Part shown: in pieces, positions 1 to 64,000 of the stretch
Layout: every line of letters begins with the position of its first letter
Numbering within the stretch: position 1 is the first letter of the stretch
NCBI GenBank assembly: GCA_044375955.1
Contig: JBILLS010000003.1
Location: forward strand, 2,471 to 66,470
Direction of reading: 5' to 3'
Length of the DNA: 64,000 nt
Source of the DNA: Candidatus Nanopelagicales bacterium
Lineage (GTDB): Bacteria > Actinomycetota > Actinomycetes > S36-B12
Program-made: the position numbers and the translations under genes
Notes under the pieces: model-generated
Told to the model about the DNA's origin: nothing
The model's database searches: none
What the model saw: only the letters and a program-made list of their open reading frames with translations

Positions 1-285
1 CACATCTTCACCCCGGAGGCCTATGCGGCGGATCTCGAGCGGCTCGAGTGGTTCAGCCAGGGTGATCACCGCCGCGTCATCGAGACGATGCCCGAATTCC
101 TCAGATACAAGCCCGAGGCACGCTTCGCCCACTATCTGATGATGATGGGTGCACTAGGTGAGGGTGACGTCGTCGCCCCAGGACAGCTCTACAGTGAGTA
201 CGAGAACTCGGTGGGCACCGGACAGGTGCACGTCTGGTTCGAGCGCCCCGCCACGGGATGGACCGGCCAGAAGGCGGCTGCATGA
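1..285 (+). CDS. 3' end of a gene that starts upstream of the window; product unknown
   Basis: Frame 1 is open from base 1 to the TGA at 283-285. The stop overlaps the next start in an ATGA (282-285), which suggests one operon with the following FAH gene. Confidence 0.45.
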   Translation, partial: HIFTPEAYAADLERLEWFSQGDHRRVIETMPEFLRYKPEARFAHYLMMMGALGEGDVVAPGQLYSEYENSVGTGQVHVWFERPATGWTGQKAAA

Positions 286-1157
286 CCGAGTACCGCAGGA
301 TCCTGCTCGACGGATACCCCTGCCAGGTGGTGCGCGAGGGTGATTCCCTCATTGCGGGCGACGGTCGCGTCGTTGCCATCGCGGACGCCATCCACCTCCC
401 ACCTGTCGAACCGACGAAGATCATCTGCGTCCACCTGAACTACGACTCCCGTACCCAGGAGTTCATGACGAAACTGCCCCCCGCACCGACGTACTTCCAC
501 AAGCCCATCACCGCTCTCAACTCCCATGGTGGTGAAGTGGTGCGGCCCCTGGGCTGTAAGTGGCTCAACTACGAGGGCGAGATCGTGATCGTCATCGGCA
601 AGACCTGCCGCAACATCTCTCCTGCCGAGGCGCCGGAGTACATCGCCGGATACACCGTCGGGAACGACTATGGATTGCACGACTTCCGGGATACCGATGC
701 GGGTTCGATGCTGCGCGTCAAGGGATCGGACACCTTGGCCCCGATCGGGCCGGGCCTGGTGACCGACTGGGACCCGCGCGGCAAGCGCATCCGCACCCTC
801 GTGAATGGAGTGGTCAAGCAGGACGACACCACCGATGGCATGGAATGGGACATGAACTACCTCGTCGCCGACATCGCGCGCACCATCACACTGGTGCCCG
901 GCGACCTGATCTTCTCCGGCACGCCGGCCAATTCCCGCACGGTCTACCCCGGTGACGTCGTCGAGGTCGAGGTCGAGGGACTCGGGACATTGCGCAATGT
1001 GATCGTCGAGGGTCCCACCCCGATCCGTGCCGATGTGGGGGCCCAACCCTCGGAGAGCGAGGAGGTCATCTCGACCGCGCAGGGTGGTGACTGGGAGTTC
1101 CGGGGGATCCGCACCCCGTCGAAGGATCTTTACCCTTCCTTGGTCGAGGAGAAGTAG
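282..1157 (+). CDS. Fumarylacetoacetate hydrolase (FAH) family protein (HpaG / 2-keto-4-pentenoate hydratase-like)
   Basis: Translation has the FAH-fold pattern (KIICVHLNYDSR, NYEGEIVIVIGK, GYTVGNDYGLHD, PGDLIFSGTPA). Start chosen at the ATGA overlap rather than the upstream ATG at 258. Confidence 0.85.
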   Translation: MTEYRRILLDGYPCQVVREGDSLIAGDGRVVAIADAIHLPPVEPTKIICVHLNYDSRTQEFMTKLPPAPTYFHKPITALNSHGGEVVRPLGCKWLNYEGEIVIVIGKTCRNISPAEAPEYIAGYTVGNDYGLHDFRDTDAGSMLRVKGSDTLAPIGPGLVTDWDPRGKRIRTLVNGVVKQDDTTDGMEWDMNYLVADIARTITLVPGDLIFSGTPANSRTVYPGDVVEVEVEGLGTLRNVIVEGPTPIRADVGAQPSESEEVISTAQGGDWEFRGIRTPSKDLYPSLVEEK

Positions 1158-1205
1158 TTCCTTAACCCGACCAGGGGCAGACTTACGGACAGACAGAGGA
1201 GAGAG

Positions 1206-1400
1206 ATGATCACGATCAGCGTCGACATGGATAAGTGCCAGCATTACGGGCAGTGCTGCTTCGAGGCCGAGGATGTCTTCCAACTCGATGACGAGGGCAA
1301 GCTCAAGTACTCGAAGGAAGTCGGCGACGACCGGCTTGCCGATGTCGAGTCGGCAGCCGACGTCTGCCCTATGCAGGCGATCAGCTTCGAAGTTTCATGA
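1206..1400 (+). CDS. Small single-cluster ferredoxin
   Basis: 64 aa with a Cys pattern (DKCQHYGQCC ... DVCPMQAI) typical of actinobacterial P450-partner ferredoxins. A purine-rich RBS (GGAGAGAG) lies upstream. ATGA overlap with the reductase gene. Confidence 0.85.
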   Translation: MITISVDMDKCQHYGQCCFEAEDVFQLDDEGKLKYSKEVGDDRLADVESAADVCPMQAISFEVS

Positions 1401-2587
1401 CTGCGGGGCAGGTTGTCGTGGTCGGTGCGGGCCTCGGCGGTCTGCGCGCGACGGAATCCCTCCGCGGGGCCGGGTACGACGGTCACATCGTGATCGTCGG
1501 CGACGAGCCGCATCGTCCCTACAACCGTCCCCCGCTGTCGAAGGAGGCACTCGCCGGCGGAGTCTCGGTCAAGGAACTCGAGTTCCGGCGCAAGTCCAGC
1601 ATCGACGATGTCGAGTGGCGTCTGGGGTCGGCCGTCGTGTCCAGCGATCTCACCGCGCAGACGGTGACACTCGCGGACGGCTCGGTGATCCCCTTCGACG
1701 GGCTCGTCGTGGCCAGCGGAATCCGACCGCGCGCCCTCCCGATCCCCGGACCCACGAAGGGTCGCTACTTCCTGCGCACCGCCCAGGACGCGGCAGGCGT
1801 GCGCGCGCATCTGGTGCCCGGTGCACGCGTGGTGATCATGGGTGCCGGATTCATCGGGTGCGAGGTTGCAGCGACGGCGGTGGGACTCGGTGCAAGAGTG
1901 CACGTAGTCGCACTCGACGAAGAGCCGATGATCAGGCCGCTCGGTCGCGAACTTGGCGCGGGCATGCGTCGGCGGCACGAGGCGAAGGGTGTCGCTTTCC
2001 ATCTTGGTCACACGATCACCGAGTTCCTGGGGGACGATCACGTTGTCGGTGCGCGGCTCGACGACGGCACAGTGCTCGATGCCGATGTCGTGATCGAGGC
2101 GGTGGGCTCGGTGGCGAACACCGAGTGGCTTGATGGCAACGGCCTGGATCTCTCGAATGGACTCATCGTGGACGACGGAATGCGCGTGATCGATGCACCG
2201 TGCCCGATGGTCGCCGTGGGGGACCTCGCCCGCCACCCCAACGCGCTGTTTCCCGGAGCTTCTCGACGCATCGAGCATTGGAACATGCCCACGGAGACCG
2301 GGAGGCGTGCAGGAGCCACCCTTGCCGCCATCCTGAGCGGACAGGAACCCGACACGGCGCCCTTCAGCGCCATGCCGTCGTTCTGGTCCGATCAGTACAA
2401 GCACAAGGTGCAATCGTTCGGCATGCCCGGAATCGCGAATCGCATCACCCTCGTCGACGGTGATGTCGACGGACCGTGCATCGTGGAGTATCTCGATGAC
2501 ACGGGACTCGTCGGAGTCGTGGGCATTGATCGGACCAGTGACCTGGCCCCCTACCGAGCACGGCTCCAACAGAGAATCGTTACCTGA
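1397..2587 (+). CDS. FAD-dependent ferredoxin-NAD(P)+ reductase (pyridine nucleotide-disulfide oxidoreductase family)
   Basis: Two dinucleotide-binding motifs (VVVGAGLGG, IMGAGFIGCE), length 396 aa, coupled to the ferredoxin gene. Confidence 0.9.
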   Translation: MTAGQVVVVGAGLGGLRATESLRGAGYDGHIVIVGDEPHRPYNRPPLSKEALAGGVSVKELEFRRKSSIDDVEWRLGSAVVSSDLTAQTVTLADGSVIPFDGLVVASGIRPRALPIPGPTKGRYFLRTAQDAAGVRAHLVPGARVVIMGAGFIGCEVAATAVGLGARVHVVALDEEPMIRPLGRELGAGMRRRHEAKGVAFHLGHTITEFLGDDHVVGARLDDGTVLDADVVIEAVGSVANTEWLDGNGLDLSNGLIVDDGMRVIDAPCPMVAVGDLARHPNALFPGASRRIEHWNMPTETGRRAGATLAAILSGQEPDTAPFSAMPSFWSDQYKHKVQSFGMPGIANRITLVDGDVDGPCIVEYLDDTGLVGVVGIDRTSDLAPYRARLQQRIVT

Positions 2588-2662
2588 ACCTTCCCAAACC
2601 TTCGCGTCAAGAGTCTGCTGCATGGGTCGTGATCGGAAAATCGGCGCCGCTATCCTGCGCCG

Positions 2663-4180
2663 GTGGTCGATGACGGTGTGAACTTCCCCCAGGGCGGGGA
2701 TGGAAAGCGCAGCACATCGGCCACCGGTCGAGCGATCTTCGCCGACTCCATCCGCGGAGTGGATCCAGTGATCGCCGCCCGCATCGAGCACACGAAGGAC
2801 TGGCGGCGCGGCTACCTCCAACCCCTCCGTGACATCACCGTGGCTGCCGCCCGTACCCCGGAAGCGGCCATCGCCATCTCACGCGCAGGCTTGGACTCCG
2901 CGCACCGGCGCTTCACCTTCACCCGTGACGGGGAGGAGCGCCCGCTCGACGGTGCCCCCTCGCGCGCCGATTTCGCTTCGGTCACGGTGTCGGGGCGGAG
3001 TGCCCGAGAGATGGACCTCTCGGTTCCCTACCGGGGACGCCGGCTCTTCGGACCGGACCTGCGTCGCCAGGTCGATGCCTGGGTGGCGCAGGGTGTTGCC
3101 GAGCCCTCATTCGGCGCCGCACTCCACCTCGTGCTGGATAACCCCGATTGGTTGGACCTGCACGACGTCGACATCGCGCTCTTGGGTGCGGGGGCGGAGA
3201 TGGCTCCGACCCGTTCGCTGCTGCGCTGGGGTGCACGCGTGCACGCGATCGACCTCGCGCGACCTGCCGTCTGGGAGCGCTTGATCGCGATCACCCGCAG
3301 CACGGCGGGAAGCCTCCGCATCCCGATCCCCACCAGCGGGGGCGAAGCGCCATTCGTCGTGGGCGGCCTGATCCATCCCGACGACGACCAGGTGATCGCC
3401 GGCGTCGCTGGGGCCGACCTCCTCACCGCGATGCCGGAGATCCGATCGTGGCTCGCTGAGATCGAGCAGCCCTTCGTGTTGGGGAGCTACGCCTACGCGG
3501 ACGGCTCGCTGCATGCGCGTCTCTCGATGGCGGTCGACGCGCTCACGGTCGATCTACTGCGTGACCGCGATGACGTCACCATGGCTTTCCTCGCGACCCC
3601 CACCGACGTGTTCATGGTGCCGGAGGAATGCGTGGCCGAGTCGCGTCGCCGATGGAGAACCCGGGGCCTTTCCGGTCTCCTCCAGGCGCCGTTGCGTCTT
3701 GTCGGTCAGTTCGAGCCGAACTACCCCGAGACCTATGACTCGACGACGGGGCGAGTGGTGGGTTTGAACGACTCGCTCATACCGCAGCAGGGCCCGAATT
3801 ACATCCTGGCCAAGCGCATTCAGCGCTGGCGAGCGCTCGTCGCACGTGCCGAGGGTGTTCCGGTGTCACTGAACCTCGCTCCGGCCACCCGCACACAGTC
3901 GGTCATCAAGAACCGCGCACTGGCAGCCGCCTATGCGGGAGCCGGCCGGTTTGGTGTCGAGGTGTTCGAGCCCGCCACATCCACGGCACTCATGGCCGCG
4001 TTGCTCGTGCACGATCTCCGTAATCCGGCATCGTCGGCGAATCCCGCCACTCCCCTGGACAACCCGATGGACCTGTACGTGCAGGGCGCCAATCACGGTG
4101 GCCTGTGGCGTGCGGCGTATTCACCGCGATCTGTCCTGGGGATCGCTGCACTCCTGGGGATGTTCGAGCCGCGCGCCTGA
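2663..4180 (+). CDS. Conserved hypothetical protein with a Rossmann-like central segment
   Basis: Long ORF with coding-like composition. It contains IALLGAGAEMAPTRSLLRWGARVHAIDL (a GxGxxxA-type beta-alpha-beta pattern). I recognise no family. The start is uncertain. Confidence 0.55.
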   Translation: MVDDGVNFPQGGDGKRSTSATGRAIFADSIRGVDPVIAARIEHTKDWRRGYLQPLRDITVAAARTPEAAIAISRAGLDSAHRRFTFTRDGEERPLDGAPSRADFASVTVSGRSAREMDLSVPYRGRRLFGPDLRRQVDAWVAQGVAEPSFGAALHLVLDNPDWLDLHDVDIALLGAGAEMAPTRSLLRWGARVHAIDLARPAVWERLIAITRSTAGSLRIPIPTSGGEAPFVVGGLIHPDDDQVIAGVAGADLLTAMPEIRSWLAEIEQPFVLGSYAYADGSLHARLSMAVDALTVDLLRDRDDVTMAFLATPTDVFMVPEECVAESRRRWRTRGLSGLLQAPLRLVGQFEPNYPETYDSTTGRVVGLNDSLIPQQGPNYILAKRIQRWRALVARAEGVPVSLNLAPATRTQSVIKNRALAAAYAGAGRFGVEVFEPATSTALMAALLVHDLRNPASSANPATPLDNPMDLYVQGANHGGLWRAAYSPRSVLGIAALLGMFEPRA

Positions 4181-4189
4181 AGTGACGAA

Positions 4190-4222
4190 GACCCGTGCGG
4201 CTGGGGGGCCGACGCACGGGTC
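4190..4222. terminator. Perfect 10-bp stem hairpin between convergent genes
   Basis: GACCCGTGCG (4190-4199) and CGCACGGGTC (4213-4222) with a 13-nt loop. It lies 10 nt after the stop at 4180. Two shorter GC hairpins follow. There is no U-tract, which is common in high-GC actinobacteria. Confidence 0.5.
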
Positions 4223-4376
4223 TCCTGGGCCCGGAGGCCCTCTGCTCGGGGGGTGAGCAGCACCACCATCATTCCGGTCGCACGCACGGATTTCTGACAA
4301 TTACCGGTCAATGCGCGGGCAATGTCCCCACGGGGAGGGACGCGGCAGACTGAAATTTCCGAGAACACCGATCACT

Positions 4377-5501
4377 TTAGATCGGTGCGACAGGCCCCAT
4401 GGCCGCGACCATCTGCACCTCGGCGCCTCCGATGAGGGCGGCGTCATCACCCAGCGCACCCGCAACGATGTCCACTCGTCCCGTGCGCATCTGCGGCAGG
4501 GACGCACACTCCGCGTGCACATACACCTCGACCAGAGGGAAGAGCGGGGCAAGGTGGCCACCGAGAACCACTCTCGCGGGATCGGTGATCGCGATGAGTC
4601 CCCGAAGCCCGAGTCCCAACCAGTGACCAGTCACCTCGAGCACGGCGAGGGCGTCGGTATCACCGCGACGGCCGGCGTCGAGCAGGTCATCGAAGTCACC
4701 ATTCCAGCGGGATGCAATGACATCGCGACCGATGAGGGTCTCCCAACACCCTCGGGCACCGCAGGGGCACACGTCGCCGTCGGGATCGATCGGCATGTGT
4801 CCGATCTCTCCGGCGAATCCCGCACCACCAGTGCGCACCCGTCCCCGCTCAACGTATCCGCCGCCGATTCCGATTCCGCCCGCGACATACAGCATTGCGT
4901 CGACGCCGCGGCCGGCCCCGCGCAGGTGTTCGCCCAACGCACCGAGGTTGGCGTCGTTGCCGAAGGACACGGGAAGGGGTGTGTCCAACGCGGTGAGCAC
5001 TGACGGGCCCCAATCGACATCCCGCCAGCCAAGATGTGGTGCGTAGGCGACGAAGCCGGTGTAGGCGTCGACGATTCCGGGTACCGCGATCGAGATCCCG
5101 GCAACGCGACTGTCCGAGGGAAGCTCGCTCTGAACTCCGACGACTGCGCGCGCGATAGTCGATGCAGCTTCATCGGGAGTGATGCCCGCCATATCTCGAT
5201 CGATCACCGCACGTGCGAGGTGCACTCCACCGAATCCGTAGGCCAGGACGTGGCAGGAGTCGACGCGCACGTCGACACTGATGATCACGATGGACGTGGG
5301 GTGGGCGCGCAGGGTGTGAGATGGTCGTCCGACATGCCCGCTGAGGCCACCGCTCTCCTCCGCATAACCGGCTCGGCACAACTCGGCAGCGATGGCAGCG
5401 GCGGTGCTCCGCGTGATCCCGAGTGCAGCTCCGAGATCCGAACGACTGATCGTGCCGCGCTCGTGGAGCACGACCAATGCCCTGGTTCGGGCGCCGCTCA
5501 C
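4377..5501 (-). CDS. ROK-family transcriptional repressor (sugar-responsive, XylR/NagC-like)
   Basis: N-terminal wHTH (ISRSDLGAALGITRSTAAAIAAEL), ROK Zn motif (CPCGARGCWE) and Gly-rich sugar-kinase-like loops. Start set to the GTG at 5501-5499, which forms a GTGA overlap with the xylB stop. The track ORF extends to 5642 inside xylB. Confidence 0.8.
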   Translation of the reverse strand: MSGARTRALVVLHERGTISRSDLGAALGITRSTAAAIAAELCRAGYAEESGGLSGHVGRPSHTLRAHPTSIVIISVDVRVDSCHVLAYGFGGVHLARAVIDRDMAGITPDEAASTIARAVVGVQSELPSDSRVAGISIAVPGIVDAYTGFVAYAPHLGWRDVDWGPSVLTALDTPLPVSFGNDANLGALGEHLRGAGRGVDAMLYVAGGIGIGGGYVERGRVRTGGAGFAGEIGHMPIDPDGDVCPCGARGCWETLIGRDVIASRWNGDFDDLLDAGRRGDTDALAVLEVTGHWLGLGLRGLIAITDPARVVLGGHLAPLFPLVEVYVHAECASLPQMRTGRVDIVAGALGDDAALIGGAEVQMVAAMGPVAPI

Positions 5502-6898
5502 GAATTCCCGATGGGATACGTGCGGGAGCGCGCGTCGGCGTAGTTCTCTCGGATCACCGCGTGCGGTGCGGGTGCGAACTCCGCGGCATCGGTCAACGGA
5601 CCGCGCCATGCGGGTGGCTCGGATCTCCCCGACACAACCCACGCGGCCTGACGTGCGGCGCCATCGGCGACGTACTCACCGGGAGTTGGCACCAACACCG
5701 GGACACTGAACAGGGTCGTGGCGACCTGCGCCACCGCCGGGTTCGCCGCCGCACCTCCGATGAGGAGTACGCGACGTGGAGCGACACCCACGTCGACGAG
5801 GGCATCCACCGCGTCGGCGAGTCCGCACAACATTCCTTCGATCGCAGCTCGTGCGATGTTTGCGGGTGTGAAGTTCTGGCGGGTGATGCCGCACAGCGTC
5901 CCGCGGGCTTCGGGAAGGTTGGGTGTGCGTTCCCCGTCGAGGTAGGGAAGCAGTACGAGACCATCAGCCCCCTGCGGGGCACTGAGTGCGGCGCTCGCGA
6001 AGTCGTCCATATCGAGGCCAAGCATCGCCGCCGTCGACGTCAAGACGCGCGCCGCGTTCAAGGTGCACACCAGTGGCAGGAACCGGCCGCGGGCATCGGC
6101 GAATCCCGCGACGAGCCCGGAGGCATCCCGACTGGGGGTCTCGGACACCGCGAAAGCCGTTCCGGAAGTTCCCAGGGAGACGACGACGTCACCCGGCTGC
6201 AGGTCCAGGGCGAGTGCGGCCGACATGTTGTCGCCGGTGCCGGGTCCCAGCACGATGTCGGTCCCGGCGATGGTCCCGACCTGCTCGTGCGGCGCGACCA
6301 CCGTGGGCAGGTCCACCACACGACCGAGGGCCAACTCGAACAGGTCGAGGCGGTAGGCGTTTTCGGCGGGCGACCAGTAGCCGGTTCCACTCGCGTCACC
6401 GCGGTCGGTCACGGCAACCGCGGGCGTGCCCGCCAACTTCCACGTCAGGTAATCGTGGGGCAGGAGTACCCGTCGCGTGCGCGCGGCGCTCTCCGGCTCA
6501 TTCCTCGCCATCCAGCGCACCTTGCTGACGGTGAAAGCCGCTAGCGGGACACTGCCCACCGCATCCGCCCATGCACCGGGCCCGCCGAGCTCGGTGACCA
6601 GGTCCTCGGCGTCACGCGCCGATCGGGTGTCGTTCCATAGGAGCGCATCGCGCACCGGCTCCCCGGACTCGTCGAGGGCGACCATGCCGTGCTGCTGGCC
6701 CGCGACACTGAGTGCGACGACGCCGTCAAGGAACCCATCCAGGGCCGTGCTCAACTCGCGCCACCAGATACGTGCATCGATCTCGGTGGCATCCGGATGG
6801 CTCCCGCGCGCCTCGCGCACGAGTTCCCCGGTGTCAGCGTCTCGAACGACAACCTTCACCGACTGCGTGGACGAATCGACCCCGGCAACGAATGGCAT
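5498..6898 (-). CDS. xylB: Xylulokinase (FGGY family)
   Basis: N-terminal GVDSSTQSVKVVV, GTSGTAF and C-terminal LIGGAAANPAV motifs; 466 aa; coupled to the ROK regulator. Confidence 0.88.
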   Translation of the reverse strand: MPFVAGVDSSTQSVKVVVRDADTGELVREARGSHPDATEIDARIWWRELSTALDGFLDGVVALSVAGQQHGMVALDESGEPVRDALLWNDTRSARDAEDLVTELGGPGAWADAVGSVPLAAFTVSKVRWMARNEPESAARTRRVLLPHDYLTWKLAGTPAVAVTDRGDASGTGYWSPAENAYRLDLFELALGRVVDLPTVVAPHEQVGTIAGTDIVLGPGTGDNMSAALALDLQPGDVVVSLGTSGTAFAVSETPSRDASGLVAGFADARGRFLPLVCTLNAARVLTSTAAMLGLDMDDFASAALSAPQGADGLVLLPYLDGERTPNLPEARGTLCGITRQNFTPANIARAAIEGMLCGLADAVDALVDVGVAPRRVLLIGGAAANPAVAQVATTLFSVPVLVPTPGEYVADGAARQAAWVVSGRSEPPAWRGPLTDAAEFAPAPHAVIRENYADARSRTYPIGNS

Positions 6899-6920
6899 GT
6901 GCGTAATCTCGCACAGACTC

Positions 6921-7565
6921 TCAGCGCGCGCCCGCGATGGGGGGAACCGTCATCAGGGGTGGGCAGCCGCGCAAGATCTGGGTCAGCGCGGACTTCTCAG
7001 CGGAATCCACCGCCAGGCGCCAGCGGTACTTCACCGCGATCCAGGTCTTGGCATACCAGCACACATCGCGGTCCGGAAGCCACTCCGTCGGATCACGATC
7101 CGACTTGGTGCGGTTGCTCCCCGCGGTCACGGCGATAAGCGATCCTGCGTAACCGACATCATTGGCGAACGCCTCGCGCGTGCGGGGATCCCACCGCCAC
7201 GCGCCGGAGTCCCAGGCCTCCTTCAACGGCACCATGTGGTCGATGTCGAAGGTGCGTGACTCCGATGTGTTCTCACCGTCGTATCGCGAGAACCACGTTC
7301 CGTCTATGACACGACAGTCGCGGATAGCTCCCGAGGTCCGTTCGGCGGCAAGGACGTCCTCGCGGGTGTCACACCCATTCCGATCGAGATCGGACCAGTG
7401 CCGGAAGAGGTCACGGTCGTAGCCGGCGCCGCGTTCCTGGCTAACCGGCAGGGAGTTCAGAACACGCAGGGCCGGTTCGCGGGAGTCGGCGAACGCGGGC
7501 GAGATTGTCGCCCACAGCAGCGCGAGGACGATTCCCCCGCGCACCACATGCCCCCGGGTGCGCAC
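6921..7565 (-). CDS. Secreted DUF1524 / His-Me finger (HNH-like) nuclease domain protein
   Basis: Signal peptide (IVLALLWATISPAFADS), then NGCDTREDVL ... FDIDHMVPLKEAWDSGAWRW, typical of the GmrSD C-terminal-like DUF1524 domain. The GTG start shares one base with the upstream stop (TAGTG). Confidence 0.75.
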   Translation of the reverse strand: MRTRGHVVRGGIVLALLWATISPAFADSREPALRVLNSLPVSQERGAGYDRDLFRHWSDLDRNGCDTREDVLAAERTSGAIRDCRVIDGTWFSRYDGENTSESRTFDIDHMVPLKEAWDSGAWRWDPRTREAFANDVGYAGSLIAVTAGSNRTKSDRDPTEWLPDRDVCWYAKTWIAVKYRWRLAVDSAEKSALTQILRGCPPLMTVPPIAGAR

Positions 7566-7822
7566 TACTCCTCGAGTGGAAGCACCACGGTCTCGGATTG
7601 GGCGATGAGGTTGGCGTCGGCGTCGTAGACGCTCACCTTCTCGTCCTCGAGAAGGAGGTTGCCATCGGCGTCGAGGACATCGATCGTCTCGTCGACCACG
7701 GACCCATCGGGACCACTCGCCACAACCAGGTTGTCAGAGATCGCGCCGATCACCACGTCGTTCTCATCGACCACGATGTCGATCTGGAGGTCCTCACCGA
7801 TCTCGATGTCGTCATCCGCCAC
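7565..7822 (-). CDS. Extremely acidic 85-aa protein, unknown function
   Basis: About 25 Asp/Glu and a single Lys in 85 residues. Translationally coupled to the DUF1524 nuclease gene. I recognise no family. Confidence 0.55.
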   Translation of the reverse strand: MADDDIEIGEDLQIDIVVDENDVVIGAISDNLVVASGPDGSVVDETIDVLDADGNLLLEDEKVSVYDADANLIAQSETVVLPLEE

Positions 7823-7882
7823 CCTGTGCTCCTTTCGCGTGCGATGAGCCTAGGTGGTGCGGGCCAGCAGGCGCCACCGGGC

Positions 7883-9238
7883 TCACTTCACGCGGACTGT
7901 TCGCGACCAGTCAGAGACCGCACTGCGCCCCTCCGGCGTGATGGCCAGCACGCGGTAGCGGTGTTTACCGCTCCTGACATCGACTGTGCAGCGCAGGGGG
8001 ACAGCGTCACTGGCGATCCTGCAGACCTCTTTCCCACCGGTCGTGCGCACGCTGTAGGCCGAGACGCGCGGGTAGTCGACCGGGGTCACGCCGATCTGCA
8101 CGGCACCGGACCTGGCCTTCACGCGGGGTGCTGTCGGCGTCAGGACGGTGAATGCGGGCACCAGGCTCGAGTCACCCTCCCCCTGCGCGTTGAGGGAACG
8201 CACGGCAGCTTCGCCGGGGATCGATGCGACGGGTGCGGTGCACACGAGGTCCGCGGCGTTACAGACCATGGCGCCGTCGATCCCCACCACCTGATAGGAC
8301 GTGGCGAACTCGGGGGCGATCTCCGGTGCGGTCCACCAGGTCGTTCGGGTGTTCCCGACGACCACCGACTTCACGTCGGTCGGTCCGCTCGGGACCAGGG
8401 GGTTCCCGGTTGCAGCCAGCGCAGGATTCATGATCGACAGATACGTGATGGGAACGAACGAGGCGGCCCCGACGGCCGACGTGCCGCAGGATCCACCTGC
8501 GATAACGCCGGCGAGCAGGTTGCCGGTCGCCGCTGATGCCCATCGCGGACCACCGCTATCCCCCGAGCAGATATCTCCGACTCCCGCGGTGCGCGAGTTG
8601 ATGACCCATCCGGTGGATCCGCGATAGTCCTCGTCGATGCCTGCGAGCGGGAGAGACACCTGAGCGGGGACGTCCCCGCCACCGCCGGTCAGCGATGTGC
8701 GCCCATAGCCGGCGGCGAACACCGCGGCGTTCTGCGAGGTCCACAGTCCGATCTCCGCACGGGAAGCGAGACGGCTGATCGCCGTGGGACCGATGTCCGA
8801 ATCGAGGACCAACGCAGCGATGTCGTTTGCCACCACCTGGCGACCTACCTGCACGAATCCGGGGGGCGTGATGATCTGCACGACGCGCGCCGGACTTCGG
8901 GCGGCCAGGGACCCACCCACCAACTGGTAGGGCGCACCCGGGGTATTCAGTTGGAGGCGGGCCGGATCGATGACGGCTCCGGTGTTCTCCTCGGTGACGC
9001 AGTGGGCGGCGGTGAGCAGGACGCGCGGCTTCCAGACCGACGCGCTGCAGATGCGGAAGAGGTTGCCCGAGAGATAGGCGGTGCCCACCACGATCGGATT
9101 ACCCACAGCCACCGAACCGCCGAAGACCCGCGGTTCAGCAGAAGCCGGGGTTACCCCCACGAGGAGCGCACACACCGCCACGAGGCCTGCCCAGACGCGC
9201 ATTCGACAAGGGAACCACACGGTCCGCAGATCCGACAT
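7883..9238 (-). CDS. Secreted trypsin-like serine protease (S1 family) with C-terminal beta-rich (FN3/Ig-like) domains
   Basis: LLTAAHCV and CSGDSGGP catalytic motifs plus a signal peptide. The real start may be the internal MRVWAGLV at 9202. Confidence 0.85.
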   Translation of the reverse strand: MSDLRTVWFPCRMRVWAGLVAVCALLVGVTPASAEPRVFGGSVAVGNPIVVGTAYLSGNLFRICSASVWKPRVLLTAAHCVTEENTGAVIDPARLQLNTPGAPYQLVGGSLAARSPARVVQIITPPGFVQVGRQVVANDIAALVLDSDIGPTAISRLASRAEIGLWTSQNAAVFAAGYGRTSLTGGGGDVPAQVSLPLAGIDEDYRGSTGWVINSRTAGVGDICSGDSGGPRWASAATGNLLAGVIAGGSCGTSAVGAASFVPITYLSIMNPALAATGNPLVPSGPTDVKSVVVGNTRTTWWTAPEIAPEFATSYQVVGIDGAMVCNAADLVCTAPVASIPGEAAVRSLNAQGEGDSSLVPAFTVLTPTAPRVKARSGAVQIGVTPVDYPRVSAYSVRTTGGKEVCRIASDAVPLRCTVDVRSGKHRYRVLAITPEGRSAVSDWSRTVRVK

Positions 9239-9299
9239 CGGAGGCTCTCAGGGCCGGTCATTCCCCGGGGTTCGCGGTATTCGTCTCTAGCATCGACAC

Positions 9300-10076
9300 A
9301 TGGCGACGGCGACCGAGATTCCACCGCCACCTCACCCGCTTTCCCCCGCGAAGATGAAGCGCTGGGACCTCCTGAAGACGTACGAAGCCAAGACCACGAC
9401 CGCGCTGTCGGTGCTCGCTTTGGTCTACCTGTTCACCTTCACGGCCCAGGCGATTTGGTTCTACCCCCAGCAAGCCTGGTTCCAATACATGCAGCTGTTC
9501 GGCTACTTGCTGTGGCTGCTGTTCGCTATCGATCTGCTGTTCCGATTCACCATTGACCCCATCAAGCGTTCCTTCTTCCGCAACAACGCCCTCGACACCA
9601 TCACCGTGGTCATTCCGCAACTGCGCGCTCTGCGCGCTCTGCGTGCGTTCACCAGTAAGGGCATCTTCTCGCGCGGCAAAACAGGGAGCATCCTCACCAG
9701 CGGTGGGATCACCTCGGGAATCCTGGCCGTCCTCCTGATCGTGTGGGTGGGCGGCCTGATGGTGCTCAATGCCGAGCGCGGAGCCCCTGGTGCAGAGATC
9801 GACAACTTCGGTGACGCGATCTGGTGGGGCTTCGAGACGATTACTACGGTCGGCTACGGGGACTTCGTGCCCGTTACCGGCTTGGGTCGATTCTTCGCCG
9901 TGATGATCATGTTCGTCGGCATCGGCGTGCTCAGCACCGTGACCGCCACGGTCGCAGCGAGCCTGGCCCGCAACAAGACCTCTCCGCCCGATCCCAGCCA
10001 GGAAGTCCTGGCTGAACTCAGTGAGCTGAAGAGCATGGTTGCCTCGTTGCAGGCCAAGCTCGATGCGAAGTCCTAA
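9300..10076 (+). CDS. Kv-like potassium channel (ion transport family) with a C-terminal coiled coil
   Basis: Selectivity filter TTVGYGDF and an S4-like RALRALRAF segment. Confidence 0.85.
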   Translation: MATATEIPPPPHPLSPAKMKRWDLLKTYEAKTTTALSVLALVYLFTFTAQAIWFYPQQAWFQYMQLFGYLLWLLFAIDLLFRFTIDPIKRSFFRNNALDTITVVIPQLRALRALRAFTSKGIFSRGKTGSILTSGGITSGILAVLLIVWVGGLMVLNAERGAPGAEIDNFGDAIWWGFETITTVGYGDFVPVTGLGRFFAVMIMFVGIGVLSTVTATVAASLARNKTSPPDPSQEVLAELSELKSMVASLQAKLDAKS

Positions 10077-10765
10077 CCCTTGGCGTTCACTCGCTGGGTG
10101 GCCAACGCGAGGGTTCCATCCGTGGCAGATCCCCAGGCGTAGACGATGGTGTTGAAGGGCCGCACGGCATTGACCTGCGTCGGACCGAGCACCACCGCGT
10201 CGTTGTTCGCCAGGGACACCGTGATCGCGTAAGTCGCCGCGGTGACTCGCTTGGTGGCGGACGCTCCATTGGTCAGAGCGCCGAAGACGACTTCGCCGTT
10301 CGCACGGAAGTCCACCGCCGGGGCTGCAGCGATGTGGCGCACCGTCAACCGACCGAAGCCCACCGGGTTCTTCGCGGAACAGTCCGCAAACCGGTTCGTC
10401 GTCGGTGCTCCCGTGGCGTCGAGGTTCGCGGTGATCGTGGAACAGGTTCCCGCGAGGAACACTGCGTTGTCGATCGCGAGCAGCGGTTGGCCGGAGCCCG
10501 GCATGGAGCCATCGGCGTAGATGCCGATGTCATAGGTCCCCTGTCGCACCTTCAATGTGCGAAGTTGACCAGGGGTGAGGTTGTTGAGAAGTCGTATATC
10601 CCCTGCATAGACGTCGACGACATCTGCTCCCTTACCTGCGGGGATGGCGTGGAGGACGGAAACGGTGGCCTTGTTGTTATTCGGCGCAGCACTCACCGCC
10701 GGTGCGGTCACGCTGAGACCGACTAGTGCCGCCGCGAATGCGGCAAGTAAACGTACGCGAGACAT
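10073..10765 (-). CDS. Secreted DUF4397 domain protein
   Basis: Signal peptide MSRVRLLAAFAAALVGLSVTAPAVSA, followed by the SVLHAIP...VDVY...G pattern typical of DUF4397. Start trimmed from 10819 to the ATG at 10765. Confidence 0.75.
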   Translation of the reverse strand: MSRVRLLAAFAAALVGLSVTAPAVSAAPNNNKATVSVLHAIPAGKGADVVDVYAGDIRLLNNLTPGQLRTLKVRQGTYDIGIYADGSMPGSGQPLLAIDNAVFLAGTCSTITANLDATGAPTTNRFADCSAKNPVGFGRLTVRHIAAAPAVDFRANGEVVFGALTNGASATKRVTAATYAITVSLANNDAVVLGPTQVNAVRPFNTIVYAWGSATDGTLALATQRVNAKG

Positions 10766-10894
10766 GGAACCTGCTTTCGGTAGATGGACAATCCCACTGT
10801 CTCGATCCACATTCGGCACTGCACGCGGAATGGACGCCGAAAGACGTCATTGCCTGGATATGTTCAGATGCCCTGCTGCTGGAATACTCGCGCC

Positions 10895-11197
10895 GTGGCA
10901 ACGAGTTTCACGTTCACCTCGACGGTGTGGCTGTTTAAGGGTGATTCCGCCTGGCACTTCGTGAGTCTCCCCGAGGACATCGCGGATGAGATCGCCGATC
11001 TCATGGAGGGGCGGCTTCGCGGTTTCGGCAGCGTTCGCGTGGAAGTGACCTCGCAGGACACCACGTGGAGCACATCGATCTTCCCGGACAGGAAATCCGG
11101 CACTTACATTCTTCCGCTGAAGAAGCAGGTGCGAGAGCAGCTGAAGATCGCTGAGGGTTCACGGGTGAAACTCACCGTGCGCGTCATCGCCGACTGA
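10895..11197 (+). CDS. DUF1905 domain protein
   Basis: WHFVSLPEDIADEI ... GFGSVRVEVT ... WSTSIFPDRKSGTYILPLKKQVR matches the DUF1905 pattern. GTG start at 10895 chosen because the upstream ORF extension overlaps the divergent gene. Confidence 0.7.
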   Translation: MATSFTFTSTVWLFKGDSAWHFVSLPEDIADEIADLMEGRLRGFGSVRVEVTSQDTTWSTSIFPDRKSGTYILPLKKQVREQLKIAEGSRVKLTVRVIAD

Positions 11198-11200
11198 CAG

Positions 11201-11272
11201 TGGGTCGCCCGGGGCTCGAACCCGGAACCTACGGATTAAAAGTCCGCAGCTCTACCGTTGAGCTAGCGACCC
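11201..11272 (-). tRNA. tRNA-Lys (anticodon TTT)
   Basis: Hand-folded cloverleaf: acceptor GGGTCGC/GCGACCC, anticodon arm GCGGA-CTTTTAA-TCCGT, T-arm CCGGG-TTCGAGC-CCCGG. Confidence 0.9.
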
Positions 11273-11330
11273 GAGTTCCACGAGGGAGCGCAAGCGTATC
11301 CGGGTGTGAGATGCCCACCGGGTCTCGCGC

Positions 11331-12194
11331 CTACGGGGTCCAGGACCACGCACCTGGAATCGTGCGCTGACGCATCGTGCCCAAGCCTTCGATGCTGGAT
11401 TCCACGACCTGCCCCGCGCTCAGGAAAACCTGGGGATCGCGCCCGATGCCGACACCGGCCGGTGTTCCGGTGACGATCACGTCGCCGGGGAAGAGCGTGG
11501 TGACGGACGAGAGGTACTCGATCAGCACGGGCACGGGGAAGATCAGATCGTCGGTGTTGCTGTCCTGCATGCGCTCACCGTCGATGTCACACCACAGGCG
11601 CAGGGCGTCGGGGTTGGGGACTTCGTCAGTGGTGACGACCCACGGGCCCAGCGGGAGGAAACCGGGGAAACTCTTGCCAAGACTGAACTGCGGAGCTCCC
11701 TTGGGTGTCATCTGGACGTCGCGCGCGCTGTAGTCCTGCGCGACAGCGAGGCCTGCGACCTGTGACCAGGCCCGTTCACGGGAGACGTTGCGTGTGGATG
11801 CTCCGATGATGACGGCCAGTTCGATCTCCCAGTCGACCTTCTCAGTTGCGACGACCAGGTCCGCGTAGGGATCGGCGATCGCGGACGGGAACTTGGTGAA
11901 GACCATCGGGACTTCTGGAATGGCCAGGCCGGATTCGATCGCGTGCAGGCGGTAGTTCAGCCCGATGGCGAACACCTGGCGCGGGGCGGGCACCGGGCAG
12001 GTGACGCGGGATTCGTCGAGTGTGACGGGAGGCGCACCATCACTGGCAGTGCCCGCCCACGCGCGCACCTCGTCCCACCGGGCGAGCACGTCCATGGGAT
12101 CGGAGGGGAGGGATCCCTTGCTGCCTTCGGCGACGTCGACGAGTCGATCGCCGATCTGGATGTGGGCGCGGCCCTCTAGGGCTGTCATGCGCAT
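11331..12194 (-). CDS. FAH family protein (second paralog in the window)
   Basis: FAIGLNYRLH, WEIELAVIIG, GLAVAQDYSARD and PGDVIVTGTPAG motifs. Confidence 0.85.
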   Translation of the reverse strand: MRMTALEGRAHIQIGDRLVDVAEGSKGSLPSDPMDVLARWDEVRAWAGTASDGAPPVTLDESRVTCPVPAPRQVFAIGLNYRLHAIESGLAIPEVPMVFTKFPSAIADPYADLVVATEKVDWEIELAVIIGASTRNVSRERAWSQVAGLAVAQDYSARDVQMTPKGAPQFSLGKSFPGFLPLGPWVVTTDEVPNPDALRLWCDIDGERMQDSNTDDLIFPVPVLIEYLSSVTTLFPGDVIVTGTPAGVGIGRDPQVFLSAGQVVESSIEGLGTMRQRTIPGAWSWTP

Positions 12195-12266
12195 GGGTGA
12201 TCCCTTCGCTGGGTGGGGGCTGAATTCTGCCCGTCGGTCCCGGTCATCCCCAGCGAGGGTGCAGGG

Positions 12267-13484
12267 TTACCAGCGGACGACGACGTTCGTGGGGCGGCGG
12301 AAAGCGAACCCGGAGGGGGGTCCTGCGGAGACCAGTTCCAGCGTGGGTAAGCGGGTGATCAACTGCTCGACGGCGATCGTGGTTTGCAGGCGCGCCATAT
12401 GGATCCCGAGGCAGGCGTGCGGGCCGAAAGAAAATGAGAGCCCCTTGTTGGAGTTATCGCGATGGATATCGAATCTGTTGGGATCGGGAAAGGTCGCCGG
12501 GTCACGGTTCGTTGCGACCACCGAGATGCCGATGAATTCATGGGCCGGGATCTCGACTCCCGCGATCACCTTCTCGCCCTCCGTCCAGCGTTCCATGAAC
12601 GCGACCGGTGGGAGCAGACGTCGGGCCTCTTCCTGCGTGTTGGCCAACAGCCCCGGGTCCCGCCTGACCTGTTCGAGTTGATCTGGGTGTTCAAGCAGAA
12701 GGGTGAGGGTGGTCAAGACGGAGGCCTGAATTGTCTCGATCGCACCGAACATCACCACGCGCAACTGGGCGACGATCTCGTCGTCGGTCAGCCCCTGCGA
12801 GTCCTGGGCGAGCAGGCCGGTCAGGGAGTGGCCCGGGTTGAGCCGGTTGCGCTGAAGTTCGGGCAGCAGGATCGCGTTGAGTTGCTCGCACGCCGCCTCG
12901 GCTCGTCGAATCGGTTCAGGATCCCCGTCGTAGTCCATCCCACCGGCAATCGCGGAATAGATCGACGTCATCGCCGGGATGTCATCCAGGGACAAACCCA
13001 GTGACTGGCCTGCGGTGCGAATGGCGAAGGGTGCCGCGAACGCATCATCGAGCTCGACCTCGCCGTCGTCGACGAACGCATCGATCAGTTCGGTCACCAA
13101 CTCGAGAAGTGGCGCCGCGTAGTAGTCCTGCACCACGCTTCCCTTGAAGGGTCCCTCGAAGGGTTTGCGCATGCGGGCCTGCTCGTCGCCGTCGACGGTG
13201 AGCATCATGCGCCCGGCCGCTGCCCGCACGAGATTCTGTTCGGCCTCGACTGTGAGTCCAGCATTGCGGGCCAGCACCTCGCGCGCGGCATCGCGCCCCG
13301 TCACCAGCCACCCGCCGATAGCCGGGGCCCACGTGATCGGCTCGGTCTCGCGGACGTAATCGAGAGCCCCCTCGCGTCCGGCTACCGCGATGTCGTCGAA
13401 CTCGAGGGCGGCACCGCGTGGGAAACGCTCCCGCCGCTCGGCGTCCTCGGCGTCGGAGACGGTGCGCTGGGTGAGGAGGGTCTC
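12267..13484 (-). CDS. Cytochrome P450
   Basis: Heme-binding loop FSFGPHACLG and an ExxR helix-K motif. Start placed at METLLTQ (13484); the track ORF extends to 13517. Confidence 0.9.
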   Translation of the reverse strand, partial: ETLLTQRTVSDAEDAERRERFPRGAALEFDDIAVAGREGALDYVRETEPITWAPAIGGWLVTGRDAAREVLARNAGLTVEAEQNLVRAAAGRMMLTVDGDEQARMRKPFEGPFKGSVVQDYYAAPLLELVTELIDAFVDDGEVELDDAFAAPFAIRTAGQSLGLSLDDIPAMTSIYSAIAGGMDYDGDPEPIRRAEAACEQLNAILLPELQRNRLNPGHSLTGLLAQDSQGLTDDEIVAQLRVVMFGAIETIQASVLTTLTLLLEHPDQLEQVRRDPGLLANTQEEARRLLPPVAFMERWTEGEKVIAGVEIPAHEFIGISVVATNRDPATFPDPNRFDIHRDNSNKGLSFSFGPHACLGIHMARLQTTIAVEQLITRLPTLELVSAGPPSGFAFRRPTNVVVRW

Positions 13485-13531
13485 CATGGCCGGAACCGTA
13501 ATACGGCCAGACAGCACGGGTCCCCGGAAGG

Positions 13532-14722
13532 TTGAATACGCCCGTGACCTCCTTCACCGAGACGATCACCGTCGAGGATCTCGACTCCGATCCCTATCCC
13601 ATCTATGCCCGGCTGCGCGCCGAGCAGCCGGTCGCGTGGGTGCCCGCGGTGAACTGTTGGCTGGTCACCCGCCAGAAGGACGTCGAGTTCGTCACCAAGC
13701 GATCCGAGCTGTTCACCGCCGAGGCCCCGGATGCCCCCGTGGACCGCTCCTTCGGTGGCCGCACGCTGATGACGATGGACGGCCCCGAGCACCTGGAGTT
13801 GCGACGCACCCTGGACGAGAAGTTCCGGCCGAAGAAGGTCGCCGAGTACATCGACGACCTGGTGACCCCGATCGCCGAGGAGTACGTCGCGCGTGTGCTG
13901 GCCAAGGGTGATCGTCACGCGGAGTTGGTGGTCGAGTACTTCGAGCCGATCAGCGTGCTCGCACTCGCCCGCGTCCTTGGACTCGGTCACATGTCCGCCG
14001 AGCGCCTGCAGGACTGGTTCCGCGGTCTATCCCAGGGCGCGACGAACTTCGAGAACGACCCGGAGAAGGCCGCGGCGAATGATGCAGCAGCCGCCGACAT
14101 CGACGCCGAGTTGCGTCCCTTGATGCAGCGGTGGCAGACCGAGCCCGATGACTCCGCGATCGCCGCGATGGTCACCCACGGGTGCCCGGTCGGAAGTTTT
14201 CGACAGATCGAGTACCTGTTGCCGTCGATCAAGGTGATCCTGCTCGGCGGGATGCAGGAACCCGGGCACGGCGCCGCGTCCTGCCTGGCGGCACTGCTCA
14301 TGCACCCGGACCAGATGCAGTACGTGCGGGAGCACCCGGAGAAGTGGGACGACGTGGTGAACGAGGCACTGCGCTGGATGGCACCCATCGGAACCATGCA
14401 GGCGACCGCGGTGGAGGACGTGGAGCTGGGTGGTGTGGTGATCCCGAAGGGTGACCTGGTCTCCGCGGTTGTCTCCAGCGCATGCCACGACGAGTCCGTG
14501 TTCGAGGATCCCGCGCGCTTCGACATCCATCGCCCACGACAAGGGAATGCTGCCTTCGGATTCGGCGCACACTTCTGCGCGGGTCATCAATTCGCGCGTG
14601 ACCTGGAGCGCATCAGCCTGCAGACCATCGTCGATGCGATGCCGACCATGGAACTCACTGCACCGGTTTCGTTCTTCGGCTGGGAATTCCGCGCACCCAC
14701 CGCACTACGCGTGCGCTGGTGA
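13532..14722 (+). CDS. Cytochrome P450
   Basis: Heme loop FGFGAHFCAG and I-helix-like GGMQEPGHG. Divergent from the other P450. TTG start at 13532, or GTG at 13544. Confidence 0.9.
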   Translation: MNTPVTSFTETITVEDLDSDPYPIYARLRAEQPVAWVPAVNCWLVTRQKDVEFVTKRSELFTAEAPDAPVDRSFGGRTLMTMDGPEHLELRRTLDEKFRPKKVAEYIDDLVTPIAEEYVARVLAKGDRHAELVVEYFEPISVLALARVLGLGHMSAERLQDWFRGLSQGATNFENDPEKAAANDAAAADIDAELRPLMQRWQTEPDDSAIAAMVTHGCPVGSFRQIEYLLPSIKVILLGGMQEPGHGAASCLAALLMHPDQMQYVREHPEKWDDVVNEALRWMAPIGTMQATAVEDVELGGVVIPKGDLVSAVVSSACHDESVFEDPARFDIHRPRQGNAAFGFGAHFCAGHQFARDLERISLQTIVDAMPTMELTAPVSFFGWEFRAPTALRVRW

Positions 14723-14725
14723 CGA

Positions 14726-15157
14726 TTACGAAGTGATGACGCCCTTCTGCAGGATGAAGCAGCTGTAGGGCGCGGATTCGAGTGTGTGGACCACGGCGTA
14801 ACAGTCGCGCGCCCGCTCATAGAACTCCAGGCGCGGGATCACACCGTAGGAAATTGAACGTCCCTCGAGTTGGGTCGCGGTGGCGAGCACCTCCCGCTGC
14901 ACGTCGGTGACGATCGACGGGTCATCGAACGCCTCCATGCGTTCCAGCGGGCGCTCGATGAAGGAGTCGAGGGGAAAGACACTCAGGATCGCGCGGAGCG
15001 CGCGCACGACACCCACCTCGCCAAGGCGGATGACCGGCTTCCCGCTTGCCGCAGCGGGGTAGTTCGAATCGACAACAAGCAATCGATCGGCGTGGCCCAT
15101 GTCGTCGAGGATCTTGAGTAGGTCACCACTCAGGAGTGGATCGACGCCCTTGAGCAT
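14726..15157 (-). CDS. RbsD/FucU family sugar mutarotase
   Basis: N-terminal MLKGVDPLLSGDLLKILDDMGHADRLLVVDSNYPA is the family signature region; 143 aa. Confidence 0.8.
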   Translation of the reverse strand: MLKGVDPLLSGDLLKILDDMGHADRLLVVDSNYPAAASGKPVIRLGEVGVVRALRAILSVFPLDSFIERPLERMEAFDDPSIVTDVQREVLATATQLEGRSISYGVIPRLEFYERARDCYAVVHTLESAPYSCFILQKGVITS

Positions 15158-15185
15158 GTGGACTCCTCGCTCGCTTGACGCGACC

Positions 15186-15746
15186 CTAGCGGGAACGCGT
15201 CGACGGCGGACAGATGCGCTCGATCAGCTTCGCCGGGTCGATTGCTGCGGATTCCCCACCACTGCGCCAGTACTCGAAGTGCAAATGAACGGAGCCGGGT
15301 GAGCCGGTATCGCCCATGAGCCCGATCACCTGACCAGCCGTGACCCGGTCGCCACCGTCGACGAATACCTCATCCATGTGCCCGTAGTAGTACTTCGGGC
15401 CGCCATCACCCTTCATGACGATCTGCAGGGAACCGTTGCTCTGCTTCTTGGTGCGGTCGATGCGTCCATCCTCCACCGCGAAGATCGCGGTTCCGCGGGG
15501 AGAGTGCAGGTCGATGCCCCGGTGCTTGCGGTTACCCCGATCCGCACCCCACCCGTCACCGATCCAGAAGTCCTTGGTCGGACAGACGCGCCCGCGCACC
15601 TCTTCGGGAGCCTCGAACTGTGGGTCCGCGGGGTCCGCCCCGAGGGAGCCGCCACCGTCGGTTTCGGACTTGTGGTTCGCCGCCGCGGGGGCAGCGGAGC
15701 CCACGAGGGCAACGACGGCTGCGAGGGCCACCAGGCTGGCGCGCAT
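15186..15746 (-). CDS. Secreted M23 family metallopeptidase
   Basis: Signal peptide, HRGIDL and GDTGSPGSVHLHFE zinc-ligand motifs. Confidence 0.85.
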   Translation of the reverse strand: MRASLVALAAVVALVGSAAPAAANHKSETDGGGSLGADPADPQFEAPEEVRGRVCPTKDFWIGDGWGADRGNRKHRGIDLHSPRGTAIFAVEDGRIDRTKKQSNGSLQIVMKGDGGPKYYYGHMDEVFVDGGDRVTAGQVIGLMGDTGSPGSVHLHFEYWRSGGESAAIDPAKLIERICPPSTRSR

Positions 15747-15755
15747 CCCGCGACG

Positions 15756-16673
15756 TTACCTATTCGTTATCTCCCCCGCACCCGGGGGGGTCACCCGGGC
15801 GCTGATAGCCGCAGCGAATCGGTCCGCGGCCTGCGGGTCGGTGACCAGGAACACCGACGGCTCGACCAACTCCACCTCCAGCACCTGAGGGGAACCCGAT
15901 TCGTCATCGATCAGGTCCACCCGGGCGTACAGGAACGGCCATGTCCCGGTCCGCGCGCGCGCCGTGGCCAAGGCGGCGTCGGCGACCGCCCGCTGGGCGG
16001 GGGTGGCCTGCCGAGGCGAGATGGCCTCCTTGATGAAAAGGAACTCGGTGGACGCCTGCGCGTGCATCTCGCGCGTCAGTAGTGGACCCTTGCGTGCGGC
16101 ATGGGAGAAGACACCATCGAAGTACAACAGCGCTGTCTCCCCCGCCGTGTCCACCGCGTCGAGGTAGGGCTGCACCATCACGCAGCGACCTTCCGCATGG
16201 AGGCGCCGAATGTGTCCGTCGGCGCGCTCGGTGTCACCGGGGCCGTAGCGGGCAGTGTTACGAGACCCGGCGGAGTTGGTGGGCTTGATCACGTACTCCC
16301 CCAAGGTGGGAAGTGACCACGAGTCACCCGGCTCGATGAACGTGGTCTGGACGCACGGCACACCGTCGTCGGCCAGGTCGCGCAGGTAGCGCTTGTCCAT
16401 CGACCACGCGAGCACGGCGCGCGGATTGAGGACCGGGGTGTCAGTAGCTACGTGATCGACCCATGCCAGGAATTCCGCACCACGCTCCGCGCAGTCCCAG
16501 GTCTGCCGGATGACCACCGCGTCGAAGGAACCCCAGTCGGCGGGCGCGTCCCAGACGAGGGGAACCGCGTCGATGCCCTGTGCATCGAGCGGGGCCAGCA
16601 GGAGCTGGTCATCCTCGTCGAGCGTTGCGTACTCCGCGCAGGTCGCCAGGGCGACCCGTCGCCGACTCGTCAC
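15756..16673 (-). CDS. ATP-grasp domain protein (RimK / glutathione synthetase-like)
   Basis: Size and pattern of the ATP-grasp fold (YVIKPTNSAGSR ... VMVQPYL ... ARVDLI ... LEVELVEPS). GTG start forms a GTGA overlap with the upstream lipoprotein gene. Confidence 0.65.
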   Translation of the reverse strand: MTSRRRVALATCAEYATLDEDDQLLLAPLDAQGIDAVPLVWDAPADWGSFDAVVIRQTWDCAERGAEFLAWVDHVATDTPVLNPRAVLAWSMDKRYLRDLADDGVPCVQTTFIEPGDSWSLPTLGEYVIKPTNSAGSRNTARYGPGDTERADGHIRRLHAEGRCVMVQPYLDAVDTAGETALLYFDGVFSHAARKGPLLTREMHAQASTEFLFIKEAISPRQATPAQRAVADAALATARARTGTWPFLYARVDLIDDESGSPQVLEVELVEPSVFLVTDPQAADRFAAAISARVTPPGAGEITNR

Positions 16674-17068
16674 TCCGTGACCGTGACCGCGATGTCGTAG
16701 GTGGTGTTGTCCGGGAGGGTGACGGTGATGACGGCATTACCCGGTGCGAGCGCCTTGGCGCCCGGGTTGTAGACCACACCCTCCTCGTCCCGCGCCTGGA
16801 AAATCTCCAGAATGTCGGTGTTCGGGGTGTCGATGGTGGTGCCGACGACTTCGTCCACGACGATGTCGATGAAGTCACCCACCACGGCGGTCGCCTCGGT
16901 CTGCCCCGGCTCCACGATGATCGGCGGGAGCATCTGCGTTGAGTTGGCAGGAGCCTCGTCCGTGGTCGCTGCCTCGCCGCCTGATCCCGACGAGCATCCC
17001 GCGAGGAGTCCGATGCTCATAATCGCCGCTGCGAGGGCGACTGAGCGGCGAGTGCGAAGAGCCGACAT
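16670..17068 (-). CDS. Lipoprotein, unknown function
   Basis: Lipobox (LLAGCSS) after a basic N-terminus. A strong RBS (AAGGAGG) lies 5 nt upstream of the ATG at 17068. The track ORF start at 17194 overlaps rpiB. Confidence 0.65.
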   Translation of the reverse strand: MSALRTRRSVALAAAIMSIGLLAGCSSGSGGEAATTDEAPANSTQMLPPIIVEPGQTEATAVVGDFIDIVVDEVVGTTIDTPNTDILEIFQARDEEGVVYNPGAKALAPGNAVITVTLPDNTTYDIAVTVTE

Positions 17069-17147
17069 GGGAACCTCCTTGATCCTGTGTGATCCGACTG
17101 TAGCGCGGGTGCGGTGGACTCTCGGGCTTCCCGCACCCCATCGTGAC

Positions 17148-17585
17148 TCAGCTGATCTCGTCCAACTGGGCGACGCGGGCGGCGTGGCGCCCACCCTCGA
17201 ACGGCGTGTCCAGGAACACGCGCAGTGACTCCCGGGCGAGGTGGGGTTCGGTTACCCGTTCCCCGAAGCACGCCACGTTGGCATCGTTATGCAGACGCGT
17301 CATCTGGGCATCCTGCTCATCACGGATGATCCCCGCGCGCACACCGTGCACCCTGTTGGCCGCCATGCAGATGCCCTGCCCGCTCCCGCAGACGAGGACA
17401 CCCCGTTCGACATCCCCGGAAGCAACGAGTCGGCCCACCTGCTCGCCGAACACCGGGTAGTCCACCCGTTCTGCGGAGTGCGTGCCCACGTCCGTGACAT
17501 CGTGTCCTTGATCACTGAGCCAGGCCTTGAGTTGCTCTTTCAGCGTGAATCCCGCGTGATCGGACCCGATGGCGATGCGCATCAT
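17148..17585 (-). CDS. rpiB: Ribose-5-phosphate isomerase B (RpiB/LacA/LacB family)
   Basis: MRIAIGSDHAGF and CGSGQGICMAANR motifs; 145 aa. Confidence 0.9.
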   Translation of the reverse strand: MMRIAIGSDHAGFTLKEQLKAWLSDQGHDVTDVGTHSAERVDYPVFGEQVGRLVASGDVERGVLVCGSGQGICMAANRVHGVRAGIIRDEQDAQMTRLHNDANVACFGERVTEPHLARESLRVFLDTPFEGGRHAARVAQLDEIS

Positions 17586-18988
17586 GACTCCTGTTGGGCT
17601 CGGACCTGCTCGAGGTGGTGATCGCGGCGTTCCGCCAGCATCGCGGTCATGCTCTCACGGGGAGTGATCAGGTCGCCGAGTTCCGGTGACGTCGGGTTGC
17701 ACGTGATGCCCTGGGCCAAGAGTCCAGCGCCGAGGACGGCGGCATCGGGTGCCGCCACAGGGGCGAGCGCGAGCCCTGTGGCGTCGGCGATCAATTGGCG
17801 GAAACGTGGATCGACGGTGCCCCCACCCACCAGCATCACCGGTTGCTCGAAGGGTCCATCACAGGCGGACACTGCCGCGCACGCCAGGGCGACCGCATGA
17901 GCGATGCCCTCCAGGGCGCTGCGCAGCAATGCCTGTCGATCGGTATGGAGTCCGATGCCGTGCCACGCACCGCGCAGCGACGCGTCCATGAACGGAGTCC
18001 GCTCACCGGCAAGGTAGGGCAGGAAGATCGGATCATCACCCCGCACATCGACATCCAGTGCGGCGTTCGCCTCCGCCACCGATGCACCCAGGAGATCCAG
18101 GATGCGCGTGAGCGCGACACCCGCGTTCTGCACGGCGCCGATGCGATAGAAGCCATCCTCGGGATCACCCGCGCACGCGAACAAGTGCGTTGCGTCGTCA
18201 AACGTGGTGTTGTCGGTGACGCGCACGATCTGGGCTCCGGAACCGACGGCGATGAATCCAGCGCCACGACGCAGCCCGAGGGCAGTGATGACGCACGCCG
18301 TGTCGGCGCCACCGATGACGGAGGGTCGCGTCACACCACCGATCACGATGTCGCCTCCCGAGGAGGTCGAAGCGACGATGGGTGCGAGGCGCCCGGAGTC
18401 GATTCCGAGCCAGGTGAGCATCTCCTCGGACCAGCGCTCGGTGGTCAGGTCGAACAGCAGCGTGCCCGAGGCATCGCTGCGCTCGGTGAACACCCCACCA
18501 CCGGCGCGGGCGCGCACCCAGTCCTTGACCTGCAGGAACCAGCGCGCGCGCGACCACACCTCGGGTTCGTTGTCCCGCACCCAGGCCAGAGAGGTCGCCG
18601 CGAATCCGGCAACGGGCCGGGAACCGAGGCGAGACCGTGCTTCCGCCGGCACCTCGCGCGCGATGCGATCGACGTAGCCGGCCCCGCGCGTGTCGGCCCA
18701 GGTGATCGCGGGACGCAGGGGGGTGAGGTCCTCGTCGACGATCACCACCCCGTGCATCTGGCCGGAGAATCCGACGGGCCCGACCGGGTCCCCCAGGTCG
18801 GCGAGGCTGTCCCGGGCCGCGGCCATCCAGGTCTCCGCGGGCATCTCGGCCCACCCGGGCCGGGGGCTCGCCAGCGGGTAGGAGTGTGAGGAAGCCCTCT
18901 CGATTTCCGGTTCCGCACCGGCACCGGAGCGAGACACAATGGCGGCCTTGAGCGAGCCCGTCCCCACATCGAGTCCGAGGGAGCCCAT
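17582..18988 (-). CDS. FGGY-family carbohydrate kinase (xylulokinase/gluconokinase-like, substrate unknown)
   Basis: Start placed at MGSLGLDVGTGSLKA (18988), the canonical FGGY N-terminus. C-terminal VGGGTVDPRF. ATGA overlap with rpiB. Confidence 0.85.
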   Translation of the reverse strand: MGSLGLDVGTGSLKAAIVSRSGAGAEPEIERASSHSYPLASPRPGWAEMPAETWMAAARDSLADLGDPVGPVGFSGQMHGVVIVDEDLTPLRPAITWADTRGAGYVDRIAREVPAEARSRLGSRPVAGFAATSLAWVRDNEPEVWSRARWFLQVKDWVRARAGGGVFTERSDASGTLLFDLTTERWSEEMLTWLGIDSGRLAPIVASTSSGGDIVIGGVTRPSVIGGADTACVITALGLRRGAGFIAVGSGAQIVRVTDNTTFDDATHLFACAGDPEDGFYRIGAVQNAGVALTRILDLLGASVAEANAALDVDVRGDDPIFLPYLAGERTPFMDASLRGAWHGIGLHTDRQALLRSALEGIAHAVALACAAVSACDGPFEQPVMLVGGGTVDPRFRQLIADATGLALAPVAAPDAAVLGAGLLAQGITCNPTSPELGDLITPRESMTAMLAERRDHHLEQVRAQQES

Positions 18989-19925
18989 GTCTGGCACGTC
19001 GCCAAGTATTCCCGCCGGCCCCCGCGTCGTCGTCGTCGGCAGCCTGAACGTCGATCTCGTCGTCGGGCTCGCGCGCATGCCCGCTCCGGGGGAGACCGTT
19101 TTCGGCGACACTCTGCAGCGCCATCCGGGCGGCAAGGGGTTGAACCAGGCGGTTGCCGCCGGACGCCTCGGGATTCCCGTGACGATGGTCGGCGCCGTGG
19201 GCGATGACGGATCCGGGGACTGGCTGCGGGCCGTGATGTCCGCGGAGGGAATCGATCAGTCCGGGATCAGCACCGTGCCGGGGACGTCGGGCACGGCACT
19301 GATCGAGGTCGATGCGACGGGCGCGAATCGCATCATCGTCATCTCCGGGGCCAACGATCGGGTCAGCGCGCAAGTGGTGGAGGAGTACCTCACCGCGTGC
19401 CCGGACCTCGGTGTCGTACTGACCCAGGGCGAGGTCCCGATGGAGGCGATCGCCGCGGCGATGCGCACGGGTCGTGCGCGCGGGGCGCAGACGATCCTGA
19501 ATCCGGCACCCGCGCGGGACTATCCGCGCGACCTCATGGGCGCGGTCGACTTCCTGGTGCCCAACGAACATGAAGCCGCCTTGATGACAGGCCTCGATGT
19601 CAGCACCACCGTCGATGCCGTGGAAGCGGCCGGAGAGATGACGCGGTGGGGAGCAGGGTGCGTGGTGATCACGCGCGGTGAGCGCGGTGCGGTGTGGTCC
19701 ACGGCGACGAACTCGGGACAGGTGCAGGCCTTCCGGGTGCACGCGGTCGACACGGTGGCCGCCGGTGATGCTTTCTGCGGCGGGTTGGGTGCCGCGCTCG
19801 TGCGCGGTGAGCCGCTCGCGGAGGCACTGCGCTGGGCATCGGCATGCGGCGCTCTCGCTGCAACGAAAGCGGGTGCCGTGCCGTCCCTGCCGACCCTCGA
19901 CGACGTGCAGGGGCTTCTGGCCTAG
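18987..19925 (+). CDS. rbsK: Ribokinase (PfkB family)
   Basis: VVVVGSLNVDLV N-terminus, NEHE and VDTVAAGDAFCGG anion-hole motifs. ATG at 18987 is the nearest start upstream of the conserved N-terminus; 18939 is the alternative. Confidence 0.85.
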   Translation: MSGTSPSIPAGPRVVVVGSLNVDLVVGLARMPAPGETVFGDTLQRHPGGKGLNQAVAAGRLGIPVTMVGAVGDDGSGDWLRAVMSAEGIDQSGISTVPGTSGTALIEVDATGANRIIVISGANDRVSAQVVEEYLTACPDLGVVLTQGEVPMEAIAAAMRTGRARGAQTILNPAPARDYPRDLMGAVDFLVPNEHEAALMTGLDVSTTVDAVEAAGEMTRWGAGCVVITRGERGAVWSTATNSGQVQAFRVHAVDTVAAGDAFCGGLGAALVRGEPLAEALRWASACGALAATKAGAVPSLPTLDDVQGLLA

Positions 19926-20815
19926 AGACCAGCTACCCGCTGCGCCGCGTTGCGCATCGACGGTGACTGTGGTCCGAGAACGAGCTGCATCCCTCCGAGC
20001 ATCGCCGCCACGACCGGCTTCATCACGCCGAGGGAGATCTGCGGTAGGTCGAGGAGTGTCCGGTAGTGCGCGGGCATGGTCGCGACGGCACCCGCGAAGA
20101 GAACGCTGTAGGGCGGACGCGCGGGAAGCGGCAGCAGTGGATTGCGGATGAAGTCGACGGTCCGCGTGGCCACGTCGCTGCCCGTGAGGACTGGGCGGTA
20201 CTCGTCGAGTTGAACCTGCAACTCGATGACGCTGCGCGGAGGGTTGTCGACGCCGACGAGCTCACCGGCGATCGCCCACTCCCGCACGTATGCGTCCTCA
20301 CCTCCCGGTATCGGCCCGCCCCACACCCGATGTGTGGCGAGGAACGAGTCGGTGAAGGCGATGTGCACCCAGCGCAGCAGATCCGGATCCGACGCGGAGT
20401 AGGGCTTGGGTCCGACGGGGGTCTCATAGGTGCCGGTGACTCGCCGGTGCATGCCACGTACACGAGCGCACTCGCGATCGGCCATCGCGCGGTCTCCGAA
20501 GGTGACCACGGTGAGCCACTGCGTGGTGCCAGCGAGACGGCCCAGCGCATCGTCCTCGTAGCGCGAGTGCTCGCTGACACCGGCGAGCGCACCGGGGTGC
20601 AGCGCCTGCATCAACAGTGCACGCACGCCTCCCACCAGAGTGGGCAGAGATCCGTGCACCGCCCAGGCGGCCGAACCAGGGCCGAAGTAGCCCTCGTCCT
20701 CTCCGTCGGCAAGCTGGGTGACCCAGTCAGGCATTCCGTCCGGGTCACCGGACACGATCCTGCGAAATCCCGATGCGAGGGACGCACGCACATTCCCCGG
20801 GGACAACGCGACCAT
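19922..20815 (-). CDS. MpaB/DUF2236 family oxygenase-like protein
   Basis: GPGSAAWAVHGSLPTLVGGVRALLMQALHP and RVRGMHRRV are typical of DUF2236. Confidence 0.7.
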   Translation of the reverse strand: MVALSPGNVRASLASGFRRIVSGDPDGMPDWVTQLADGEDEGYFGPGSAAWAVHGSLPTLVGGVRALLMQALHPGALAGVSEHSRYEDDALGRLAGTTQWLTVVTFGDRAMADRECARVRGMHRRVTGTYETPVGPKPYSASDPDLLRWVHIAFTDSFLATHRVWGGPIPGGEDAYVREWAIAGELVGVDNPPRSVIELQVQLDEYRPVLTGSDVATRTVDFIRNPLLPLPARPPYSVLFAGAVATMPAHYRTLLDLPQISLGVMKPVVAAMLGGMQLVLGPQSPSMRNAAQRVAGL

Positions 20816-20903
20816 GCCCCCACTGTGCCGGGACTGACGCCCAGGCGCATCCCGGCCCCCGATCGACAGCGTTGCTCGAACGCGGGCTCGAGGCGATCGA
20901 GGC

Positions 20904-21875
20904 TCAGGCCATCGGGTGATTCGCGTACCAGGCAGCCAGTTGCTCGAGTCCTTCGTCGATGCCTACTCGCGGCTGCCACTGGAGTGCCGTGCGTACTTCC
21001 CGCTGATCGAACCAGTGCGCAGTGCCCAGTTGCTCGGCGAGGAACGTGGTCATCGGAGGGTCTCCGGGTCGGCGCAGAAGTGACCACGCACCGGAAACCA
21101 CAGCACCAGCCGACCACGCCACGGGGAATGGCACCCGGCGGTGTGGCGGAGGAGCGCCCGCCGCACGAGCGATCCCGGCGAGCAGATCGGCAACCATGCG
21201 CGGTTGACCGTTGCTGACCACGAACACCCGCCCCCCCGGCCCGTGGGTGAGCGCAGCCACCAGGGAGTCAGCGGCATTGTCGATGTATGTGGTGTCGATG
21301 AGTGCGCAGCCATCATCAATCAACACGAGTCTGCCAGCCCGAGCACGCGCGACGATTCGCCCGACGAGTTGGGTATCGCCTGGTCCCCACACGAGGTGCG
21401 GGCGGATCACCACGACGGCGAGGTCGGTGCTGTCGGCGTCGAGGGCGAGCAGTTCGGCCTGCGCCTTAGTGCGGGAGTAGGCACTTCGTGCAGTGCTGGG
21501 ATCGGCAGGGCCCGCGGGGGCACCGACCAGCGGGTGACCCGAATGCGCCACCGAGGGCGAGGAGACGTGCACGAATTTCGAGACGCCAGCGCGTCTGGAC
21601 GCCTCGAGCAGGGTGGCCGTGCCGGTCACATTTATCTCTGCGTAATCGCGTGCGGGCCCGGTGATGCCCACCTTCGCTGCTAGGTGGACGACCGCATCGC
21701 ACCCGGCGAGTGCACGCCGAACGGCATCGGTATCGCGGATATCCGCGAGAACCTCCGTGCAGCCCAGACCTGACGGATGACGTTGCAGCACGGTCACCGC
21801 GTGACCGGACTCGATGAGCTTCTGCGCGGTAGTTCTGCCCAGGAGACTCGTGGCACCGGTAACGAGGATGCGCAT
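20904..21875 (-). CDS. oleD: OleD, NAD(P)H-dependent 2-alkyl-3-ketoalkanoate reductase (3-beta-HSD / epimerase family)
   Basis: MRILVTGATSLLG Rossmann start and a YSRTK catalytic motif. TAATG overlap with the upstream oleBC gene. Confidence 0.8.
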   Translation of the reverse strand: MRILVTGATSLLGRTTAQKLIESGHAVTVLQRHPSGLGCTEVLADIRDTDAVRRALAGCDAVVHLAAKVGITGPARDYAEINVTGTATLLEASRRAGVSKFVHVSSPSVAHSGHPLVGAPAGPADPSTARSAYSRTKAQAELLALDADSTDLAVVVIRPHLVWGPGDTQLVGRIVARARAGRLVLIDDGCALIDTTYIDNAADSLVAALTHGPGGRVFVVSNGQPRMVADLLAGIARAAGAPPPHRRVPFPVAWSAGAVVSGAWSLLRRPGDPPMTTFLAEQLGTAHWFDQREVRTALQWQPRVGIDEGLEQLAAWYANHPMA

Positions 21876-24298
21876 TAGCGGTGTCCCGCGAGAACTGACT
21901 CCGCCCACTGCGCAAGCGCCGCGCGATCGATCTTCGCCTGGTGGCGGACATCCACCGGGAATTCACTGCGTTGCACGACCGCCGCAACGTCTATTCCCAG
22001 CGCATCGCGCACGACCGCGCGCACGTCGGCACTCCGCTCGTAGCCTGCCCACACCCCGCGGCCCTCGGTGGGGATCACGATCACCACCACACACTGTGTG
22101 CCTGGCGGTCCCACCCCCACCGCTGCGCACCACCGCACCCAGGGCAACTGCTGCACCTGCTGCTCGATACCGACCGGCGCGATCGGTCCGTCGGGAGTCT
22201 CGATGACATGGCTGCGACGTCCGGACACCCACAACCGCCCACCTGCGTCGAGCCATCCGACATCACCCGTGCGGTGCCAATCCGGTGGTGACTCCGCGCT
22301 GATCCCCCACAACGCGTCATATCCATCACGCATGTGCGGCGCGGAGACCAGGATCTCCCCGAGATCACCTCCTGCGAGCGACTCCACGCGCACGCGGACC
22401 CCGGGTAATGGAGTACCCACAAGCACCCCGTCTCCCACACCCGCGCCGGCGATCTCGGATGCGGCCACATCGGTGACCGGGAGCGCCTCCGTCATGCCGT
22501 AGGGGGTGCGCACCTCGGCGTTCGGGACCAGCCGGGCAACCTGCTCCAGTAACCCGGGTGGCACAGGCGCGCCCGCGCACAACACCAGCCGGAGGGTGCG
22601 GAGGTCTTCGACGAGTCCCACTCGGTGCGCGGTGCGCACCACGCTCGTCAGCGCAGCGGGCGAGGCCCAGAGCACCGTGCCGCGGGCCGCTCGCACCGCG
22701 GCGGCAAGGGCGTCGGCACTCAGGCTCGCCGGTTTGGTGACATCCATATCGGGGATCACCGACGCCAACCCGAGGGCAGGGCCGAGGATCGCCCACGGTG
22801 CAAACGCGGCGACCAGCACATCGTCTGCGCCGAGGGAGTAGTGACTGCGCAGCAGTTCGCAGGTGCGCGACACCTGCGCGTGCCGGTACCGCACCCCCTT
22901 GGCCGGCCCGGTGGACCCGGAAGTGAAGACCACCGCAGCGAGGGAAGCGGGGTCGGGAGCGGGCAGGATCACATCTCCATTCACCGGCCCGCGAAGGTCC
23001 GCCGGCGACATCGTCGGCAACCCGATCGAGCGTGCAAGAGGACGGGCGCGAGGAATCGCGATCGCGAACGTGGCCGCCGCCGACTGCAGAGCGCGACGCA
23101 TTCCGCGGACACCGAGCCCACGGTCGGCGATGACCACGGTCGCGCCGATTCGCCAGCAGGCGTAGATCGCAGCGATCGCATCCGGGCCCGGGGGCACCAG
23201 GATCGCGACTCGCCCCTGCACCCCGCGTGCGCGCAGGTGCCCCGCCGCGACATCCACGCGCGCAGCGAGTTCGGACCAGGTCACCACCGAGGCTTCGGCT
23301 CCCCCTCGACCACCCATCGTCGTGAGTGCGGGTGCCTCGGGGCGGGTGCGCGCCGCGGACTCCAATCCGGCCCAGAGTTCGGGGACGTCACCGGCAGGAA
23401 TAACGGGAGAGTCCGCCGGTGGATCGAGGACCCGAGTGCGCACCCAGGTCAGCACATCGGTCACCACCCGTGGCTCGTCCTCGATCACGAGGTGGCTCGC
23501 GCGTGGATAACGGTGCACGTCGGCATGCGGGATCCGGCGCTCGAGGTCGCGGAGGTAGCGGTCGGAGAACACCGGGTCCCGTGCACCCCACGCAAGGAGA
23601 ACCGGGATGTCATCGAGTGTGGCGACTCCGGCCTGAATGGAGGCAAGTGCTTCCGCACTGGGGTGATCATCGGTCAGCGGAATGTCGGCGATGAAGTTGC
23701 CGATCGCCCGCCGTCGATCGCGACCGCCGCGGTAGGGGGCGAGGTACGCGTCGATCGTTGCCGGGTCCAAGGCGCGCCCGGCGCGCACTCGACTGAGTGC
23801 CAGCGTGCCGCGAAGGAAGGCGGTCGTGGACACGGTGAGTTCGCGCATCGCGTGGGCCAGGCGGATCACCGGCGGCGTATGGGTATCCCGATGCACGGCG
23901 GTGTTCAGGAGGACAACCCCCCGCACGTCGGCCGGGCCGTGCGCACGCTGGTGGAGTACCCAGCCCAGGCTGATCGGTCCTCCCCAGTCGTGGGCCACGG
24001 TCACCACCGGCCCGCCCAGATCGAGGGCGTCGGTGAGATCGACCAGGTCATCGATGCGGGTAGCAAGTCGACGCATCCCCGGAATGCGTTCCGACCATCC
24101 CATCTGCAGCTGGTCGACCGCGATCACCCGGATATCGGCCGGGCAGTTGGCGAGGAGGCTACGCCAGAGGTAGGACCAGGTGGGGTTGCCGTGCACGCAC
24201 AGCAAGGTGAGCCGCGGGTTCTCTGTCGCGGTGTCGAGGTAGTGCCATGTGCGACCCCGCGCATCAGTGATGGTCCGCGACCAGTGATCGATCACCAA
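21875..24298 (-). CDS. oleBC: OleB-OleC fusion: alpha/beta-hydrolase (beta-lactone decarboxylase) fused to AMP-dependent synthetase (beta-lactone synthetase)
   Basis: The N-terminal half has a haloalkane-dehalogenase-like VHGNPTWSYLW and VAHDWGGP. The C-terminal half has the adenylate-forming motifs FTSGSTGPAKG and YGMTE. A GTG at 24295 gives a GTGA overlap with the oleA stop. Confidence 0.85.
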   Translation of the reverse strand: MVIDHWSRTITDARGRTWHYLDTATENPRLTLLCVHGNPTWSYLWRSLLANCPADIRVIAVDQLQMGWSERIPGMRRLATRIDDLVDLTDALDLGGPVVTVAHDWGGPISLGWVLHQRAHGPADVRGVVLLNTAVHRDTHTPPVIRLAHAMRELTVSTTAFLRGTLALSRVRAGRALDPATIDAYLAPYRGGRDRRRAIGNFIADIPLTDDHPSAEALASIQAGVATLDDIPVLLAWGARDPVFSDRYLRDLERRIPHADVHRYPRASHLVIEDEPRVVTDVLTWVRTRVLDPPADSPVIPAGDVPELWAGLESAARTRPEAPALTTMGGRGGAEASVVTWSELAARVDVAAGHLRARGVQGRVAILVPPGPDAIAAIYACWRIGATVVIADRGLGVRGMRRALQSAAATFAIAIPRARPLARSIGLPTMSPADLRGPVNGDVILPAPDPASLAAVVFTSGSTGPAKGVRYRHAQVSRTCELLRSHYSLGADDVLVAAFAPWAILGPALGLASVIPDMDVTKPASLSADALAAAVRAARGTVLWASPAALTSVVRTAHRVGLVEDLRTLRLVLCAGAPVPPGLLEQVARLVPNAEVRTPYGMTEALPVTDVAASEIAGAGVGDGVLVGTPLPGVRVRVESLAGGDLGEILVSAPHMRDGYDALWGISAESPPDWHRTGDVGWLDAGGRLWVSGRRSHVIETPDGPIAPVGIEQQVQQLPWVRWCAAVGVGPPGTQCVVVIVIPTEGRGVWAGYERSADVRAVVRDALGIDVAAVVQRSEFPVDVRHQAKIDRAALAQWAESVLAGHR

Positions 24299-25314
24299 GC
24301 GATCTCGATAACCGCCGCGTTGAGACCCGAGCCGATACCCATGCAGGCCACGCGCTGCCCGCCCTCGAGCTCGGCGGCGACGCTCGCGAGCGTGAAGGGA
24401 ACCGACGCGGGTCCGATGTTGCCGCGAGTCGGGAATGTGAGGGGCACCCGTTCCGGGTCGATACCGATCGCTTCAGTGATCGCTTTGGTGTGCAGTTTCG
24501 ACACCTGGTGGATGACATAGCAATCGAGGTCCGACCAGTCGAAGTGATCGCGGGCATCCGCCCAGGTTTCGCGCGCGAGCGCGACACCTGCCTCGAGTAG
24601 ACCTCGGGCATCGGTCGACATTCCGTTGAGATCCCCGACGCAGAGGTGGGTGTGCTCAGTCGCCGCACGTGCTACACCGCCCACGAACCGGTGACCCTCC
24701 GGATGCTCGCTGGCCCGGCCAAGCACCATGGCAGCACCACCCGAGCCGAGAGTCAGTGTGGCGAAGTTCGCGAGAACGTCATCGCGGGTGGTGTCCGGCT
24801 GAAGGAGGCGCGCGATGGTGGCCTCATGAATGCCCCGACTGCCCTCGCCGTCGACAACGAGTGCGTAATCGATCTGACCCGCGTCGAGGAACGTGGCAGC
24901 GAGCTGCATCCCATTGATGAACCCCAGGCAGGCGTTCGAGAGATCGAAGTTCAGGCAGCCGGTGCCGAGCCCGAGCTGGGCGTGGACATCGACGGCTGCC
25001 GAGGGCTCGAGGCGATCCCGACAGACAGAGGTGTCGATCAAGAGTCCGATCTCCCCAGGATCGACACCGGCGTCGGCGATGGCCTTCGCCCCCGCCAGGC
25101 TCGCGGCATCGATGAAGGACACGTCCTCGGGCCACCAGCGGCGCTCGGACACGCCCGCCAGACGCTCGATCATCCCGGGTTGCATCCCAAGGCGCTCATA
25201 GGTCGGCATGAGCCGTTGGTCGATCTCGTCGGATGTGACGACGATGGGGGCATCCGCGGCGGCGACGGACAGGATGGCCGAGTCGCGGTACCGGAACGCC
25301 ATGGTCGACTGCAT
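24292..25314 (-). CDS. oleA: OleA, FabH-like thiolase for head-to-head fatty acyl-CoA condensation
   Basis: KAS-III fold with SNACLGF active-site Cys, a VCRDRLEPS segment, and C-terminal GNIGPASVP / GIGSGLN. First gene of the three-gene operon. Confidence 0.82.
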   Translation of the reverse strand: MQSTMAFRYRDSAILSVAAADAPIVVTSDEIDQRLMPTYERLGMQPGMIERLAGVSERRWWPEDVSFIDAASLAGAKAIADAGVDPGEIGLLIDTSVCRDRLEPSAAVDVHAQLGLGTGCLNFDLSNACLGFINGMQLAATFLDAGQIDYALVVDGEGSRGIHEATIARLLQPDTTRDDVLANFATLTLGSGGAAMVLGRASEHPEGHRFVGGVARAATEHTHLCVGDLNGMSTDARGLLEAGVALARETWADARDHFDWSDLDCYVIHQVSKLHTKAITEAIGIDPERVPLTFPTRGNIGPASVPFTLASVAAELEGGQRVACMGIGSGLNAAVIEIAW

Positions 25315-25334
25315 GGGAAACAGCCTGCCATGCC

Positions 25335-25370
25335 AACCGGCCCGCCCTGGAGGAGGTGGGCGGGCCGGTT
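25335..25370. terminator. Perfect 13-bp stem hairpin separating the htrA-like gene from the ole operon
   Basis: AACCGGCCCGCCC (25335-25347) and GGGCGGGCCGGTT (25358-25370) with a 10-nt loop. It sits 14 nt downstream of the stop at 25384 (minus strand). Confidence 0.55.
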
Positions 25371-25383
25371 GAGTCGTACGGGA

Positions 25384-26505
25384 TTACGCCTTCGAGGCGA
25401 CCAGCGTCACAGCGACGTCTTGGGTGCGTCCGTCGCGCAGCAGGGTGAGCGTCACGGTGTCACCGGGTGCGTTGTCGCGGATCGCGACGACCAACTCGGT
25501 GGAGTCCGCGAGGACCTTGCCGTCGATCGCCGTGATCACGTCACCGTCGAGGATCCCGGCCGTGTCCGCGGGTGAGCCCCCGGTGACTTCGGCCACGCGA
25601 GCACCCGGCCCGGTGTAGGCGGTGTCGAGTTGCACGCCGATGATCGGGGTCTGCGACGTGCCCGTGGTCATGATCTCGTTCGCGATGCGCTGCGCGGTAT
25701 CGATCGGGATCGCGAAGCCGAGACCGATGTTGCCGGCCTGACCCATCATCCCGAGCGTGGCGATCGCAGAGTTGATACCGATCACCTCACCGGCCGCATT
25801 GACCAGCGGACCACCGGAGTTCCCCGGGTTGATCGCCGCATCGGTCTGGATCGCGTTGATGAACGACGTGTCTCCCTGGCCGCCCGCGGTCACCGGGCGA
25901 TCCAGAGCACTCACGATGCCGGCGGTCACGGTGCCCTGCAGGCCCAGCGGGGAGCCGAGGGCAACGACGGTCTCGCCGACACGCAGTTGATCGGAGGAAC
26001 CGAGCGGCACTGCGGCGAGTCCCGTGCGGTCGACCTTGACGACGGCAACGTCGTAGCCCGGATTCGAACCGACGAGTGTGCCGGTGGCCTTCGATCCGTC
26101 GGCGAACATCACCTCGAGGGATCCGTTCTCGCCGGCGACTCCCGCCACGTGGTGGTTGGTCAGGATGTAGCCGTCATTGCTGAAGACGAATCCGGAGCCG
26201 TTGCCCTCACCATCGGATCCGGCGATGTTGATCTGGACGACGGCGGGCTGAACCGCCGCGGCGATATCGGCGATGGCCGAGGACACCGGCGCGGTCGTGT
26301 TCGCCGCGGCGGCCACGGGCGCGGCCACCGTGGTTTCGGCACTGGCCGATCGGTCGGCGATCAGGTAGCCCACTCCACCACCGAGCGTCCCGGCCACCAG
26401 GGCGATGCCTGCGACGCCAGCCATGAGCGGCCAGCGCGCGGGCTGTTTCGACTGCGGTGGGGTGAACGGGGGGATGGGGGTGCCCACGGTGTCGGGCAGG
26501 GTCAT
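25384..26505 (-). CDS. HtrA/DegP-like S1C serine protease with a PDZ domain, membrane anchored
   Basis: TNHHV, GNSGGPL and the PDZ-like C-terminus (GILDGDVITAIDG), with an N-terminal TM segment. Confidence 0.9.
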   Translation of the reverse strand: MTLPDTVGTPIPPFTPPQSKQPARWPLMAGVAGIALVAGTLGGGVGYLIADRSASAETTVAAPVAAAANTTAPVSSAIADIAAAVQPAVVQINIAGSDGEGNGSGFVFSNDGYILTNHHVAGVAGENGSLEVMFADGSKATGTLVGSNPGYDVAVVKVDRTGLAAVPLGSSDQLRVGETVVALGSPLGLQGTVTAGIVSALDRPVTAGGQGDTSFINAIQTDAAINPGNSGGPLVNAAGEVIGINSAIATLGMMGQAGNIGLGFAIPIDTAQRIANEIMTTGTSQTPIIGVQLDTAYTGPGARVAEVTGGSPADTAGILDGDVITAIDGKVLADSTELVVAIRDNAPGDTVTLTLLRDGRTQDVAVTLVASKA

Positions 26506-26700
26506 AGCTCCTCCTCTATATGCATGCGCGGTGATTCGCGCTCATGGTTTGGACTTCCGGACATCCGCCCCGGTTGCGCCTCCGGCACCGCCTTTGCACA
26601 CCCCTTACATTCCGGCCAGCCCTCGGTCACCTGTGCGGCTTCGACCGACCCCTGAGACCATGGCCCCCGGGATCCCGCCACCGATCCCCGGGACCTGGAG

Positions 26701-29700
26701 GTGGGCATGCGGTCGATGACGACCTGGATCGCTGCCTCGGTCATGAGCGCCCTCGTGGCGATCGGGCTGGCGGCCGGCCCCGGCGCAGCCGTGTCCCCGG
26801 ATACCACCGCGGAGGCGCCGAGCGCATCACCGACTCCGACCCCGGAGGTGTCTACCTCGCCCACCGCGGCGCCGAGCCCGACACCGGATCCAACCCCGAG
26901 TCCTCGACCGTCCGTTTCGGAGAGCCCCTCACCCACGTCATCCCCGACACCCACTGCCTCTGCGTCACCTACGTCGAGTGCGTCCGGCACCCCGAGCACC
27001 GAACCCGATGCCCGTCCACGCATCGTCGTGGTGAAGAACGGCGCCTATACCCAGTCCGCCATTGAGATGGCGCAGGAGATGGGTGCGCGTCCGGACAAGG
27101 TCCTCGTCGGCATGGTCGACGGATTCACCGCCACGCTCACAGATGCCGAGGTGCGGAGGCTGGAAGGCAGCACTGCCGTCGACTACATCGAGGACGACAA
27201 GGTCGTCAGCATCAACGCACCGTTTCGAACTGTGACGAAGACGTCCACGACGAGCATGAACGGCTTCGATGATGCGAGTTCGGCTCCACAGAATCTGGGC
27301 TTCACGATCAACTGGTTCGGTGTCAACTACGACCGCATCATCATCAACAGCAACGGGGGTGCCGTCTTCGATGACGGACTGGGACCGTTCAATGCATGGC
27401 GCGGCATCAACCTTTCCACGGCCACTCGCCCCTACGTTCTGCCGCTCTTCACCGACCTGGATGGGACGTCGTCGGGAACCCTGCAATTCGGGCAGGGAAC
27501 CATCTCTGATTCCGCAACCAAGAGTGTCTTCTGGGCCGAGTGGAGCAACTACGGCGAGTACCCGAGCTCCGCCGGGAAGTACACGTTCCAGATGCTCGTC
27601 ATCGACGAAGGTGCGGGCAAGGTCGGAATTGAATTCAATTACACGACTGTGGGGACCGCCGCGTCGTCGACTAATCCCACATTCGAAGTCGGCTACGCGA
27701 ATCCCGCGCAAACAACTGGGACAGTGCGCATCGCCACTAGCGGAGAAGCCCCCGCCACCGTCGCCACTCGCCTGACCACCAGTGGCAATCCAACGTCGAC
27801 CCCGGGAGTCTGGCGCTATCTCATCAACTCGGGAGGGACGCCGACCCCCGCACCCTCGCCCTCGCCCACGGACGGGATCCAGACAGGGGCACCGTGGGGC
27901 CTGGACCGCATCGACCAGCGGGCTCTCCCACTGAGCACCACGTACGAGGCCGCTGGGACGGGTAGCGGAGTGAAGGTCTACGTGGTCGACACCGGAATTC
28001 GCACGACCCACGTCGAGTTCGGTGGTCGCACCGCGACCGGGCGCGATGAAGTGATCGATGGAAATGGCACCAATGACTGCAACGGACATGGCACCCATGT
28101 CGCGTCGACCGCTGCCGGCACGACGTACGGGGTGGCGAAGGGCGCGACCGTGGTCCCGGTTCGGGTTCTGGGGTGTTCGGGTTCCGGGACGACCTCGGGA
28201 GTGGTCGCCGGGCTCAACTGGATCAGGACCAACCACAGCGGTGGCCGCGCAGTGGTCAACATGAGCCTCGGCGGATCAGGGTCCAAGGCACTCGACGACG
28301 CCGTCGCTGCACTCCATGACGCGAACATCCCGGTCGTGGTAGCGGGCGGCAACTCCAACGCCAACGCTGCCGATTTCAGCCCGGCCCGAGAGCCGAAGGC
28401 GATCACGGTGGCGTCGATGACGTCGACGGATGCGCGCTCCTCCTTCTCCAACTTCGGAAGCCTCATCGACATTTTCGCGCCCGGTTCGTCGATCATCGGA
28501 GCCTGGTACACGTCGAACACAGCGAGCGCCACCATCAGTGGGACCTCCATGGCGAGCCCGCACGTGGCAGGGGCGGCAGCCGTGTATCTCGCCCTCAATC
28601 CCTCCGCTACGTCCGCCCAGGTCGCCACGGCGTTGTCGGATTCGGCGACCGAGAACGTCATTACCGATCCTGGAACCGGATCGCCCAACAAGTTGCTGTA
28701 CGTACGATCCTTCACGGGCTCCGGTGGTGGTGGAAGTTCCGGCGGGGGTGGAAGTTCCGGCGGGGGTGGAAGTTCCGGCGGGGGTGGAAGTTCCGGCGGG
28801 GGTGGTAGTTCCGGCGGCGGCGGTAGCTCCGGTGGTGGTAGCTCCTCATCGGATAAGGGCGGAGGCGGCGGCGCCGAGGACGAGATCCAGGTCACCCGTC
28901 CCGCCGTGACGACCAATCAGGTCACGCGTCCCGGAGCCTTCGCCGCAGTGGATGGCACTGGTCAGCCCCTCGCACTCCAGCGAGCGGGGCTTACGAGCGG
29001 TGGTTTCGAGATCGTGGGCAGTGGCTGGGAAATCACTTCTCGAGGTGCCCTGACTGCACAGAACACGACGCTGACGCCCGGTCAGATCATCCGAATCACG
29101 GGCAAGGGACTCCAGCGGTTGACGACTACGGGCGTGTACGTGCTCTCCACCCCAGTGTGGGTGGCCGCCGGTGTCGTCAGTTACGAGAATGAGTTCACCG
29201 TCGAGTTCCAGATTCCCGCGCTGCCACCTGGGCAACACACTCTGCAGATCAACGCGGTGCGCCAGGGACAACTGCCCATGAGCATTGGTGTGGGATTCAC
29301 CCTGGGGTCGCCAGCACCCGCCGGGGCACCGGCCGCGTCTGCGCCACGGGACGCCGCGGAATTCGTCACGTTCGCTCGGTCGAGTCAGTCACTGTCTCCC
29401 AACGCCAAGGCCAAACTGCGGCGAATCGCGAAAACTGCGCAAGGACTGAACAACGAGCTCTCGGTCATTGGCTTGCCAGGCGCTGCACGTTCCGACGTCA
29501 ACCAGCGACGGGTCTCGGTTGTGGGTCGCTACCTGCAAGCGCAGGGGGCGCGGGTGAGTATGCGGCAATCGACGAGCCCACGCTCCGCGGGATCCTCAGG
29601 AGTCCTCGTCGTCGCTTCCACTCCCCCCGCGAATTCCGCGGCCGGAGTCTCATCACTCATCGTGCGCTTCAAGCCCGGCCAGGAACCCGAGATCGGAGAT

Positions 29701-29895
29701 GCACTCGGAACAAGCCTGACCGTGCGGAAGTACCTAGGTTTCCGGATGTTCCGAGTCGACTTCGCCTCCCCCGTGTCGGAGGACACCGCAGCTGCCGCAG
29801 CCACGACTCTCTCGTCCAACCGGAACGTCGAGTTCGCCGAACCCGATGCCCGTGTCACCACGCAGATTGCATTCCGGGGCAACAGAAGCCTCTAG
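26701..29895 (+). CDS. Secreted S8 (subtilisin-family) peptidase, multidomain: I9 propeptide, NIDO-like, S8 catalytic, (GGGGSS)n linker, beta-rich region, OmpA-like segment, C-terminal I9-like module
   Basis: Signal peptide; Asp/His/Ser motifs [24 protein letters not shown]; NIDO-like [25 protein letters not shown] ... PLFTDLD ... TFQMLV. See findings for the domain order. Confidence 0.9.
28723..28848 (+). repeat. 18-bp in-frame tandem repeat (about 7 copies) encoding (GGGGSS)n
   Basis: The unit ggcgggggtggaagttcc is identical in three consecutive copies (28741-28794). Flanking copies are degenerate. Confidence 0.9.
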
Positions 29896-29904
29896 ATTGC
29901 GCCG

Positions 29905-30870
29905 GTGCGCATCACAACAGACCCCGAGGAGGCGTCCCGCGGACTCGCTGAGGGTCAGGTGGTGGCGATCCCCACGGAGACGGTCTACGGATTGGGTGCA
30001 CGCGCCGACTCGCCTGATGCCGTGGCCCGGGTGTACGCGGCGAAGGGGCGTCCGGCAGACCACCCGCTGATCGTGCACGTGGCCCGTGCCGACGCCGCGA
30101 CTTCGTGGGCGGCACGCATCCCGGACTACGCGCTGCTACTCAGTGCCCGGTTCTGGCCAGGACCGCTCACCCTCGTGCTGCAGCGCAGTGCGCGGGCCCA
30201 GGACTTCATCACCGGTACCCAGGACACGGTCGCGGTGCGCGTTCCTGGCAACGCACTCACCCGCGAGGTGATCCGCCGTGTCGGCGAGATTCTGGGTGAC
30301 CCCGACGTCGGTATCGCTGCGCCCAGCGCCAATCGTTTTGGGAAGGTGAGTCCCACCCGCGCGCAGGACGTGGTGGCCGAGCTCGGGGAGTTCCTCGACG
30401 ATGAACTCGTCCTCGACGGTGGACCGAGCACCGTGGGTGTCGAGTCGACGATCGTGGACTGCTCCGGTGAGCGGCCGGTGATCCTGCGACCAGGACAGAT
30501 CAGCCTGGAGGACATCGAGGGGTGCACGGGCCTCACCTGCGGTGAGTCGAGCACCGTGCGCGCGCCCGGGACACTCGTCGCGCACTACGCACCTGCCGCA
30601 CGCGTGGTCATCGTCGACACCGCGTTACTTCCTGGGAGAGATACCGAGCGCAGCGGTCTCATCGCGCTCGCGTCCACCCCCACGCCGCCCGGGATGGTGC
30701 GCCTCACGGCGCCGGATACCGCCGCGCACTACGCGGCGAGCCTCTACCGCGCGTTACGGGAAGCGGATGCCCTGCACCTCACCACCGTCTACGCCGTTCC
30801 GCCGACCGGATCCGGAATCGAGGCTGCGATCCGCGACCGACTCGAGCGTGCCGCGCACGGCATTACTTAG
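29905..30870 (+). CDS. L-threonylcarbamoyladenylate synthase (Sua5/YwlC/TsaC family, long form with a Sua5 C-terminal domain)
   Basis: VVAIPTETVYGLGA and KGRPADHPLIVHV motifs; 321 aa; GTG start. Confidence 0.9.
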   Translation: MRITTDPEEASRGLAEGQVVAIPTETVYGLGARADSPDAVARVYAAKGRPADHPLIVHVARADAATSWAARIPDYALLLSARFWPGPLTLVLQRSARAQDFITGTQDTVAVRVPGNALTREVIRRVGEILGDPDVGIAAPSANRFGKVSPTRAQDVVAELGEFLDDELVLDGGPSTVGVESTIVDCSGERPVILRPGQISLEDIEGCTGLTCGESSTVRAPGTLVAHYAPAARVVIVDTALLPGRDTERSGLIALASTPTPPGMVRLTAPDTAAHYAASLYRALREADALHLTTVYAVPPTGSGIEAAIRDRLERAAHGIT

Positions 30871-31636
30871 GTGGCAGCCGAACTCCGGCATCGAGGCGGA
30901 TTACTTCGCCGTTCAGGTACGGGTTCTCGACGATTGCCCCGACAAGATGCGCGAACTCCTGCGCCGTCCCCATGCGCCGCGGGTTGAGCGGCAGCTTGGA
31001 CAGCACCTCGAATGTCTCGCGAGGAAGGAACTCGTAGATCGGTGTGTCCATGATCCCGGGAGCGATCGTCATCACTCGGATTCCCACGGGAGCGAGGTCG
31101 CGGGCAAGCGGCAGGGTCATTCCGACGATGCCACCTTTGCTCGCGCTGTAGGCGGCCTGCCCAACCTGGCCGTCGTATGCGGCAAGTGATGCTGTCATCA
31201 CGATGACGCCGCGCTGACCGTCCGAGTCTGGTTGATTACGTGACATCAATGATGCAGATCTGCGGACGATGTCGAAGGTTCCGTTGAGGTTGATGTCGAT
31301 CACTCGTCGGTAGTCGTCGATACTCACCGGAGTCCCGTCGCGATCCATGACGCGATGCACGAACCCGACGCCCGCGCAGCAGGCGGTCACGTCCAGCCGA
31401 CCGAAGGTGGTCTCAGCAGCAGCAACCGCATGCTCCACGGCGTCGGTATCCCGGACATCGGTCGGAACCGCGATGACGTGGTCACCGAGCTCCTTCGCAA
31501 GGTTCGATGCCCGCTCACCGTTGACGTCGACGACGAGGATTCCCGCCGCTCCGCCCGCGGCTGCCGCACGCACCACGCCCTCACCGAGGCCTGATGCGCC
31601 ACCGGACACCAACACAACCGACCCTGACCACTGCAT
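30863..31636 (-). CDS. SDR family oxidoreductase (3-hydroxyacyl-CoA dehydrogenase type-2-like)
   Basis: VSGGASGLG cofactor motif and YSASK catalytic motif; 257 aa. Confidence 0.85.
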   Translation of the reverse strand: MQWSGSVVLVSGGASGLGEGVVRAAAAGGAAGILVVDVNGERASNLAKELGDHVIAVPTDVRDTDAVEHAVAAAETTFGRLDVTACCAGVGFVHRVMDRDGTPVSIDDYRRVIDINLNGTFDIVRRSASLMSRNQPDSDGQRGVIVMTASLAAYDGQVGQAAYSASKGGIVGMTLPLARDLAPVGIRVMTIAPGIMDTPIYEFLPRETFEVLSKLPLNPRRMGTAQEFAHLVGAIVENPYLNGEVIRLDAGVRLPPK

Positions 31637-31645
31637 GCGCTTCTC

Positions 31646-32011
31646 CTACCCGTATCCCAATTCGTGTAAACGTTCGTCGCTGATGCCGAAGTGGTGCGCG
31701 ACCTCGTGAACCACCGTGACCCGCACCTGCTCGACCACATCCTCCTCCGAGCGGCAGCGGCGCGTGATGGGAAGCCGATAGATCGTGATCCGATCCGGCA
31801 GGTGACCGGCGTAATAGTGACCACGACTGGTCAGGGGCACCCCGTGATAGAGCCCTAGGAGCAAAGGCCGACCGGGCTTCATGTCCTCGACGAGGACCAC
31901 GACGTTGTCCATCAATCTGGCCAGTTCCGGTGGAAGCGTGTCGAGGGCGTCGGACACGAGCTCCTCAAACCGCTCGGGGGCGACCTCCACCATCCATCCA
32001 TCGTGTCCCAC
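31646..32011 (-). CDS. Zincin-like metallopeptidase family protein (DUF1025-like)
   Basis: HEVAHHFG zinc motif in a protein of about 120 aa. Confidence 0.7.
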   Translation of the reverse strand: MGHDGWMVEVAPERFEELVSDALDTLPPELARLMDNVVVLVEDMKPGRPLLLGLYHGVPLTSRGHYYAGHLPDRITIYRLPITRRCRSEEDVVEQVRVTVVHEVAHHFGISDERLHELGYG

Positions 32012-32110
32012 GGCGGACCCGCGCGCTCACCCAGGGGCGACTCCCCCGCCACCCCCGAGACGTCCTATGCTTTCCCGGTCGCCAACGGCGTTTCGGTCGA
32101 CGGAGACCAG

Positions 32111-32183
32111 GTCCCCATCGTCTAGAGGCCTAGGACACCGCCCTTTCACGGCGGTAACACGGGTTCGAATCCCGTTGGGGATG
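32111..32183 (+). tRNA. tRNA-Glu (anticodon TTC)
   Basis: Hand-folded: anticodon arm CGCC-CTTTCAC-GGCG, T-arm ACGGG-TTCGAAT-CCCGT, acceptor GTCCCCA/TGGGGAT. Confidence 0.88.
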
Positions 32184-32198
32184 CTCGGCCTCACCAGA

Positions 32199-32275
32199 GG
32201 CCCCGTAGCGCAGTTGGTTAGCGCGCCGCCCTGTCACGGCGGAGGTCGCGGGTTCAAGTCCCGTCGGGGTCGCCA
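32199..32275 (+). tRNA. tRNA-Asp (anticodon GTC), CCA encoded
   Basis: Anticodon loop CTGTCAC, T-arm GCGGG-TTCAAGT-CCCGT, acceptor GGCCCCG/CGGGGTC, then GCCA. Confidence 0.9.
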
Positions 32276-32297
32276 CTCCGGAGCAATCCGGAACTAC

Positions 32298-32374
32298 GGC
32301 CAGGTAGCTCAGTTGGTACGAGCGTCCGACTGAAAATCGGAAGGTCGACGGTTCGATCCCGTCCCTGGCCACCA
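32298..32374 (+). tRNA. tRNA-Phe (anticodon GAA), CCA encoded
   Basis: Acceptor GGCCAGG/CCTGGCC, anticodon loop CTGAAAA, T-arm GACGG-TTCGATC-CCGTC. Confidence 0.9.
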
Positions 32375-32498
32375 CATCATTTCTCCGGGCAAATCAACAT
32401 GGTCCGCTACCAATCTGCTCAACAGGCCCATCCCTCTTGCTCTTTGGTGGTCTAAACGCATTCCCATACTGTCCGCGGCTGGTGACTTCTCATCATTT

Positions 32499-32509
32499 TC
32501 GTATTACGA
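32499..32509 (+). promoter_or_regulatory. Short palindrome TCGTA-T-TACGA just upstream of the antitoxin start; candidate autoregulatory operator
   Basis: 5-1-5 inverted repeat 8 nt upstream of the ATG at 32517. RHH antitoxins commonly bind such sites. Weak evidence. Confidence 0.25.
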
Positions 32510-32516
32510 TAAGAGC

Positions 32517-32777
32517 ATGAATCGGGAAACTATTCAGGGAGAACCTGTAACCGAAGAACACATCAAGGCATGGGCGCACGAAGCTGAAGCTGGTTATCCC
32601 GTTGAGCAATTGCGTAAACGCGGCCGGCAGTCTTTAGGCGACGGTCCCAGCGCGGTGGTCCCCGTTCGGATTGACTCAGCCCTCTTGGAGGCACTCGGTG
32701 AGAAAGCCGAACGTGAGAACGTTAGTCGTTCCGAGGCGATTCGAACTGCCATTCGCGCATGGGTCGGAGTTGCCTAG
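32517..32777 (+). CDS. Ribbon-helix-helix (CopG/BrnA-like) antitoxin
   Basis: C-terminal RHH pattern VPVRIDSALLEALGEKAERENVSRSEAIRTAIRAWV. The stop shares one base with the next start (TAGTG). Confidence 0.7.
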   Translation: MNRETIQGEPVTEEHIKAWAHEAEAGYPVEQLRKRGRQSLGDGPSAVVPVRIDSALLEALGEKAERENVSRSEAIRTAIRAWVGVA

Positions 32778-33016
32778 TGGAGGTCCATTCCTCCGCGCTT
32801 AAACATGGAATCTCTGCTGAGAGTTCAATTTTCGTCGCATCAAATTCACTGTTCGTTTCCCTGCTGGACGATGACAACCCATCACGCGAATTACGTCTTG
32901 GTTTTGATGAGGCTGGACGATTACTCGAGTTAGTAGTTTTAATATTTGATAGCGGAAACGAGTTAATCATTCATGCGATGAAGGCTCGATCGCAGTATTA
33001 CGAACTCATAAAATAG
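32777..33016 (+). CDS. BrnT/DUF497-like toxin (tentative)
   Basis: ALKHGIS near the N-terminus and GRLLELVVLIFDSGNELIIHAMKARSQYYE near the C-terminus resemble the BrnT pattern (KHGV ... GRL..VV ... IISMRKA). GTG start at 32777. Confidence 0.5.
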   Translation: MEVHSSALKHGISAESSIFVASNSLFVSLLDDDNPSRELRLGFDEAGRLLELVVLIFDSGNELIIHAMKARSQYYELIK

Positions 33017-33159
33017 CAAGCGGGTCGAGACCGAGATTGGAAGCGGCTGCATCTGCTGACATTCCCAAGCGGGTCGACAAGAGGGTGGTAACCGTGCGCC
33101 TGGCCTTGCGAAGTTCAGCCTTTACTGGTCTATCAAGAGACAGATTCGTGATTATCGGG

Positions 33160-33600
33160 CTATTCGTTGGTGAGATCAGCGAATAGGTCGTAAGTGTTGC
33201 CGTCTTGGTCGCGCACCTGCGCGTAGCGCTGACCCCAGAAGGCGTCCCACGGATCGGTAGCTGAAGTGAACCCGGCATTGACAATCAATTGGAAAACAGC
33301 ATCGACATTCGTGGGCGAGACGCAATCAAAGGCCAGCAGCGTTGTTTGACTGTTCTCTGGCGGCCAATCCCAGTTCGGGTTGAGGCTCCTAACAAGGGAT
33401 TCAGAATCCAACATGAGCCGCAACCCGCTGGGAAGGACCGCCTCAGTGTGGTCTGCACTGGCTTCGCAAGAACCGTCAGTTGGAAAGCTAATCCCCAACA
33501 GGGTGAAAAACTCAATTGATCTCGGGATATTGCTACTCACAACTCCAATAGCATTTAGCGCAACTGCCCGGGTGTTCACAAGCGAGACGTTATCGAGCAT
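33160..33600 (-). CDS. VOC (glyoxalase/bleomycin-resistance) family protein
   Basis: 146 aa. The C-terminal DPWDAFWGQRYAQVRDQDGNTYDLF is typical of VOC-fold proteins. Confidence 0.7.
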   Translation of the reverse strand: MLDNVSLVNTRAVALNAIGVVSSNIPRSIEFFTLLGISFPTDGSCEASADHTEAVLPSGLRLMLDSESLVRSLNPNWDWPPENSQTTLLAFDCVSPTNVDAVFQLIVNAGFTSATDPWDAFWGQRYAQVRDQDGNTYDLFADLTNE

Positions 33601-33796
33601 TGGCAGACTTTTCCAGATTTTGAGACAGGCCAGGTTTTTTATGAATGCACCAAATGAGCAAACCTAGCCTTGTTAGCCCCTCGTATTTGAATTTGCTTTC
33701 AAGCATCTCTCACTAATTTCTCACAGACATAGCCGTAGACAGTGAAATGCGCTGGTGTGTAGTGAGTCGCGATGGTGCGCGGGGACGGTATCTACA

Positions 33797-33845
33797 CCGA
33801 CTGAAAATCGGAAGGTCGACGGTTCGACCCCGCCCCTGGCCACCA
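33797..33845 (+). repeat. 49-nt copy of the 3' half of tRNA-Phe (att-like repeat 1)
   Basis: CCGACTGAAAATCGGAAGGTCGACGGTTCGAcCCCGcCCCTGGCCACCA compared with 32326-32374 shows 2 mismatches in 49. There is no 5' half upstream. Confidence 0.85.
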
Positions 33846-33940
33846 CACTTCGTGGCAGTTTCCCTCACAAAATGATGCGTACCGTGGCGTTCTTGCTGCA
33901 GGAGGTCTGAGGTCCCGTGCACGAACGTGCACGAACGCTT

Positions 33941-34198
33941 CTAATGGCAGCCGACGGTGCCGCCGATGCAGGCTTCCTGGTCAGGGTTGTACTGCGGCTC
34001 CTGGTACGGCACATCGGCGTAGTAGGCCGAAGCTGCAAAGTAGGCAACGACCGGGCCGATGACGATGAAGGCCACGATCATGCGCGTGAGGCCCTTGTCT
34101 GACTTGGGCGGCCCGATTAGCCACATCAGTATGTAAAGGCCGAAGGCGATTGCACCGCCACCTAAGGCGGTCCACACCAGTACATCTGCACGCATCAC
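33941..34198 (-). CDS. Small membrane protein (2 predicted TM helices)
   Basis: Two hydrophobic stretches (WTALGGGAIAFGLYILMWLI; MIVAFIVIGPVVAYFAASAYY). No family recognised. Confidence 0.45.
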   Translation of the reverse strand: MMRADVLVWTALGGGAIAFGLYILMWLIGPPKSDKGLTRMIVAFIVIGPVVAYFAASAYYADVPYQEPQYNPDQEACIGGTVGCH

Positions 34199-34507
34199 GC
34201 CTCCCCTGGTGCGAACGTACCAATGCGGCTAGTGGCTGCTGGAGGTGGATCCGGAGCGTGCACCTGCCGCTGATGACGCTGCAGACCGTGAGGCTGTGGC
34301 TGCTGGGAAGCCGATCCCTGCACGGACAGCAGATCGCGCTAGGCAATTTCAACGTGCCTGAGGACATCCCGGCAGACACGGAGTGCGTGTCGGTCAATCC
34401 GTGACACCCGCCAAACGCGACGCTTCACTCCCATGGGCGCCGTCCACCCTCACCGCCGCTGCTGTGGTCTCGTCTGAGCGAGTCGACAGCGGCCGGGGGT
34501 GAGTGGC

Positions 34508-35656
34508 CTAAAAAGCCCGCACTGGGCGGACACGCAGATAAAGAAGCTTGAATACGTTTCCGACAGTTCCGCCAGAAAAGCTCAGGGTCGACGCAAAGGA
34601 AGTGTCGTTCTGAGTGGAGCTCCAGTAGGTGGCGGAGTTGAACGCGTATGTAGCCGCGACACTCGCTGGCATCACCAAACTGTATGAATACATTTCAAAC
34701 AACTCATTCTTGGAGGGCAGGAACCAGTCTGTTTTCCCGCCCAAGACAAGATCTGATGCGGCTTGTCCCGCTCCGCTCGAGCACGCAGCATCGATCGCGG
34801 CAGTGTTTGATGCCCCAGCCCCAACCGCAACGCTTGCAGCGCCCGTGACATTAGTGGCGACATTGCACCACGAGTTAGTCGGATCTTCGCTTCCACCGTT
34901 CCACGTCTTTGGTGCCATTTCGTAGGTGAGCCCACCAGAGATTAGGAACACCAGCCCACCTCCCGGGCCAACATCACCCACTGCGCAGGTGCCACCACCC
35001 GCGCAGGGCACCGCGGGGGTGACTGAGACCGAAGGTGCTGAATATGTCCCCGTACCGGAGCTGGTGATTGCTGCGACCTTGAAGAAGTAGGCCGTTCCAT
35101 TGGTCAGGCCGGTCGCGGTGCAAGAGAGTGCCGTGGAAGACGAGGCTGTCGCGCAACCAGCAGCGTCGGCATAACCTCCAACAGAGGTGGTTGAAATCTG
35201 AACGCGATACCCGGTAATCACATCCCCTCCAGTACTGGTAGGTGCCACCCAGGTGAGAGCAACGGTCGTGTTTCCCGATACACCGGTAACGGCAGTTGGA
35301 GCAGTTGACGTGGATGCGGGAGTGGGCGCTACTGGTGTTCGTGCCCACGTAATACTCCTGGTGCAGACCCATCCGCCGGTGCCGTTATTCGCCCACTGCT
35401 CCCACGCTGGATTCCACGAAGAGTCCGGTCCCCATGATGCTTGCCACGGTGTTTCCCCTGGCTGCGCTGCGCACGCCTCGGACTGGCTCGCCCGTTGATA
35501 TGACTGCACCTGCACCTGGTCAGCCGAAGCAACGTTTGCACCGACCAGCGTGCTGGCAGTCATGGCAACCACAAAAGCAAGGGCATAGACAGCGCCTGGG
35601 CGATGTGAACTCACAGCCCATATTCCTATCAGCTTCTCGACCACGGTGTTCCACAA
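34508..35656 (-). CDS. Secreted protein with a fibronectin type III domain and a C-terminal DUF1566 (Lcl C-terminal-like) domain
   Basis: FN3 pattern (VALTWVAPTSTGGDVITGYRVQ ... GLTNGTAYFFKVAAI). DUF1566 pattern (GGGLVF ... DWFLPSKNELFEMY ... YWSST). Confidence 0.7.
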   Translation of the reverse strand: MWNTVVEKLIGIWAVSSHRPGAVYALAFVVAMTASTLVGANVASADQVQVQSYQRASQSEACAAQPGETPWQASWGPDSSWNPAWEQWANNGTGGWVCTRSITWARTPVAPTPASTSTAPTAVTGVSGNTTVALTWVAPTSTGGDVITGYRVQISTTSVGGYADAAGCATASSSTALSCTATGLTNGTAYFFKVAAITSSGTGTYSAPSVSVTPAVPCAGGGTCAVGDVGPGGGLVFLISGGLTYEMAPKTWNGGSEDPTNSWCNVATNVTGAASVAVGAGASNTAAIDAACSSGAGQAASDLVLGGKTDWFLPSKNELFEMYSYSLVMPASVAATYAFNSATYWSSTQNDTSFASTLSFSGGTVGNVFKLLYLRVRPVRAF

Positions 35657-35955
35657 CTCTCCGATCGCCAGGTGGAGACAATCTGGTGCCGGAGTGCGTG
35701 AAGGAATCAGTTAAGCGTTGCGGTGGTGATCGATCACATCAATGTTGCCTTTTCCGCAGTGTGCGAGGGGCAGCGCTCCCGTACTGGATGGACCATGACG
35801 AGTCGTTGCAACTCTTGTGAAAGAGAGCGAGTCGCATCACTGTTTTCTCACAGACGTAGCGCAACATCATGATCCAAAGTGGCACATGAATACTGCTTTT
35901 CGAGGAAGTCGCTTTACGCACTGAAGCACAGTGCAGCACAGAGACGAGACCGAAG

Positions 35956-36000
35956 CCGACTGAGAATCGGAAGGTCAGCGGTTCGACCCCGCCTCTGCCC
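35956..36000 (+). repeat. Diverged copy of the 3' half of tRNA-Phe (att-like repeat 2)
   Basis: CCGACTGAgAATCGGAAGGTCaGCGGTTCGAcCCCGcCtCTGcCC aligns without gaps to 32326-32370, with about 6 mismatches. Confidence 0.6.
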
Positions 36001-36297
36001 CCCCGGTCGAGATTCCCTCGCAATTGACCGCCACTCAGACCACCTTCCGATCTTGGGACTGTGATGGCTGCGTCGTGAACGATCAATTGATGACTCAACC
36101 AACAGCATCGCAAGGTAGGGCTGCCCTTGAATCGCAAGGGCTTCGTTCAGCAGAGTCTTTCGTTGGATCGTCGCCGCGGGGCGTGGCGACAATCAGTGCT
36201 CGAGTGCCCAGCGGGCCTGAAGCAGACACAACGGATCAATCGAGACCTATACTCACCGACGTAGACCATCGGCCTATTCATCCAGCAATGGATCGTC

Positions 36298-37038
36298 ATG
36301 AGGAATCTTGAGATGCGACGTTCAATCTTGATTGCGGCAGCGTGCGGCGCCCTGACCATCACTGCTGCGGCGCCGGCTGGTGCAGAGAGCTTCGCCAGCC
36401 AGGATGTAGCAAAGGCATACGCGCTCATGATGACCAAGGGTGAAGGAAAGTCGCTCACGGGTGGCAAGAAGATGGTGCGCGAGTTCTCTGTGCTTAGCGC
36501 TAGCTCCGGACCCGCCGACTCGCCATGGTTGTGCGACCTCTCAGGTGCTGATGAGATCGAAGGCAAGGGTGGCGGGGACGTTGTCACGATGGAGTTCGTG
36601 TCAGAAGCGGGTCCAAACATGAGCGAAGCTCTGCAGGAAGTCTTTGTGTACGCGACTGCGCAGCAGGCAAAGCTTGCCTACGACCGCATCGTCAAGGACA
36701 TCAAGCAGTGTGAGGGCCTGCACCGGCCTACCGCCAACGACGGAGAACCCGCTGAGACTGATGATGCCTCGGGCTCCACGAGGAAACTCACGAATGGGAC
36801 CAAGACGTCTGCTGACGGCGACACGTTCTTGTGGGTGAACTCAACAACGACCATCGCCAGCACAGGCGGGAATTTCCAGCATGACTATCGGACGGTGCGT
36901 CACTTCGGTTCATACCTGCAGATCCTCCAGGTGGAAAGCGAAGGCACCTCGGCGCAGAAGATTTCTGCCCAGCAGATTCGAACCATGGATCGCTTAACGG
37001 ATTCGCTCGGCGATCGCTGGCGTTCAGCCCTCAACTAG
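36298..37038 (+). CDS. Secreted hypothetical protein
   Basis: Signal peptide (RRSILIAAACGALTITAAAPAGAES), coding-like composition, no family recognised. Confidence 0.55.
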   Translation: MRNLEMRRSILIAAACGALTITAAAPAGAESFASQDVAKAYALMMTKGEGKSLTGGKKMVREFSVLSASSGPADSPWLCDLSGADEIEGKGGGDVVTMEFVSEAGPNMSEALQEVFVYATAQQAKLAYDRIVKDIKQCEGLHRPTANDGEPAETDDASGSTRKLTNGTKTSADGDTFLWVNSTTTIASTGGNFQHDYRTVRHFGSYLQILQVESEGTSAQKISAQQIRTMDRLTDSLGDRWRSALN

Positions 37039-37297
37039 TTGGCAACTATTCCACCTCGAAAGCGTGACGACCCGCGGCCAAGATGCTGGGCGGAAAGGAG
37101 GCTCGCAGGGAACAGGGTGATCCGTGGTGCACGGAAGGCCGATGTCCGAGGTGCCCTTCAGATGAGCCCGGAATCGCTCTGAAACGCCGTCCATCGACTG
37201 AAGATCGCAAGAGCGGCGCTTCGACTCGGCGTCTGGCCACCACTCGTATCCCCTGATCAACGGCCCGCTTGGCGCTGTCTGGACACCACCGATGCGT

Positions 37298-38056
37298 TTA
37301 GGGCCGACTCGGGACAGCCGCGACGCGGATCGCAGGGCCCATCCCCACGCGGCGAAGGAAGGCGAAACGGCCTCCCGGCACTGCCCGAGCCTCGGCGGCG
37401 ATGGCGCGCGTGATCGTCCGGGCGAGGCCCGACCTCGGATACTCGGTGACCGTGCGGACGACGAGGTCGTGCGGAAGATGCCGCTCCCGCAGGCCCACGA
37501 GGTCGACCATCGCCCCAGCCTGCGTGTAGAAGCCGAGCGCGCCATCGCGGACCGGGTCGATGCCAACCGTCGTGTGCACGACGATCGCGTCCTCCAGGCT
37601 GGGGGCGGCATCCGGGCGCCCTGCACGCGCCGCCACATCCACCGCGGCGACCGCGCTGCGTACAGTGAAGTCCTCGCCTAGCACCGGGCTCTCGAGACCG
37701 ACGTCATGAAGGAGTCCGGAGACGACGAGGAGCTCAGCGTCGACGTCCGCGCCATCGATGAGCGCGAGCGCACGAGCGAACACCGCTGTGCGATAGGCGT
37801 GCCCAAGAATCTCGGGACACTGCGTGCGAGCGACGTCCACAGCCTCGGCGACCAGCACGGTATCCGGAACCAACATCGCTTCGGACAAGTCTCGCTGAGG
37901 CTTACACCGAGGGCTCATGCGTTGCACGAACAGCGTGCGCTGCGTCGCGATCGAGATGCCGAGCATCTTCCTTCGCTGCGACCTCGAGAGCCGGCCGCCC
38001 GTCGCGTCCAGCCATCCTGGTCCACCCACGCGATTGGGGTCAGGATGCGCGCTCAT
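37298..38056 (-). CDS. HD-domain phosphohydrolase-like protein
   Basis: HAYRTAVFA ... LLHDVGL matches the HD motif arrangement. The start is uncertain and may be internal. Confidence 0.6.
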   Translation of the reverse strand: MSAHPDPNRVGGPGWLDATGGRLSRSQRRKMLGISIATQRTLFVQRMSPRCKPQRDLSEAMLVPDTVLVAEAVDVARTQCPEILGHAYRTAVFARALALIDGADVDAELLVVSGLLHDVGLESPVLGEDFTVRSAVAAVDVAARAGRPDAAPSLEDAIVVHTTVGIDPVRDGALGFYTQAGAMVDLVGLRERHLPHDLVVRTVTEYPRSGLARTITRAIAAEARAVPGGRFAFLRRVGMGPAIRVAAVPSRP

Positions 38057-38463
38057 CCGCGGCCCCTTCTCTCGACTCAGGGCCGTGAGCCTAATGCTGA
38101 ATCACATCACGAATCGTCGACTGCAGTGCGATGTCGGCACGTCTAGGAGGGTCCTAGGGCCCCCGGTCGGGCCGCCGGTGTGCAGTTCCTCACCGACGTC
38201 AATGACTACGACAGCCTGGCTCCTCGGTGGCATCGCCTTGCTCATGGCCTGACTCGCGTCAAAGCTTGTGCCAAAGGCGCCCAAGCAGCAGCTGGCATCC
38301 TCCCCGGGAGACTTCCCTCGTAAACGAGGGCAACCGGATCGACAGCAGGCCCACCTTCCTACCCATGGCTTCGCGCACTGATTAGACTGAGGATCACTGA
38401 GAGAATCGACCGCGAGAGGTATCTGTCATCGACGGTCCTGTTCGGATCCACGGAGGTGGCACT

Positions 38464-39498
38464 GTGACACGCATCGCCCTTACCCGTATTGCTGTAGCGG
38501 GGATCGCCGCGATAGTCATGGCCAGCGGATCGATGGCCTATGCCGCAAATGACGGAACCGTTGAGGACACCTTCCCGACCGTGGTTGCTCTCGAACCGAA
38601 GACCCATCATCGACAGTCCGTCTTCAGCGTCGAATTCGATGTCGCCCGGGACAAGGAACGGCGCTTCATTACCAGCTTGCTGACTGTCAAGGACACCACC
38701 GACCGTCTCTTCCTCGGACAAGAGCTCGCATGCACGAGCCCCTCGGGCAAGGCAGTCATCGGCATGGAGACAGGCCGCAACTTCTGGCAAGACGGTCTCG
38801 GAAGCACAGTCGCCTCGTTCGTCCTCAAGGCCAATGAGGCGGGGCGCTGGAAATGCGAATCAACCGTGAACCTGTGTGTTCCGGGCCAATGTGACTCCGG
38901 GCAGGGTTCCGGCACCTTGACCTTGGAAGCCGGTAGTGCCGTTTCGGCCATGAAGGTCAGCAGGCCCCTGGAGTTGTGGTCAACGAGTGCTCGGTTCATC
39001 ACCAAAGATCAGGCGATCAAGCCAGGCAAGTCCCTCTCTCTGAGCAAGACGTTCACCGTGGGGCAAGGCGCAACTCCCACGGTGATCGGGGAGTTCTCCT
39101 TCAGCAATTGCATTGAGCCCACCTACCCCAATGCCTGCGGCACCCTCACCAGCCACAACATCAACGGATCAGCAACAGCCTCGGTTGCCATGAAGGTTGC
39201 TCAGGTTCCGGCCAAAGCTGGAGCACAATGCTCCGTCGCCTCGGCAACATCCGGCCAAGGTCAGGGCGTGCGCACCATTACGGCAGAGCAGCACCATGCC
39301 ACTTTCTCCATTGAGATTCCCAACATCTCACTGAGCTCTTCACCTGATTGCACGAACAAGGTCACGGTTTCGGCTACTTTCCGGTCCATCAAGGGCAACG
39401 GAATCGTGATCGAGGGCGGTACGAGCAAGAAGCCGATGTCTCTGGTCAGCATCGGAGAGATTGATACGGCCTATCAATCGATACCAGTGACGCCTTGA
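38464..39498 (+). CDS. Secreted hypothetical protein (Ser/Thr/Gly-rich, several Cys pairs)
   Basis: GTG start and signal peptide (IAVAGIAAIVMASGSMAYA). Ends 10 nt before the first sulfotransferase-like gene. Confidence 0.6.
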   Translation: MTRIALTRIAVAGIAAIVMASGSMAYAANDGTVEDTFPTVVALEPKTHHRQSVFSVEFDVARDKERRFITSLLTVKDTTDRLFLGQELACTSPSGKAVIGMETGRNFWQDGLGSTVASFVLKANEAGRWKCESTVNLCVPGQCDSGQGSGTLTLEAGSAVSAMKVSRPLELWSTSARFITKDQAIKPGKSLSLSKTFTVGQGATPTVIGEFSFSNCIEPTYPNACGTLTSHNINGSATASVAMKVAQVPAKAGAQCSVASATSGQGQGVRTITAEQHHATFSIEIPNISLSSSPDCTNKVTVSATFRSIKGNGIVIEGGTSKKPMSLVSIGEIDTAYQSIPVTP

Positions 39499-39508
39499 TC
39501 GCGCATCA

Positions 39509-40642
39509 ATGGCCACTTCACTTGTCATTCATGTAGGCCCGCGAAAGACTGGAACGACATACCTGCAGAGGGCCCTGACGCTGGCGGCCCCAACACTGCG
39601 TGAGTCTGGCGTGCTCTACGTCACCCGCCTCGCAGGAGTCAGTCGCTACAACCACGTGGCCGCGACCTACGCGGTGTCAGGTTTGCGATCGGGGCGATCG
39701 AGCCACATATGGCGGAACGTCAGTGAGGAGAACATCCGTGACCTCGCGCGCCAGGTGGATGCTTGGGACGGCCCCGCCATCATCTCATCGGAGGCACTGG
39801 GTGGACTGAGCACGGCCGAGGCGACCACGTTCATCTCTTGTCTGCCCAGCGCACCGGTGCATGTGATCGCCACACTCCGGGCGCTGCCTGATGTCGTGCT
39901 GTCCTCGTGGTCGCAGAACGTGCTCAACCTGCATACCCAATCGCTCGACACCTACGTCGAGCGCTTCATCAAGCGTCGGACGCAATTGCCACCGGCGGAG
40001 CGCTGGCGGCTGTGGGACGAAGATCGTCACGCGACCTTCTGGCGCAGTTACGACTATCCGGGTCTGCTTTCCCGGTGGCTACACATGGGCTTTCCCGTGA
40101 GCGCTGTCGTCGTGCCAGACTCCGCGCAACCGCGCGATGAGCTGTGGAATCGCTTTCGTGAGGCCGTCAACCTCGATGCTCTTCCCCTGATCGCCCCGAA
40201 GGTGCCCGGTGCTCAAGCCAATGGAGCTCGATCCCTAGAGGAGCTCGAGGTCATCCGCAGAACCGTCATAAGCGCCACCCGACAGGGACTGACCCTGGAT
40301 GATCTCCGACCACTTCGCGGAAAGCGATGGAAACTCCCGCGAGGCACCTCTCTACGCTCCGGCACTCGGCCGGGATTGGCTCCGGCCGCCGCGGAGGTCT
40401 TCGCGCAATGGGCACGGGAAGACGTGGACCTCTTGGCGAAGCTCCCCATAAGCCTCGTTGGCCCCAGGGAAGAACTGCTGCGCCCAACGCGCCCACAGCA
40501 GCCGCCACAGTACGCCGCTTACGCAGAGGCGGCGGGCTTTCTGGTCGCGAACCGCATTCTGGGCAAGCAGGGCGGCCGGACTTGGCGATCATGGCTTCGA
40601 CCAAGTCGGCGCGCGTTCCGACTGGGCAGGTGGGGCACGTGA
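39509..40642 (+). CDS. Sulfotransferase-like P-loop protein (divergent)
   Basis: N-terminal HVGPRKTGTTYLQ resembles the PAPS 5'-phosphosulfate-binding loop (PKxGTT). Clear paralog of the next gene. Confidence 0.55.
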   Translation: MATSLVIHVGPRKTGTTYLQRALTLAAPTLRESGVLYVTRLAGVSRYNHVAATYAVSGLRSGRSSHIWRNVSEENIRDLARQVDAWDGPAIISSEALGGLSTAEATTFISCLPSAPVHVIATLRALPDVVLSSWSQNVLNLHTQSLDTYVERFIKRRTQLPPAERWRLWDEDRHATFWRSYDYPGLLSRWLHMGFPVSAVVVPDSAQPRDELWNRFREAVNLDALPLIAPKVPGAQANGARSLEELEVIRRTVISATRQGLTLDDLRPLRGKRWKLPRGTSLRSGTRPGLAPAAAEVFAQWAREDVDLLAKLPISLVGPREELLRPTRPQQPPQYAAYAEAAGFLVANRILGKQGGRTWRSWLRPSRRAFRLGRWGT

Positions 40643-41712
40643 CCCGCTGCATACACCTGCATATCGGTCCAAGGAAGTCCGGCACAACCTTCCTGCAGCA
40701 GGCACTCATCTCCAATGCGCAGGCGCTCCGTGCCGAAGGTTTGCTCTATCCGGTGACCGGCCGGTCGCTGCGGCAGCGCCTTCTGGGTGCACCTCGGTGG
40801 CTCAACCACGAGAAGGAGTTGCTTGCCGCCTGCACCGCAGAAGCCAGCTCCACGACCGAGTGGCTCTCGCGCGAACTGGCGGCTACGTCAGAAGACGTCA
40901 TCCTTTCCGGCGAGGCTGTAGCAGCCTGCTCGCCGGCTGAGTTGGATCACCTGACCGCCAACGTGGGCGTAGGTGACCTTCATGTGATCATCACGGCACG
41001 AGCACTAGAAGCTGTTATCCCTTCTACTTGGCAGCAGCACATTCGCAATGGTCGAACGGCCTCGTTGGCGACCTTTGTCGACAACATCGCCAGACTCAAC
41101 GACCAGCGCCAGCAAGCTCCGCTGACCTGGGCCACTGATCCAGCTCAGGGTTTCTGGCTCGCGAACGACCACGCGGCCCTCGCCGAACGCTGGATCGCCC
41201 GAGGGGCACAGGTGAGTGTCGTGACAGTGCCCGCGGGCGCCGCGCCCGCCGAGACTCTCTGGCAGCGCTTTCTCAGGGCGTTGGGATTGAGCAATGCCGC
41301 GATCACGGCATCTACCATCCCAAACATGCAGCCACTTCATGTCGGTCTCACTGCACCCGAGGCTCTCACCCTGAGGGAGATCGTCTGGCAGTTGGAGTGT
41401 GGTGGCATGGACATCTCGGAGCGCCGCCGATGGGCTCATCGCTTGGTCGACGACGTCTTCCGCGGGCGCCCGACACGTGGTCCGGCCCTGCATCTGACGG
41501 GCGCGGACCTCCATCGGGCTCGGCAGTCGGCCGCGGATGACGCCGCACAGTTGGCCACTCTCGTAGAGAACGGTCAGATAGCTCTCTACGGAGATCTTGC
41601 CGACCTGACACCCAGCGAGATCGTGGTGGAGATTGACCAGGCCCAACTCTCGCGCGAGATCACCAACCTCGGCGGCCGTTGCATCGCCTACCTCGAGGGA
41701 GCCCGCTCATGA
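40639..41712 (+). CDS. Sulfotransferase-like P-loop protein (divergent paralog)
   Basis: GTGA overlap at 40639-40642 gives the N-terminus VTRCIHLHIGPRKSGTTFLQ, colinear with the previous protein. Shared blocks: ISSEAL/LSGEAV, HVI.T.RAL, VVPxxxxPxxLWxRF. Confidence 0.55.
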   Translation: MTRCIHLHIGPRKSGTTFLQQALISNAQALRAEGLLYPVTGRSLRQRLLGAPRWLNHEKELLAACTAEASSTTEWLSRELAATSEDVILSGEAVAACSPAELDHLTANVGVGDLHVIITARALEAVIPSTWQQHIRNGRTASLATFVDNIARLNDQRQQAPLTWATDPAQGFWLANDHAALAERWIARGAQVSVVTVPAGAAPAETLWQRFLRALGLSNAAITASTIPNMQPLHVGLTAPEALTLREIVWQLECGGMDISERRRWAHRLVDDVFRGRPTRGPALHLTGADLHRARQSAADDAAQLATLVENGQIALYGDLADLTPSEIVVEIDQAQLSREITNLGGRCIAYLEGARS

Positions 41713-42431
41713 TTGTGGTTGTCTGCGGCCAGCACCGCTCCGGCTCGACCCTGACATGGCAGGTGGCCCACGAGTTGCTCACCTCAGCGCCATCTGCTTC
41801 AGCGCCATCTGTGTCAACGCCATTGTCGACCCCGAGGGAGGACTTGCAGATGCTCGCCCTTGACCCAGGCGACATCCGCATGGTCAAGGTGCACTTCTCC
41901 CCCGTGATGAAGAAGAAGGAATTTCCCCAGCAGGGTGCTCGCTACATCTACACCTATCGGGACCCACGTGACGTGGCGGCCTCGCTGATTCGCAAGGGCC
42001 GGTACCACCACGGTCACGAGAAGCGCGGAGTCGAAGGCGTCACGGCGATAGTCCGTCGCGAGCTGCGCGGTGACACCTTCTGGCGAACGCGGGAGAACTT
42101 GTGGATTGGGCGCTACGAAGAACTTGCGCAGGACATTCCAGGACTGGTGCGCTCTCTTGCAGACTTTCTCAGTGTTCCTGTGGACGAGGATTCAGTGCGG
42201 CGCATCACCGATTTCGTATCCGTCGATCGCCAGCGCGAGCGCGTGGCGGACGTCCGTGATCACGGAGTCGATCCTTCCCTGCGCATCACCTCGAACCACA
42301 TCACCGACGGGCAGGAGGGAGCGTGGCGAGCCACACTCACTTCCGAGGAGGTTGCCGCTATTGAAGTGGTGGCGACTGAGTGGATGCGAGCCCACGGCTA
42401 CGTGTGCGAGACGCTGCCACGACAGCTGTGA
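41709..42431 (+). CDS. Sulfotransferase (canonical PAPS-dependent type)
   Basis: 5'-PSB loop CGQHRSGSTL and 3'-PB motif YIYTYRDPRDVAAS. ATGA overlap with the previous gene. Confidence 0.8.
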   Translation: MIVVVCGQHRSGSTLTWQVAHELLTSAPSASAPSVSTPLSTPREDLQMLALDPGDIRMVKVHFSPVMKKKEFPQQGARYIYTYRDPRDVAASLIRKGRYHHGHEKRGVEGVTAIVRRELRGDTFWRTRENLWIGRYEELAQDIPGLVRSLADFLSVPVDEDSVRRITDFVSVDRQRERVADVRDHGVDPSLRITSNHITDGQEGAWRATLTSEEVAAIEVVATEWMRAHGYVCETLPRQL

Positions 42432-43488
42432 CAAACAGCGTCGCATCGTCCGCCCAGTTGTGATGGGCGAGCACGGCCGCCCGGCCATTGTCTCCAAGAC
42501 GCCGCCGGCGCTCCTCGTTCTGATGCAGTTCGATCACGGCTGTAGCAGCAGCAGCCGGGTCGCGAAAGGGCACGATGATGCCGGCGTCGTGACGATTGAG
42601 CACGTCAACGACCAGCGGCAAAGGAGTAGCAACCACGGGGATGCCCATGGCGAGGTACTCAAACACCTTGGTCGGATGAGAGTTTCGGTAGTTGTTCTCG
42701 TTATGCAGCAGTGACAATCCGGCGGTCACACCTCGCATGCGCTCGACCGCCTGGGGATGGGGCAGACGTCCATGCCAGCGCACATCCCCATCAAGATCGG
42801 CGCGCCGAAGTTGCTCTTCCACATCTGCGGATGCTGTGCCCACGATGTCCAAGACGATCCCGTGGGGGCGCAGCATTCGGCCGACCTCGATCAGGTCCAG
42901 AGCCCCTCTGGCCTTGGTCAGAGTGCTGACACACACGGCGCGACCCGGTCCCGGGCTGGGAGGATTGCCCTCAATGATCGTCGAATTCGGAACAACAGGG
43001 TGCGGGCGACGGAATCGCTCCGAATACGCCGCCTCGGCCAACAGGAGTTCACACCGGCGCTCCGCCCAACGCTCCAGCGCCCGGATACCGCCGGCCGCTA
43101 CTCGGTCGAGTGCCGGAGGAATCCATTCCTTGTAGGTCACGGCAGCCGCGGTGTCCTCGTGCACGTCCCAGACGACAGGCGTTTCGCGCACACTGGCGGC
43201 TGCCAATATCAGCTCTATATCGTGGATCAGGACGACGTCGTAATCACTGGCAGTCTGGCGCAACAGCCGCCGGGCCGCTCGCAGAGCACCCAGACGCCGC
43301 CGCCCAATGGAGCGCGGTAGATCGATCGTCGCAACATCGACCGGCGGATCGACACCGTGAGCTGAGAATGGGGCCGCATACGTGACCACATGTCCGGCAT
43401 CGACCAGGGCGGCGATCTGGCGCACCAGGATTCGAGTGTCGAGCGGGTGATGAACAACGGTCATCGCGAGAACCCGGATGGAGGTCAC
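42358..43488 (-). CDS. Glycosyltransferase, GT-B fold (GT4-like)
   Basis: C-terminal GT1/GT4 pattern (HNENNYRNSHPTKVFEYLAMGIPVVAT). ATGA-type coupling to the ABC ATPase gene upstream. Confidence 0.85.
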   Translation of the reverse strand: MTSIRVLAMTVVHHPLDTRILVRQIAALVDAGHVVTYAAPFSAHGVDPPVDVATIDLPRSIGRRRLGALRAARRLLRQTASDYDVVLIHDIELILAAASVRETPVVWDVHEDTAAAVTYKEWIPPALDRVAAGGIRALERWAERRCELLLAEAAYSERFRRPHPVVPNSTIIEGNPPSPGPGRAVCVSTLTKARGALDLIEVGRMLRPHGIVLDIVGTASADVEEQLRRADLDGDVRWHGRLPHPQAVERMRGVTAGLSLLHNENNYRNSHPTKVFEYLAMGIPVVATPLPLVVDVLNRHDAGIIVPFRDPAAAATAVIELHQNEERRRRLGDNGRAAVLAHHNWADDATLFVTAVVAASRTRSRGLASTQSPPLQ

Positions 43489-44276
43489 GGCTCCGGCCCG
43501 TGATCTGACCCTTGATGTCCCTGACGGCGAGCTCGGCGGCGGCGGGACTCTTCCGCGTAGGCATCGATTACATCGTCGGGTGTGCCGTCGCCCTCGATGC
43601 GTCCCTTCTCGATCCAGACCACGCGGGTGCAGGACCCTCGAATGGCCGACATCGAGTGGCTCACGAGGACAACGGCCTCGGCTCGGCCACGAAGCTGCCG
43701 CATGCGATCCATGCTGCGGTCCTTGAAATCGAGGTCACCTGTGACCAGCGCCTCGTCGAGCAGGAGGATCTCATGATCCACCGAAGAAGCAATCGCGAAC
43801 TTCAACCGAGCGGCCATCCCCGAGGAGTAGGTCGAGAGTGGCAGCTCAATATGGTCGGCGACACCGGAGAAGTCGATGATCTCGTCGATGCGCTCGCGGA
43901 CGGCTGCGCGAGTCATGCCCAGGGCAAGGCACCCGAGCTCAATGTTCTCTCGGCCGGAGAGTCGCGGCACGAGGGTCTTGCCGACACCAAGGAGTACGGG
44001 GGGTGATGATGTGTAGACGGCACCGCGGGTCAACGGCAACAGGCCGGCCATGGCCCGCAGCAGACTTGATTTTCCGGCGCCATTTCGACCGATGATGCCG
44101 ACGCTTTCACCCGCGGAGATCTCCAAGCTGACTCCGCGTACTGCCTCGACTTGTTGAGCCCGACGGGGAACGAGTCGGCCATGCGGGAATACGCGGTAGG
44201 ACACGGCGACGTCATCGAGGAGCAGCCGCAAGGTCGACTTCTCCGCCGATTCAGTCGCGTCCATAGGTCCCCTCAC
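43485..44276 (-). CDS. Polysaccharide/teichoic-acid-type ABC exporter, ATP-binding protein (Wzt/TagH-like)
   Basis: Walker A GRNGAGKSSL, signature YSSGM, Walker B ILLLDE. Confidence 0.9.
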   Translation of the reverse strand: MRGPMDATESAEKSTLRLLLDDVAVSYRVFPHGRLVPRRAQQVEAVRGVSLEISAGESVGIIGRNGAGKSSLLRAMAGLLPLTRGAVYTSSPPVLLGVGKTLVPRLSGRENIELGCLALGMTRAAVRERIDEIIDFSGVADHIELPLSTYSSGMAARLKFAIASSVDHEILLLDEALVTGDLDFKDRSMDRMRQLRGRAEAVVLVSHSMSAIRGSCTRVVWIEKGRIEGDGTPDDVIDAYAEESRRRRARRQGHQGSDHGPEP

Positions 44277-45117
44277 CCCGCCAGAAGACCACTACCCCGG
44301 CGGTGGCAGCAATCAACGACCACACGGCGGCGGCCACCCAGTTGGTGACGCCGCCCGGTGCGGTGTATCCGGTCAGGAGCGCATCCCGCATGACCGCAAG
44401 ATAGACAGCGCCGGGGTTGTAGACCAGCACGTACTCCACCCAGGTGGGCAGGTCGAGCTGTGAGATCCGCTCGGTAATCGGGAACATCACCCCGGACGCC
44501 AGCCCCCACAATCGCAGCACAAGCGGGAGGACCCCGCCGATATCGGGTGTGTGGCTCATCCACCGGGCGAGCAGCAGGGCGGCGCCCCAACCGAAGGGGA
44601 TTATGAGCAGGATCGCCAACGGCGCGAGCAGCCACGACCACGTCACCGGTTCGCCGGTCAGTATCAGGACGACAACGAGCACGGGAAGGGAGACCACGAA
44701 AGCTCGAACCTGCTGCACGACTGCGGCAGTCGGCAGGATCACCGCGGGGATCGGAAGAGAGGTGAGCAACCCTCGATTCGCCGAGACCGAGCGCGCGCCC
44801 GACTGTGCGCAACGACGGATGACGGCAAAGGTGAACACGCCCACCGCGAGGTAACCCAGGTAGTTCGGCACCGAAGTTCGGGCCCCCAGGAGCAAACCAA
44901 ACAGCACCCAGTAGGTGGCCATGGTCGTCAGTGGGTCCAGGACCTCCCAGAGAGGCCCAAGTCTCCGCGCCCGATTTCCCGCTTGAGTCTTGGCGCGGGC
45001 ATAGGCGCGGATGAATTCGCGACGCTGCCACAGGGCCCTGAGGTAGGTCATCAAGCTCAGACGGTCACCTACGCGTACGAGCCCAGCATCGTGTGCCCGC
45101 TGTGCAGCACTCACCAT
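44251..45117 (-). CDS. ABC-2 type exporter permease (Wzm/TagG-like)
   Basis: Six hydrophobic segments. The N-terminal LWQRREFIRAYARAK ... LGPLWEVLDPL is typical of the family. Start trimmed to MVSAAQ (45117). Confidence 0.85.
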   Translation of the reverse strand: MVSAAQRAHDAGLVRVGDRLSLMTYLRALWQRREFIRAYARAKTQAGNRARRLGPLWEVLDPLTTMATYWVLFGLLLGARTSVPNYLGYLAVGVFTFAVIRRCAQSGARSVSANRGLLTSLPIPAVILPTAAVVQQVRAFVVSLPVLVVVLILTGEPVTWSWLLAPLAILLIIPFGWGAALLLARWMSHTPDIGGVLPLVLRLWGLASGVMFPITERISQLDLPTWVEYVLVYNPGAVYLAVMRDALLTGYTAPGGVTNWVAAAVWSLIAATAGVVVFWRGEGTYGRD

Positions 45118-45145
45118 GGTGTGCTCCCCATTCCGTGCCGCGTCT

Positions 45146-46741
45146 TCATGGGCCCGAGACGAAAGCGTAGGCATCCTGATACCCGGTGACGACACGTGAC
45201 CACTGACGTTCCTTGATGACCCAGGCACGGCCGGCACGACCTAAGGCTCGGTGGGTATCGATCAGCCGCAGTTCGGCGGCAAGTGCCTCGACGTCACCCG
45301 GTGCCACAAATCGCGCATATCCGCCCGTGGCCTCGCGTAATGCCGGCAGGTCGCTCGCAATGACCAGGCGCTCACGGGCAAGAGCTTCGACAGGCTTGAG
45401 GGGCGTGACCAGTCGGGTGACTCGGTAATCCTCGCGTGGAATGACCACGGCATCTAGGGAGTCATACCAGTCGATCGCCGCGTCCACATCGACGCGATCG
45501 ACCCAGCGAATGGCATCGTGTTCTCCAAAGCGGCGCTTCAACGATGCCAGGGCCGGGCCGGTACCGACGATGACCGCTCCAATATCAATGCCTTCCTCCC
45601 GGCTCATGAGGACCGCGGCCAGTAGGGTGCCGAGTCCTTCGAAGGAATGCACCGTTGTGATGGCGCCAACCAAGGTACGTTCACGTGGTAGCCCGAGAGC
45701 CGCGCGGACCGAGCCACTCTCGCGAGGGGGCGTGAGGAAGCGGTCATTGACGGCATTGGGCACAACCCACACCCGTTCAGCGGCCACTCCTCTCGAGCGA
45801 ATCTCATCGGCCATCGAGGGGCCGAGGGTGATCACGGCATCGGCCGCCATCATCACCTTGGACTCGCGAGCGCGTGCCAAGGCGTACCACTCCGTGCTTG
45901 CAGCCCGCTCGTCACCTCCGTGGCGTGTTGCCCAGGAGTCCTCGAGGAAGCCGCGCACTTCATAGACCATTGGGCAGCCAAGTTCGTGCGCTGCGAAGAG
46001 GGCCGCCCGTCCGTTCACGTGATCGGTGGCCGCGTGCAGAACGTCGGTCTGCTCTTGTCGGGCGAGGTGAGCGAGCCGGCGACCAAACTGTGCCACGTCT
46101 GACCCGTCGGCAGCCAGTAAGCGGTGGTAGCGGACACCCGACACCACTTCGGTGCGGGCGGCCAGGTGGCCCTGCGCAACTGGGAAGCCCAACCGCGTGA
46201 CGGCCTGTGCGTTGATGCCAGCGGCCTGCTGCGCGCGCAGCACCTCCTGGGTGCGGATGGTGTAGCCGGCCTGCACGTGCGGAAGTGAGTTCTTCACCAC
46301 GTGAAGTACCCGCAGGGGCTCACTCGGTGAATCTCGGTGGACCGGCACCGGTCGTGGCGACGCCGGTGTACCTGCTCCGTCGACGAGTTCACGTCTGATG
46401 CGTGCAGCCCGGCGTAGGACCCTTCGAGCACGACGCCGGCCAGAAGACGATGTGGATTCGAGTGCCACGCGGGCCTGGGCCTCGGCCTGTGTGATGTGGC
46501 CTGCGAGCAGGAGCACCGCTGCTAGGAGTGACTCTCGGTTGGGGTCCGAATCGGCGACGTGGTCAAGTAGCTGCTCAGCCTCGGCGAGATCGTCTCGCGC
46601 CACTGCAAGATCAACCAGACCTGCAGTCCCAACCGTCCCTCGCGACAATTGCCCCCGCATGTGAAAACGGATACGATCGGGGTCGCTCATAGTCCGAAGG
46701 AATCCCGCCCATAGGATCCACCGGAGATTGAGCAGTCGCAT
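45146..46741 (-). CDS. Glycosyltransferase (GT4-like) with an N-terminal helical/TPR-like extension
   Basis: GT-B C-terminal pattern with TPLKPVEALA (E-x7-E region); 531 aa. Confidence 0.85.
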   Translation of the reverse strand: MRLLNLRWILWAGFLRTMSDPDRIRFHMRGQLSRGTVGTAGLVDLAVARDDLAEAEQLLDHVADSDPNRESLLAAVLLLAGHITQAEAQARVALESTSSSGRRRARRVLRRAARIRRELVDGAGTPASPRPVPVHRDSPSEPLRVLHVVKNSLPHVQAGYTIRTQEVLRAQQAAGINAQAVTRLGFPVAQGHLAARTEVVSGVRYHRLLAADGSDVAQFGRRLAHLARQEQTDVLHAATDHVNGRAALFAAHELGCPMVYEVRGFLEDSWATRHGGDERAASTEWYALARARESKVMMAADAVITLGPSMADEIRSRGVAAERVWVVPNAVNDRFLTPPRESGSVRAALGLPRERTLVGAITTVHSFEGLGTLLAAVLMSREEGIDIGAVIVGTGPALASLKRRFGEHDAIRWVDRVDVDAAIDWYDSLDAVVIPREDYRVTRLVTPLKPVEALARERLVIASDLPALREATGGYARFVAPGDVEALAAELRLIDTHRALGRAGRAWVIKERQWSRVVTGYQDAYAFVSGP

Positions 46742-46814
46742 GACTCAATGCTACGCACGCAATTGGCTGTCCATTTTTTTGAGCTGTCTGAACCCTTGAG
46801 GCGAGTCGATCACC

Positions 46815-47912
46815 GTGAACTTCCCTGATGTCTTGCACGTGATCGGCGCCCGGCCCAATGTTCCGAAAGCCGCGCCAGTTGTGCGGGCTCTTGCCAATGC
46901 CGGCGCCAGCCAACTGGTGGTGAACACCGGCCAGCACTACGACGACGCACTTTTCGGCTCCATGCTGCGAGCTGTGGGTATGCCAGCTCCTGACATCGAA
47001 CTCAATGTCGGCTCGGGCAGTCATGCCCGGCAGACTGCCGCCGTGCTCACGAGCATCGAGCCCGTTCTGCTCGAGCAGTCGCCGAGCATTGTTGTCGTAT
47101 ATGGCGACGTGAACTCCACTCTCGCAGCAGCACTGGCCGCTGCAAAGCTGCACCTGCCCGTAGCCCATGTGGAATCTGGGCTACGCAGCCACGACTTCGC
47201 GATGCCGGAAGAAGTCAATCGTCGCCTGGTAGATCATCTGAGCACGCTGCTCTTCGTCACGTCCCCCGATGCCTGGGTGAATCTCCGCGCTGAGGGCCTA
47301 GCGGATGGGCGCGCGATCGAGGTGGGTAATCCGATGATCGACTCACTTACATGGGCGCGCGATCTGACTGATCTCGACCAGAGGCGAATCGCACTCGACC
47401 TCCCCGAGGACTTCATCCTCGCGACTATTCACCGTCCCAGCAATGTCGACGATCCCGACCAGGTCGAGGCCGTGTTGGCACTGCTGCGCGAACTCGGCTC
47501 ACTCCTTCCGGTTGTGCTACCCGTGCATCCACGCTCCAGAGTCGCCCTTTCACCCGCGCAGAACTTCCCGGGAGTGCACCTCACGGCACCACTGGAGTAC
47601 CGCGACTTCCTCGCCGCTCTTGCAGGATCCCGAGTAGTTGTCACCGACTCCGGCGGGGTCCAAGAGGAGTCCTCGTTCCTCGGCGTCCCCTGTGTGACGA
47701 TCCGCACCACCACCGAGCGTCCGGTCACGATCACGCACGGAACAAACCGACTCGCCACGTTGGCTGGAGCAGCGGCGGAGGTCGACGCGATCCTGCGCAA
47801 CCCTCGACCCGCGCCTGCGAGTATTCCGCTGTGGGACGGGCATGCAGGGGATCGCATCGCACAGGCGCTACTGGCGTATCTGCGCCGAACCCATGAGTCA
47901 GCACATGTCTGA
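46815..47912 (+). CDS. wecB: UDP-N-acetylglucosamine 2-epimerase (non-hydrolysing)
   Basis: VAHVESGLRS, TIHRPSNVD and TDSGGVQEE motifs. Confidence 0.9.
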   Translation: MNFPDVLHVIGARPNVPKAAPVVRALANAGASQLVVNTGQHYDDALFGSMLRAVGMPAPDIELNVGSGSHARQTAAVLTSIEPVLLEQSPSIVVVYGDVNSTLAAALAAAKLHLPVAHVESGLRSHDFAMPEEVNRRLVDHLSTLLFVTSPDAWVNLRAEGLADGRAIEVGNPMIDSLTWARDLTDLDQRRIALDLPEDFILATIHRPSNVDDPDQVEAVLALLRELGSLLPVVLPVHPRSRVALSPAQNFPGVHLTAPLEYRDFLAALAGSRVVVTDSGGVQEESSFLGVPCVTIRTTTERPVTITHGTNRLATLAGAAAEVDAILRNPRPAPASIPLWDGHAGDRIAQALLAYLRRTHESAHV

Positions 47913-48657
47913 GTCACACATGAACATGACGCCAGGTATGGGTAGCGAGTTTGATGGCCACGAACCTGATGTGACTGACGCACTTGAGGCCGCACATGAG
48001 CGGGCCAAGCGGGCCGAGTTGGCCCTCGCCCGCGCCCAAGGCTCCTTGCCCATGACCGTCGGCCAGCTGGTGATCGATTCCGCCCAGAGCCCCACACGCC
48101 TACTCGCCCTACCCTTCACCCTGTTGCGCATCCGAAAGTCCAGACGCGCTGGGCGGTCACGGCTGGCAGAGCGCTCCGAGCCAGCAGTTGTCATGAGCGG
48201 TCGCGACGCGGGCCTTTCGACCAGCCCAGCCAGAGTGCTGACTCCGCGCCGCACCGTGACGACCGACGACCGACCCTCCATCATCGCGATTGCCCCACCC
48301 GAGGTGATCGATGCTCTTGGCGGTTTCGCCCATGTGAGCCAGGCATGGCCACATGACGCCGTCGAGCTCGTGCGGGTACTTGACCCTGACGGTGTCATCG
48401 TCCATGCGCACGCGGGCCAGCCCGGCACCCCATGGTTTCCGCTCGGCGAGCCCGGGGAAGCAGTACGCGAGCGCACCCTTCTCGAGATTCGTGCGATGTG
48501 CGAGCGCCTCGGGCGTCCGCTACTCATGGTGACCGACCCTTCGCGCGCTCCTGGTTTGACCGAGTTCGCTCGTGGCTGTGACCGCAGCATCAACGTGTCC
48601 GATGCCACGTCGGCCGAGGGAATCATCGCGGCGCTGATGGGTATTGACCGTGATTGA
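47905..48657 (+). CDS. Hypothetical protein in the glycan locus
   Basis: ORF coupled to wecB (ATG 47905 inside ATGTCTGA; alternatives 47893 and 47842). One amphipathic/hydrophobic segment. No family recognised. Confidence 0.45.
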   Translation: MSESHMNMTPGMGSEFDGHEPDVTDALEAAHERAKRAELALARAQGSLPMTVGQLVIDSAQSPTRLLALPFTLLRIRKSRRAGRSRLAERSEPAVVMSGRDAGLSTSPARVLTPRRTVTTDDRPSIIAIAPPEVIDALGGFAHVSQAWPHDAVELVRVLDPDGVIVHAHAGQPGTPWFPLGEPGEAVRERTLLEIRAMCERLGRPLLMVTDPSRAPGLTEFARGCDRSINVSDATSAEGIIAALMGIDRD

Positions 48658-50818
48658 TCGGACCCTGCGGGCGCTTGTCTACGGCGACGTCAACCTCAAC
48701 TTGATCGACGGATCTGCGGTCTGGCTGACCTCAACGGTCGAGTGCCTCGCAAACGCCGGCGTAGAGGTCACGGTGCTGCTCAAGTCACGCATCGAGACTG
48801 ATCGTCTGCTGTTGCCTCTACACGAACTTGCAAACGTGCACGTTGTCGAGCCAGCCTTCGCCACCATGTCAGCGGCGCAGGCTGCCGATGCCGCAGTGAG
48901 CCACCATGTCGAAAAGCACTTCGACCTCGTAGTGGTGCGCGGCTCTCGAGTGGCCTCGGCCATGGTCGCGACCGGGCAGTTCGAAGGAGTGCTGTGGACC
49001 TACCTGACCGACATCCCCCAGAGTGTTTCGACATTGGATCACGAGCGCCTTGTCGAACTGACGGCAATTGTCCGAGGAAGCCGTCGAGTGCTGTGCCAAA
49101 CACCCGAACTGCGCACATTCGTAGAGGCCGTCGTGCCCGGAGTGCACGGGCGAACCCTGTTGTGGGAGCCGATCATCCCCGATGCGCCACTGCCCGAGGC
49201 CGATGAAGTTCACAGTCGCGATGATCACGATCTTCGGCTCGGGTACGCCGGCAAGTTTGCACCTGCGTGGAACACCGACCTCATGCTCGCACTGCCGGCC
49301 CAGCTTTCTGCGCGGGGAGTTCCAACCCTTCTCGACATGGTTGGCGACAAGATCCATCGAGAGGATCGTGCCTTCGCTCAGCGGATGGACAGTGGACTGC
49401 GCGGTACGCCAGGGGTCACCTGGCACGGCGGCCTTGATCGTAAGTCCACCCTCGCGCTGATGGCTGCGTGCGACGTCGGGCTCTCCTGGCGAGACACCTG
49501 CCTTGATGACTCTCTCGAGTTGTCCACAAAGGCACTGGAATACGCGTCCGTCGGAACGCCGCCGGTTCTCAACCGCACGCCGATGCACGAGCGCGTGTTC
49601 GGCGCGGACTATCCGCTGTTCACCGATCCGACCACGACCGTCGCCGACCTGCTGGCCCGCGTGCATGCCGACCGAGAGCTGCTACGCCGCACAAGCGAAC
49701 GCGCACGAGCGGTAACTGAGCATTACACGATGACAGCGGCGGTCGAGCGGACGCGGCGCATCCTCGCTCGGGCCTTCCCGTCGGCGTCCGCTGTGGGCGG
49801 TCAACCGCTGCGTGTGGTGATCGCCGGGCACGATCTGAAGTTCATGCGAGGAATCGCTGACCTGCTTGCAGCGCGAGCCGACCTCGATGTTCGTATCGAC
49901 GAATGGTCGGCCTTGGCCGTGCACGATGAAGAGCACAGTCGTGCGATGCTCGCCTGGGCAGATGTGGTGATCTGCGAGTGGGTAGGCCCGAACGCCGTCT
50001 GGTACTCCACCCGACTACTGCCCCATCAGCGTTTGATCATGCGCCTGCATCGCTTCGAACTGAATGCGCCCTGGATCCGCGACCTTCAGCCCTCGGCGGT
50101 AACGCGCATTGTGTGCGTGAATGAGCACTACCGACAGCGGACGGTTTCCGAGACCGCATTCGCTAGCGACACGGTCGTGGTCATTCCCAACGCCATTGAC
50201 CGCGACTGGTTCGACCGCCCCGCGGCTCCTGGCGCTGACCGAGTTCTGGGCATGTTGGGAATCGTGCCCTTCCGCAAGCGGCCGGACCGGGCGCTGTCCA
50301 TCCTGCGTGCTGTCAACGAGGGACTGGCTTCCGCTCGCATCCCCGGGCCACCGTTCTTGCTGTCGTTGAAGTCGGCGCTGCCGTGGGAGTTGACCTGGAT
50401 CTGGAACCGACCACAGGAACGCATTGCCTACCGGGCCCTGTTTGACGAAATTGCCCAGGATCCAGCGCTGCGTGGCCGGGTTGTTCTCGACAAGCACGGC
50501 GGTGACGTACCTGCTTGGCTGCAGCGCACCGGCTGGGTCCTGTCGTTATCCGAGGACGAGAGCTTTCATCTGGCCCCCGCTGAAGGCATGGTGGCTGGCG
50601 CGATACCGGCCCTGCTCAACTGGCCAGGAGCAGCGGACGTGTACGACGCTCGGTACGTGCACGCGAACGAGTCCGCCATCGCCCAGCACATCCTTGATGT
50701 CACCGCCGAGGGTTCGTGGGAGCGTCGGAGCAATGAGGTCCGCGCAGACTTCCGCGATGCCTACGACCTTCCGACGGTGGCAGAACAGTGGGCACGCCTC
50801 GTGATGGAGGGGCGATGA
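48644..50818 (+). CDS. Two-module glycosyltransferase (two GT-B-like halves)
   Basis: 724 aa. Both halves show the GT4/GT1 C-terminal pattern (ELSTKALEYASVGTPPV and ESFHLAPAEGMVAGAIP). Confidence 0.75.
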   Translation: MTVIDRTLRALVYGDVNLNLIDGSAVWLTSTVECLANAGVEVTVLLKSRIETDRLLLPLHELANVHVVEPAFATMSAAQAADAAVSHHVEKHFDLVVVRGSRVASAMVATGQFEGVLWTYLTDIPQSVSTLDHERLVELTAIVRGSRRVLCQTPELRTFVEAVVPGVHGRTLLWEPIIPDAPLPEADEVHSRDDHDLRLGYAGKFAPAWNTDLMLALPAQLSARGVPTLLDMVGDKIHREDRAFAQRMDSGLRGTPGVTWHGGLDRKSTLALMAACDVGLSWRDTCLDDSLELSTKALEYASVGTPPVLNRTPMHERVFGADYPLFTDPTTTVADLLARVHADRELLRRTSERARAVTEHYTMTAAVERTRRILARAFPSASAVGGQPLRVVIAGHDLKFMRGIADLLAARADLDVRIDEWSALAVHDEEHSRAMLAWADVVICEWVGPNAVWYSTRLLPHQRLIMRLHRFELNAPWIRDLQPSAVTRIVCVNEHYRQRTVSETAFASDTVVVIPNAIDRDWFDRPAAPGADRVLGMLGIVPFRKRPDRALSILRAVNEGLASARIPGPPFLLSLKSALPWELTWIWNRPQERIAYRALFDEIAQDPALRGRVVLDKHGGDVPAWLQRTGWVLSLSEDESFHLAPAEGMVAGAIPALLNWPGAADVYDARYVHANESAIAQHILDVTAEGSWERRSNEVRADFRDAYDLPTVAEQWARLVMEGR

Positions 50819-51714
50819 CTACTTCGGATCTCGAACAAGCGGTACTGGTTGGTGGCACCGGTCGCAGCGGCACCACGATCGCCGGTCGCGTTCTGAACAA
50901 CCATCCGGCGCTCGCGCTCACCACTCCGGGCGAAGTACGTTTCCTGACGGGTAAAGGGGGGATCATTGAGACCCTCGGACCGGTACTGCCCGGCGGGAGG
51001 CTTGGAGACTCCGATCCCGAGCAGTTTGCTCGGCGGATGCAAGGGCGGTTCTATCGGTGGTCCAAGCCGTCCGGTGCCAAAGAGGGACTGCATCGCAGCG
51101 TCGACGAGGCCGTCCTCGATGCTGCGGTGACGAACTACCTCGACGAGGTGTCGGCCGACCCGGTTGGTGCTAGTCGGCGTCTGATCTTTGCGATCATCCC
51201 CTCCACCCTGAGGTCAAGCGCCGGCAGCCGTTGGGTCGACACCACCCCCTCCAATGTCCAGTCGGTCCGTGCCTTGCATGCACTCCTGCCCGAGGCAAAG
51301 TTCGTACACATGATGCGCGACGGACGTGACGTCGCGGTCTCCTTCGCAAGCAAGCGATTCGGGCCGGGTGATCCACTCGAGGCGCTGGAGAAATGGGGGG
51401 AGAGAATGCTCCGCTCATTCGCCGAGGAGAGCGCGGTTCCCGCAGGCATGGTGATCAGGGTCGACCTCGCCGACTGGGTGGGGCCCGACGGCATCGACTC
51501 GCTCCGCACAGTGTGTGACTTTCTCGGGGCAGACCGCAACGCGGGACTTGAGAACTGGTTCAGTGCGAACGTCACCTCCGATGCGATGCATGGTGGTCGT
51601 TGGCGCCGCGACCTCACCACTGAGACCGCCGAGGCGTTGGACCATCGCTACAGGAACTGGTGCGATCTGCTCACCGAGCGGTATCCGCAGTTCCCTCTGC
51701 CCCGAGCCACGTGA
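50815..51714 (+). CDS. Sulfotransferase (canonical PAPS-dependent type)
   Basis: 5'-PSB loop GGTGRSGTT and 3'-PB motif FVHMMRDGRDVAVS. ATGA overlap with the preceding glycosyltransferase. Confidence 0.8.
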   Translation: MTTSDLEQAVLVGGTGRSGTTIAGRVLNNHPALALTTPGEVRFLTGKGGIIETLGPVLPGGRLGDSDPEQFARRMQGRFYRWSKPSGAKEGLHRSVDEAVLDAAVTNYLDEVSADPVGASRRLIFAIIPSTLRSSAGSRWVDTTPSNVQSVRALHALLPEAKFVHMMRDGRDVAVSFASKRFGPGDPLEALEKWGERMLRSFAEESAVPAGMVIRVDLADWVGPDGIDSLRTVCDFLGADRNAGLENWFSANVTSDAMHGGRWRRDLTTETAEALDHRYRNWCDLLTERYPQFPLPRAT

Positions 51715-53254
51715 GGTTGGCAACCATCCGCGTTGTCAAGCCTCTGTCGGAGCACTGAACATCCCAGGCGCGCTGGGGCGGTCGCTTCTTTCCTTGATAC
51801 GACATCACCGCAACTGCCTTGGCGTCCGTCGCGCGGCCATCAGCCGTGCAGGAAACCTCCACAATGGCCCCGCCAGGCCCCGCCATTCGCCTCACTGTGC
51901 TACTGCCCACATCAGGCAATGGGCTCCACTCGGGACTGAATTGCCAGTGCTGAATCCATTGCTGGTTGACGTCATCAGACCTTGCAACATCCCGTATCCG
52001 CAGACGGTCCACGTCAAACACCACCGTGCGATTCCGCCGGATCTCCCCATTGCTGACGAGCTCGTACGCACTGGCCCCACGCTTGCGTCCTGTCATCGGA
52101 GCATCATTCGATCGACCGACAGCTTCGAGCACCGAGTGGGCTGCGACTCCTCGGCTCCAGGCGAGTGCGGTGGCATCTCTCTTGTCAGCAGTTCCTCGGT
52201 CAGAAAGAACGGGGGTGCCGCGTGTGAACCACGTAATCGATCCCTTGTCCACGTGTCCATGCATTGCGCGCGGCGGTCCGAAACGCAGCGTGTAGTGCAT
52301 ACCCGACTTCGTGTCCGCCGCCCATCCCTCTTCCGGACACCACAGACCCCCACCTGTGGGCTGCTGGCTGTCCCTATTGCCGTTCCCGATCTCCTCGAGG
52401 ACACCATCGGGCCGGACGAGAGCACTTCCTGCTTGGGCAGTCATGTGATGCCGGGGCAGGCCAGCCTCCTTCGCAAGTCTTCCCCAAAGCCGCGTGTTGT
52501 AGAAGTGATAGGCGCTCGACTGCTCACGACTGATACCGCAGTCGGAGAACACGGCGTTGTAGTCGCGCAGGATCCGCTGACGACTCTTCACTGCCCACTC
52601 GGGGTGACCAAAGGTTTCCGCTGCCTTCAGAAGAATCAGATTGGACTGAGCCCCGTGATTGTGGGGCATGTGCAACGGAAGCCCGATGTAACGGCGGTCG
52701 TCTAGCAGCGCGGTTCCCAGGATGTCTGCGGTTGTGACGAAGATCGACGAGGGGGCAACACGGTTCAGGCAGATCATGGTTTTCAAACGGCGCCGGATCT
52801 GACCTTCCGTCCACCCCGAACTCTGACTTTGCACCTTCGTTGCAGTCGGTCCCGGATCAGGGAATGTGCGTGCGAAGAGCGAGACAATCGAAGCCGCAGT
52901 TTCCGGTTGACTCGAAGCAATGGGCATCAGCCACGCAAGCGAATGGAACCACAGTGACTCCTGTGCCGAGTTCGCCCGAAAAGCTCGGAGGCCGGAAGCT
53001 GTCAATGACACCCGCTGTGAGCCCCAGTCGAGCGAGGTCGTGGCCTCGGCCGGATTCCCGGTGAACGTGGCAGCCTGTTGATGCAGCCGTTCACAGGCGC
53101 CCGCGCTTACCGTGTGAGTCGAGAAACCACCTGATGACCGCGTCGCCGAGGAGGCAGGTTCGACACCGCCGGCCACAGGTGAGCCGGCAGTGAGCAGGAA
53201 GACCACCGCCGCAAGAGTCCCGAAATTGAGTCCGTTGCGGGCCCGTCTTGACAT
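51671..53254 (-). CDS. Secreted heparinase II/III-like (alginate-lyase-fold) protein
   Basis: Signal peptide after the ATG at 53254. HMPHNHGAQS, SSAYHFYN and HGHVDKGSITWF match the toroid plus Hepar_II_III C-terminal pattern. Confidence 0.75.
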   Translation of the reverse strand: MSRRARNGLNFGTLAAVVFLLTAGSPVAGGVEPASSATRSSGGFSTHTVSAGACERLHQQAATFTGNPAEATTSLDWGSQRVSLTASGLRAFRANSAQESLWFHSLAWLMPIASSQPETAASIVSLFARTFPDPGPTATKVQSQSSGWTEGQIRRRLKTMICLNRVAPSSIFVTTADILGTALLDDRRYIGLPLHMPHNHGAQSNLILLKAAETFGHPEWAVKSRQRILRDYNAVFSDCGISREQSSAYHFYNTRLWGRLAKEAGLPRHHMTAQAGSALVRPDGVLEEIGNGNRDSQQPTGGGLWCPEEGWAADTKSGMHYTLRFGPPRAMHGHVDKGSITWFTRGTPVLSDRGTADKRDATALAWSRGVAAHSVLEAVGRSNDAPMTGRKRGASAYELVSNGEIRRNRTVVFDVDRLRIRDVARSDDVNQQWIQHWQFSPEWSPLPDVGSSTVRRMAGPGGAIVEVSCTADGRATDAKAVAVMSYQGKKRPPQRAWDVQCSDRGLTTRMVANLTWLGAEGTADTAR

Positions 53255-53272
53255 TGATGCATTATCTACCGC

Positions 53273-54541
53273 GTGGGTGACCCCGTCGTAGCAGTGGTCG
53301 GCCTGGGCTACGTCGGTCTCCCGCTTGCGGCGAGAGCAGTGGAGACCGGGCTTCGCGTGGTAGGTGTTGACATCGACGCCGACCGGGTTGCGGCACTTAC
53401 CGTCGGTCGCTCGCATATCGATGACCTCGCTGATGCCGATGTCCGTGCAATGCTTGACCGCGGGTTTCGTGCCACGACTTCGGTGGGTCCGGAAGATGCC
53501 ATCGATGTATTCGTCATCTGTGTTCCCACGCCTCTCCTACCTGATGGCGGACCGGACTTGAGTGCCGTACGGGCCGCAGGGGCCGCGATCGTACGCGCTC
53601 TGCGGCCAGGAGCACTCGTCGTGCTGGAGTCAACCAGCTACCCAGGAACTACCGAGGATGAACTGAGACCGATTCTCGAGGCTGACGGCCTCGTGGCGGG
53701 TCGGGACTTCGCCCTCGCATTCTCGCCCGAACGCATTGATCCCGGGCGGAAGACCCATGACTATGCCTCGGTGCCCAAGGTTGTCGGCGGCCTTACGCAC
53801 GAGTGCCGCGATGCGGCTGCAGAGTTCTACGGGAGACTCGTCACGACGGTGGTTACCACCCGTGGACTACGCGAGGCCGAGATGGCCAAACTGCTCGAGA
53901 ACACATACCGGCACGTCAACATCGCTCTCGTCAACGAGATGGCGCGCTTTTGTCATGGCCTCGGAATCGATCTGTGGGATGCGATCGATGCTGCTGCAAC
54001 AAAGCCGTTCGGCTTCCAGCGCTTCGATCCGGGCCCAGGTGTTGGTGGTCACTGCATCCCGATCGACCCGAACTACCTCAGCCACTACGTGCAGGAGCAG
54101 ACCGGTGAGCCGTTCAGATTTGTCCACCTTGCGCAGGAGATCAATGCCGCCATGCCTGAGTTCGTCGTGGCGCGAGTACAGCAGCTGTTGCTTGACCGAG
54201 GGATCGCATTGTCGGAGGCTCGGGTTCTGCTGATTGGGGTGACCTACAAGGCCGATGTCGCGGATGATCGTGGGACTCCCGCTCTGCCGATCGCAGTTTC
54301 CTTGGCTGCTGCCGGTGCGCAGGTGATGTTTCACGATCCTCTCCTCCCGAACTGGACCGCCGGCGATGTCCCGCTGGTGGCGGTGCGGCTACTCGATCAG
54401 GCATTCGATGCTTGCGATATCGCCGTACTGCTGCAGGCTCACGGAGTACTTGACCTCGAGATGATCGCCTCGTCTGTGCCGGCCCTACTGGACGCTCGGG
54501 GAGTTGTGCCACGGGGCATTCCCGGGGTTGCGTACCTGTGA
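53273..54541 (+). CDS. wecC: UDP-N-acetyl-D-mannosamine (nucleotide-sugar) dehydrogenase
   Basis: VVGLGYVGLPLA NAD motif and catalytic GGHCIPIDP. Paired with wecB in the same locus. Confidence 0.85.
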   Translation: MGDPVVAVVGLGYVGLPLAARAVETGLRVVGVDIDADRVAALTVGRSHIDDLADADVRAMLDRGFRATTSVGPEDAIDVFVICVPTPLLPDGGPDLSAVRAAGAAIVRALRPGALVVLESTSYPGTTEDELRPILEADGLVAGRDFALAFSPERIDPGRKTHDYASVPKVVGGLTHECRDAAAEFYGRLVTTVVTTRGLREAEMAKLLENTYRHVNIALVNEMARFCHGLGIDLWDAIDAAATKPFGFQRFDPGPGVGGHCIPIDPNYLSHYVQEQTGEPFRFVHLAQEINAAMPEFVVARVQQLLLDRGIALSEARVLLIGVTYKADVADDRGTPALPIAVSLAAAGAQVMFHDPLLPNWTAGDVPLVAVRLLDQAFDACDIAVLLQAHGVLDLEMIASSVPALLDARGVVPRGIPGVAYL

Positions 54542-55094
54542 CGCGGCGATCGGAATGAATGTGGTGGAGTCCATCTCTACAGTGATGTCCATGCCCGACG
54601 GCTGTTTGCTTGTCATCGGGGCACCGGCAAGTACGCGGGCGCGCGCGGCACAGAGAAGCTCACCGTCCTCGAGGACGGAAAGACTTTCACGGTGGTGCTC
54701 ACATTCGTCCGCTAGTCGCTATGCCCGTCGGAGTATTCCGCCTGGCCGATGACGAAGTGGACATCGTGACCGGGTCCTCAACCGTGAAGACCGGTAAGCC
54801 CTCGGTGAGGTGACCAGAAGGGCCGCCGCGTGCGACGGGGATGTGGCGCCGCGGTCCCCCGGCTAGTTCGTGAAGGAGAACTCCTCCTTCGAGCCCTGCC
54901 CGACACCGCGGCGAACATGGTGATCGCGCCCAAGGGTTCTGCTTTCGCTGAAGCCGCTGTTGCCAAGGGCACAACCTTGTCTCGATGTGATCGCAGACCC
55001 AACATGAATGCGCGCGACTTAGGCACGTGCCAGGTCTTGCAACGATTGGGGGAACTGCCAGCGATCCGATCGAGCTTGCGGTTACATTCTCCAC

Positions 55095-56885
55095 ATGCAT
55101 CCACGCCTGCGCCGTCCCTTCATCGTGGCCCTGGCCGCGACCGTCGCCCTTGTCGGCATGGCCCTTCCCGCCTCGGGAGCGCCCGACACCAACTTGGCGA
55201 GCGGCGGTAAGCCACCGGGCGGATGGATCGTGGATCCGTCGATCTACGACTCGATCTTCGGGGGAGTCGGGGCCGGCGCGCCCCAGGGCACCGTGGTCGC
55301 CGACTCCGGCTTCCGGCCCTACCCCCACGGCTTCCCGGTGCCCAACTGGGGATCGGCCCGGGACTTCGCCACGAACGCCCTCGTCTACGGGGTGCCGACT
55401 CGGGTCACCCTCGACCAACTCAACGATGACGAGTACCAGGGCCCGGCGCCCTTGAACTCCCTCGCCTTGCGCCGCAGCCTCGGCGACGGCGTCTGCCGCG
55501 ACGCCAGGGCCATCAACCCGAGGACGGGTGAGTGCGACCTGATCCTGGGAGCCGGACTGCTCGCCCAGATGATCGAAAGTTCAGGGCAGGGCGGCCACTG
55601 CTTCGGTCTCGCCGCCGCTGCCGCCGCCCTCTACAACGGGCAGCTCCCGGCGAATCAGGTCGGGGCTTCCGGCCTGGGGATCAATGCCGCGAACCCGATG
55701 GGCGATCGGGCGACCCAGACCATCACCCGCCTGTTCGGGGCGCAGTACCTCGTGCCCGATGTGCTGCCCCTCGCCATCGCCGGGCAGTCACCGACTCAGC
55801 TCGTCCAGACACTCATGAAGACGCTGCCTAGCGGCACCGTCCCGTTCATCCTGACGCTGTACGGCGAGGTCGGCGGCCACGGCATCACTCCCTACGCGGT
55901 CCTGGATCGCGGGAATGGCCTGTACGACATCGCCGTATACGACAACAACTTCCCATTCCGCGCGCTGGCCGTCACCGTCGACACGAAGACCGACAGCTTC
56001 GTCTACACCTCTGCCGTGAACCCGAACTCCCCCTCCTACACCTGGAGCACGGCGAATAAGTCCGCCATCGCCCTCGTCCCACTCGATGATGTGCTGGCGC
56101 AGCAGGAATGCCCGGTGTGCCGCGGCAAGAACCAGGGGACGATGCTTGCGTTCAGCTCGCTGTCATCGGCGAACGCGGAAGTGATCAATATCGCCCTGCT
56201 CGACCTCGAAGGCCAGCCCCTCGCGAGTGACCTCTACCGGACCCTGGACACACTCAATCCGCCGACGGAAAACCAGCAGAGCGCGCCGGTGATCATCGTG
56301 GATCCGGGCGTGGAGTTCTTCGTCGCGATCCAGACGGGGCAGCTCGCCGCACCCCAGCCGATGGAGGTCTACGCGCTGAGCAACGGCGCATCGTCGTACC
56401 TGCTGCTCGATGAGCTCCCCTCCAACGGCACCATCTTGTTCGGAGTCGGCGAGAAGGATGCGATCTTCCAGTCCAGCAAGGCCTCGAGTCCGCGCATTCA
56501 GCAGCTCTACGACGGCCGAACCACGAGCTTCGACGTCAACGGCCATCCGCTCCTGCTGCCCAAGGAGGTCGCTGCAACCCAGGACTGGAACCGGGCCACC
56601 AAGCAGGTGCGGTACAGCAGCAACGCGAAGCGCACCCTCTCCTGGAACGTCCAGGTGACCGGCTCCCGCGTCAGCGGCGAAGCGGGCTGGGTCGCCCTGG
56701 CCGTCCCTGTGCCAGCGGCCGCCGAGATCCTGGTCGATTACTCCCGGGCATCCGCCACGACGGCCCCGCGGGCCTGGGTGGTGGCCAAGGATGGGAGCCG
56801 CACCCCGGTGCGCATGCAGCGCGTGACGGAGAGCCTCATCGAGCAGTACCGCGACGAGCTCTACGCCGTTCAGGGCCCGTCCTGA
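55095..56885 (+). CDS. Secreted protein with a candidate papain-like Cys/His/Asp-Asn core (paralog 1)
   Basis: Signal peptide. Motifs GQGGHCFGLA (Cys codon 55599-55601), GGHGITPYAV and IAVYDNNFP are shared with 59167-61065. Confidence 0.7.
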   Translation: MHPRLRRPFIVALAATVALVGMALPASGAPDTNLASGGKPPGGWIVDPSIYDSIFGGVGAGAPQGTVVADSGFRPYPHGFPVPNWGSARDFATNALVYGVPTRVTLDQLNDDEYQGPAPLNSLALRRSLGDGVCRDARAINPRTGECDLILGAGLLAQMIESSGQGGHCFGLAAAAAALYNGQLPANQVGASGLGINAANPMGDRATQTITRLFGAQYLVPDVLPLAIAGQSPTQLVQTLMKTLPSGTVPFILTLYGEVGGHGITPYAVLDRGNGLYDIAVYDNNFPFRALAVTVDTKTDSFVYTSAVNPNSPSYTWSTANKSAIALVPLDDVLAQQECPVCRGKNQGTMLAFSSLSSANAEVINIALLDLEGQPLASDLYRTLDTLNPPTENQQSAPVIIVDPGVEFFVAIQTGQLAAPQPMEVYALSNGASSYLLLDELPSNGTILFGVGEKDAIFQSSKASSPRIQQLYDGRTTSFDVNGHPLLLPKEVAATQDWNRATKQVRYSSNAKRTLSWNVQVTGSRVSGEAGWVALAVPVPAAAEILVDYSRASATTAPRAWVVAKDGSRTPVRMQRVTESLIEQYRDELYAVQGPS

Positions 56886-56921
56886 CTCCGCCCCACCTAC
56901 CCCACGCCGCGAGACGAGGGG

Positions 56922-57137
56922 TCACCGCTCAACTCTCGACCGCCGCTCACGCCACCAGGTGAATAAAGCGAAGAGAGCGGTCATGATCACAGATGTGATC
57001 ACCGCCTGGCGGATGAACGCGGCATCGATGGCATCGCCGAAGCCCCATTCCAGCAGGAACTGGATCAGCACCACCAGAATGAAGAAGACGACAACGGAAG
57101 CGAGTTGGAGCCAGCCGCGACTCCTGTTGTCCGCCAT
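56922..57137 (-). CDS. Small 2-TM membrane protein
   Basis: Two hydrophobic helices flanked by Arg-rich ends. Start at MADNRSRGW. No family recognised. Confidence 0.45.
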   Translation of the reverse strand: MADNRSRGWLQLASVVVFFILVVLIQFLLEWGFGDAIDAAFIRQAVITSVIMTALFALFTWWRERRSRVER

Positions 57138-57320
57138 GCCCCTGAACCTATGGTCTATCGGCACTCAAGGCAAGGAGAGGGCGCGCGAACGTCAACTCGG
57201 CCAGTGAACGGCCTCAACCGCGCGACAGATGACCCCTCACCCACCTGTTCATCAAGAAATCGGATGGTCGGCAGTGCGACCCCGCCCCTGACCACCGGAT
57301 GTGCGCTGTAGGTTCTCAGC

Positions 57321-58415
57321 ATGAACCTAGGAGCTGTGCATGAGCGGCATGAGGTAGCGACCACTATTCGGGGCGCACGTGCCTGGCGAATTAGGTATTC
57401 GTCGCTCGATTCGTCTGGTGTTGCAACCGAATCAACGGGGTTGGTCATCGCGCCCAGCGCTGGAGGCACCAACCTGCCGGTAGTGACGTGGGCCCATGGA
57501 ACCACCGGGTTGGGTGATGCGGCCTGTCCATCCGCGCAACCAGACCCGGTGCGTGAACTCACCGTGTACTTCTCAGCCGAGTCAACGCAGTCCATCGATT
57601 ACGGTGTTCCGGGACTTCAGTCCTTTATCGACGATGGCTGGATCGTGTGTGCAACTGACTACCAAGGCCTTGGAACGCCTGGGATGCACCACTACACAGT
57701 AAACCGCACCAACGCGATCGATGCAGTGAGCATCGTGCACGCGGCTCGAGCCATGGACATAGGTGCGGGAACTCAGTTCGGCTGCATGGGCTGGTCACAA
57801 GGTGGCGGTGCTGCAGCGGCCGCAGCGGAACTGGATCCAGACGTGTACGGGGAACTCAGCCTCGTCGGCGTAGTGCCGATCTCCCCCGGTGTCGGCAAGA
57901 TCGCAATGGCAAATCCTGTGGGTCCGGCACAGGCCATGAGTGACACATCCGTGCCCCCGGATTCGCATCTCGTGATGCTCCTGTTCGGCACTGCTGCGGA
58001 GAATCCCAGTCTGCAACTTTCCGATGTATTCACACCTCTCGGTGTGAGCATTATCGAAGCAGCGTGGAACACCCAGCCCGTTCATCACCTCAATGACACG
58101 ATTGCGCGGCTCTTTCGACTCAAGGGTGCAATCATGCAGATCAAGCATGGTGCGCTGCCGGCATGGCTGGCAGCGATTGAGGCGGGGTCTGCTGCACAGA
58201 AGAAGCCGGTATGCCCCATTCTCGTGTGCATTGACACCTTCGATGGCGGAACCGTTGTACCCGTGGCCTGGCAGACCAACTACGTGACGGCCATGCAGAC
58301 ACTGGGCGGTGCGGTCTCCACGAAGGAGTACCCGAATGATGACCACTTCAGTCTGCCCACGAGTTGCATTGCTGATGCAACCGCCTGGTTGAAGCCCCTA
58401 TTCACGACGAACTGA
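57321..58415 (+). CDS. Secretory-lipase (LIP) family alpha/beta hydrolase
   Basis: GWSQGG nucleophile elbow and the ATDYQGLGTPG region typical of the LIP family. No obvious signal peptide with this start. Confidence 0.75.
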   Translation: MNLGAVHERHEVATTIRGARAWRIRYSSLDSSGVATESTGLVIAPSAGGTNLPVVTWAHGTTGLGDAACPSAQPDPVRELTVYFSAESTQSIDYGVPGLQSFIDDGWIVCATDYQGLGTPGMHHYTVNRTNAIDAVSIVHAARAMDIGAGTQFGCMGWSQGGGAAAAAAELDPDVYGELSLVGVVPISPGVGKIAMANPVGPAQAMSDTSVPPDSHLVMLLFGTAAENPSLQLSDVFTPLGVSIIEAAWNTQPVHHLNDTIARLFRLKGAIMQIKHGALPAWLAAIEAGSAAQKKPVCPILVCIDTFDGGTVVPVAWQTNYVTAMQTLGGAVSTKEYPNDDHFSLPTSCIADATAWLKPLFTTN

Positions 58416-58538
58416 CCGTGGCTCCAGGCGTCTCGTGACCTTCACCCGCGGATGCCTGGGATTCTGGGCGCCACGGATGCGTTGCAGCACCGCCACCAGG
58501 CCGGATACCTCGTCAACCATCGGTGTCGAGCAGAACAC

Positions 58539-59009
58539 CTACAGCATGGGCAAAGCAATGCCCTTGGTTGCCCTCTGGAAGAGGCAGACCTCTGATGCCT
58601 TGCCCTTGCCAACCTTGGGGAGCTGCTCGAGGCAGGTCGGGAAGTAGACGGAGCCGTCCTTGCCGATCGTGCCCTTCATGATGTTCGCGTTGCTGGCGTC
58701 GGCCAGCCCGCCCTTGCCGTTGACAAGGAGGGATGCCTTCATGTCCTTCTGTGTCATCCCGGCCTTGACCCTCTTCTCGGCATTCGCGCCGGCGGGGCGG
58801 TAGCGGACCACGACGTTGTAGGCGTTGGTCGGATCGCTGTCGGCCGCGGTCACGACGAGGATGTAGCCGGGGTCACCGTTCTTAAGCGAGGAGGAAGCCC
58901 AGGTGCCCGCCAGATTGGGAGCGGCCGTGGCTGCGGGCGCCACACCGAGCACGAGGGCTCCGATGGCGACCCCGGCGAGTGCGGTCAGGCGAGAGCGGGT
59001 CAGGCGCAC
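58539..59009 (-). CDS. Secreted hypothetical protein (Lys-rich)
   Basis: Signal peptide (LTALAGVAIGALVLGVAPAATAAP). No family recognised. Confidence 0.55.
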   Translation of the reverse strand: MRLTRSRLTALAGVAIGALVLGVAPAATAAPNLAGTWASSSLKNGDPGYILVVTAADSDPTNAYNVVVRYRPAGANAEKRVKAGMTQKDMKASLLVNGKGGLADASNANIMKGTIGKDGSVYFPTCLEQLPKVGKGKASEVCLFQRATKGIALPML

Positions 59010-59166
59010 GGCGTCCTCATTTCTGTGATGGCCCAGGTTGGGTGTGTTCGGAGAGTAACGCTCCTCGCCGGCGCGTACGAGAGCGCACGCGAACCGACAC
59101 CTACAGACACATTGCCGCCGGCAAGATCTTCACGCGAGTGACGAGGCTGATGCCGTAACCGCGCGA

Positions 59167-61065
59167 CTACTCCTGCCCAGAGTCATCGACCGGATCAGCC
59201 GCGGGATCGTCAGCACCAGGATCATCAGCCCCAGGATCGTCGGCACCAGGATCGTCAGCCCCAGGATCATCAGCCCCAGGATCGTCGGCACCAGGATCGT
59301 CTCCCGTGGGATCAGTGGCGTCGTCCGGCCCGTTCCCGTCGCCGGAGTCGGTGCCCGCGCCAGAGTCGTCCTGGCCGGGGTCATCGTTCGCACCGGAGTC
59401 GGCACCTTCGTCGGCGCCGACTTCGTCGTCGCTCAGGTTGGAGATGTCGGGAAGCTCGTCGATGGTCTCCTCCTCGGCGACCTCCTCGGTGACGTAGAAC
59501 TCACCGGTCTCCTCGTCGAACTCGGCCACGGCGTCGATCACCTCGCCGCTCTCGGTCTCGGCGTCGATCGCGAACTCGCCGACCACGTTGCCGTCCTCGT
59601 CGACGTACTCGATGTCGGAGACGCCGTTGACGATCTTGTAGACGTTCATGCCAAGGCCATCAGGAAGATCAAAGTCGACGCTGCTGAGGCCGTTGGCGAC
59701 GTTCACGTCAGCCTGAGAGCCCGGAGCCGCGACGAGCCCGACCTCGTTCGGGCTGCCGGAGGACACCTCGACTCCTCCGGCCTCGGATGCGACGTAGCGC
59801 GCGGTGATGCGCGGACTGCCCACCGAGTCGATCGACAGCGTGACGGGCGTCTCCTCCGACATGGGTGCCATGCCGGGGAAGATGCCCTGCTTGGTTTTCG
59901 CGGTGAACGACTTCACGATCGAGCGGTCGATCGTCATCACCGTTCCCTTGCCGGCCAGGACGGAGCCCAGCACCGGACGCGAGATCACGCCCTCAGGCAG
60001 AACTGCTGCGGGATCGGTCGTGTCGTAGGTCTGGCCATCGATTGTGAGCTCCACACCCACGCGAGCCTCGGGATCCGGTGACGTGGCCATCAGGTAGGAC
60101 ATCCTCGGCATGCTCTTGTTGCGCTTGCCGGAGTCGTCGAACGGAGCAGCAGTGGGCAGCGCGCGGCTCGCCATGGGAGTGAGCTCGATCGTGCCGATGC
60201 CACCCTCCCAGCCGCCGGTCGGCGCGTCGGGGTTCGTCGAGCCCATCGCGTAGCTCCATCGCTCCTGCACGGGGTCGATGTAGATCCGCTGGACGGTGCC
60301 GGGGAAGTTGTTGTCATAGACGGAGATCGCGATGCGATCCCCCTCCAGCGTCACGGCGAACGGGGTGATCCCATGGCCGCCCTGCGGACCGTAGATCCCC
60401 ATCGTGTAGCCCTTGCCGGTCTGGAGCCCGACCGCGAGTTCCGCCGCGATCTCAGAGGGTTGGTAACTGTGGAAGGCCGTGTAGGCCTCCTGCACGGGGG
60501 CAAGCATCTGCGTGGCCCACCACATGTCGATCGCCTGTCGGACGTCCGGATCCGCGAACGTCAGCTCGTAGGTCGATGCGGCGTTGGGGTCGAGATCCGC
60601 AAGCAGCGCGTCCCCCCGGAACAGGCGGGCCGCCATGACCGCCATACCCTCGCAGTGGCCACCGGCCATCGCCTCGTTCACCTGCTCCGCCCACTCCCGG
60701 GCCGCCGGGTAGAGCACGCACCCGTTCGCCGTCTTCTTCGCGCAGACGGCCTTGACCCCGAACAGCGCCACCATGCCGGTGGCGTCGAGTTCACCCTTCT
60801 CAGCCCAGTTCGCGAAGTTGAAGCCGTGGACGGTCGGATCGAACCCGTCGTAGGAGCAGGTCGACGGATCCTGGCCTTCGCACTCGGGCAGCGGGTAGCT
60901 CTCCTGCACGGGCTGGGCCGCCTGCTGCCCGAGCCCGAGCTCGGACACTTCTGGCGTGGGTGTCGCGGAGGGATCACCAGCCTCCGAGCCGCACGCCGCC
61001 AGGACGCAGGCGAGCACCACAATGGGCACGAGCGCGGTCATTCGGCGAGACGTCCGAGCGAGCAT
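59167..61065 (-). CDS. Lipoprotein with a candidate papain-like Cys/His/Asp-Asn core and an acidic repeat tail (paralog 2)
   Basis: Lipobox VLAACGS. Motifs AGGHCEGMA (Cys codon 60652-60654), GGHGITPFAV, ISVYDNNFP. C-terminal (DDPGA)n tail. Confidence 0.7.
   Translation of the reverse strand: MLARTSRRMTALVPIVVLACVLAACGSEAGDPSATPTPEVSELGLGQQAAQPVQESYPLPECEGQDPSTCSYDGFDPTVHGFNFANWAEKGELDATGMVALFGVKAVCAKKTANGCVLYPAAREWAEQVNEAMAGGHCEGMAVMAARLFRGDALLADLDPNAASTYELTFADPDVRQAIDMWWATQMLAPVQEAYTAFHSYQPSEIAAELAVGLQTGKGYTMGIYGPQGGHGITPFAVTLEGDRIAISVYDNNFPGTVQRIYIDPVQERWSYAMGSTNPDAPTGGWEGGIGTIELTPMASRALPTAAPFDDSGKRNKSMPRMSYLMATSPDPEARVGVELTIDGQTYDTTDPAAVLPEGVISRPVLGSVLAGKGTVMTIDRSIVKSFTAKTKQGIFPGMAPMSEETPVTLSIDSVGSPRITARYVASEAGGVEVSSGSPNEVGLVAAPGSQADVNVANGLSSVDFDLPDGLGMNVYKIVNGVSDIEYVDEDGNVVGEFAIDAETESGEVIDAVAEFDEETGEFYVTEEVAEEETIDELPDISNLSDDEVGADEGADSGANDDPGQDDSGAGTDSGDGNGPDDATDPTGDDPGADDPGADDPGADDPGADDPGADDPGADDPAADPVDDSGQE
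59200..59305 (-). repeat. 15-bp in-frame tandem repeat (about 7 copies) encoding (DDPGA)n
   Basis: The unit caggatcRtcRgcMc repeats head to tail and encodes DDPGADDPGADDPGA... at the C-terminus of the 59167-61065 protein. Confidence 0.85.
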
Positions 61066-61175
61066 GAGGTCCCAACTTTCCCGGGTAGTGATCGACCCGC
61101 CCGACGATGTGATCACTTTGCCATAGACGGCGATTCCGCAGGAACTTTCCCCTCAAGGACTCCGTGCATGGCCCA

Positions 61176-62381
61176 TCAGAGAGGCGACGCTTCGCCTATC
61201 GCTCTTTCGTGACCGACACCCACGGCGAGGATGTCGAGTTGCCACAGCCATCGCACGAGTTCCAGCGCGCCAGGATCCATCTGCCCGATGGATCGGATTC
61301 CGTCGACCTGCTGAAGCAAAGCAACGTCGGTGGGATCAAGCTCCATGCTCCAGCCGGGGCGCTCGACCTGCCTGCCGTTGGGCGAGCAGCGGTACCGGAA
61401 CGACGGCACGTACGTCGAAGCCTCCGGTGAAGAAAAGTCGATGCTGTAACTGGCCTTCGGCCGATCCCTGCGACATGCCATGAAGAAGTGGCATGCATTT
61501 CGCCAGTGGAATCGCTCCATGACGGACCACTGCTGCTCCCGCGGGAGACCGGCCACGAGCGCGAGAAACTTGCTCGCTGAGCGCTGCGGTGCGTAGTAGG
61601 GCGCGTTGAAGAAAGGCCCCTGGAACTCCAGTCCTGCACCCGCAGCGAGGTCGCGGCACTCGTCGATCGTGTATGTCCTTGCGCGGCCGGGAAGGAAGGT
61701 GTCGATGAGTGCCGCATCACCATCCAAGTCGGGTGCAATCTCCAGGTAGCTCATCACCGGATGTTCCACATCCAGATGCTCGAGCGCATCCACAACCAGC
61801 CGGATTGAAGGTGCATCCTCGACGAGGCCCACGTCCGCGAACACGGACTGCATCATCTCGACGCCTATGCGCCCGTATTTGGCATAGACCATGACCGCGA
61901 GTACGGCGTCAGGGCGAAGCCGCTCAGCCAGCGCCCGCATGCCCTCCGCAGGGTCAGCGAGATGGTGCAGGACTCCCGTGGTGATGATCAGGTCGAACTC
62001 GCGTCCGAGGGAGGTCACCTCCTCGATCGGCAGACGGTGGAGCTCCAGATTCGTCAAGCCGTAACGATCTGCGAGGCGCCGGTGGTTGGCCAGTGACGAC
62101 TCGCTCACGTCGATGGCCACCACGCGAGCAGCCGGATTCGTATACGCGATAACGGCCGCCTGGTTCGTGCCGCATCCGGCAATAAGGACGTCCATGTCGG
62201 GCCGGTAGTCGCCGCCCGGCCACAGGATCGGGTGCGCATGGCTCGGGTCGAACCACTGCCAGTTCGACTGCAACCACAATGGCAGGTCATCGATCGGCGT
62301 CGGATAGCTCCACTGCTCGTACTGCATCGAGACGCTGTCCTTCAGTGGGTCCGAGCCCACGGCGCCTCCTTGCTCGACCAC
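61176..62381 (-). CDS. Class I SAM-dependent methyltransferase with a C-terminal extension
   Basis: Motif I VLIAGCGTNQ and post-I VVAIDVSE. The start may be MQYEQWSYP (62327). Confidence 0.75.
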   Translation of the reverse strand: MVEQGGAVGSDPLKDSVSMQYEQWSYPTPIDDLPLWLQSNWQWFDPSHAHPILWPGGDYRPDMDVLIAGCGTNQAAVIAYTNPAARVVAIDVSESSLANHRRLADRYGLTNLELHRLPIEEVTSLGREFDLIITTGVLHHLADPAEGMRALAERLRPDAVLAVMVYAKYGRIGVEMMQSVFADVGLVEDAPSIRLVVDALEHLDVEHPVMSYLEIAPDLDGDAALIDTFLPGRARTYTIDECRDLAAGAGLEFQGPFFNAPYYAPQRSASKFLALVAGLPREQQWSVMERFHWRNACHFFMACRRDRPKASYSIDFSSPEASTYVPSFRYRCSPNGRQVERPGWSMELDPTDVALLQQVDGIRSIGQMDPGALELVRWLWQLDILAVGVGHERAIGEASPL

Positions 62382-62528
62382 GCTGTTGTCGCGATCCTAG
62401 GAGGGGTGTCTCGACGAATCGGCCGGTGCGCACGAGGTAGTGCTTTGGCAAACGGCCCGGTCCTTGCCCATTTCGAGAACCCCGGCTTACCATCAGCGCC
62501 ACGCCATGTTGGCGGCGAAGGGACCCCG

Positions 62529-64000
62529 ATGTTTTCGACACGCAAGCGCAACCTCGCCGCCGCACTCAGCGCATCCACCCTTGTCGGTGCGGCGCTCGCA
62601 GTGGGCACAGTCACCCCGGCAGTCGCCGTGGCCAATTCCTCAGGAGATGCCCGAGCCAAGGCGTCATGTGTCGACCAGGCGCTGCAGATGGCGCAACCCC
62701 TCATCAAGTCGATCGCGCAGGCGGGAACGGCGAAAGAACGCGGGGTGCCGCAGATCATCGCGGCCATCCGGGCCAAGTCCGCCGCGTGCCAGGACGTGCT
62801 CTTCGGCGACGGCACTGCCGCGAACCCCGATGCCGGGCTTCTCGTCGGCAACGGCTTCTCGTTCACCGCGGCCACTTGCGAACCTGGCAACAGTTGCGAC
62901 GGAGGGGATGGCGGACTACTCCTCGGCAACGGCGGCAATGGTTTCAACGGTGGCGATGGTGGCAACGCCGGCTGGTACGGGGGAAGGGCCGGGAACGGCG
63001 GCCACGGGGTAATCGGCGGCTCCTACGGAGGCGGCATCCAACTCACGGGGAATGGACAACTGATTTCCCAGGGGACCCCGGTCGTCGGCTCGCAGATGAT
63101 CCACGGGGTGGATGGCGGCCATGGTGGCGCCGCGGGTCGCTACGGCAATGGGGGCAACGGCGGAAACGGTGGTGACGCAAGTGTCGGCGGAATAGGAGGG
63201 GACGGCGGCAACGGCGGTCGGGGCGGACTGCTCTCGGGCAACGGCGGGGCCGGCGGCAACGGCGGTGCCGGCGGGGTCGGCACTCCCCAGGTGCAGGGCG
63301 GGGTCGGCGGCAACGGCGGGGCCGGCGGGAGTAGCGGACTCCTCGCGGGCAGCGGTGGAGCCGGCGGTCGGGGCGGTGACGGCGGGGTCGGTAACTCCCA
63401 GGTGCAGGGAGGTAACGGCGGCAACGGCGGCAACGCCGGACTTCTCTTGGCGAGCAGCGGCAACGGCGGTAGCGCCGGATGGTTCGGGTCAACCGGTGGG
63501 GCCGGCGGCAACGGCGGGGCCGGTTCGACGGGCGGTAACGGAGGAAACGGCGGCAACGGGTCGACAGGCGGTAACGGGGGCAACGCCGGAGCCGGGAACT
63601 CCGCTGGAGCCGGGGTTCTCCTCGGCAATGGTGGCAGCGGCGGGGCCGGATCAACCGGCGGAAACGGCGGTAACGGCGGGGCCGGTGCCACCGGCGGTAA
63701 CGGCGGCGTTGGGTCTACCAGCAGTAACGGCGGCAATGGCGGGGCCGGATCAACCGGCGGCAACGGCGGCAATGGCGGGGCCGGTGGCCTCGCGTCGATC
63801 GGGGGTAACGGCGGGGCCGGATCAGCCGGCGGTAACGGCGGCAATGGCGGGGCCGGTGGCCTCGGTTCTACCGGCGGCAGTGGTGGGAATGCCGGGCTTT
63901 TCCTTGGAGGTGGCGGGAGCGCCGCCCCATCCGCGTCGATCGGCGGTAACGGTGGCCTCGGGTCGGTCGGCGGCAACGGCGGTGCCGCGAGCGGCGTCTC
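62529..64000 (+). CDS. Secreted Gly/Asn-rich PGRS-like repeat protein (5' partial; continues beyond the window)
   Basis: Hand translation of frame 3 from the ATG at 62529 finds no stop through 64000, so it is absent from the ORF track. Signal peptide MFSTRKRNLAAALSASTLVGAALAVGTVTPAVAVA, then about 90 helical residues, then GGxGGxGG repeats. Confidence 0.75.
   Translation, partial: MFSTRKRNLAAALSASTLVGAALAVGTVTPAVAVANSSGDARAKASCVDQALQMAQPLIKSIAQAGTAKERGVPQIIAAIRAKSAACQDVLFGDGTAANPDAGLLVGNGFSFTAATCEPGNSCDGGDGGLLLGNGGNGFNGGDGGNAGWYGGRAGNGGHGVIGGSYGGGIQLTGNGQLISQGTPVVGSQMIHGVDGGHGGAAGRYGNGGNGGNGGDASVGGIGGDGGNGGRGGLLSGNGGAGGNGGAGGVGTPQVQGGVGGNGGAGGSSGLLAGSGGAGGRGGDGGVGNSQVQGGNGGNGGNAGLLLASSGNGGSAGWFGSTGGAGGNGGAGSTGGNGGNGGNGSTGGNGGNAGAGNSAGAGVLLGNGGSGGAGSTGGNGGNGGAGATGGNGGVGSTSSNGGNGGAGSTGGNGGNGGAGGLASIGGNGGAGSAGGNGGNGGAGGLGSTGGSGGNAGLFLGGGGSAAPSASIGGNGGLGSVGGNGGAASGV
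62830..64000 (+). repeat. Degenerate GGC/GGN-rich coding repeats (GGNGGAGG-type)
   Basis: Recurrent ggcggcaacggcggggccgg-type units. The Pro-rich and Arg-rich ORFs on the opposite strand are mirror images of these. Confidence 0.85.

Follow-up and report, generated by a model that had tools for sequence, protein, structure and literature searches.

A conserved glycan assembly and export locus with predicted sulfotransferase genes in an uncultured freshwater actinobacterium

The block between positions 38464 and 54541 of the 64-kb window (the whole stretch of DNA that we analyzed) is a coherent locus for glycan assembly and export, in which at least two sulfotransferase genes are genuinely of the PAPS type. 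It covers 16 kb in an uncultured freshwater actinobacterium and holds 14 genes (A to N), not the 16 counted in an earlier sequence-only reading, as established by inspection of the open reading frames and by gene calls on identical metagenome contigs. The explanation that we favor, and regard as fairly probable, is that these genes form a self-contained cassette that can move horizontally and makes an acidic envelope or capsular heteropolysaccharide, which an ABC transporter exports and which is probably O-sulfated before export. This explanation is based on D, L, E, F, G, H, I, M, and N each scoring above the curated cutoff of a family (for N, of a subfamily). The tight coupling of the genes also counts toward it, as the GTG start codon of C overlaps the stop codon of B (GTGA), and the block has conserved convergent 3′ overlaps, with the 3′ end of E overlapping D by 74 nt. 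That the polymer would be sulfated is what we infer from gene content.

Two genes exceed the Pfam cutoffs of sulfotransferase families. D (41709..42431, forward strand, 240 aa) is of the Sulfotransfer_1 type (PF00685, 4.5e-17, 62.7 bits against a cutoff of 22), and the closest PDB sequences are retinol dehydratase and the cytosolic SULTs, with which the catalytic His and RDPRDVA(A/V)S align. L (50815..51714, forward strand, 299 aa) is of the Sulfotransfer_3 type (PF13469, 1.9e-19, 71.2 bits against a cutoff of 27); in the PDB, the tyrosylprotein sulfotransferases are nearest to it by sequence, and here too the catalytic residues align. The motifs that the sequence-only reading had pointed out, GQHRSGSTL and YRDPRDVAAS in D and GTGRSGTT and MRDGRDVAVS in L, were all found. 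PF13469 was present in each of the 120 L homologs listed (of 321 found), some of which are named sulfotransferase in Nanopelagicales MAGs. Neither D nor L has a signal peptide. At the level of family assignment, both are shown to be PAPS-type sulfotransferases with intact motifs.

The remaining machinery, namely an exporter, three GT-B glycosyltransferases, WecB, a nucleotide-sugar dehydrogenase, and a heparinase II/III-like gene, is located where the earlier reading had placed it. I (46815..47912, forward strand, 365 aa) is WecB, the non-hydrolyzing UDP-GlcNAc 2-epimerase (Epimerase_2 at 6.8e-91; TIGR00236 wecB equivalog, 268.7 bits against a cutoff of 210). N (53273..54541, forward strand, 422 aa, with a later start in other gene calls) is a nucleotide-sugar 6-dehydrogenase with three UDPG_MGDP_dh domains, which exceeds the cutoff of the NDP-sugar dehydrogenase subfamily with 389.5 bits. 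Its best equivalog is UDP-ManNAc dehydrogenase, at 248.7 bits and below the cutoff of 459, so of the proposed WecB/WecC pair the first member stands while the second can only be called WecC-like. In the same way, the proposal of a ManNAc(A)-containing polymer holds for a uronic acid precursor made via WecB and a WecC-like enzyme, but as N falls under the WecC equivalog cutoff the uronic acid may be a different one. Among the glycosyltransferases, E (42358..43488, reverse strand, 376 aa) is a GT4 enzyme that matches Glycos_transf_1, Glyco_trans_1_4, and Glyco_trans_1_2, each above its cutoff. H (45146..46690, reverse strand, 514 aa, in a reading frame that reaches 46741) is another GT4 enzyme, with Glyco_transf_4 and Glyco_trans_1_4 matches, a stp3-like match at 8e-71 under the equivalog cutoff, and a helical N-terminal extension of ~140 aa giving only weak TPR hints. 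K (48650..50818, forward strand, 722 aa, its start earlier put at 48644) is a two-module GT-B enzyme and candidate polymerase; Glycos_transf_1 and Glyco_trans_1_2 match residues 187–365, Glyco_transf_4 weakly matches residues 440–521, and no match was found among PDB sequences.

The exporter consists of F (43485..44264, reverse strand, 259 aa, its limit earlier given as 44276), a Wzt-type ABC ATPase (ABC_tran at 1e-18) that lacks the C-terminal glycan-binding domain, and G (44251..45117, reverse strand, 288 aa), a Wzm-type ABC-2 permease (ABC2_membrane, 29.5 bits against a cutoff of 26.9). In NCBIfam, F comes closest to the galactan exporter Wzt/RfbE of mycobacteria and to TagH, without reaching either equivalog cutoff, and G to the galactan exporter permease Wzm/RfbD. 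Mycobacterial Wzm/Wzt (RfbD/RfbE) and TagGH share with G/F a short ATPase without a glycan-binding domain and an overlapping permease gene. Nevertheless, the scores of G/F stay well under the equivalog cutoffs (165 bits where the cutoff is 400, and 59 where it is 380), which makes the pair a different member of this exporter class. Teichuronic acids, such as the ManNAcA-Glc polymer of Micrococcus luteus and the product of the tua operon of Bacillus subtilis, resemble the predicted product as acidic, uronic acid-containing wall polymers of monoderms, and their precursor route, a 2-epimerase plus a 6-dehydrogenase, is that of the block. The block GT4 enzymes show weak similarity to TuaC/TuaH, with TuaC/TuaH/TuaD equivalog scores far under the cutoffs. 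To our knowledge, known teichuronic acids are not sulfated.

M (51671..53254, reverse strand, 527 aa, in a reading frame that reaches 53416) has the PL12 (heparinase III) fold and would be a lyase or a C5-epimerase. It matches Hepar_II_III_C with 31.1 bits against a cutoff of 24, a profile of its family retrieves heparinase III at 5e-11, the Tyr motif being aligned, and in Foldseek its AF2 model (pLDDT 86.3, with residues 1–50 of low confidence and signal-like) best matches HepC/heparinase III (E 3e-20 to 2.5e-17). Residues N199, H200, Y249, H332, and H334 are invariant. Family assignment thus shows that M is secreted, adopts the heparinase III fold, and has its Asn-His/Tyr catalytic set. Heparinase III/PL12 lyases and the dermatan sulfate C5-epimerase fold have the same (alpha/alpha)-toroid and beta-sandwich and the same Asn-His, Tyr, and His residues; M differs from heparinase III/PL12 in its length (527 against ~640 aa), its identity of 12–14%, and its location in a biosynthetic block instead of a catabolic locus. 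That an enzyme specific for uronates shares the block with a sugar 6-dehydrogenase points to a polymer containing uronic acid.

The sequence-only reading had counted four sulfotransferases. The two further paralogs it described, with GPRKTGTTYLQ and GPRKSGTTFLQ, are present: B (39509..40642, forward strand, 377 aa, loop HVGPRKTGTTYLQ) and C (40639..41712, forward strand, 357 aa from the GTG at 40639, with an alternative ATG at 40591, loop HIGPRKSGTTFLQ), which are 27% identical over their full length. All four proteins had been expected to match sulfotransferase families in Pfam; D and L do, but for B and C searches of Pfam, NCBIfam, and PDB sequences gave nothing at any useful threshold, so that they have the motif logic and a compatible fold while missing every curated threshold. 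They belong to a very large family without a name, and both have 5′-PSB and 3′-PB motifs of the sulfotransferase type. H8, G10, K13, Q20, E95, and R124 of B are invariant across 80 relatives. A fused relative is located within another wall-glycopolymer cluster.

It is possible, if unlikely, that only D and L sulfate the glycan and that B and C are other P-loop-like enzymes, such as glycan kinases or nucleotide-binding accessory proteins, which would leave fewer sulfation sites. Such a role would agree with the failed database searches, with the many relatives that are single genes in housekeeping contexts with no glycan connection, and with the 3′-PB serine (Ser132), which no more than half of the wider family retains. 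Likewise, hhalign of the B/C family against that of L aligned the loop alone, at a non-significant probability of 4.5%, and the AF2 model of B (pLDDT 87.8) retrieved sulfotransferases mixed with P-loop kinases in Foldseek, every match at E>1e-3 and PFKFB kinase domains best by E-value. Several sulfotransferase structures were nevertheless matched at probability 0.96–0.98, and we take the modeled fold as P-loop-like and compatible with a sulfotransferase, Foldseek not separating these enzymes from nucleotide kinases. Against the kinase-like role, the invariant loop is G-x-x-K-(T/S)-G-(T/S)-T, in which the lysine precedes the second glycine, and this fits a sulfotransferase 5′-PSB loop and not Walker A, GxxxxGK(S/T). 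Moreover, R124 with a Ser at +8 gives B a 3′-PB motif, C retains the R...S in TARALEAVIPSTWQQ, and sulfotransferase families are the sole recurrent weak Pfam matches among the 80 relatives (Sulfotransfer_3 in 27, Sulfotransfer_1 in 10, and another such family in 2). Carbohydrate sulfotransferases of the heparan sulfate type (NDST/3-OST) have an 'xKxGTT' loop and a glutamate base. With these enzymes, whose features are listed in PMC11625862, B and C share the Lys-containing PSB loop and the R...S 3′-PB motif; the likeness is one of motifs and fold, with no significant sequence or profile match, and in the model the invariant Glu after a beta-strand could be the catalytic base. Taken together, the weak Pfam matches and the fold comparison are suggestive, not decisive, of B and C being sulfotransferases.

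Across species and in differing neighborhoods, the block stays together as one conserved unit. Other freshwater MAGs of "Nanopelagicales"/Actinomycetota keep the order of A to N at 37–93% protein identity: GCA_017856385.1 has 14/14 genes in the same order and orientation (37–76% identity), L080/L081, which cover C to N, likewise keep both, and so do genes A to K in L007–L015. A (38464..39498, forward strand, 344 aa), a secreted protein with an N-terminal signal peptide and no match in Pfam, NCBIfam, or PDB, opens the conserved block and accompanies it in L007, L008, L011, L012, L014, and L015 (65–88% identity). J (47905..48657, forward strand, 250 aa) matched no Pfam or NCBIfam family even at E<=1, and it is found in all block copies (55–83% identity; dN/dS 0.20). 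Values of dN/dS for A to K are 0.10–0.32, denoting purifying selection, with 0.15 for A, 0.32 for B, and 0.22 for C. Three different neighborhoods were found, flanked here by tRNA-Phe islets, in L007 by cytochrome oxidase and GNAT genes, and elsewhere by PBP/GT87 and CCA-adding enzyme/NUDIX/DUF6049/MurJ.

The tRNA-Phe islets that had been proposed are real. ARAGORN finds tRNA-Phe (GAA) at 32298..32374 (forward strand), in a tRNA-Glu/Asp/Phe group at 32111–32374, and its 3′ half is directly repeated near 33.8, 36.0, 37.2 (weak), and 57.3 kb. The block lies inside a 20-kb islet with such repeats as its edges, both on the forward strand: on the left a degenerate copy, the weakest, at 37195..37241 (~75% identical; repeat families D5 and D6 plus alignment), and on the right one at 57257..57296 with 35/40 matches (~7e-9 expected by chance), also held by contigs L064 and L065. 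The lower GC content of the block proved true but modest (63.1%, against 66.4% in the upstream core and 63.9% downstream). In this genome, the block looks horizontally acquired. The suggestion that it is strain-variable was borne out only in part, as all five same-population contigs long enough (5/5) hold it and no empty site was seen.

In the pathway that we propose, I would make UDP-ManNAc and N a UDP-N-acetylhexosaminuronic acid, most likely UDP-ManNAcA. Cytoplasmic assembly of the chain would start from a polyprenyl-phosphate primer, provided by an initiating transferase encoded elsewhere (neither such a gene nor an LCP ligase was found in the block), with K as the putative polymerase. While the chain is still cytoplasmic, D and L, probably joined by B and C, would sulfate it at several positions with PAPS as the donor, and Wzm/Wzt would then export it. 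In the extracellular space, M would remove the proton at C5 of a 4-linked uronic acid; the most likely outcome is cleavage, by which the polymer would be trimmed or released. A and J, both conserved, may be accessory proteins.

We consider it improbable that the substrate is instead a lipid-linked oligosaccharide or glycolipid, making the product a sulfoglycolipid like the mycobacterial sulfolipids, exported by the ABC-2 transporter. Actinobacterial sulfotransferases of known substrate, for example Stf0, do use glycolipids (PMC11625862), and a Wzt without a glycan-binding C-terminal domain and the fact that no chain-length regulator was recognized would suit such a product, but the block has no lipid-synthesis, acyltransferase, or MmpL gene, its polysaccharide lyase-fold enzyme and two-module glycosyltransferase better suit a repeating polymer, and in other genomes it adjoins the cell-wall genes PBP, GT87, and MurJ. 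Very improbable is a cassette carried along in a host that lacks PAPS, its polymer unsulfated or its sulfotransferase genes relics: the 64-kb window has no PAPS-synthesis gene (no ATP sulfurylase, no APS kinase), the block appears to have been acquired, and cultured Nanopelagicales, strains of 40–51% GC and not the present 65% GC lineage, are without complete assimilatory sulfate reduction (PMC12817590). The first and the last of these observations also weigh against the explanation that we favor. However, all the sulfotransferase and sulfotransferase-like genes are intact and kept in every block copy down to 37% identity, dN/dS values of 0.18–0.32 denote purifying selection on D, B, and C, and the catalytic motifs of L are invariant in 33 homologs.

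Gene clusters for sulfated polysaccharides are already known from cyanobacteria, rhizobia, and marine Gram-negatives. The sulfated capsule locus of Vibrio sp. KMM 8419 (PMC11641403) resembles the reading that we favor in its cytoplasmic assembly, ABC transporter export, several sulfotransferase genes, deviating GC, and signs of horizontal transfer. That organism is Gram-negative, with a Kps-type system (KpsMTED) and a solved Rha/Glc polymer, whereas the Wzm/Wzt of the block is closest to mycobacterial and teichoic acid exporters. The Vibrio study regards PAPS genes plus sulfotransferase genes in a cluster as the hallmark of such loci, and its locus carries its own cysNDC, while the block has none. 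The synechan cluster (xss) of Synechocystis PCC 6803 (PMC8205485) is, like the block, a polysaccharide cluster with two sulfotransferases of different families. So is wps-1 of Actinoplanes missouriensis, a candidate sulfated EPS cluster proposed in 2026 for this actinomycete (PMC13390465), where sulfation is also predicted only; Actinoplanes is a soil sporangium-former, and the host lineage of the block is planktonic in freshwater. Both xss and wps-1 belong to the Wzx/Wzy-dependent pathway, with other gene sets, and a PL12-like enzyme or a B/C-type pair is described for neither, wps-1 having a GH26 hydrolase instead of the former. The claim that the pathway was undescribed therefore holds for the present lineage and gene set but not more broadly, given the ABC-dependent capsule of Vibrio and the Actinoplanes candidate. 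Sulfated envelope-glycan pathways have hardly been described in Gram-positive bacteria, and the genes of this block predict one.

The block between 38464 and 54541 comprises 14 genes, which we designate A to N, according to an ORF listing combined with family scans, and the same 14 genes were recovered in independent gene calls on identical metagenome contigs; the figure of 16 given in the sequence-only reading is thus corrected, and every motif quoted there was found in the sequence. On the forward strand, a gene for a secreted protein without a family (A, 38464-39498) is followed by two more genes without a family, B (39509-40642, with the loop HVGPRKTGTTYLQ) and C (40639-41712, with the loop HIGPRKSGTTFLQ), the GTG start of C overlapping the stop codon of B as GTGA, and then by the sulfotransferase gene D (41709-42431). 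The reverse strand carries a GT4 glycosyltransferase (E, 42358-43488), an ABC ATPase (F, 43485-44264), an ABC-2 permease (G, 44251-45117), and a second GT4 enzyme (H, 45146-46690). The forward strand resumes with wecB (I, 46815-47912), a gene without a family (J, 47905-48657), a glycosyltransferase with two GT-B modules (K, 48650-50818), and the second sulfotransferase gene (L, 50815-51714), and the block ends with a Hepar_II_III_C gene on the reverse strand (M, 51671-53254) and a nucleotide-sugar dehydrogenase on the forward strand (N, 53273-54541). D and E converge and share 74 nt at their 3′ ends (42358-42431), as L and M do over 44 nt (51671-51714); distant copies of the block (L068, L069, L080) retain both overlaps, which suggests constraint or antisense coupling. 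Scans of the block for promoters and terminators gave counts no higher than the shuffled expectation. No usable match emerged when A, J, d1, d3, the N-terminal extension of H, and the C-terminal half of K were run against Pfam at relaxed thresholds and against PDB sequences.

All four sulfotransferase-like proteins had been put forward for profile searches, which two of them pass and two do not. D scores 62.7 bits against Pfam Sulfotransfer_1 (cutoff 22) and L scores 71.2 bits against Sulfotransfer_3 (cutoff 27), whereas B and C have no curated match. In D, the 5′-PSB loop reads GQHRSGSTL and, like those of Stf0 and NodH, contains an arginine; the second PAPS motif, 3′-PB, reads YRDPRDVAAS. 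When D is aligned with retinol dehydratase and cytosolic SULTs, the catalytic histidine and RDPRDVA(A/V)S fall in register, the segment 'vkvHfsp' of D facing 'vktHlpl' of retinol dehydratase at that histidine. In L, G13-T21 (PSB) and R168-S176 (3′-PB) are invariant across 33 homologues, and the nearest PDB sequences, with which it can be aligned, are tyrosylprotein sulfotransferases. A total of 321 homologues of L were found; PF13469 is present in all 120 of those listed, some of which, in Nanopelagicales MAGs, are named sulfotransferase. By profile and motifs, D and L hence belong to the PAPS-dependent sulfotransferase superfamily. Because neither carries a signal peptide, both are predicted to act in the cytoplasm, where PAPS is located.

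The case for B and C, which are 27% identical to each other, is less direct. Sequence searches linked them significantly neither to a curated sulfotransferase model nor to any sulfotransferase of solved structure, and profiles of their family retrieved no significant sulfotransferase from the PDB (SULT4A1, E=0.63). In hhalign comparisons of the family with D, L, and the L-family alignment only short motifs align, and the match to the L family lacks significance (probability 4.5%). Among 80 relatives the sub-threshold Pfam matches are to Sulfotransfer_3 (27/80, best 2.7e-4), Sulfotransfer_1 (10/80), and Sulfotransfer_4 (2/80), and no other Pfam family recurs. H8, G10, K13, Q20, E95, and R124 are invariant in the 80 family sequences, whose loop follows the pattern G-x-x-K-(T/S)-G-(T/S)-T; E95 and H8 are, from this alignment, the invariant candidate bases. 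B and C both have Ser132, eight residues after R124, but a serine occupies this position in just 40 of the 80. Sulfotransferases are characterized by a PSB loop with a conserved lysine, a 3′-PB arginine with a serine eight residues on, and a histidine or glutamate base (PMC11625862). The predicted motifs of B and C follow this logic of 5′-PSB and 3′-PB with a Glu or His base, and do not match a Walker A. We also searched with an AF2 model of B (pLDDT 87.8, pTM 0.86), for which Foldseek returned the CurM ST, SULT1A3, and TPST (probability 0.96-0.98, TM 0.36-0.45) mixed with P-loop kinases, all at E>1e-3, a result that does not discriminate between sulfotransferases and kinases. The claim of four sulfotransferases therefore stands for D and L, while B and C are likely to be sulfotransferase-fold enzymes whose membership of the superfamily is that of candidates.

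A word-based search yielded just 53 relatives, all of them unnamed. In a profile search of 1.84 billion representatives, 20,301 proteins reached E<=1e-3, with tandem-fused forms of 750-800 aa among them, and 2,035 reached E<=1e-30. The B/C family numbers >20,000 representative sequences at 50% clustering and has no Pfam or NCBIfam model; none of ten representatives looked up had an informative name (six without a name, four 'hypothetical protein'). One fused relative lies in another wall-glycopolymer cluster, together with GT2, GtrA, acyltransferase, and glycerophosphotransferase genes, and one more relative was found in an unrelated context. In other Nanopelagicales, relatives 35-41% identical to B occur singly, in a fixed position between glnA and glnE. 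One such gene (10001-11179 of the metagenome contig L061; also in L062) has glnA, a PLP-dependent decarboxylase, glnE, and a second glnA as constant neighbors; this B-like gene is present in many freshwater actinobacterial MAGs, distant from glycan genes. A version of B shortened at the N-terminus (343 aa) in two contigs was discarded as a start choice of the gene caller, because the DNA of L073, the one aligned, is identical to that of the window at this point.

The remaining genes describe the synthesis, export, and processing of a polymer. The Wzm/Wzt-type ABC exporter recognized in the glycosyltransferase cluster was confirmed, as G and F exceed the ABC2_membrane and ABC_tran cutoffs, overlap each other, and have GT4 genes on either side. 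The assignment of WecB holds as well, since I passes the equivalog model NCBIfam TIGR00236 (268.7 bits, cutoff 210.15). The WecC-like enzyme is only partly borne out: N passes the NDP-sugar dehydrogenase subfamily model (389.5 vs 189.8) but falls below the cutoff of the UDP-ManNAc dehydrogenase (WecC) equivalog (248.7 bits, cutoff 459). As this is nonetheless its top-scoring equivalog, a WecC-like function is the likeliest prediction for N. Neither a WecA/TagO-type polyprenyl-phosphate initiating transferase nor an LCP ligase was found in the block or among the window genes scanned, and both may be encoded elsewhere in the genome.

M had been described as a secreted heparinase II/III-like protein, and both profile and model agree. 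A profile of 33 homologues retrieves heparinase III at 5e-11, aligning the E-x-S-x-x-Y motif, as well as PL17 alginate lyases. Foldseek with the AF2 model (pLDDT 86.3) places HepC/heparinase III first (E 3e-20 to 2.5e-17, TM 0.54-0.68), followed by PL17, PL33, and PL15 lyases and then by dermatan sulfate epimerase 1 (6hzn) at 1e-11. N199, H200, Y249, H332, and H334, an Asn-His/Tyr/His set, are invariant among the homologues, and residues 1-50 form a low-confidence, signal-like segment. As modelled, M has the fold and the catalytic residues of the PL12/heparinase III-like lyases. Given the heparinase III matches, the invariant residues, and the signal-like N-terminus, M is predicted to act extracellularly, with a 4-linked uronic acid as its target. 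Beta-eliminative cleavage and C5 epimerization share a common first step; cleavage is the likelier reaction of M and epimerization the less likely one. M and N together argue that the polymer contains hexuronic acid.

Whether such a polymer is sulfated depends on a supply of PAPS. No ATP sulfurylase or APS kinase gene (cysD/N/C) was found in the block, in the window (~40 genes scanned), or beside the block in four of its other copies. The study of the Vibrio KMM 8419 capsule takes the presence of PAPS-synthesis and sulfotransferase genes in one cluster as the hallmark of a sulfated-capsule locus (PMC11641403), and our block has the latter and not the former. Assimilatory sulfate reduction is incomplete in cultured Nanopelagicales (PMC12817590), which have 40-51% GC and belong to a branch different from the 65% GC lineage studied here. 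Mainly because no PAPS-synthesis gene was found in the window or in the flanks of the other copies, we hold with moderate confidence only that the polymer is really sulfated, as the gene content suggests. A far more ambitious joint reading is improbable as a whole: that free-living freshwater actinobacteria make a glycosaminoglycan-like N-acetylhexosamine/uronic-acid polymer sulfated at up to four positions, that M is a polymer-level C5-epimerase and not a lyase, and that B and C are the founding characterized members of a carbohydrate-sulfotransferase family of >20,000 sequences, unnamed in databases, which includes the single-copy glnA-glnE gene.

We then considered the distribution of the block. 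In a scan of species-representative genomes, relatives of B were found almost only in freshwater 'Candidatus Nanopelagicales'/Actinomycetota MAGs. The order A-K is the same in contigs L007-L015 (tblastn), the entire A-N order and orientation is kept in the MAG GCA_017856385.1 at 37-76% identity, and L080 and L081 agree with the window in order and orientation over the part they cover, C to N. The surroundings differ: tRNA-Phe islets in the window; cytochrome oxidase, CtaG, redoxin, and GNAT genes in L007 (83-93% identity); and, in a group of 50-65% identity, PBP, GT87, and MFS genes upstream and CCA-adding enzyme, NUDIX, DUF6049, and MurJ genes downstream, a cell-envelope neighborhood. Between the window and L007, dN/dS is 0.10-0.32 for every gene from A to K, and A, J, B, and C are no exception. 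Conserved as a unit, the block is also mobile. We rejected a common O-antigen or teichoic-acid locus to which the sulfotransferases are incidental as an explanation, because the four genes accompany the block in each of three genomic contexts. Members of the 50-55% identity group have one more conserved gene ahead of A, encoding 416 aa with no known function (7694-8944 of L069, also in L011 and L012); it is present neither in the window nor in L007. The latter (CAMCYV010000010.1) carries the public label 'Bifidobacterium breve', though it is a contig of a 65% GC actinobacterial MAG, and its gene content and 83-93% identity to the block of the window suggest that the label is wrong.

The tRNA-Phe islets noticed near the block are confirmed by direct repeats of the tRNA-Phe 3′ half, from the anticodon loop to CCA, which flank inserted DNA. 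The copy at 33805-33844 matches the tRNA-Phe in 38/40 positions; the copies at 35964-36003 and 57257-57296 match this first copy in 34/40 and 35/40 positions (chance expectation of the latter ~7e-9), and a further copy at about 37202-37241 is weak. These repeats bound three small islets of 1.2-2.2 kb (56.9% GC) and a 20-kb islet (37242-57296, 63.7% GC) that contains an HD-domain gene, A-N, and a gene for a secreted 596-aa protein. No integrase was found among the larger genes of 34.5-58.4 kb in a Pfam scan, or across 32.4-38 kb by precomputed Pfam marks on contig L001. Strain-variable surface chemistry had been proposed for the block. Between species this is supported, as the block occupies other loci, but an empty-site test made from the SDR gene upstream of the islet found no empty site within the population: each of the five same-population contigs of sufficient length has the islets together with the beginning of the block. 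Support for variability is therefore confined to the between-species level. The drop in GC content that had been claimed for the block is modest (63.1% vs 66.4% upstream and 63.9% downstream; GC3 0.67-0.78 vs 0.73-0.85).

Several features of the window lie outside the block. The first islet begins, right behind the tRNA-Phe, with an RHH_1 (ribbon-helix-helix) gene that overlaps a gene of 79-85 aa (32517-33016), and the two resemble a toxin-antitoxin pair. Two secreted paralogs without a family match, 27% identical, are encoded at 55095-56885 on the forward strand (596 aa, within the 20-kb islet but outside the conserved block) and at 59167-61116 on the reverse strand (649 aa, with six DDPGA repeats of 15-nt period at the C-terminal end). 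A lipase-like gene lies downstream of the 20-kb islet. At 62528-64000, on the forward strand and continuing past the window end, there is a gene for a secreted glycine-rich protein with GGNGG(A/N)GG-type repeats, which recalls the mycobacterial PGRS proteins; its DNA has 71% GC, a strong positive GC skew, and many repeats of 9-nt period. Elsewhere, we observed two adjacent cytochrome P450 genes (12267-14722) and a small lipid-like gene set (20904-25314) encoding a NAD-dependent epimerase/dehydratase, an alpha/beta-hydrolase–AMP-binding enzyme fusion (807 aa), and a KAS III.

Sulfated polysaccharides are widely regarded as an animal, algal, and cyanobacterial trait. Gene clusters for them are known from cyanobacteria (synechan; PMC8205485), rhizobia (KpsS, as cited in PMC11625862), marine Gram-negatives, for which structures have been solved (PMC11641403, PMC11766843), and Pontiella (PMC7356697), although a 2026 paper describes the bacterial ones as reported in cyanobacteria only (PMC13390465). 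The same work proposes a candidate in Actinoplanes, without chemical proof, which is of the Wzx/Wzy type, in contrast to the ABC-transporter route of our block. Our literature search found no paper naming both sulfotransferases and Nanopelagicales. The pathway, taken to be undescribed as a unit, is accordingly not the first of its kind in bacteria; what is new here is the lineage, the use of an ABC transporter by a monoderm for such a pathway, the joint presence of two canonical sulfotransferases, two divergent sulfotransferase-like genes, and an enzyme with the PL12 fold, and the mobility of the cassette. If sulfation is real, abundant planktonic freshwater actinobacteria carry sulfated envelope glycans, with a bearing on recognition by phages and grazers, on cell-surface charge, and on the lake pool of organic sulfate esters; the compact 16-kb cassette would also be open to heterologous expression and could give new polysaccharide sulfotransferases. 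Finally, a function for the B/C family, once assigned, would extend to tens of thousands of sequences now labelled 'hypothetical proteins'.

Follow-up and report, generated by a model that had tools for sequence, protein, structure and literature searches.

Two genes of an uncultured freshwater actinobacterium (Candidatus Nanopelagicales) share a domain that is probably a large unnamed family of papain-type cysteine hydrolases. The genes, here called A and B, are convergent within the 64,000-nt stretch of DNA that we analysed (the window), and their layout and export signals are as follows.
55095..56885, + strand: gene A, 596 aa; a signal peptide precedes the papain-like domain, which is followed by a beta-rich C-terminal region
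55095..55181, + strand: probable Sec signal peptide of A, residues 1-29, ending ALPASG before an A
59167..61065, - strand: gene B, 632 aa when counted from the ATG at 61065; comprises a lipoprotein signal, the papain-like domain, a middle region and an acidic tail
60991..61002, - strand: putative lipobox of B, L-A-A-C (L22-A23-A24-C25)

Both ORFs were found as given in a preliminary description of this DNA, which had predicted a Sec signal for A and a lipobox for B. Upstream of its ATG, the frame of B stays open as far as a GTG at 61116; the start chosen by gene callers is a Met at 61041 (624 aa). The predicted N-terminus of A, MHPRLRRPFIVALAATVALVGMALPASG followed by A, looks typical of a Sec signal, and A orthologues, which are 46-99% identical, have a matching N-terminal signal pattern. 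The best explanation of these signals, and a reasonably likely one, is that the product of A is released through Sec and that a lipid anchor holds the product of B on the cell surface.

In sequence, the similarity of A and B is far beyond chance: BLASTP aligned A residues 72-330 with B residues 74-298 at E=1e-17, with 27% identity over ~266 aa. What the two proteins have in common is the N-terminal domain only, of ~270 aa; no relation was detectable between the C-terminal halves (hhalign probability 0.7%). The proposal that A and B are paralogous large proteins thus holds for the N-terminal ~270 aa, which are homologous, but not for the C-terminal halves. The sequence blocks that had been listed for the two proteins, namely GF(R/D)P..HGF..(P/A)NW, a Cys...Cys pair, GGHC(F/E)G(L/M)A, GGHGITP(Y/F)AV and (A/S)VYDNNFP, are all present and in the same order in both, and the Cys codons lie exactly at the positions given for them (55599-55601 and 60652-60654). 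A and B probably carry copies of one exported enzyme domain that diverged long ago. The domains and the regions that follow them are listed here.
55290..56138, + strand: conserved catalytic-type domain of A, ~residues 66-348, from alignments and profile matches
56139..56882, + strand: C-terminal all-beta region of A, predicted to be all strands (AF2 pLDDT mostly 86-95)
60166..60858, - strand: conserved catalytic-type domain of B, ~residues 70-300
59170..59480, - strand: Asp/Glu/Gly-rich tail of B ending (DDPGA)6, outside the enzyme domain

The A domain has a ~30-residue insertion that B and most other family members lack. No significant fold match was found for the C-terminal region of A, and proteins near-identical to B differ in the number of repeats in this tail, with between 4 and 10.

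The family to which the domain belongs is large. A domain profile searched against 1.84 billion proteins, clustered at 50% identity, retrieved 2,574 cluster representatives at E<=1e-3, of which 787 reached E<=1e-30, and there are at least 490 loci of the domain in species-representative genomes. Named members come from Nanopelagicales, other Actinomycetes and Chloroflexota. Members with a named source are all labelled "hypothetical"; the RefSeq copy from Oscillochloris sp. ZM17-4 (WP_220595985.1), for example, is a 'hypothetical protein'. The domain matched nothing in Pfam, NCBIfam or the PDB sequences, even when profiles of 27 and 135 sequences were used, in agreement with the earlier statement that neither protein could be assigned to a named family. 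Nearly all of 83 family ORFs appear to begin with a signal peptide or lipobox, and lipobox-like motifs occur in 134/372 members. The distribution is patchy (35/121 genomes in the order, 4/301 in the phylum). Distant relatives carry accessory modules: BNR/Sortilin beta-propeller, Ig-like and TPR.

Residue conservation was counted in 372 homologous domain sequences. The candidate active-site residues and other conserved positions are given below.
55344..55346, + strand: Asn84 of A, in F-x-N-W; found in every one of the 367 sequences aligned at this position, with a gap in the remaining 5/372
55494..55535, + strand: Cys134 and Cys147 of A; kept in 371/372 and 369/372
55596..55601, + strand: His168-Cys169 of A, in GGHCFG; Cys169 kept in 370/372, His168 in 338/372
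55878..55880, + strand: His262 of A, in GGHGITP; kept in 370/372; proposed general base
55941..55949, + strand: Asp283-Asn284-Asn285 of A, in VYDNN; Asp283 and Asn285 each kept in 372/372
60652..60657, - strand: His137-Cys138 of B, in GGHCEG; equivalent to A His168-Cys169
60373..60375, - strand: His231 of B, in GGHGITP; equivalent to A His262
60307..60315, - strand: Asp251-Asn252-Asn253 of B, in VYDNN; equivalent to A Asp283-Asn285
56109..56120, + strand: C339-P-V-C342 motif of A, directly after the domain, from the representative alignment

Invariance of the Cys and His among homologues had been suggested as a check, and each is kept in 370/372; the order that had been noted, with Cys followed by His and then by Asp/Asn ~20 residues on, was seen in both A and B. 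We propose that Cys169 (Cys138 in B) acts as the nucleophile and His262 (His231 in B) as the general base, and that Asp283 or Asn285 (Asp251 or Asn253 in B) would orient the His as the third member of a triad. A distant relative has YDPNW in place of the last motif, and so retains the D and the second N of YDNN. Asn84 is a candidate oxyanion-hole or structural residue, and Cys134 and Cys147 probably form a structural, stabilising disulfide. The first Cys of the CPVC motif is found in 111/137 diverse representatives and the second in 109/137; both are missing from the B subfamily.

Exceptions to this conservation are few. In family member P0215, His168, Cys169, His262 and Asn284 are all altered together; in P0362, both Cys134 and Cys147 are replaced by Val; and in P0332 a Cys is replaced by Ser. 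These patterns bear on whether the domain is an enzyme at all. If it were a non-catalytic binding or structural module, the conserved Cys, His and Asp would serve folding or metal binding, and the statistical weakness of the fold matches described below would be consistent with this. However, it is exactly the residues in the catalytic positions of a papain core that are conserved almost without exception, in proteins with just 25-35% identity elsewhere, and in the few members that have lost such residues they are lost together, as is typical of an active site. We therefore regard a non-catalytic role as extremely improbable.

The predicted fold is consistent with an active site of the papain type. 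A first AF2 model, made for full-length A from a shallow alignment, had a pLDDT of 50-66 over residues 80-220 and of <50 at residues 164-167, just before Cys169. Because confidence was low around Cys169, the fold argument rests on a model of the B domain (residues 50-335), for which AF2 gave a pLDDT of 92.5 and a pTM of 0.90. DSSP assignment of this model places Cys138 as the predicted N-cap and first residue of a helix (138-150), His231 near the start of a long predicted strand, beta-2 (229-241), and Asp251-Asn253 directly after strand 244-250 (beta-3). The strands of the model are 220-226, 229-241, 244-250, 259-264 and 269-272, with their pairing inferred from the secondary-structure string. 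A papain-like core consists of a helix and then an antiparallel sheet of 4-5 strands, in which strand 2 bears the His and a polar residue lies on strand 3 or beyond it (PMC10318531). The order of elements in the B model fits this core: the Cys stands at the helix N-terminus, the His belongs to strand 2 and the Asp/Asn follow strand 3.

We compared the B model with the PDB using Foldseek. Papain-like enzymes made up ~30 of the best 50 matches, with a best probability of 0.98, and all matches were weak (best E 5.4e-3, none <=1e-3; TM 0.21-0.33 over ~110 aligned columns). Ranks 1-7 and 10 were IdeS/Mac-1/IdeC and the related T. denticola TDE0362 domain. The earlier suggestion of an uncharacterised papain-fold hydrolase family is supported by residue conservation, by the core of the model, by the lack of a named family and by the best fold matches being clan CA peptidases, weak as these matches are. 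The likeness to C39/BtrH-like and transglutaminase-like enzymes, with which the family here would share a superfamily and the order of catalytic residues, stood up for that order but not in the fold search, where C39 appeared at rank 37 (probability 0.09) and no transglutaminase was among the best 50.

The nearest solved structures to the B domain belong to peptidase families C66 (IdeS/Mac-1) and C10 (SpeB/interpain). The C66 proteins IdeS/Mac-1/IdeC of streptococci (PF09028), with the C-terminal protease domain of Treponema denticola TDE0362 (T-Mac), gave the best fold matches (2avw, 2au1, 1y08, 8a47, 9hb2, 9mdo and 9arc) and, like the domain described here, are secreted, single-domain papain-like proteins with the order Cys ... 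His ... Asp; they are endopeptidases. IdeS, which we take to have Cys94, His262 and Asp284 with a second Asp two residues on, presumably has a His-acid spacing resembling that from His262 to Asp283/Asn285. Mac-1 PF09028 was not matched in Pfam searches at E<=0.1 for A and B or at E<=1 for 27 members, and searches of the PDB sequences, profiles included, gave no match to IdeS at E<=10. The structural alignment with C66 reaches a TM of only ~0.25 over ~110 columns, and the family described here differs from C66 in its conserved putative disulfide, its GGHC nucleophile motif, its YDNN motif and the three additional helices that separate the Cys helix from the sheet. Its hosts are free-living freshwater, soil and other environmental bacteria, whereas those of C66 are host-associated pathogens.

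Secreted bacterial papain-like endopeptidases of families C10 (streptopain SpeB, interpain A; PF01640) and C47 (staphopain) were also among the fold matches: 3bb7, with the highest TM (0.33), 6uqd, 2uzj, 6ukd, 1y4h and 1pxv. In SpeB, as in the family here, the His presumably follows two Gly residues where a strand begins. Neither A, B nor 27 members matched the C10 sequence model (PF01640), and no PDB sequence was matched. C10 enzymes have a Cys-His dyad (PMC10318531), whereas the family here has an invariant Asp and Asn after strand 3; no pro-domain is evident. Family C1 (papain, cathepsins) resembles it in core topology and in the triad order Cys, His, Asn, and structures of cathepsin S/B/L and falcipain occur among the best 50 fold matches (probabilities 0.1-0.25). 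Unlike C1, it lacks a Gln-x5-Cys oxyanion motif and has the invariant Asn84 85 residues upstream of the Cys.

Other candidate families gave poor matches or none. The C39/BtrH_N-like family had no Pfam match and was represented among the best 50 fold matches by PCAT1 only (7t55, rank 37, probability 0.09), with no BtrH. The transglutaminase-like core (PF01841) had no Pfam match and was absent from the best 50. NlpC/P60 and CHAP had no Pfam match, and a single CHAP NMR structure was found, at rank 8 (probability 0.15).

We think it fairly likely that the domain of A and B founds a large family, as yet without a name, within the papain-like superfamily (clan CA). Its likeliest reaction would be to hydrolyse peptide or amide bonds in the extracellular space. 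We favour an endopeptidase that attacks proteins outside the cell or on its surface, since secreted endopeptidases are the closest solved structures (C66 IdeS/Mac-1, C10 SpeB/interpain, C47 staphopain and C1 cathepsins). Substrate binding may come from the C-terminal regions, which differ between A and B, and from the beta-propeller, Ig-like and TPR modules in distant relatives. Two further points count against this reading: the papain-like fold and triad also serve amidases, transglutaminases and acyltransferases, and a free-thiol enzyme would be prone to oxidation in oxic lake water. As we read it, the domain adds a new family to a well-known enzyme superfamily and does not represent a novel kind of biology.

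An unlikely alternative is an amidase or endopeptidase of the cell wall or envelope, with NlpC/P60- or CHAP-like chemistry, whose target would be peptidoglycan or a surface polymer, either of the producing cell or of a neighbour, instead of free proteins. In its favour, B and ~1/3 of the family are predicted surface-held lipoproteins, and a phage CHAP (rank 8) and a type VI secretion effector domain (rank 17) are among the fold matches. However, the CHAP match has a probability of 0.15 as against 0.9-0.98 for IdeS-type peptidases; LysM, SH3, PG-binding and other wall-binding domains were found in 0/39 members scanned; and the patchy distribution is unlike that of a core wall-growth enzyme. We consider it very unlikely that the domain is a transferase, that is, a transglutaminase, protein-glutaminase or acyl/aminoacyl-transferase whose Cys-His-Asp triad cross-links or modifies surface proteins. 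Hydrolysis and transfer are indistinguishable from sequence alone, and the Cys, His, Asp order is common to transglutaminase-like and N-acetyltransferase families within this superfamily (PMC10318531), but no transglutaminase or acetyltransferase structure was among the best 50 fold matches, and neither Pfam Transglut_core nor a related model matched at E<=1.

Returning to the favoured reading of an extracellular hydrolase, a bolder version, to which we give little weight, is that this is a new cysteine-peptidase family worth its own MEROPS number, a major overlooked extracellular protease that is thiol-disulfide gated. If so, abundant freshwater bacterioplankton (Nanopelagicales) and Chloroflexota would be the hosts of an overlooked protease, and the invariant Cys134-Cys147 pair, together with a CP(F/V)C motif that follows the domain in ~80% of diverse members, would protect or gate the activity of this protease in oxic water.

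Between A and B lie the following ORFs.
56922..59009, no single strand: three intervening ORFs, mere neighbours without a link to the family elsewhere
56922-57164, - strand: membrane-like ORF, 80 aa
57321-58415, + strand: LIP-like ORF (Pfam LIP, PF03583, 4.3e-10)
58539-59009, - strand: Lys-rich ORF with a signal peptide

This is the layout of the preliminary description, in which A and B face each other across a small membrane protein, a LIP ORF and a Lys-rich secreted protein. The LIP-family lipase named there does match LIP secretory lipase PF03583 (39.8 bits, cutoff 23), but over model positions 9-105 of 286 only, and no signal peptide was found for this ORF in any upstream frame. The further idea that these genes, lipase included, form an envelope or host-surface remodelling module is not supported, because the neighbouring genes are not conserved: 0 of the four neighbouring genes recur beside any of 80 related loci. 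In relatives at 79% and 64% identity, B was not found within 7 kb of A. An 89%-identical relative has quite different genes flanked by A and B, and in a relative assembled as one contig ~800 kb separate the two copies.

Genes A and B are convergent in the window, and three further ORFs lie between them:

55095-56885, + strand: gene A, 596 aa (ORF listing and translation)
between A and B: membrane-like ORF, 80 aa (ORF listing)
57321-58415, between A and B: LIP-like ORF (Pfam LIP, 4.3e-10)
between A and B: Lys-rich ORF with a signal peptide (ORF listing)
59167-61065, - strand: gene B, 632 aa from the ATG at 61065 (ORF listing and translation)

The open frame of gene B extends back to 61116, and the start used by gene callers is at 61041. 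As the preliminary description had proposed, A and B are related and exported: BLASTP aligned positions 72-330 of A with 74-298 of B (27% identity, E = 1e-17), the N-terminus of A, as read from its translation, resembles a typical Sec signal, and B carries the lipobox L-A-A-C, with Cys25 as the lipobox Cys. All five motif blocks claimed for the two proteins were found in the alignment in unchanged order, and the codons named for the candidate catalytic Cys (55599-55601 in A, 60652-60654 in B) were exact.

Homology of A and B is confined to the N-terminal domain of ~270 aa. With subfamily alignments, the downstream regions gave an hhalign probability of 0.7%, and we rejected homology of the C-terminal halves. 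The C-terminal region of A is predicted to be all-beta, and was confidently modelled by AF2; in B, the domain is followed by a middle region unlike that of A and then by a long acidic tail. Within this tail (window 59200-59305), the copy number of a (DDPGA)n repeat varies: among public-metagenome proteins ≥90% identical to B there are 4, 6, 7, 9 or 10 units, and protein length is 609-644 aa.

The statement that neither protein could be assigned to a named family was borne out. Searches of Pfam-A and NCBIfam with A and B (E ≤ 0.1) gave no match on the conserved domain, and Pfam gave nothing relevant in 27 relatives (E ≤ 1), 10 diverse representatives or 2 distant relatives. PDB sequences yielded no relevant match with single sequences or with 27- and 135-sequence profiles. 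All homologues with a source name are called "hypothetical protein", including RefSeq WP_220595985.1 from the cultured Oscillochloris sp. ZM17-4, and our literature search found no paper on the family. The domain failed the sequence model of every named family tested, so we have filed it in none.

A profile of 13 domain sequences, searched against 1.84 billion representatives, detected 2,574 proteins at E ≤ 1e-3; with the threshold tightened to 1e-10 and then 1e-30, 1,518 and 787 remained. Species-representative genomes contain at least 490 loci encoding a relative, and their named carriers are Nanopelagicales, other Actinomycetes and Chloroflexota (Anaerolineae, and Chloroflexia including Oscillochloris, Roseiflexaceae and Herpetosiphonaceae). 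In sampled genomes, the family was present in 35 of 121 from the window's order, 4 of 301 from its phylum and 8 of 201 Chloroflexota; it is thus large yet patchy in distribution. A signal peptide or lipobox was found at the N-terminus in nearly all of 83 family ORFs, and about one-third of 372 members have a lipobox-like motif. Seven public MAG records (L009, L010, L012, L014, L020, L023, L028) that bear the name 'Bifidobacterium breve', 'Rubrivirga sp.' or 'Rubricoccaceae' encode A orthologues of 61-81% identity; in the hit list they stand beside MAGs of lake Nanopelagicales and Actinomycetes, and the taxa given in the records are probably incorrect.

The 2.08-Mb genome from which the window comes holds two full copies and one probable remnant. 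On its contig C34 (locus L006, 1480-2064, - strand), a 194-aa ORF has a clear B-type segment at its end (IDPNQETWSYAAETTEPSAPTGGWEGGTGTINLTP), but the parts with the Cys, the His and YDNN are missing; judged from its sequence, this ORF probably represents what is left of a third paralogue. A 628-aa ORF beside a B-type gene (locus L003) was also considered as a third paralogue and was rejected as unrelated. Distant relatives of 900-1,100 aa (L092, 1933-4680, - strand; L091, 1880-5140, + strand) carry the domain downstream of other modules, either a BNR/Sortilin-Vps10 beta-propeller with an Ig-like domain or ~500 aa without a Pfam match.

Conservation was scored, in the numbering of A, over 372 domain sequences that we aligned to the profile and that in many cases are just 25-35% identical to B. 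The Cys and His proposed as catalytic proved nearly invariant (Cys169 and His262, each kept in 370 of 372), and Asp283 and Asn285 were kept in all 372. Asn84 was kept in all 367 sequences aligned there, Cys134 in 371/372 and Cys147 in 369/372; His168 was kept in 338/372, with Arg in 30. Among the exceptions, one member (P0215) has His168, Cys169, His262 and Asn284 all changed together, another (P0362) has Val at both Cys134 and Cys147, and a third (P0332) carries Ser instead of Cys169. Such joint losses are the pattern expected of an active site and a disulfide pair, and we regard it as very improbable that the domain is a non-catalytic module. The distant 900-1,100-aa relatives keep GG(H/D)CFG, GH(V/A)V and YD(N/P)N, with the variants GGGDCFG and YDPNW in one of them. 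Because YD(N/P)N is what they retain, sequence comparison points to Asp283 and Asn285, rather than Asn284, as the essential pair.

An initial AF2 model of full-length A, built with 27 sequences, had a pLDDT of 50-66 in the catalytic region; searched against the PDB with Foldseek, it returned only meaningless porin and lyase matches. It was superseded by a model of B residues 50-335, built with 135 sequences of mutual identity below 62% (mean pLDDT 92.5, pTM 0.90). In the secondary-structure string of the B-domain model, Cys138 (Cys169 of A) is the first residue of helix 138-150, and His231 (His262 of A) lies near the start of a long strand, 229-241. A tight turn leads into strand 244-250, immediately past which lie Asp251-Asn252-Asn253, with two more strands beyond. 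In the published definition (PMC10318531), the papain-like core comprises a helix that carries the catalytic Cys at the N-terminus and, after it, an antiparallel sheet whose strands 2 and 3 supply the His and a polar residue; the predicted structure fits this definition.

Foldseek comparison of the B-domain model with the PDB gave no match at E ≤ 1e-3, and its comparison with a viral library gave nothing informative. Ranks 1-7 and 10 in the PDB search are IdeS/Mac-1/IdeC and the Treponema denticola TDE0362 protease domain, with E from 5.4e-3, probability up to 0.98 and ~110 aligned columns. Lower matches include interpain, SpeB, staphopain, cathepsins S, B and L, falcipain, a CHAP domain, UfSP and the PCAT1 C39 domain, and papain-like enzymes make up ~30 of the top 50. 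The order of the core in the model agrees with the papain-like fold suggested earlier, and papain-like enzymes dominate the ranking. C66 and C10 peptidases are structurally nearest to the domain, although at E above 1e-3, and their sequence models are not matched. On the model, the domain appears to work like a clan CA peptidase; we conclude that it is a new family within the known papain-like superfamily.

With moderate confidence, we read the domain as an extracytoplasmic thiol hydrolase with endopeptidase as its most likely activity, since secreted endopeptidases are its nearest neighbours among solved structures. An amidase of the wall or envelope, also a conceivable function, is unlikely, and a transglutaminase or acyltransferase is distinctly doubtful. 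In the thiol hydrolase that we favour, Cys169, at the helix dipole, would act as nucleophile and His262 as base, with Asp283 or Asn285 orienting the His; Cys134-Cys147 would form a stabilising disulfide. Substrate would be bound by variable C-terminal or N-terminal modules, such as the BNR/Sortilin beta-propeller and Ig-like domain, or the TPR repeats, found in distant relatives.

This large family, almost all examined members of which are exported, has no name in Pfam, NCBIfam or RefSeq. Its carriers include bacteria that rank among the most abundant in lakes; how these use dissolved protein is, to our knowledge, poorly known. A name and a substrate would close an annotation gap for thousands of proteins of abundant environmental bacteria and add a family to the papain-like superfamily; the working of papain-like enzymes as understood is unchanged, and no new principle is involved.

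A and B had been proposed, together with the genes between them, to form an envelope or host-surface remodelling module. In 80 related loci, we predicted ORFs and sorted the neighbouring genes into clusters: no neighbour gene is conserved across the family, and relatives of the 80-aa, LIP-like and Lys-rich ORFs, and of a SAM methyltransferase upstream of B, were found beside no family member. The latter has no similarity (E ≤ 0.01) to the methyltransferase upstream of Chloroflexota members, and a 266-aa gene upstream of A-type genes in six relatives has no significant match in the 553-nt gap upstream of A. In a locus with 89% identity to A (L090, 3332-9791), A and B also lie near each other, but are divergently oriented. 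The interval between them there encodes a CBAH-type Ntn hydrolase, a Tricorn/PD40 beta-propeller protein and a small ORF instead of the LIP-like and Lys-rich genes. No B occurs within 7 kb of A in relatives at 79% and 64% identity, and a single-contig relative has A-type and B-type genes ~800 kb apart. Four A-type loci share a conserved ~626-aa gene directly upstream, which in L025 is the trypsin-domain gene found in L001; this pattern is clade-limited. Because neighbours are not conserved and local patterns are clade-limited, the module reading is unsupported; the A-B interval is at most a variable slot, with different hydrolase genes in different strains. The match of the LIP-like ORF is restricted to positions 9-105 of the 286 in the LIP model, and no upstream frame encodes a signal peptide; from its sequence, it may encode a cytoplasmic alpha/beta hydrolase or represent a truncated gene, rather than a secreted lipase. 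Rfam and promoter/terminator scans of window 54-62.5 kb found nothing.

In five Anaerolineae loci (L071, L072, L079, L085, L086), a family lipoprotein gene is flanked by two co-oriented ABC-exporter genes of fused permease-ATPase type, and the intergenic gaps measure from a few to ~70 nt; this is a clade-limited operon. Directly after the domain, ~80% of diverse family representatives have a CP(F/V)C motif (first Cys in 111 and second Cys in 109 of 137). The motif is present in A (residues 339-342, window 56109-56120), its two Cys have been lost together in the B subfamily, and it may have a disulfide or redox role.

What the first reader, a model, noticed from the sequence alone, without database searches (positions are those of the whole stretch)
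62529..64000. PGRS-like Gly/Asn-rich repeat protein with a Sec signal peptide, invisible in the ORF track
Hand translation of frame 3 from the ATG at 62529 is open to the window end, at least 490 codons. It reads as a signal peptide, then a helical domain of about 90 aa with two Cys, then repeats such as GLLLGNGGNGFNGGDGGNAGWYGG, GGLLSGNGGAGGNGGAGG and GNAGLLLASSGNGGSAGWFGSTGGAGGNGGAGSTGGNGGNGG. Established knowledge: this GGxGGxGG pattern with periodic G(L/W)(L/F) is the hallmark of mycobacterial PE_PGRS PGRS domains. Those are attached to a PE domain and exported by ESX-5. Here the same repeat type is attached to a classical signal peptide in a genome that does not look mycobacterial. The ORF track instead lists Pro-rich (63140-63976, minus) and Arg-rich (63043-63654, minus) mirror ORFs that an automated caller could pick by mistake. 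A SAM methyltransferase is encoded divergently.
Basis: partly seen in the sequence, partly recalled or inferred. Interest (0 to 1): 0.65.

Follow-up and report, generated by a model that had tools for sequence, protein, structure and literature searches.

The report
Secreted PGRS-like glycine-repeat protein, non-mycobacterial
An uncultured freshwater actinobacterium with no PE proteins and no type VII secretion core gene encodes a real, exported 493-residue glycine/asparagine-repeat protein related to the "PGRS" domains of tuberculosis bacteria, and its gene is usually paired with a close relative of the M. tuberculosis methyltransferase Rv2067c.

Summary
Frame 3 from ATG 62529 is open to the window end and stops 3 codons later in the contig, giving a complete 493-aa protein with no C-terminal anchor. 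The ORF track missed it only because it runs off the window.

Codon usage, an SD-like site, identical gene calls in two lake metagenomes and homologs in 32 of 173 genomes of the same family support this frame over the Pro- and Arg-rich antisense ORFs.

The protein has four parts:
- a Sec-type signal peptide;
- a Cys-bracketed alpha-hairpin;
- a conserved "onset" motif with a glycine-triplet core, confidently modelled by AlphaFold2 and matching only polyproline-II bundle antifreeze proteins in the PDB;
- a low-confidence (GGN)n tail.

Complete relatives range from 321 to about 2,185 aa. The onset and core are homologous to Pfam-PGRS-positive secreted proteins of Mycobacteriales that carry TNT, PE-PGRS_C protease or hydrolase cargo. 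The target itself scores below the Pfam cut-off. Its genome has no PE domain and no EccB.

So this is a PGRS-like, Sec-exported, cargo-less envelope protein, a new variant of a known kind. Its function is unknown. The best lead is the conserved divergent pairing with an Rv2067c-type protein methyltransferase (about 58% identical).

The parts
62529..64000 (+). CDS of the 493-aa PGRS-like secreted protein. The last 7 coding bases and the stop lie just past the window, at contig C24:66471-66480.
   Evidence: ORF and its end. (codon usage). (identical gene calls in 2 metagenomes).
62517..62523 (+). Shine-Dalgarno-like GAAGGGA, 5 nt upstream of the ATG.
   Evidence: Read from the sequence.
62529..62633 (+). 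Signal peptide, about residues 1-35. It has a basic n-region (TRKRN), an Ala/Gly/Leu h-region and AVAVA before the predicted signal peptidase I site. There is no lipobox, and the twin-Arg is not conserved in the family.
   Evidence: Alignment A2. Low pLDDT over residues 1-36. The cleavage site is inferred.
62640..62804 (+). Alpha-helical hairpin (H38-63, H73-92) bracketed by invariant Cys47 and Cys87. This is the lineage-specific N-terminal cap.
   Evidence: AF2 DSSP with pLDDT 75-93. Invariant columns. The disulfide is inferred.
62805..63461 (+). Conserved onset motif (LFGDGTAANPDAGLLVGNGFSFTAATCEPGNSCDGG..., Cys117 and Cys123 invariant) followed by the conserved Gly-triplet core (residues 93-311). 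It is predicted as a polyglycine-II sandwich with GLL/GWY/GWF turns.
   Evidence: pLDDT 85-96. Foldseek hits only PPII-bundle antifreeze proteins. Homology to PF21526-positive proteins.
63006..63113 (+). Lineage-specific insert (residues about 160-195). It replaces the third Cys pair (C....C) that most family members carry. Most of the low-confidence dip falls here.
   Evidence: Alignments. pLDDT dip at residues 165-185.
63462..64000 (+). Variable (GGN/GGA/GST)n tail (residues 312-493). It includes a diverged 36-bp (12-aa) unit in about 6.8 copies. The fold is not confidently predicted.
   Evidence: TRF. pLDDT below 50 in both models. Length variation of 321-2185 aa among relatives.
63140..63976 (-). 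Pro-rich antisense ORF. It is a mirror image of the Gly codons and is not a gene.
   Evidence: Codon score -0.35. It shares wobble positions with the + frame.
63043..63654 (-). Arg-rich antisense ORF. It is a mirror artefact and is not a gene.
   Evidence: dN/dS above 2 in that frame class.
61176..62381 (-). Divergent neighbour gene: a 401-aa class I SAM methyltransferase, a full-length homolog of M. tuberculosis Rv2067c (PDB 8hkr). It is conserved next to the PGRS-like gene in 23-24 related genomes.
   Evidence: E 1.6e-132. (synteny and co-occurrence).

Best explanation
This is a genuine gene for a Sec-exported extracellular or envelope protein with no enzymatic cargo.

After signal-peptide removal (about residue 35) the mature protein has three parts:
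1. A short alpha-hairpin, probably stapled by Cys47-Cys87.
2. A conserved 'onset' motif with a small Cys117-Cys123 loop. This nucleates a flat stack of polyglycine-II helices (residues about 93-310). Gly side-chain-free faces pack inward, and the turns on one edge carry Leu, Trp, Phe and Tyr. This is the architecture predicted for mycobacterial PGRS domains.
3. A nearly uncharged (GGN)n tail. Its length changes by repeat gain and loss between lineages.

The core is homologous to the PGRS modules that Mycobacteriales place between a signal peptide and a toxin or enzyme domain. Here the module stands alone. Because the genome has no PE and no EccB, export must be through Sec (inferred).

The most likely role (inferred, not shown) is a surface-coating or envelope-associated structural protein. 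The hydrophobic edge would contact the envelope or other copies of the protein. The rapid divergence and length variation, at the edge of a flexible genomic island, would reflect selection on the cell surface, for example by phages or grazers.
For: The gene is real.
- The ORF is complete at 493 aa.
- The codon score equals the genome mean.
- dN/dS is 0.16.
- The identical protein was called on 2 metagenome contigs.
- A homologous N-module is found in 32 of 173 genomes of the same family and 8 of 16 genera.

Export.
- The family signal peptide is conserved, without a lipobox and without a conserved RR.
- PE and EccB are absent. The EccB positive control rang in Corynebacterium.

Fold.
- AF2 gives pLDDT 85-96 for residues 40-310 with a 28-sequence alignment. 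DSSP shows no regular secondary structure after the hairpin.
- The only significant PDB neighbours are PPII-bundle antifreeze proteins: 7jjv at E 8.8e-5 and probability 1.0, then 3bog and 2pne.

Homology to PGRS.
- The target has a sub-threshold PF21526 hit, and 4 of 16 family-alignment members match it.
- The onset and core hit proteins with above-threshold PF21526 plus TNT, PE-PGRS_C, GH12, M23 or esterase domains, at E 1e-13 to 1e-9 in a 5.8-billion-protein search.
- The PGII-sandwich features of PGRS come from PMC9436101.

Variability.
- Complete family members run from 321 to about 2185 aa. One genome has 4 paralogs, 3 of them on one contig.
- The same-genus genome G005 keeps the flanking MMPL gene at 91% identity, but the PGRS-like protein at only about 58-62%.
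Against: - The target scores below the Pfam PGRS gathering cut-off: 15.7 bits against 27.
- Residues 312-493, 37% of the protein, are below pLDDT 50 in both models and may be disordered.
- The fold rests on prediction only. Foldseek TM-scores to the small antifreeze bundles are moderate (0.37-0.57 on the target length).
- There is no expression or localisation evidence.
- No anchoring motif was found, so 'envelope-associated' rather than 'released' is open.
- The 'surface coat' function is inference from architecture and evolutionary pattern, not from any assay.
- The organism presumably lacks a mycomembrane (not tested). The membrane-'sailing' model proposed for PE_PGRS therefore cannot simply be transferred.
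Confidence: 0.62

Rival explanations
1. The protein is the native partner or substrate of the divergently encoded Rv2067c-type methyltransferase. The two genes would form a co-evolving cassette in which the exported Gly/Asn-rich protein is methylated before or during export, or is co-regulated from the shared 147-bp intergenic region. This adds to the structural reading and does not exclude it.
For: - The MTase is about 58% identical over its full length to Rv2067c/8hkr, at E 1.6e-132.
- 30 of 32 genomes with the PGRS-like N-module also have the MTase, against 11 of 141 without it. Fisher p is 3.7e-22, uncorrected for phylogeny.
- 23-24 pairs are directly adjacent and mostly divergent, with gaps of 52-866 bp.
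- In G048 the MTase sits next to a different signal-peptide Gly-rich protein.
- Between same-genus genomes both genes are about 58% identical while the flanking MMPL is 91% identical.
Against: - No Lys is invariant in the conserved module.
- The MTase has no signal peptide, while the partner is exported.
- 11 genomes keep the MTase without the partner, and 6-7 have the two genes unlinked.
- The closest ortholog's contig lacks the MTase between the same neighbours.
- Conserved synteny within one family can be inheritance alone.
Confidence: 0.12
2. The protein is mostly an intrinsically disordered, glycine-rich secreted polymer, acting as matrix, lubricant or hydrogel. Only a small folded head would exist, and the PGII sandwich would be an AlphaFold over-interpretation.
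For: - Residues 312-493 are below pLDDT 50 in both models.
- The tail has few hydrophobic residues and is low-complexity.
- Tail length is unconstrained among relatives.
Against: - Residues 93-310 are modelled at pLDDT 85-96 with many invariant Gly positions out to residue 240.
- dN/dS in the repeat part is 0.18, which indicates constraint.
- The structural matches are specific to PPII bundles.
Confidence: 0.15
3. It is a cargo-less remnant of a polymorphic secreted toxin or enzyme carrier. The onset+PGRS module normally presents a C-terminal TNT, protease or hydrolase domain, and this lineage lost the cargo.
For: Homologs of the onset and core in Mycobacteriales and in a Ca. Nanopelagicales MAG carry TNT, PE-PGRS_C, GH12, M23, esterase, beta-lactamase-fold or beta-propeller domains.
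Against: - All 20 or more complete members of the hairpin-bearing family end in Gly-rich sequence without cargo.
- They are under purifying selection and spread over 8 genera. This is a stable architecture, not a recent decay product.
Confidence: 0.07
4. It is an ice-binding or antifreeze protein, by analogy with the springtail PPII-bundle antifreeze proteins that are its only structural neighbours.
For: Foldseek hits to 7jjv, 3bog and 2pne. Several relatives come from seasonally frozen lakes, judged from record titles.
Against: - A same-genus member comes from a MAG named K_Offshore_80m. I read that, from memory and unverified, as a deep tropical-lake sample.
- There is no sequence homology to the antifreeze proteins.
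- The hydrophobic Leu/Trp/Phe edge is unlike the flat Ala/Gly ice-binding faces (my knowledge).
Confidence: 0.03
5. There is no gene on the + strand, and one of the antisense Pro- or Arg-rich ORFs is the real product.
For: Both antisense ORFs are long. The Pro frame shares wobble positions, so its dN/dS is also low at 0.24.
Against: - The codon score of the Pro frame is -0.35, against +0.27 for the + frame.
- The antisense ORFs cover only the repeats. The + ORF joins a conserved signal peptide, hairpin and motif to them in 32 genomes.
- The Arg frame has dN/dS above 2.
Confidence: 0.01

Closest known systems
PGRS domains of mycobacterial PE_PGRS proteins (Pfam PF21526; predicted polyglycine-II 'sail' sandwiches, PMC9436101)
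   Same: - GGx triplet arrays interrupted by G(L/W)(L/F/Y) turns.
- AlphaFold predicts a flat non-alpha, non-beta stack.
- Highly polymorphic length.
- A weak direct PF21526 hit, plus clear homology to PF21526-positive proteins through the onset and core.
   Different: - No PE domain, no YxxxD/E-type T7SS context, and no EccB in the genome. A Sec-type signal peptide takes that place.
- A disulfide-bracketed alpha-hairpin and an LFGDGT...GNGFS(F/Y)..TC.....C onset motif stand where the PE linker and GRPLI motif would be.
- Asn-rich rather than Ala-rich.
- The host is a small-genome planktonic freshwater actinobacterium, presumably without a mycomembrane.
- The target is below the Pfam cut-off.
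Signal-peptide 'onset + PGRS + cargo' proteins of environmental Mycobacteriales and Nanopelagicales (database names: TNT domain-containing protein, hypothetical protein; e.g. P0121, P0052, P0132)
   Same: The same onset motif and first PGII repeats, 55-70% identical over about 40-70 residues at E to 1e-13. All have an N-terminal export signal and no PE domain.
   Different: - Those proteins end in TNT, PE-PGRS_C aspartyl-protease, GH12, M23, esterase or beta-propeller domains. They lack the Cys-bracketed hairpin.
- The target family has no cargo and has long Gly-rich tails.
Springtail / snow-flea antifreeze proteins (PDB 7jjv, 3bog, 2pne)
   Same: They are the only solved structures that resemble the model: bundles of Gly-rich polyproline-II-type helices packed through glycine.
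   Different: There is no detectable sequence homology. They are 81-126 residues against more than 200, they are eukaryotic, their function is ice binding, and they lack a hydrophobic edge.
M. tuberculosis Rv2067c (PDB 8hkr), for the neighbouring gene only
   Same: The divergent neighbour is about 58% identical over residues 10-368 and covers the catalytic, dimerisation and C-terminal domains.
   Different: Rv2067c is described as a secreted effector that trimethylates host histone H3K79 (PMC10739865). The homolog here is in a free-living lake bacterium and is genetically tied to a PGRS-like secreted protein. Its substrate is unknown.

Membership tests
PE_PGRS (mycobacterial) | N-terminal PE domain (PF00934) | tested here: not met
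   There is no PE hit in the protein or anywhere in the 99.5%-complete genome, six frames. The N-terminus is a signal peptide plus a hairpin.
PE_PGRS (mycobacterial) | Export by a type VII (ESX-5) system | tested here: not met
   No EccB (PF05108) is found in the genome. The control rang in Corynebacterium glutamicum. Other ESX components were not searched.
PE_PGRS (mycobacterial) | GRPLI motif at the PE-linker/PGRS junction | tested here: inconclusive
   No GRPLI is present. The junction carries PDAGLLVGNG, which resembles GRPLIGNG in position and in its last residues. This resemblance is from reading the sequence, not from an alignment with PE_PGRS.
PGRS repeat domain (Pfam PF21526) | Score at or above the gathering cut-off of 27 bits | tested here: not met
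   The target scores 15.7 bits, E 0.021. In the family alignment 4 of 16 members hit at E<0.01, the best at 26.4 bits. Homologs sharing the onset and core score 31.8-36.7 bits.
PGRS repeat domain (Pfam PF21526) | Sequence homology to proteins that are members | tested here: met
   Residues 85-235 match PF21526-positive proteins at E 1.6e-13 (P0119), 3.3e-13 (P0121) and others. In P0121 the Pfam hit covers the stretch equivalent to target residues about 117-170.
Polyglycine-II / PPII sandwich fold | Gly-X-X or G-G-X triplet helices packed without regular alpha or beta structure | tested here: met
   This rests on prediction only. AF2 gives pLDDT 85-96 over residues 93-310 with no DSSP helix or strand. 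Foldseek finds only PPII bundles. Sixteen (GGx)n runs were counted. The tail, residues 312-493, is not confidently folded.
Polyglycine-II / PPII sandwich fold | One edge lined by hydrophobic or aromatic turn residues (PGRS 'straight edge', PMC9436101) | tested here: inconclusive
   GLL, GWY, GWF and GLF recur at residues 103, 129, 148, 233, 270, 304, 317, 362 and 456.
Glycine-rich phage tail fibre / minor tail protein | Homology to phage protein families, or a prophage context | tested here: not met
   - No PHROGs hit.
- No tblastn match in 50,697 phage records.
- The best BFVD fold match is E 0.025.
- The neighbours are an MTase, a fasciclin lipoprotein and an MMPL transporter.
Covalently anchored surface proteins (sortase substrates, lipoproteins) | C-terminal LPXTG-type sorting signal, or an N-terminal lipobox | tested here: not met
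   The protein ends ...GGNGGAASGVSAG with no motif or hydrophobic tail. There is no Cys near the signal-peptide cleavage region, the first being Cys47. Family C-termini are not conserved.
Tat substrates | Conserved twin-arginine (S/T-R-R-x-F-L-K) in the n-region | tested here: not met
   The n-regions read RKR, RRQ, RQR, RKH, HRS and RRR across the family, so RR is not conserved. TatC exists in the genome, so Tat is not excluded for individual members.
Rv2067c-type protein lysine methyltransferase (neighbour gene) | Full-length similarity covering the catalytic, dimerisation and C-terminal domains | tested here: met
   phmmer against the PDB gives 8hkr_A at E 1.6e-132, query 10-368 against chain 7-367. 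Activity and substrate were not tested.

The most novel reading that the evidence does not exclude
The Rv2067c-type methyltransferase and the PGRS-like secreted protein are a functional, co-evolving pair. The enzyme family that M. tuberculosis is reported to use on host histone H3 would have arisen as a modifier (or export or assembly partner) of bacterial polyglycine-II envelope proteins. Free-living lake actinobacteria would still show that original pairing.
Probability: 0.12. Interest if true: 0.75.

Novelty: new variant of a known kind. Interest (0 to 1): 0.45.

Why it matters
The papers I could search treat PGRS domains as a peculiarity of PE_PGRS proteins of mycobacteria, exported by ESX-5 and tied to the mycomembrane. 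Three points follow from this locus.

1. Wider host range and export route. The same kind of glycine-triplet module, with a recognisable conserved onset motif, exists in small-genome planktonic freshwater actinobacteria. These have no PE genes and no EccB (the one ESX core gene searched for), and the module sits behind an ordinary signal peptide with no cargo. This argues that the PGRS module is older and more widely used than PE/ESX, and that PE was grafted onto it later.

2. Material for structural work. The family offers non-pathogen, disulfide-stapled and comparatively short members (321-493 aa). These could finally allow an experimental structure of a PGRS-type fold.

3. A clue to the methyltransferase. 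The tight genetic pairing with an Rv2067c homolog gives a testable idea about what that methyltransferase family does in bacteria that never meet a host.

Against this, Pfam already flags PGRS in non-PE proteins, and earlier notes of this scan report similar signal-peptide PGRS proteins in other Actinomycetota. The surprise is therefore moderate.

Tried and rejected
- Word-index homolog search with residues 1-130 found nothing. Exhaustive phmmer against 1.8 billion representatives was needed.
- NCBIfam has no family for the target or its close relatives. A PDB sequence search gave only noise from a designed PPR protein and collagens.
- A phage origin is rejected. There is no PHROGs hit, no tblastn match in phage records, and no BFVD fold match.
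- There are no paralogs of the N-module in the own genome. The Gly-rich hit on contig C75 is an unrelated secreted Gly-rich protein without a Pfam family.
- P0205, which UniRef names 'PE-PGRS family protein', turned out to have no Pfam domain and no BLASTP similarity to the target. It was dropped as a bridge to PE_PGRS.
- dN/dS cannot separate the Gly frame from the wobble-sharing antisense Pro frame (0.18 against 0.24). Codon usage and the contiguous conserved N-terminus decide instead.
- The intergenic region shows no Rfam element, no sigma-70-like promoter and no convincing terminator.
- I suspected a PqqD-like peptide-binding C-terminus in the MTase from memory. No Pfam hit supports it, and that region aligns to the Rv2067c C-terminal domain instead.
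Full report
**1. Observation**

Frame 3 from the ATG at 62529 is open for 490 codons to the window end. The window is G000:C24:2471-66470, in a 2.08-Mb, 75-contig assembly that is 99.5% complete. In the contig the frame stops 3 codons further on (...GVSAG*). The full product is therefore 493 aa and there is no C-terminal anchor, sortase signal or autotransporter domain.

The ORF lister shows the frame once open-ended ORFs are allowed. It was invisible only because it runs off the window. The Pro-rich and Arg-rich antisense ORFs are present as described.

Downstream lie a fasciclin-domain lipoprotein gene (minus strand) and an MMPL transporter gene. Upstream and divergent lies a SAM methyltransferase gene.

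**2. Is it the coding frame?**

- I trained a codon log-odds table on 769 long ORFs of the same genome. The + frame scores 0.29 (N-terminal part) and 0.27 (repeat part) per codon, which equals the genome mean of 0.29 ± 0.16. The Pro-rich antisense frame scores -0.35.
- Against an 82%-identical ortholog, dN/dS is 0.16 overall and 0.18 in the repeats. The antisense Pro frame shares wobble positions and gets 0.24, so this test alone is a weak discriminator. The other four frames give ratios above 2.
- A GAAGGGA Shine-Dalgarno-like site lies 5 nt before the ATG.
- The identical 493-aa protein was called as a gene on two JGI metagenome contigs.
- The same start, signal peptide and domain order recur in relatives.

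The gene is real.

**3. Anatomy**

| Residues | Feature | Evidence |
|---|---|---|
| 1 to about 35 | Signal peptide: basic n-region, Ala/Gly/Leu h-region, AVAVA before the likely signal peptidase I site. No lipobox. The twin-Arg is not conserved across the family, so Sec is more likely than Tat, although TatC exists. | |
| 38-92 | Two helices, with Cys47 and Cys87 invariant | |
| from 91 | Invariant-rich onset motif LFGDGTAANPDAGLLVGNGFSFTAATCEPGNSCDGGDGGLLLGNGGNGFNGGDGGNAGWYGG. Cys117 and Cys123 are invariant, and Gly positions stay invariant out to residue 240. | |
| about 160-195 | An insert. Most relatives carry a third Cys pair here. | |
| 312-493 | Low-complexity GGN/GGA/GST repeats, including a diverged 36-bp unit in 6.8 copies | |

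The repeat region is 48% Gly and 10.5% Asn, and is almost uncharged.

**4. Fold**

AlphaFold2 with a 16-sequence alignment, and again with a 28-sequence alignment, gave the same picture. The hairpin and residues 93-310 are confident (pLDDT 85-96 in the second run). DSSP assigns no helix or strand after the hairpin. Residues 312-493 stay below pLDDT 50.

Foldseek against the PDB returned only polyproline-II helical-bundle antifreeze proteins as significant matches. These were 7jjv (E 8.8e-5, probability 1.0), 3bog and 2pne. This is the architecture proposed and AlphaFold-predicted for PGRS domains: glycine pointing inward, one straight edge of hydrophobic or aromatic turns, and variable numbers of PGII helices (PMC9436101).

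I could not inspect coordinates. The disulfides and the hydrophobic edge are therefore inferred from invariance and from the periodic GLL/GWY/GWF turns.

**5. Relatives**

*The hairpin-bearing family.*
- The N-terminal 130 residues found nothing in the word-indexed search. Exhaustive phmmer gave 114 hits, 17 of them below 1e-10.
- In whole genomes, the complete N-module (signal peptide, hairpin and onset) occurs in 32 of 173 species genomes of the same GTDB family. That covers 8 of 16 genera, at 1-4 copies each. It occurs in none of 16 sampled genomes from other families of the order.
- NCBI titles of these records are freshwater MAGs, several labelled Candidatus Nanopelagicales.
- Complete members are 321, 381-438, 493, 703-838, 1105, 1778, 1858 and about 2185 aa long. 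One genome has four paralogs, three on one contig.
- None has a C-terminal domain.

*The wider onset+PGRS module.*
- The onset and core (residues about 90-235) is far more widespread. It matches many secreted proteins of Mycobacterium, Mycolicibacterium and Williamsia, and of MAGs.
- Those proteins carry above-threshold Pfam PGRS hits. They also carry C-terminal TNT, PE-PGRS_C aspartyl-protease, GH12, M23, esterase, beta-lactamase-fold, pentapeptide or beta-propeller domains.
- In one of them (P0121) the Pfam PGRS match covers the stretch equivalent to target residues about 117-170.

*The target itself.* It scores only 15.7 bits on PF21526, against a cut-off of 27.

**6. What it is not**

- No PE domain and no EccB are found in the genome. 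The EccB control was positive in Corynebacterium. It is therefore not a PE_PGRS protein, and ESX export is very unlikely.
- There is no phage relationship by PHROGs, tblastn or BFVD.
- There is no LPXTG motif and no lipobox.

**7. The neighbour**

The divergent 401-aa methyltransferase is a full-length homolog of M. tuberculosis Rv2067c (PDB 8hkr): about 58% identical, E 1.6e-132, query residues 10-368. Rv2067c is described as a secreted protein lysine methyltransferase that trimethylates host H3K79. The same paper notes that M. smegmatis lacks a homolog (PMC10739865).

Within the 173 family genomes the counts are as follows:

| | MTase present | MTase absent |
|---|---|---|
| PGRS-like N-module present | 30 | 2 |
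| PGRS-like N-module absent | 11 | 130 |

- Fisher p is 3.7e-22, not corrected for phylogeny.
- In 23-24 genomes the two genes are directly adjacent, mostly divergent, with gaps of 52-866 bp.
- In one MTase-only genome the MTase sits next to a different signal-peptide Gly-rich protein.
- Between the target and a same-genus genome, the flanking MMPL gene is 91% identical. The MTase and the PGRS-like protein are both only about 58% identical, and the gene content beyond them differs. The pair therefore sits at the edge of a flexible region and diverges together.
- Counter-evidence: there is no invariant Lys in the conserved module, the MTase has no signal peptide, and the pair is unlinked or incomplete in a minority of genomes. 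The closest ortholog's contig is one such case.

**8. Interpretation**

*Shown:*
- The gene is real and conserved.
- It has an export signal.
- The genome has no PE domain and no EccB.
- The core is homologous to PGRS-positive modules.
- The core is confidently predicted as a PPII/PGII-type fold.
- Length variation is extreme.
- The pairing with an Rv2067c-type MTase is conserved.

*Inferred:*
- Export is by Sec.
- The two Cys pairs form disulfides.
- The protein acts as an envelope or surface coat.
- Selection on the cell surface drives the variability.

*Unknown:*
- The fold of the tail.
- Attachment to the cell.
- The ligand.
- Whether the MTase acts on the protein.

**9. Novelty**

Papers found by full-text search treat PGRS only within mycobacterial PE_PGRS. 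On the other hand, Pfam already marks PGRS in non-PE proteins. Earlier notes of this scan also describe comparable signal-peptide PGRS proteins in other Actinomycetota. Those notes are unchecked leads, not evidence.

I class this as a new variant of a known kind: a cargo-less, hairpin-capped, Sec-type PGRS-like family in freshwater Nanopelagicales-like actinobacteria. The methyltransferase pairing is the most interesting open lead.

Noticed in passing
window 61176-62381 (-): The divergent methyltransferase is a full-length homolog (about 58% identical, E 1.6e-132) of M. tuberculosis Rv2067c/8hkr, the reported host-histone H3K79 methyltransferase. It sits in a free-living lake bacterium. It occurs in 41 of 173 genomes of the family and is adjacent to the PGRS-like gene in 23-24 of them.
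   Followed up: partly
L014 (G012:C95:15000-34000), ORFs ending at 14599, 16850 and 7233 (-); L015: One related genome (Loclat_bin-11151) has four paralogs of the family, of 703, 735, 838 and 1858 aa. Three of them lie on one contig. This is a local expansion with huge length differences.
   Followed up: partly
L122 (G048:C25) 3-608 (-), next to the MTase at 851-2014 (+): In a genome that lacks the hairpin N-module, the Rv2067c-like MTase is divergently paired with a different signal-peptide GGAGGxGG protein.
   Followed up: no
L021 / L102 (G122:C98, a 2.8-kb contig): The closest ortholog (82-84% identical) lies on a short contig binned into a different genus. There the MTase is missing between the 649-aa lipoprotein gene and the PGRS-like gene. 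This could be mis-binning, horizontal transfer or an MTase deletion.
   Followed up: no
L107:250-1563 (+) and L113:1054-2340 (-): Two family members end in a Pro-rich C-terminal motif, IPPLPPLPPFPS(T/G). The target and the other members lack it.
   Followed up: no
G000:C75:23837-24988 (-) = L003:3838-4923 (-): The own genome holds a second, unrelated secreted Gly-rich protein (27% Gly, with a signal peptide and several Cys). It has no Pfam family.
   Followed up: partly
P0121, P0020, P0037, L043 and others: Many environmental Mycobacteriales proteins, and one protein NCBI labels Ca. Nanopelagicales, join signal peptide, onset motif and PGRS to a C-terminal TNT (NAD+-glycohydrolase toxin) domain. 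Others carry PE-PGRS_C protease, GH12, M23 or esterase domains instead. The module looks like a general presenter of secreted cargo.
   Followed up: partly
window about 64900-end, and G000:C24 end / C25 start, against L016: Synteny with the same-genus genome G005 is 91-95% identical on the MMPL side and continues onto contig C25. It breaks exactly at the fasciclin / PGRS-like / MTase segment. The finding therefore lies at the border of a flexible genomic region.
   Followed up: partly
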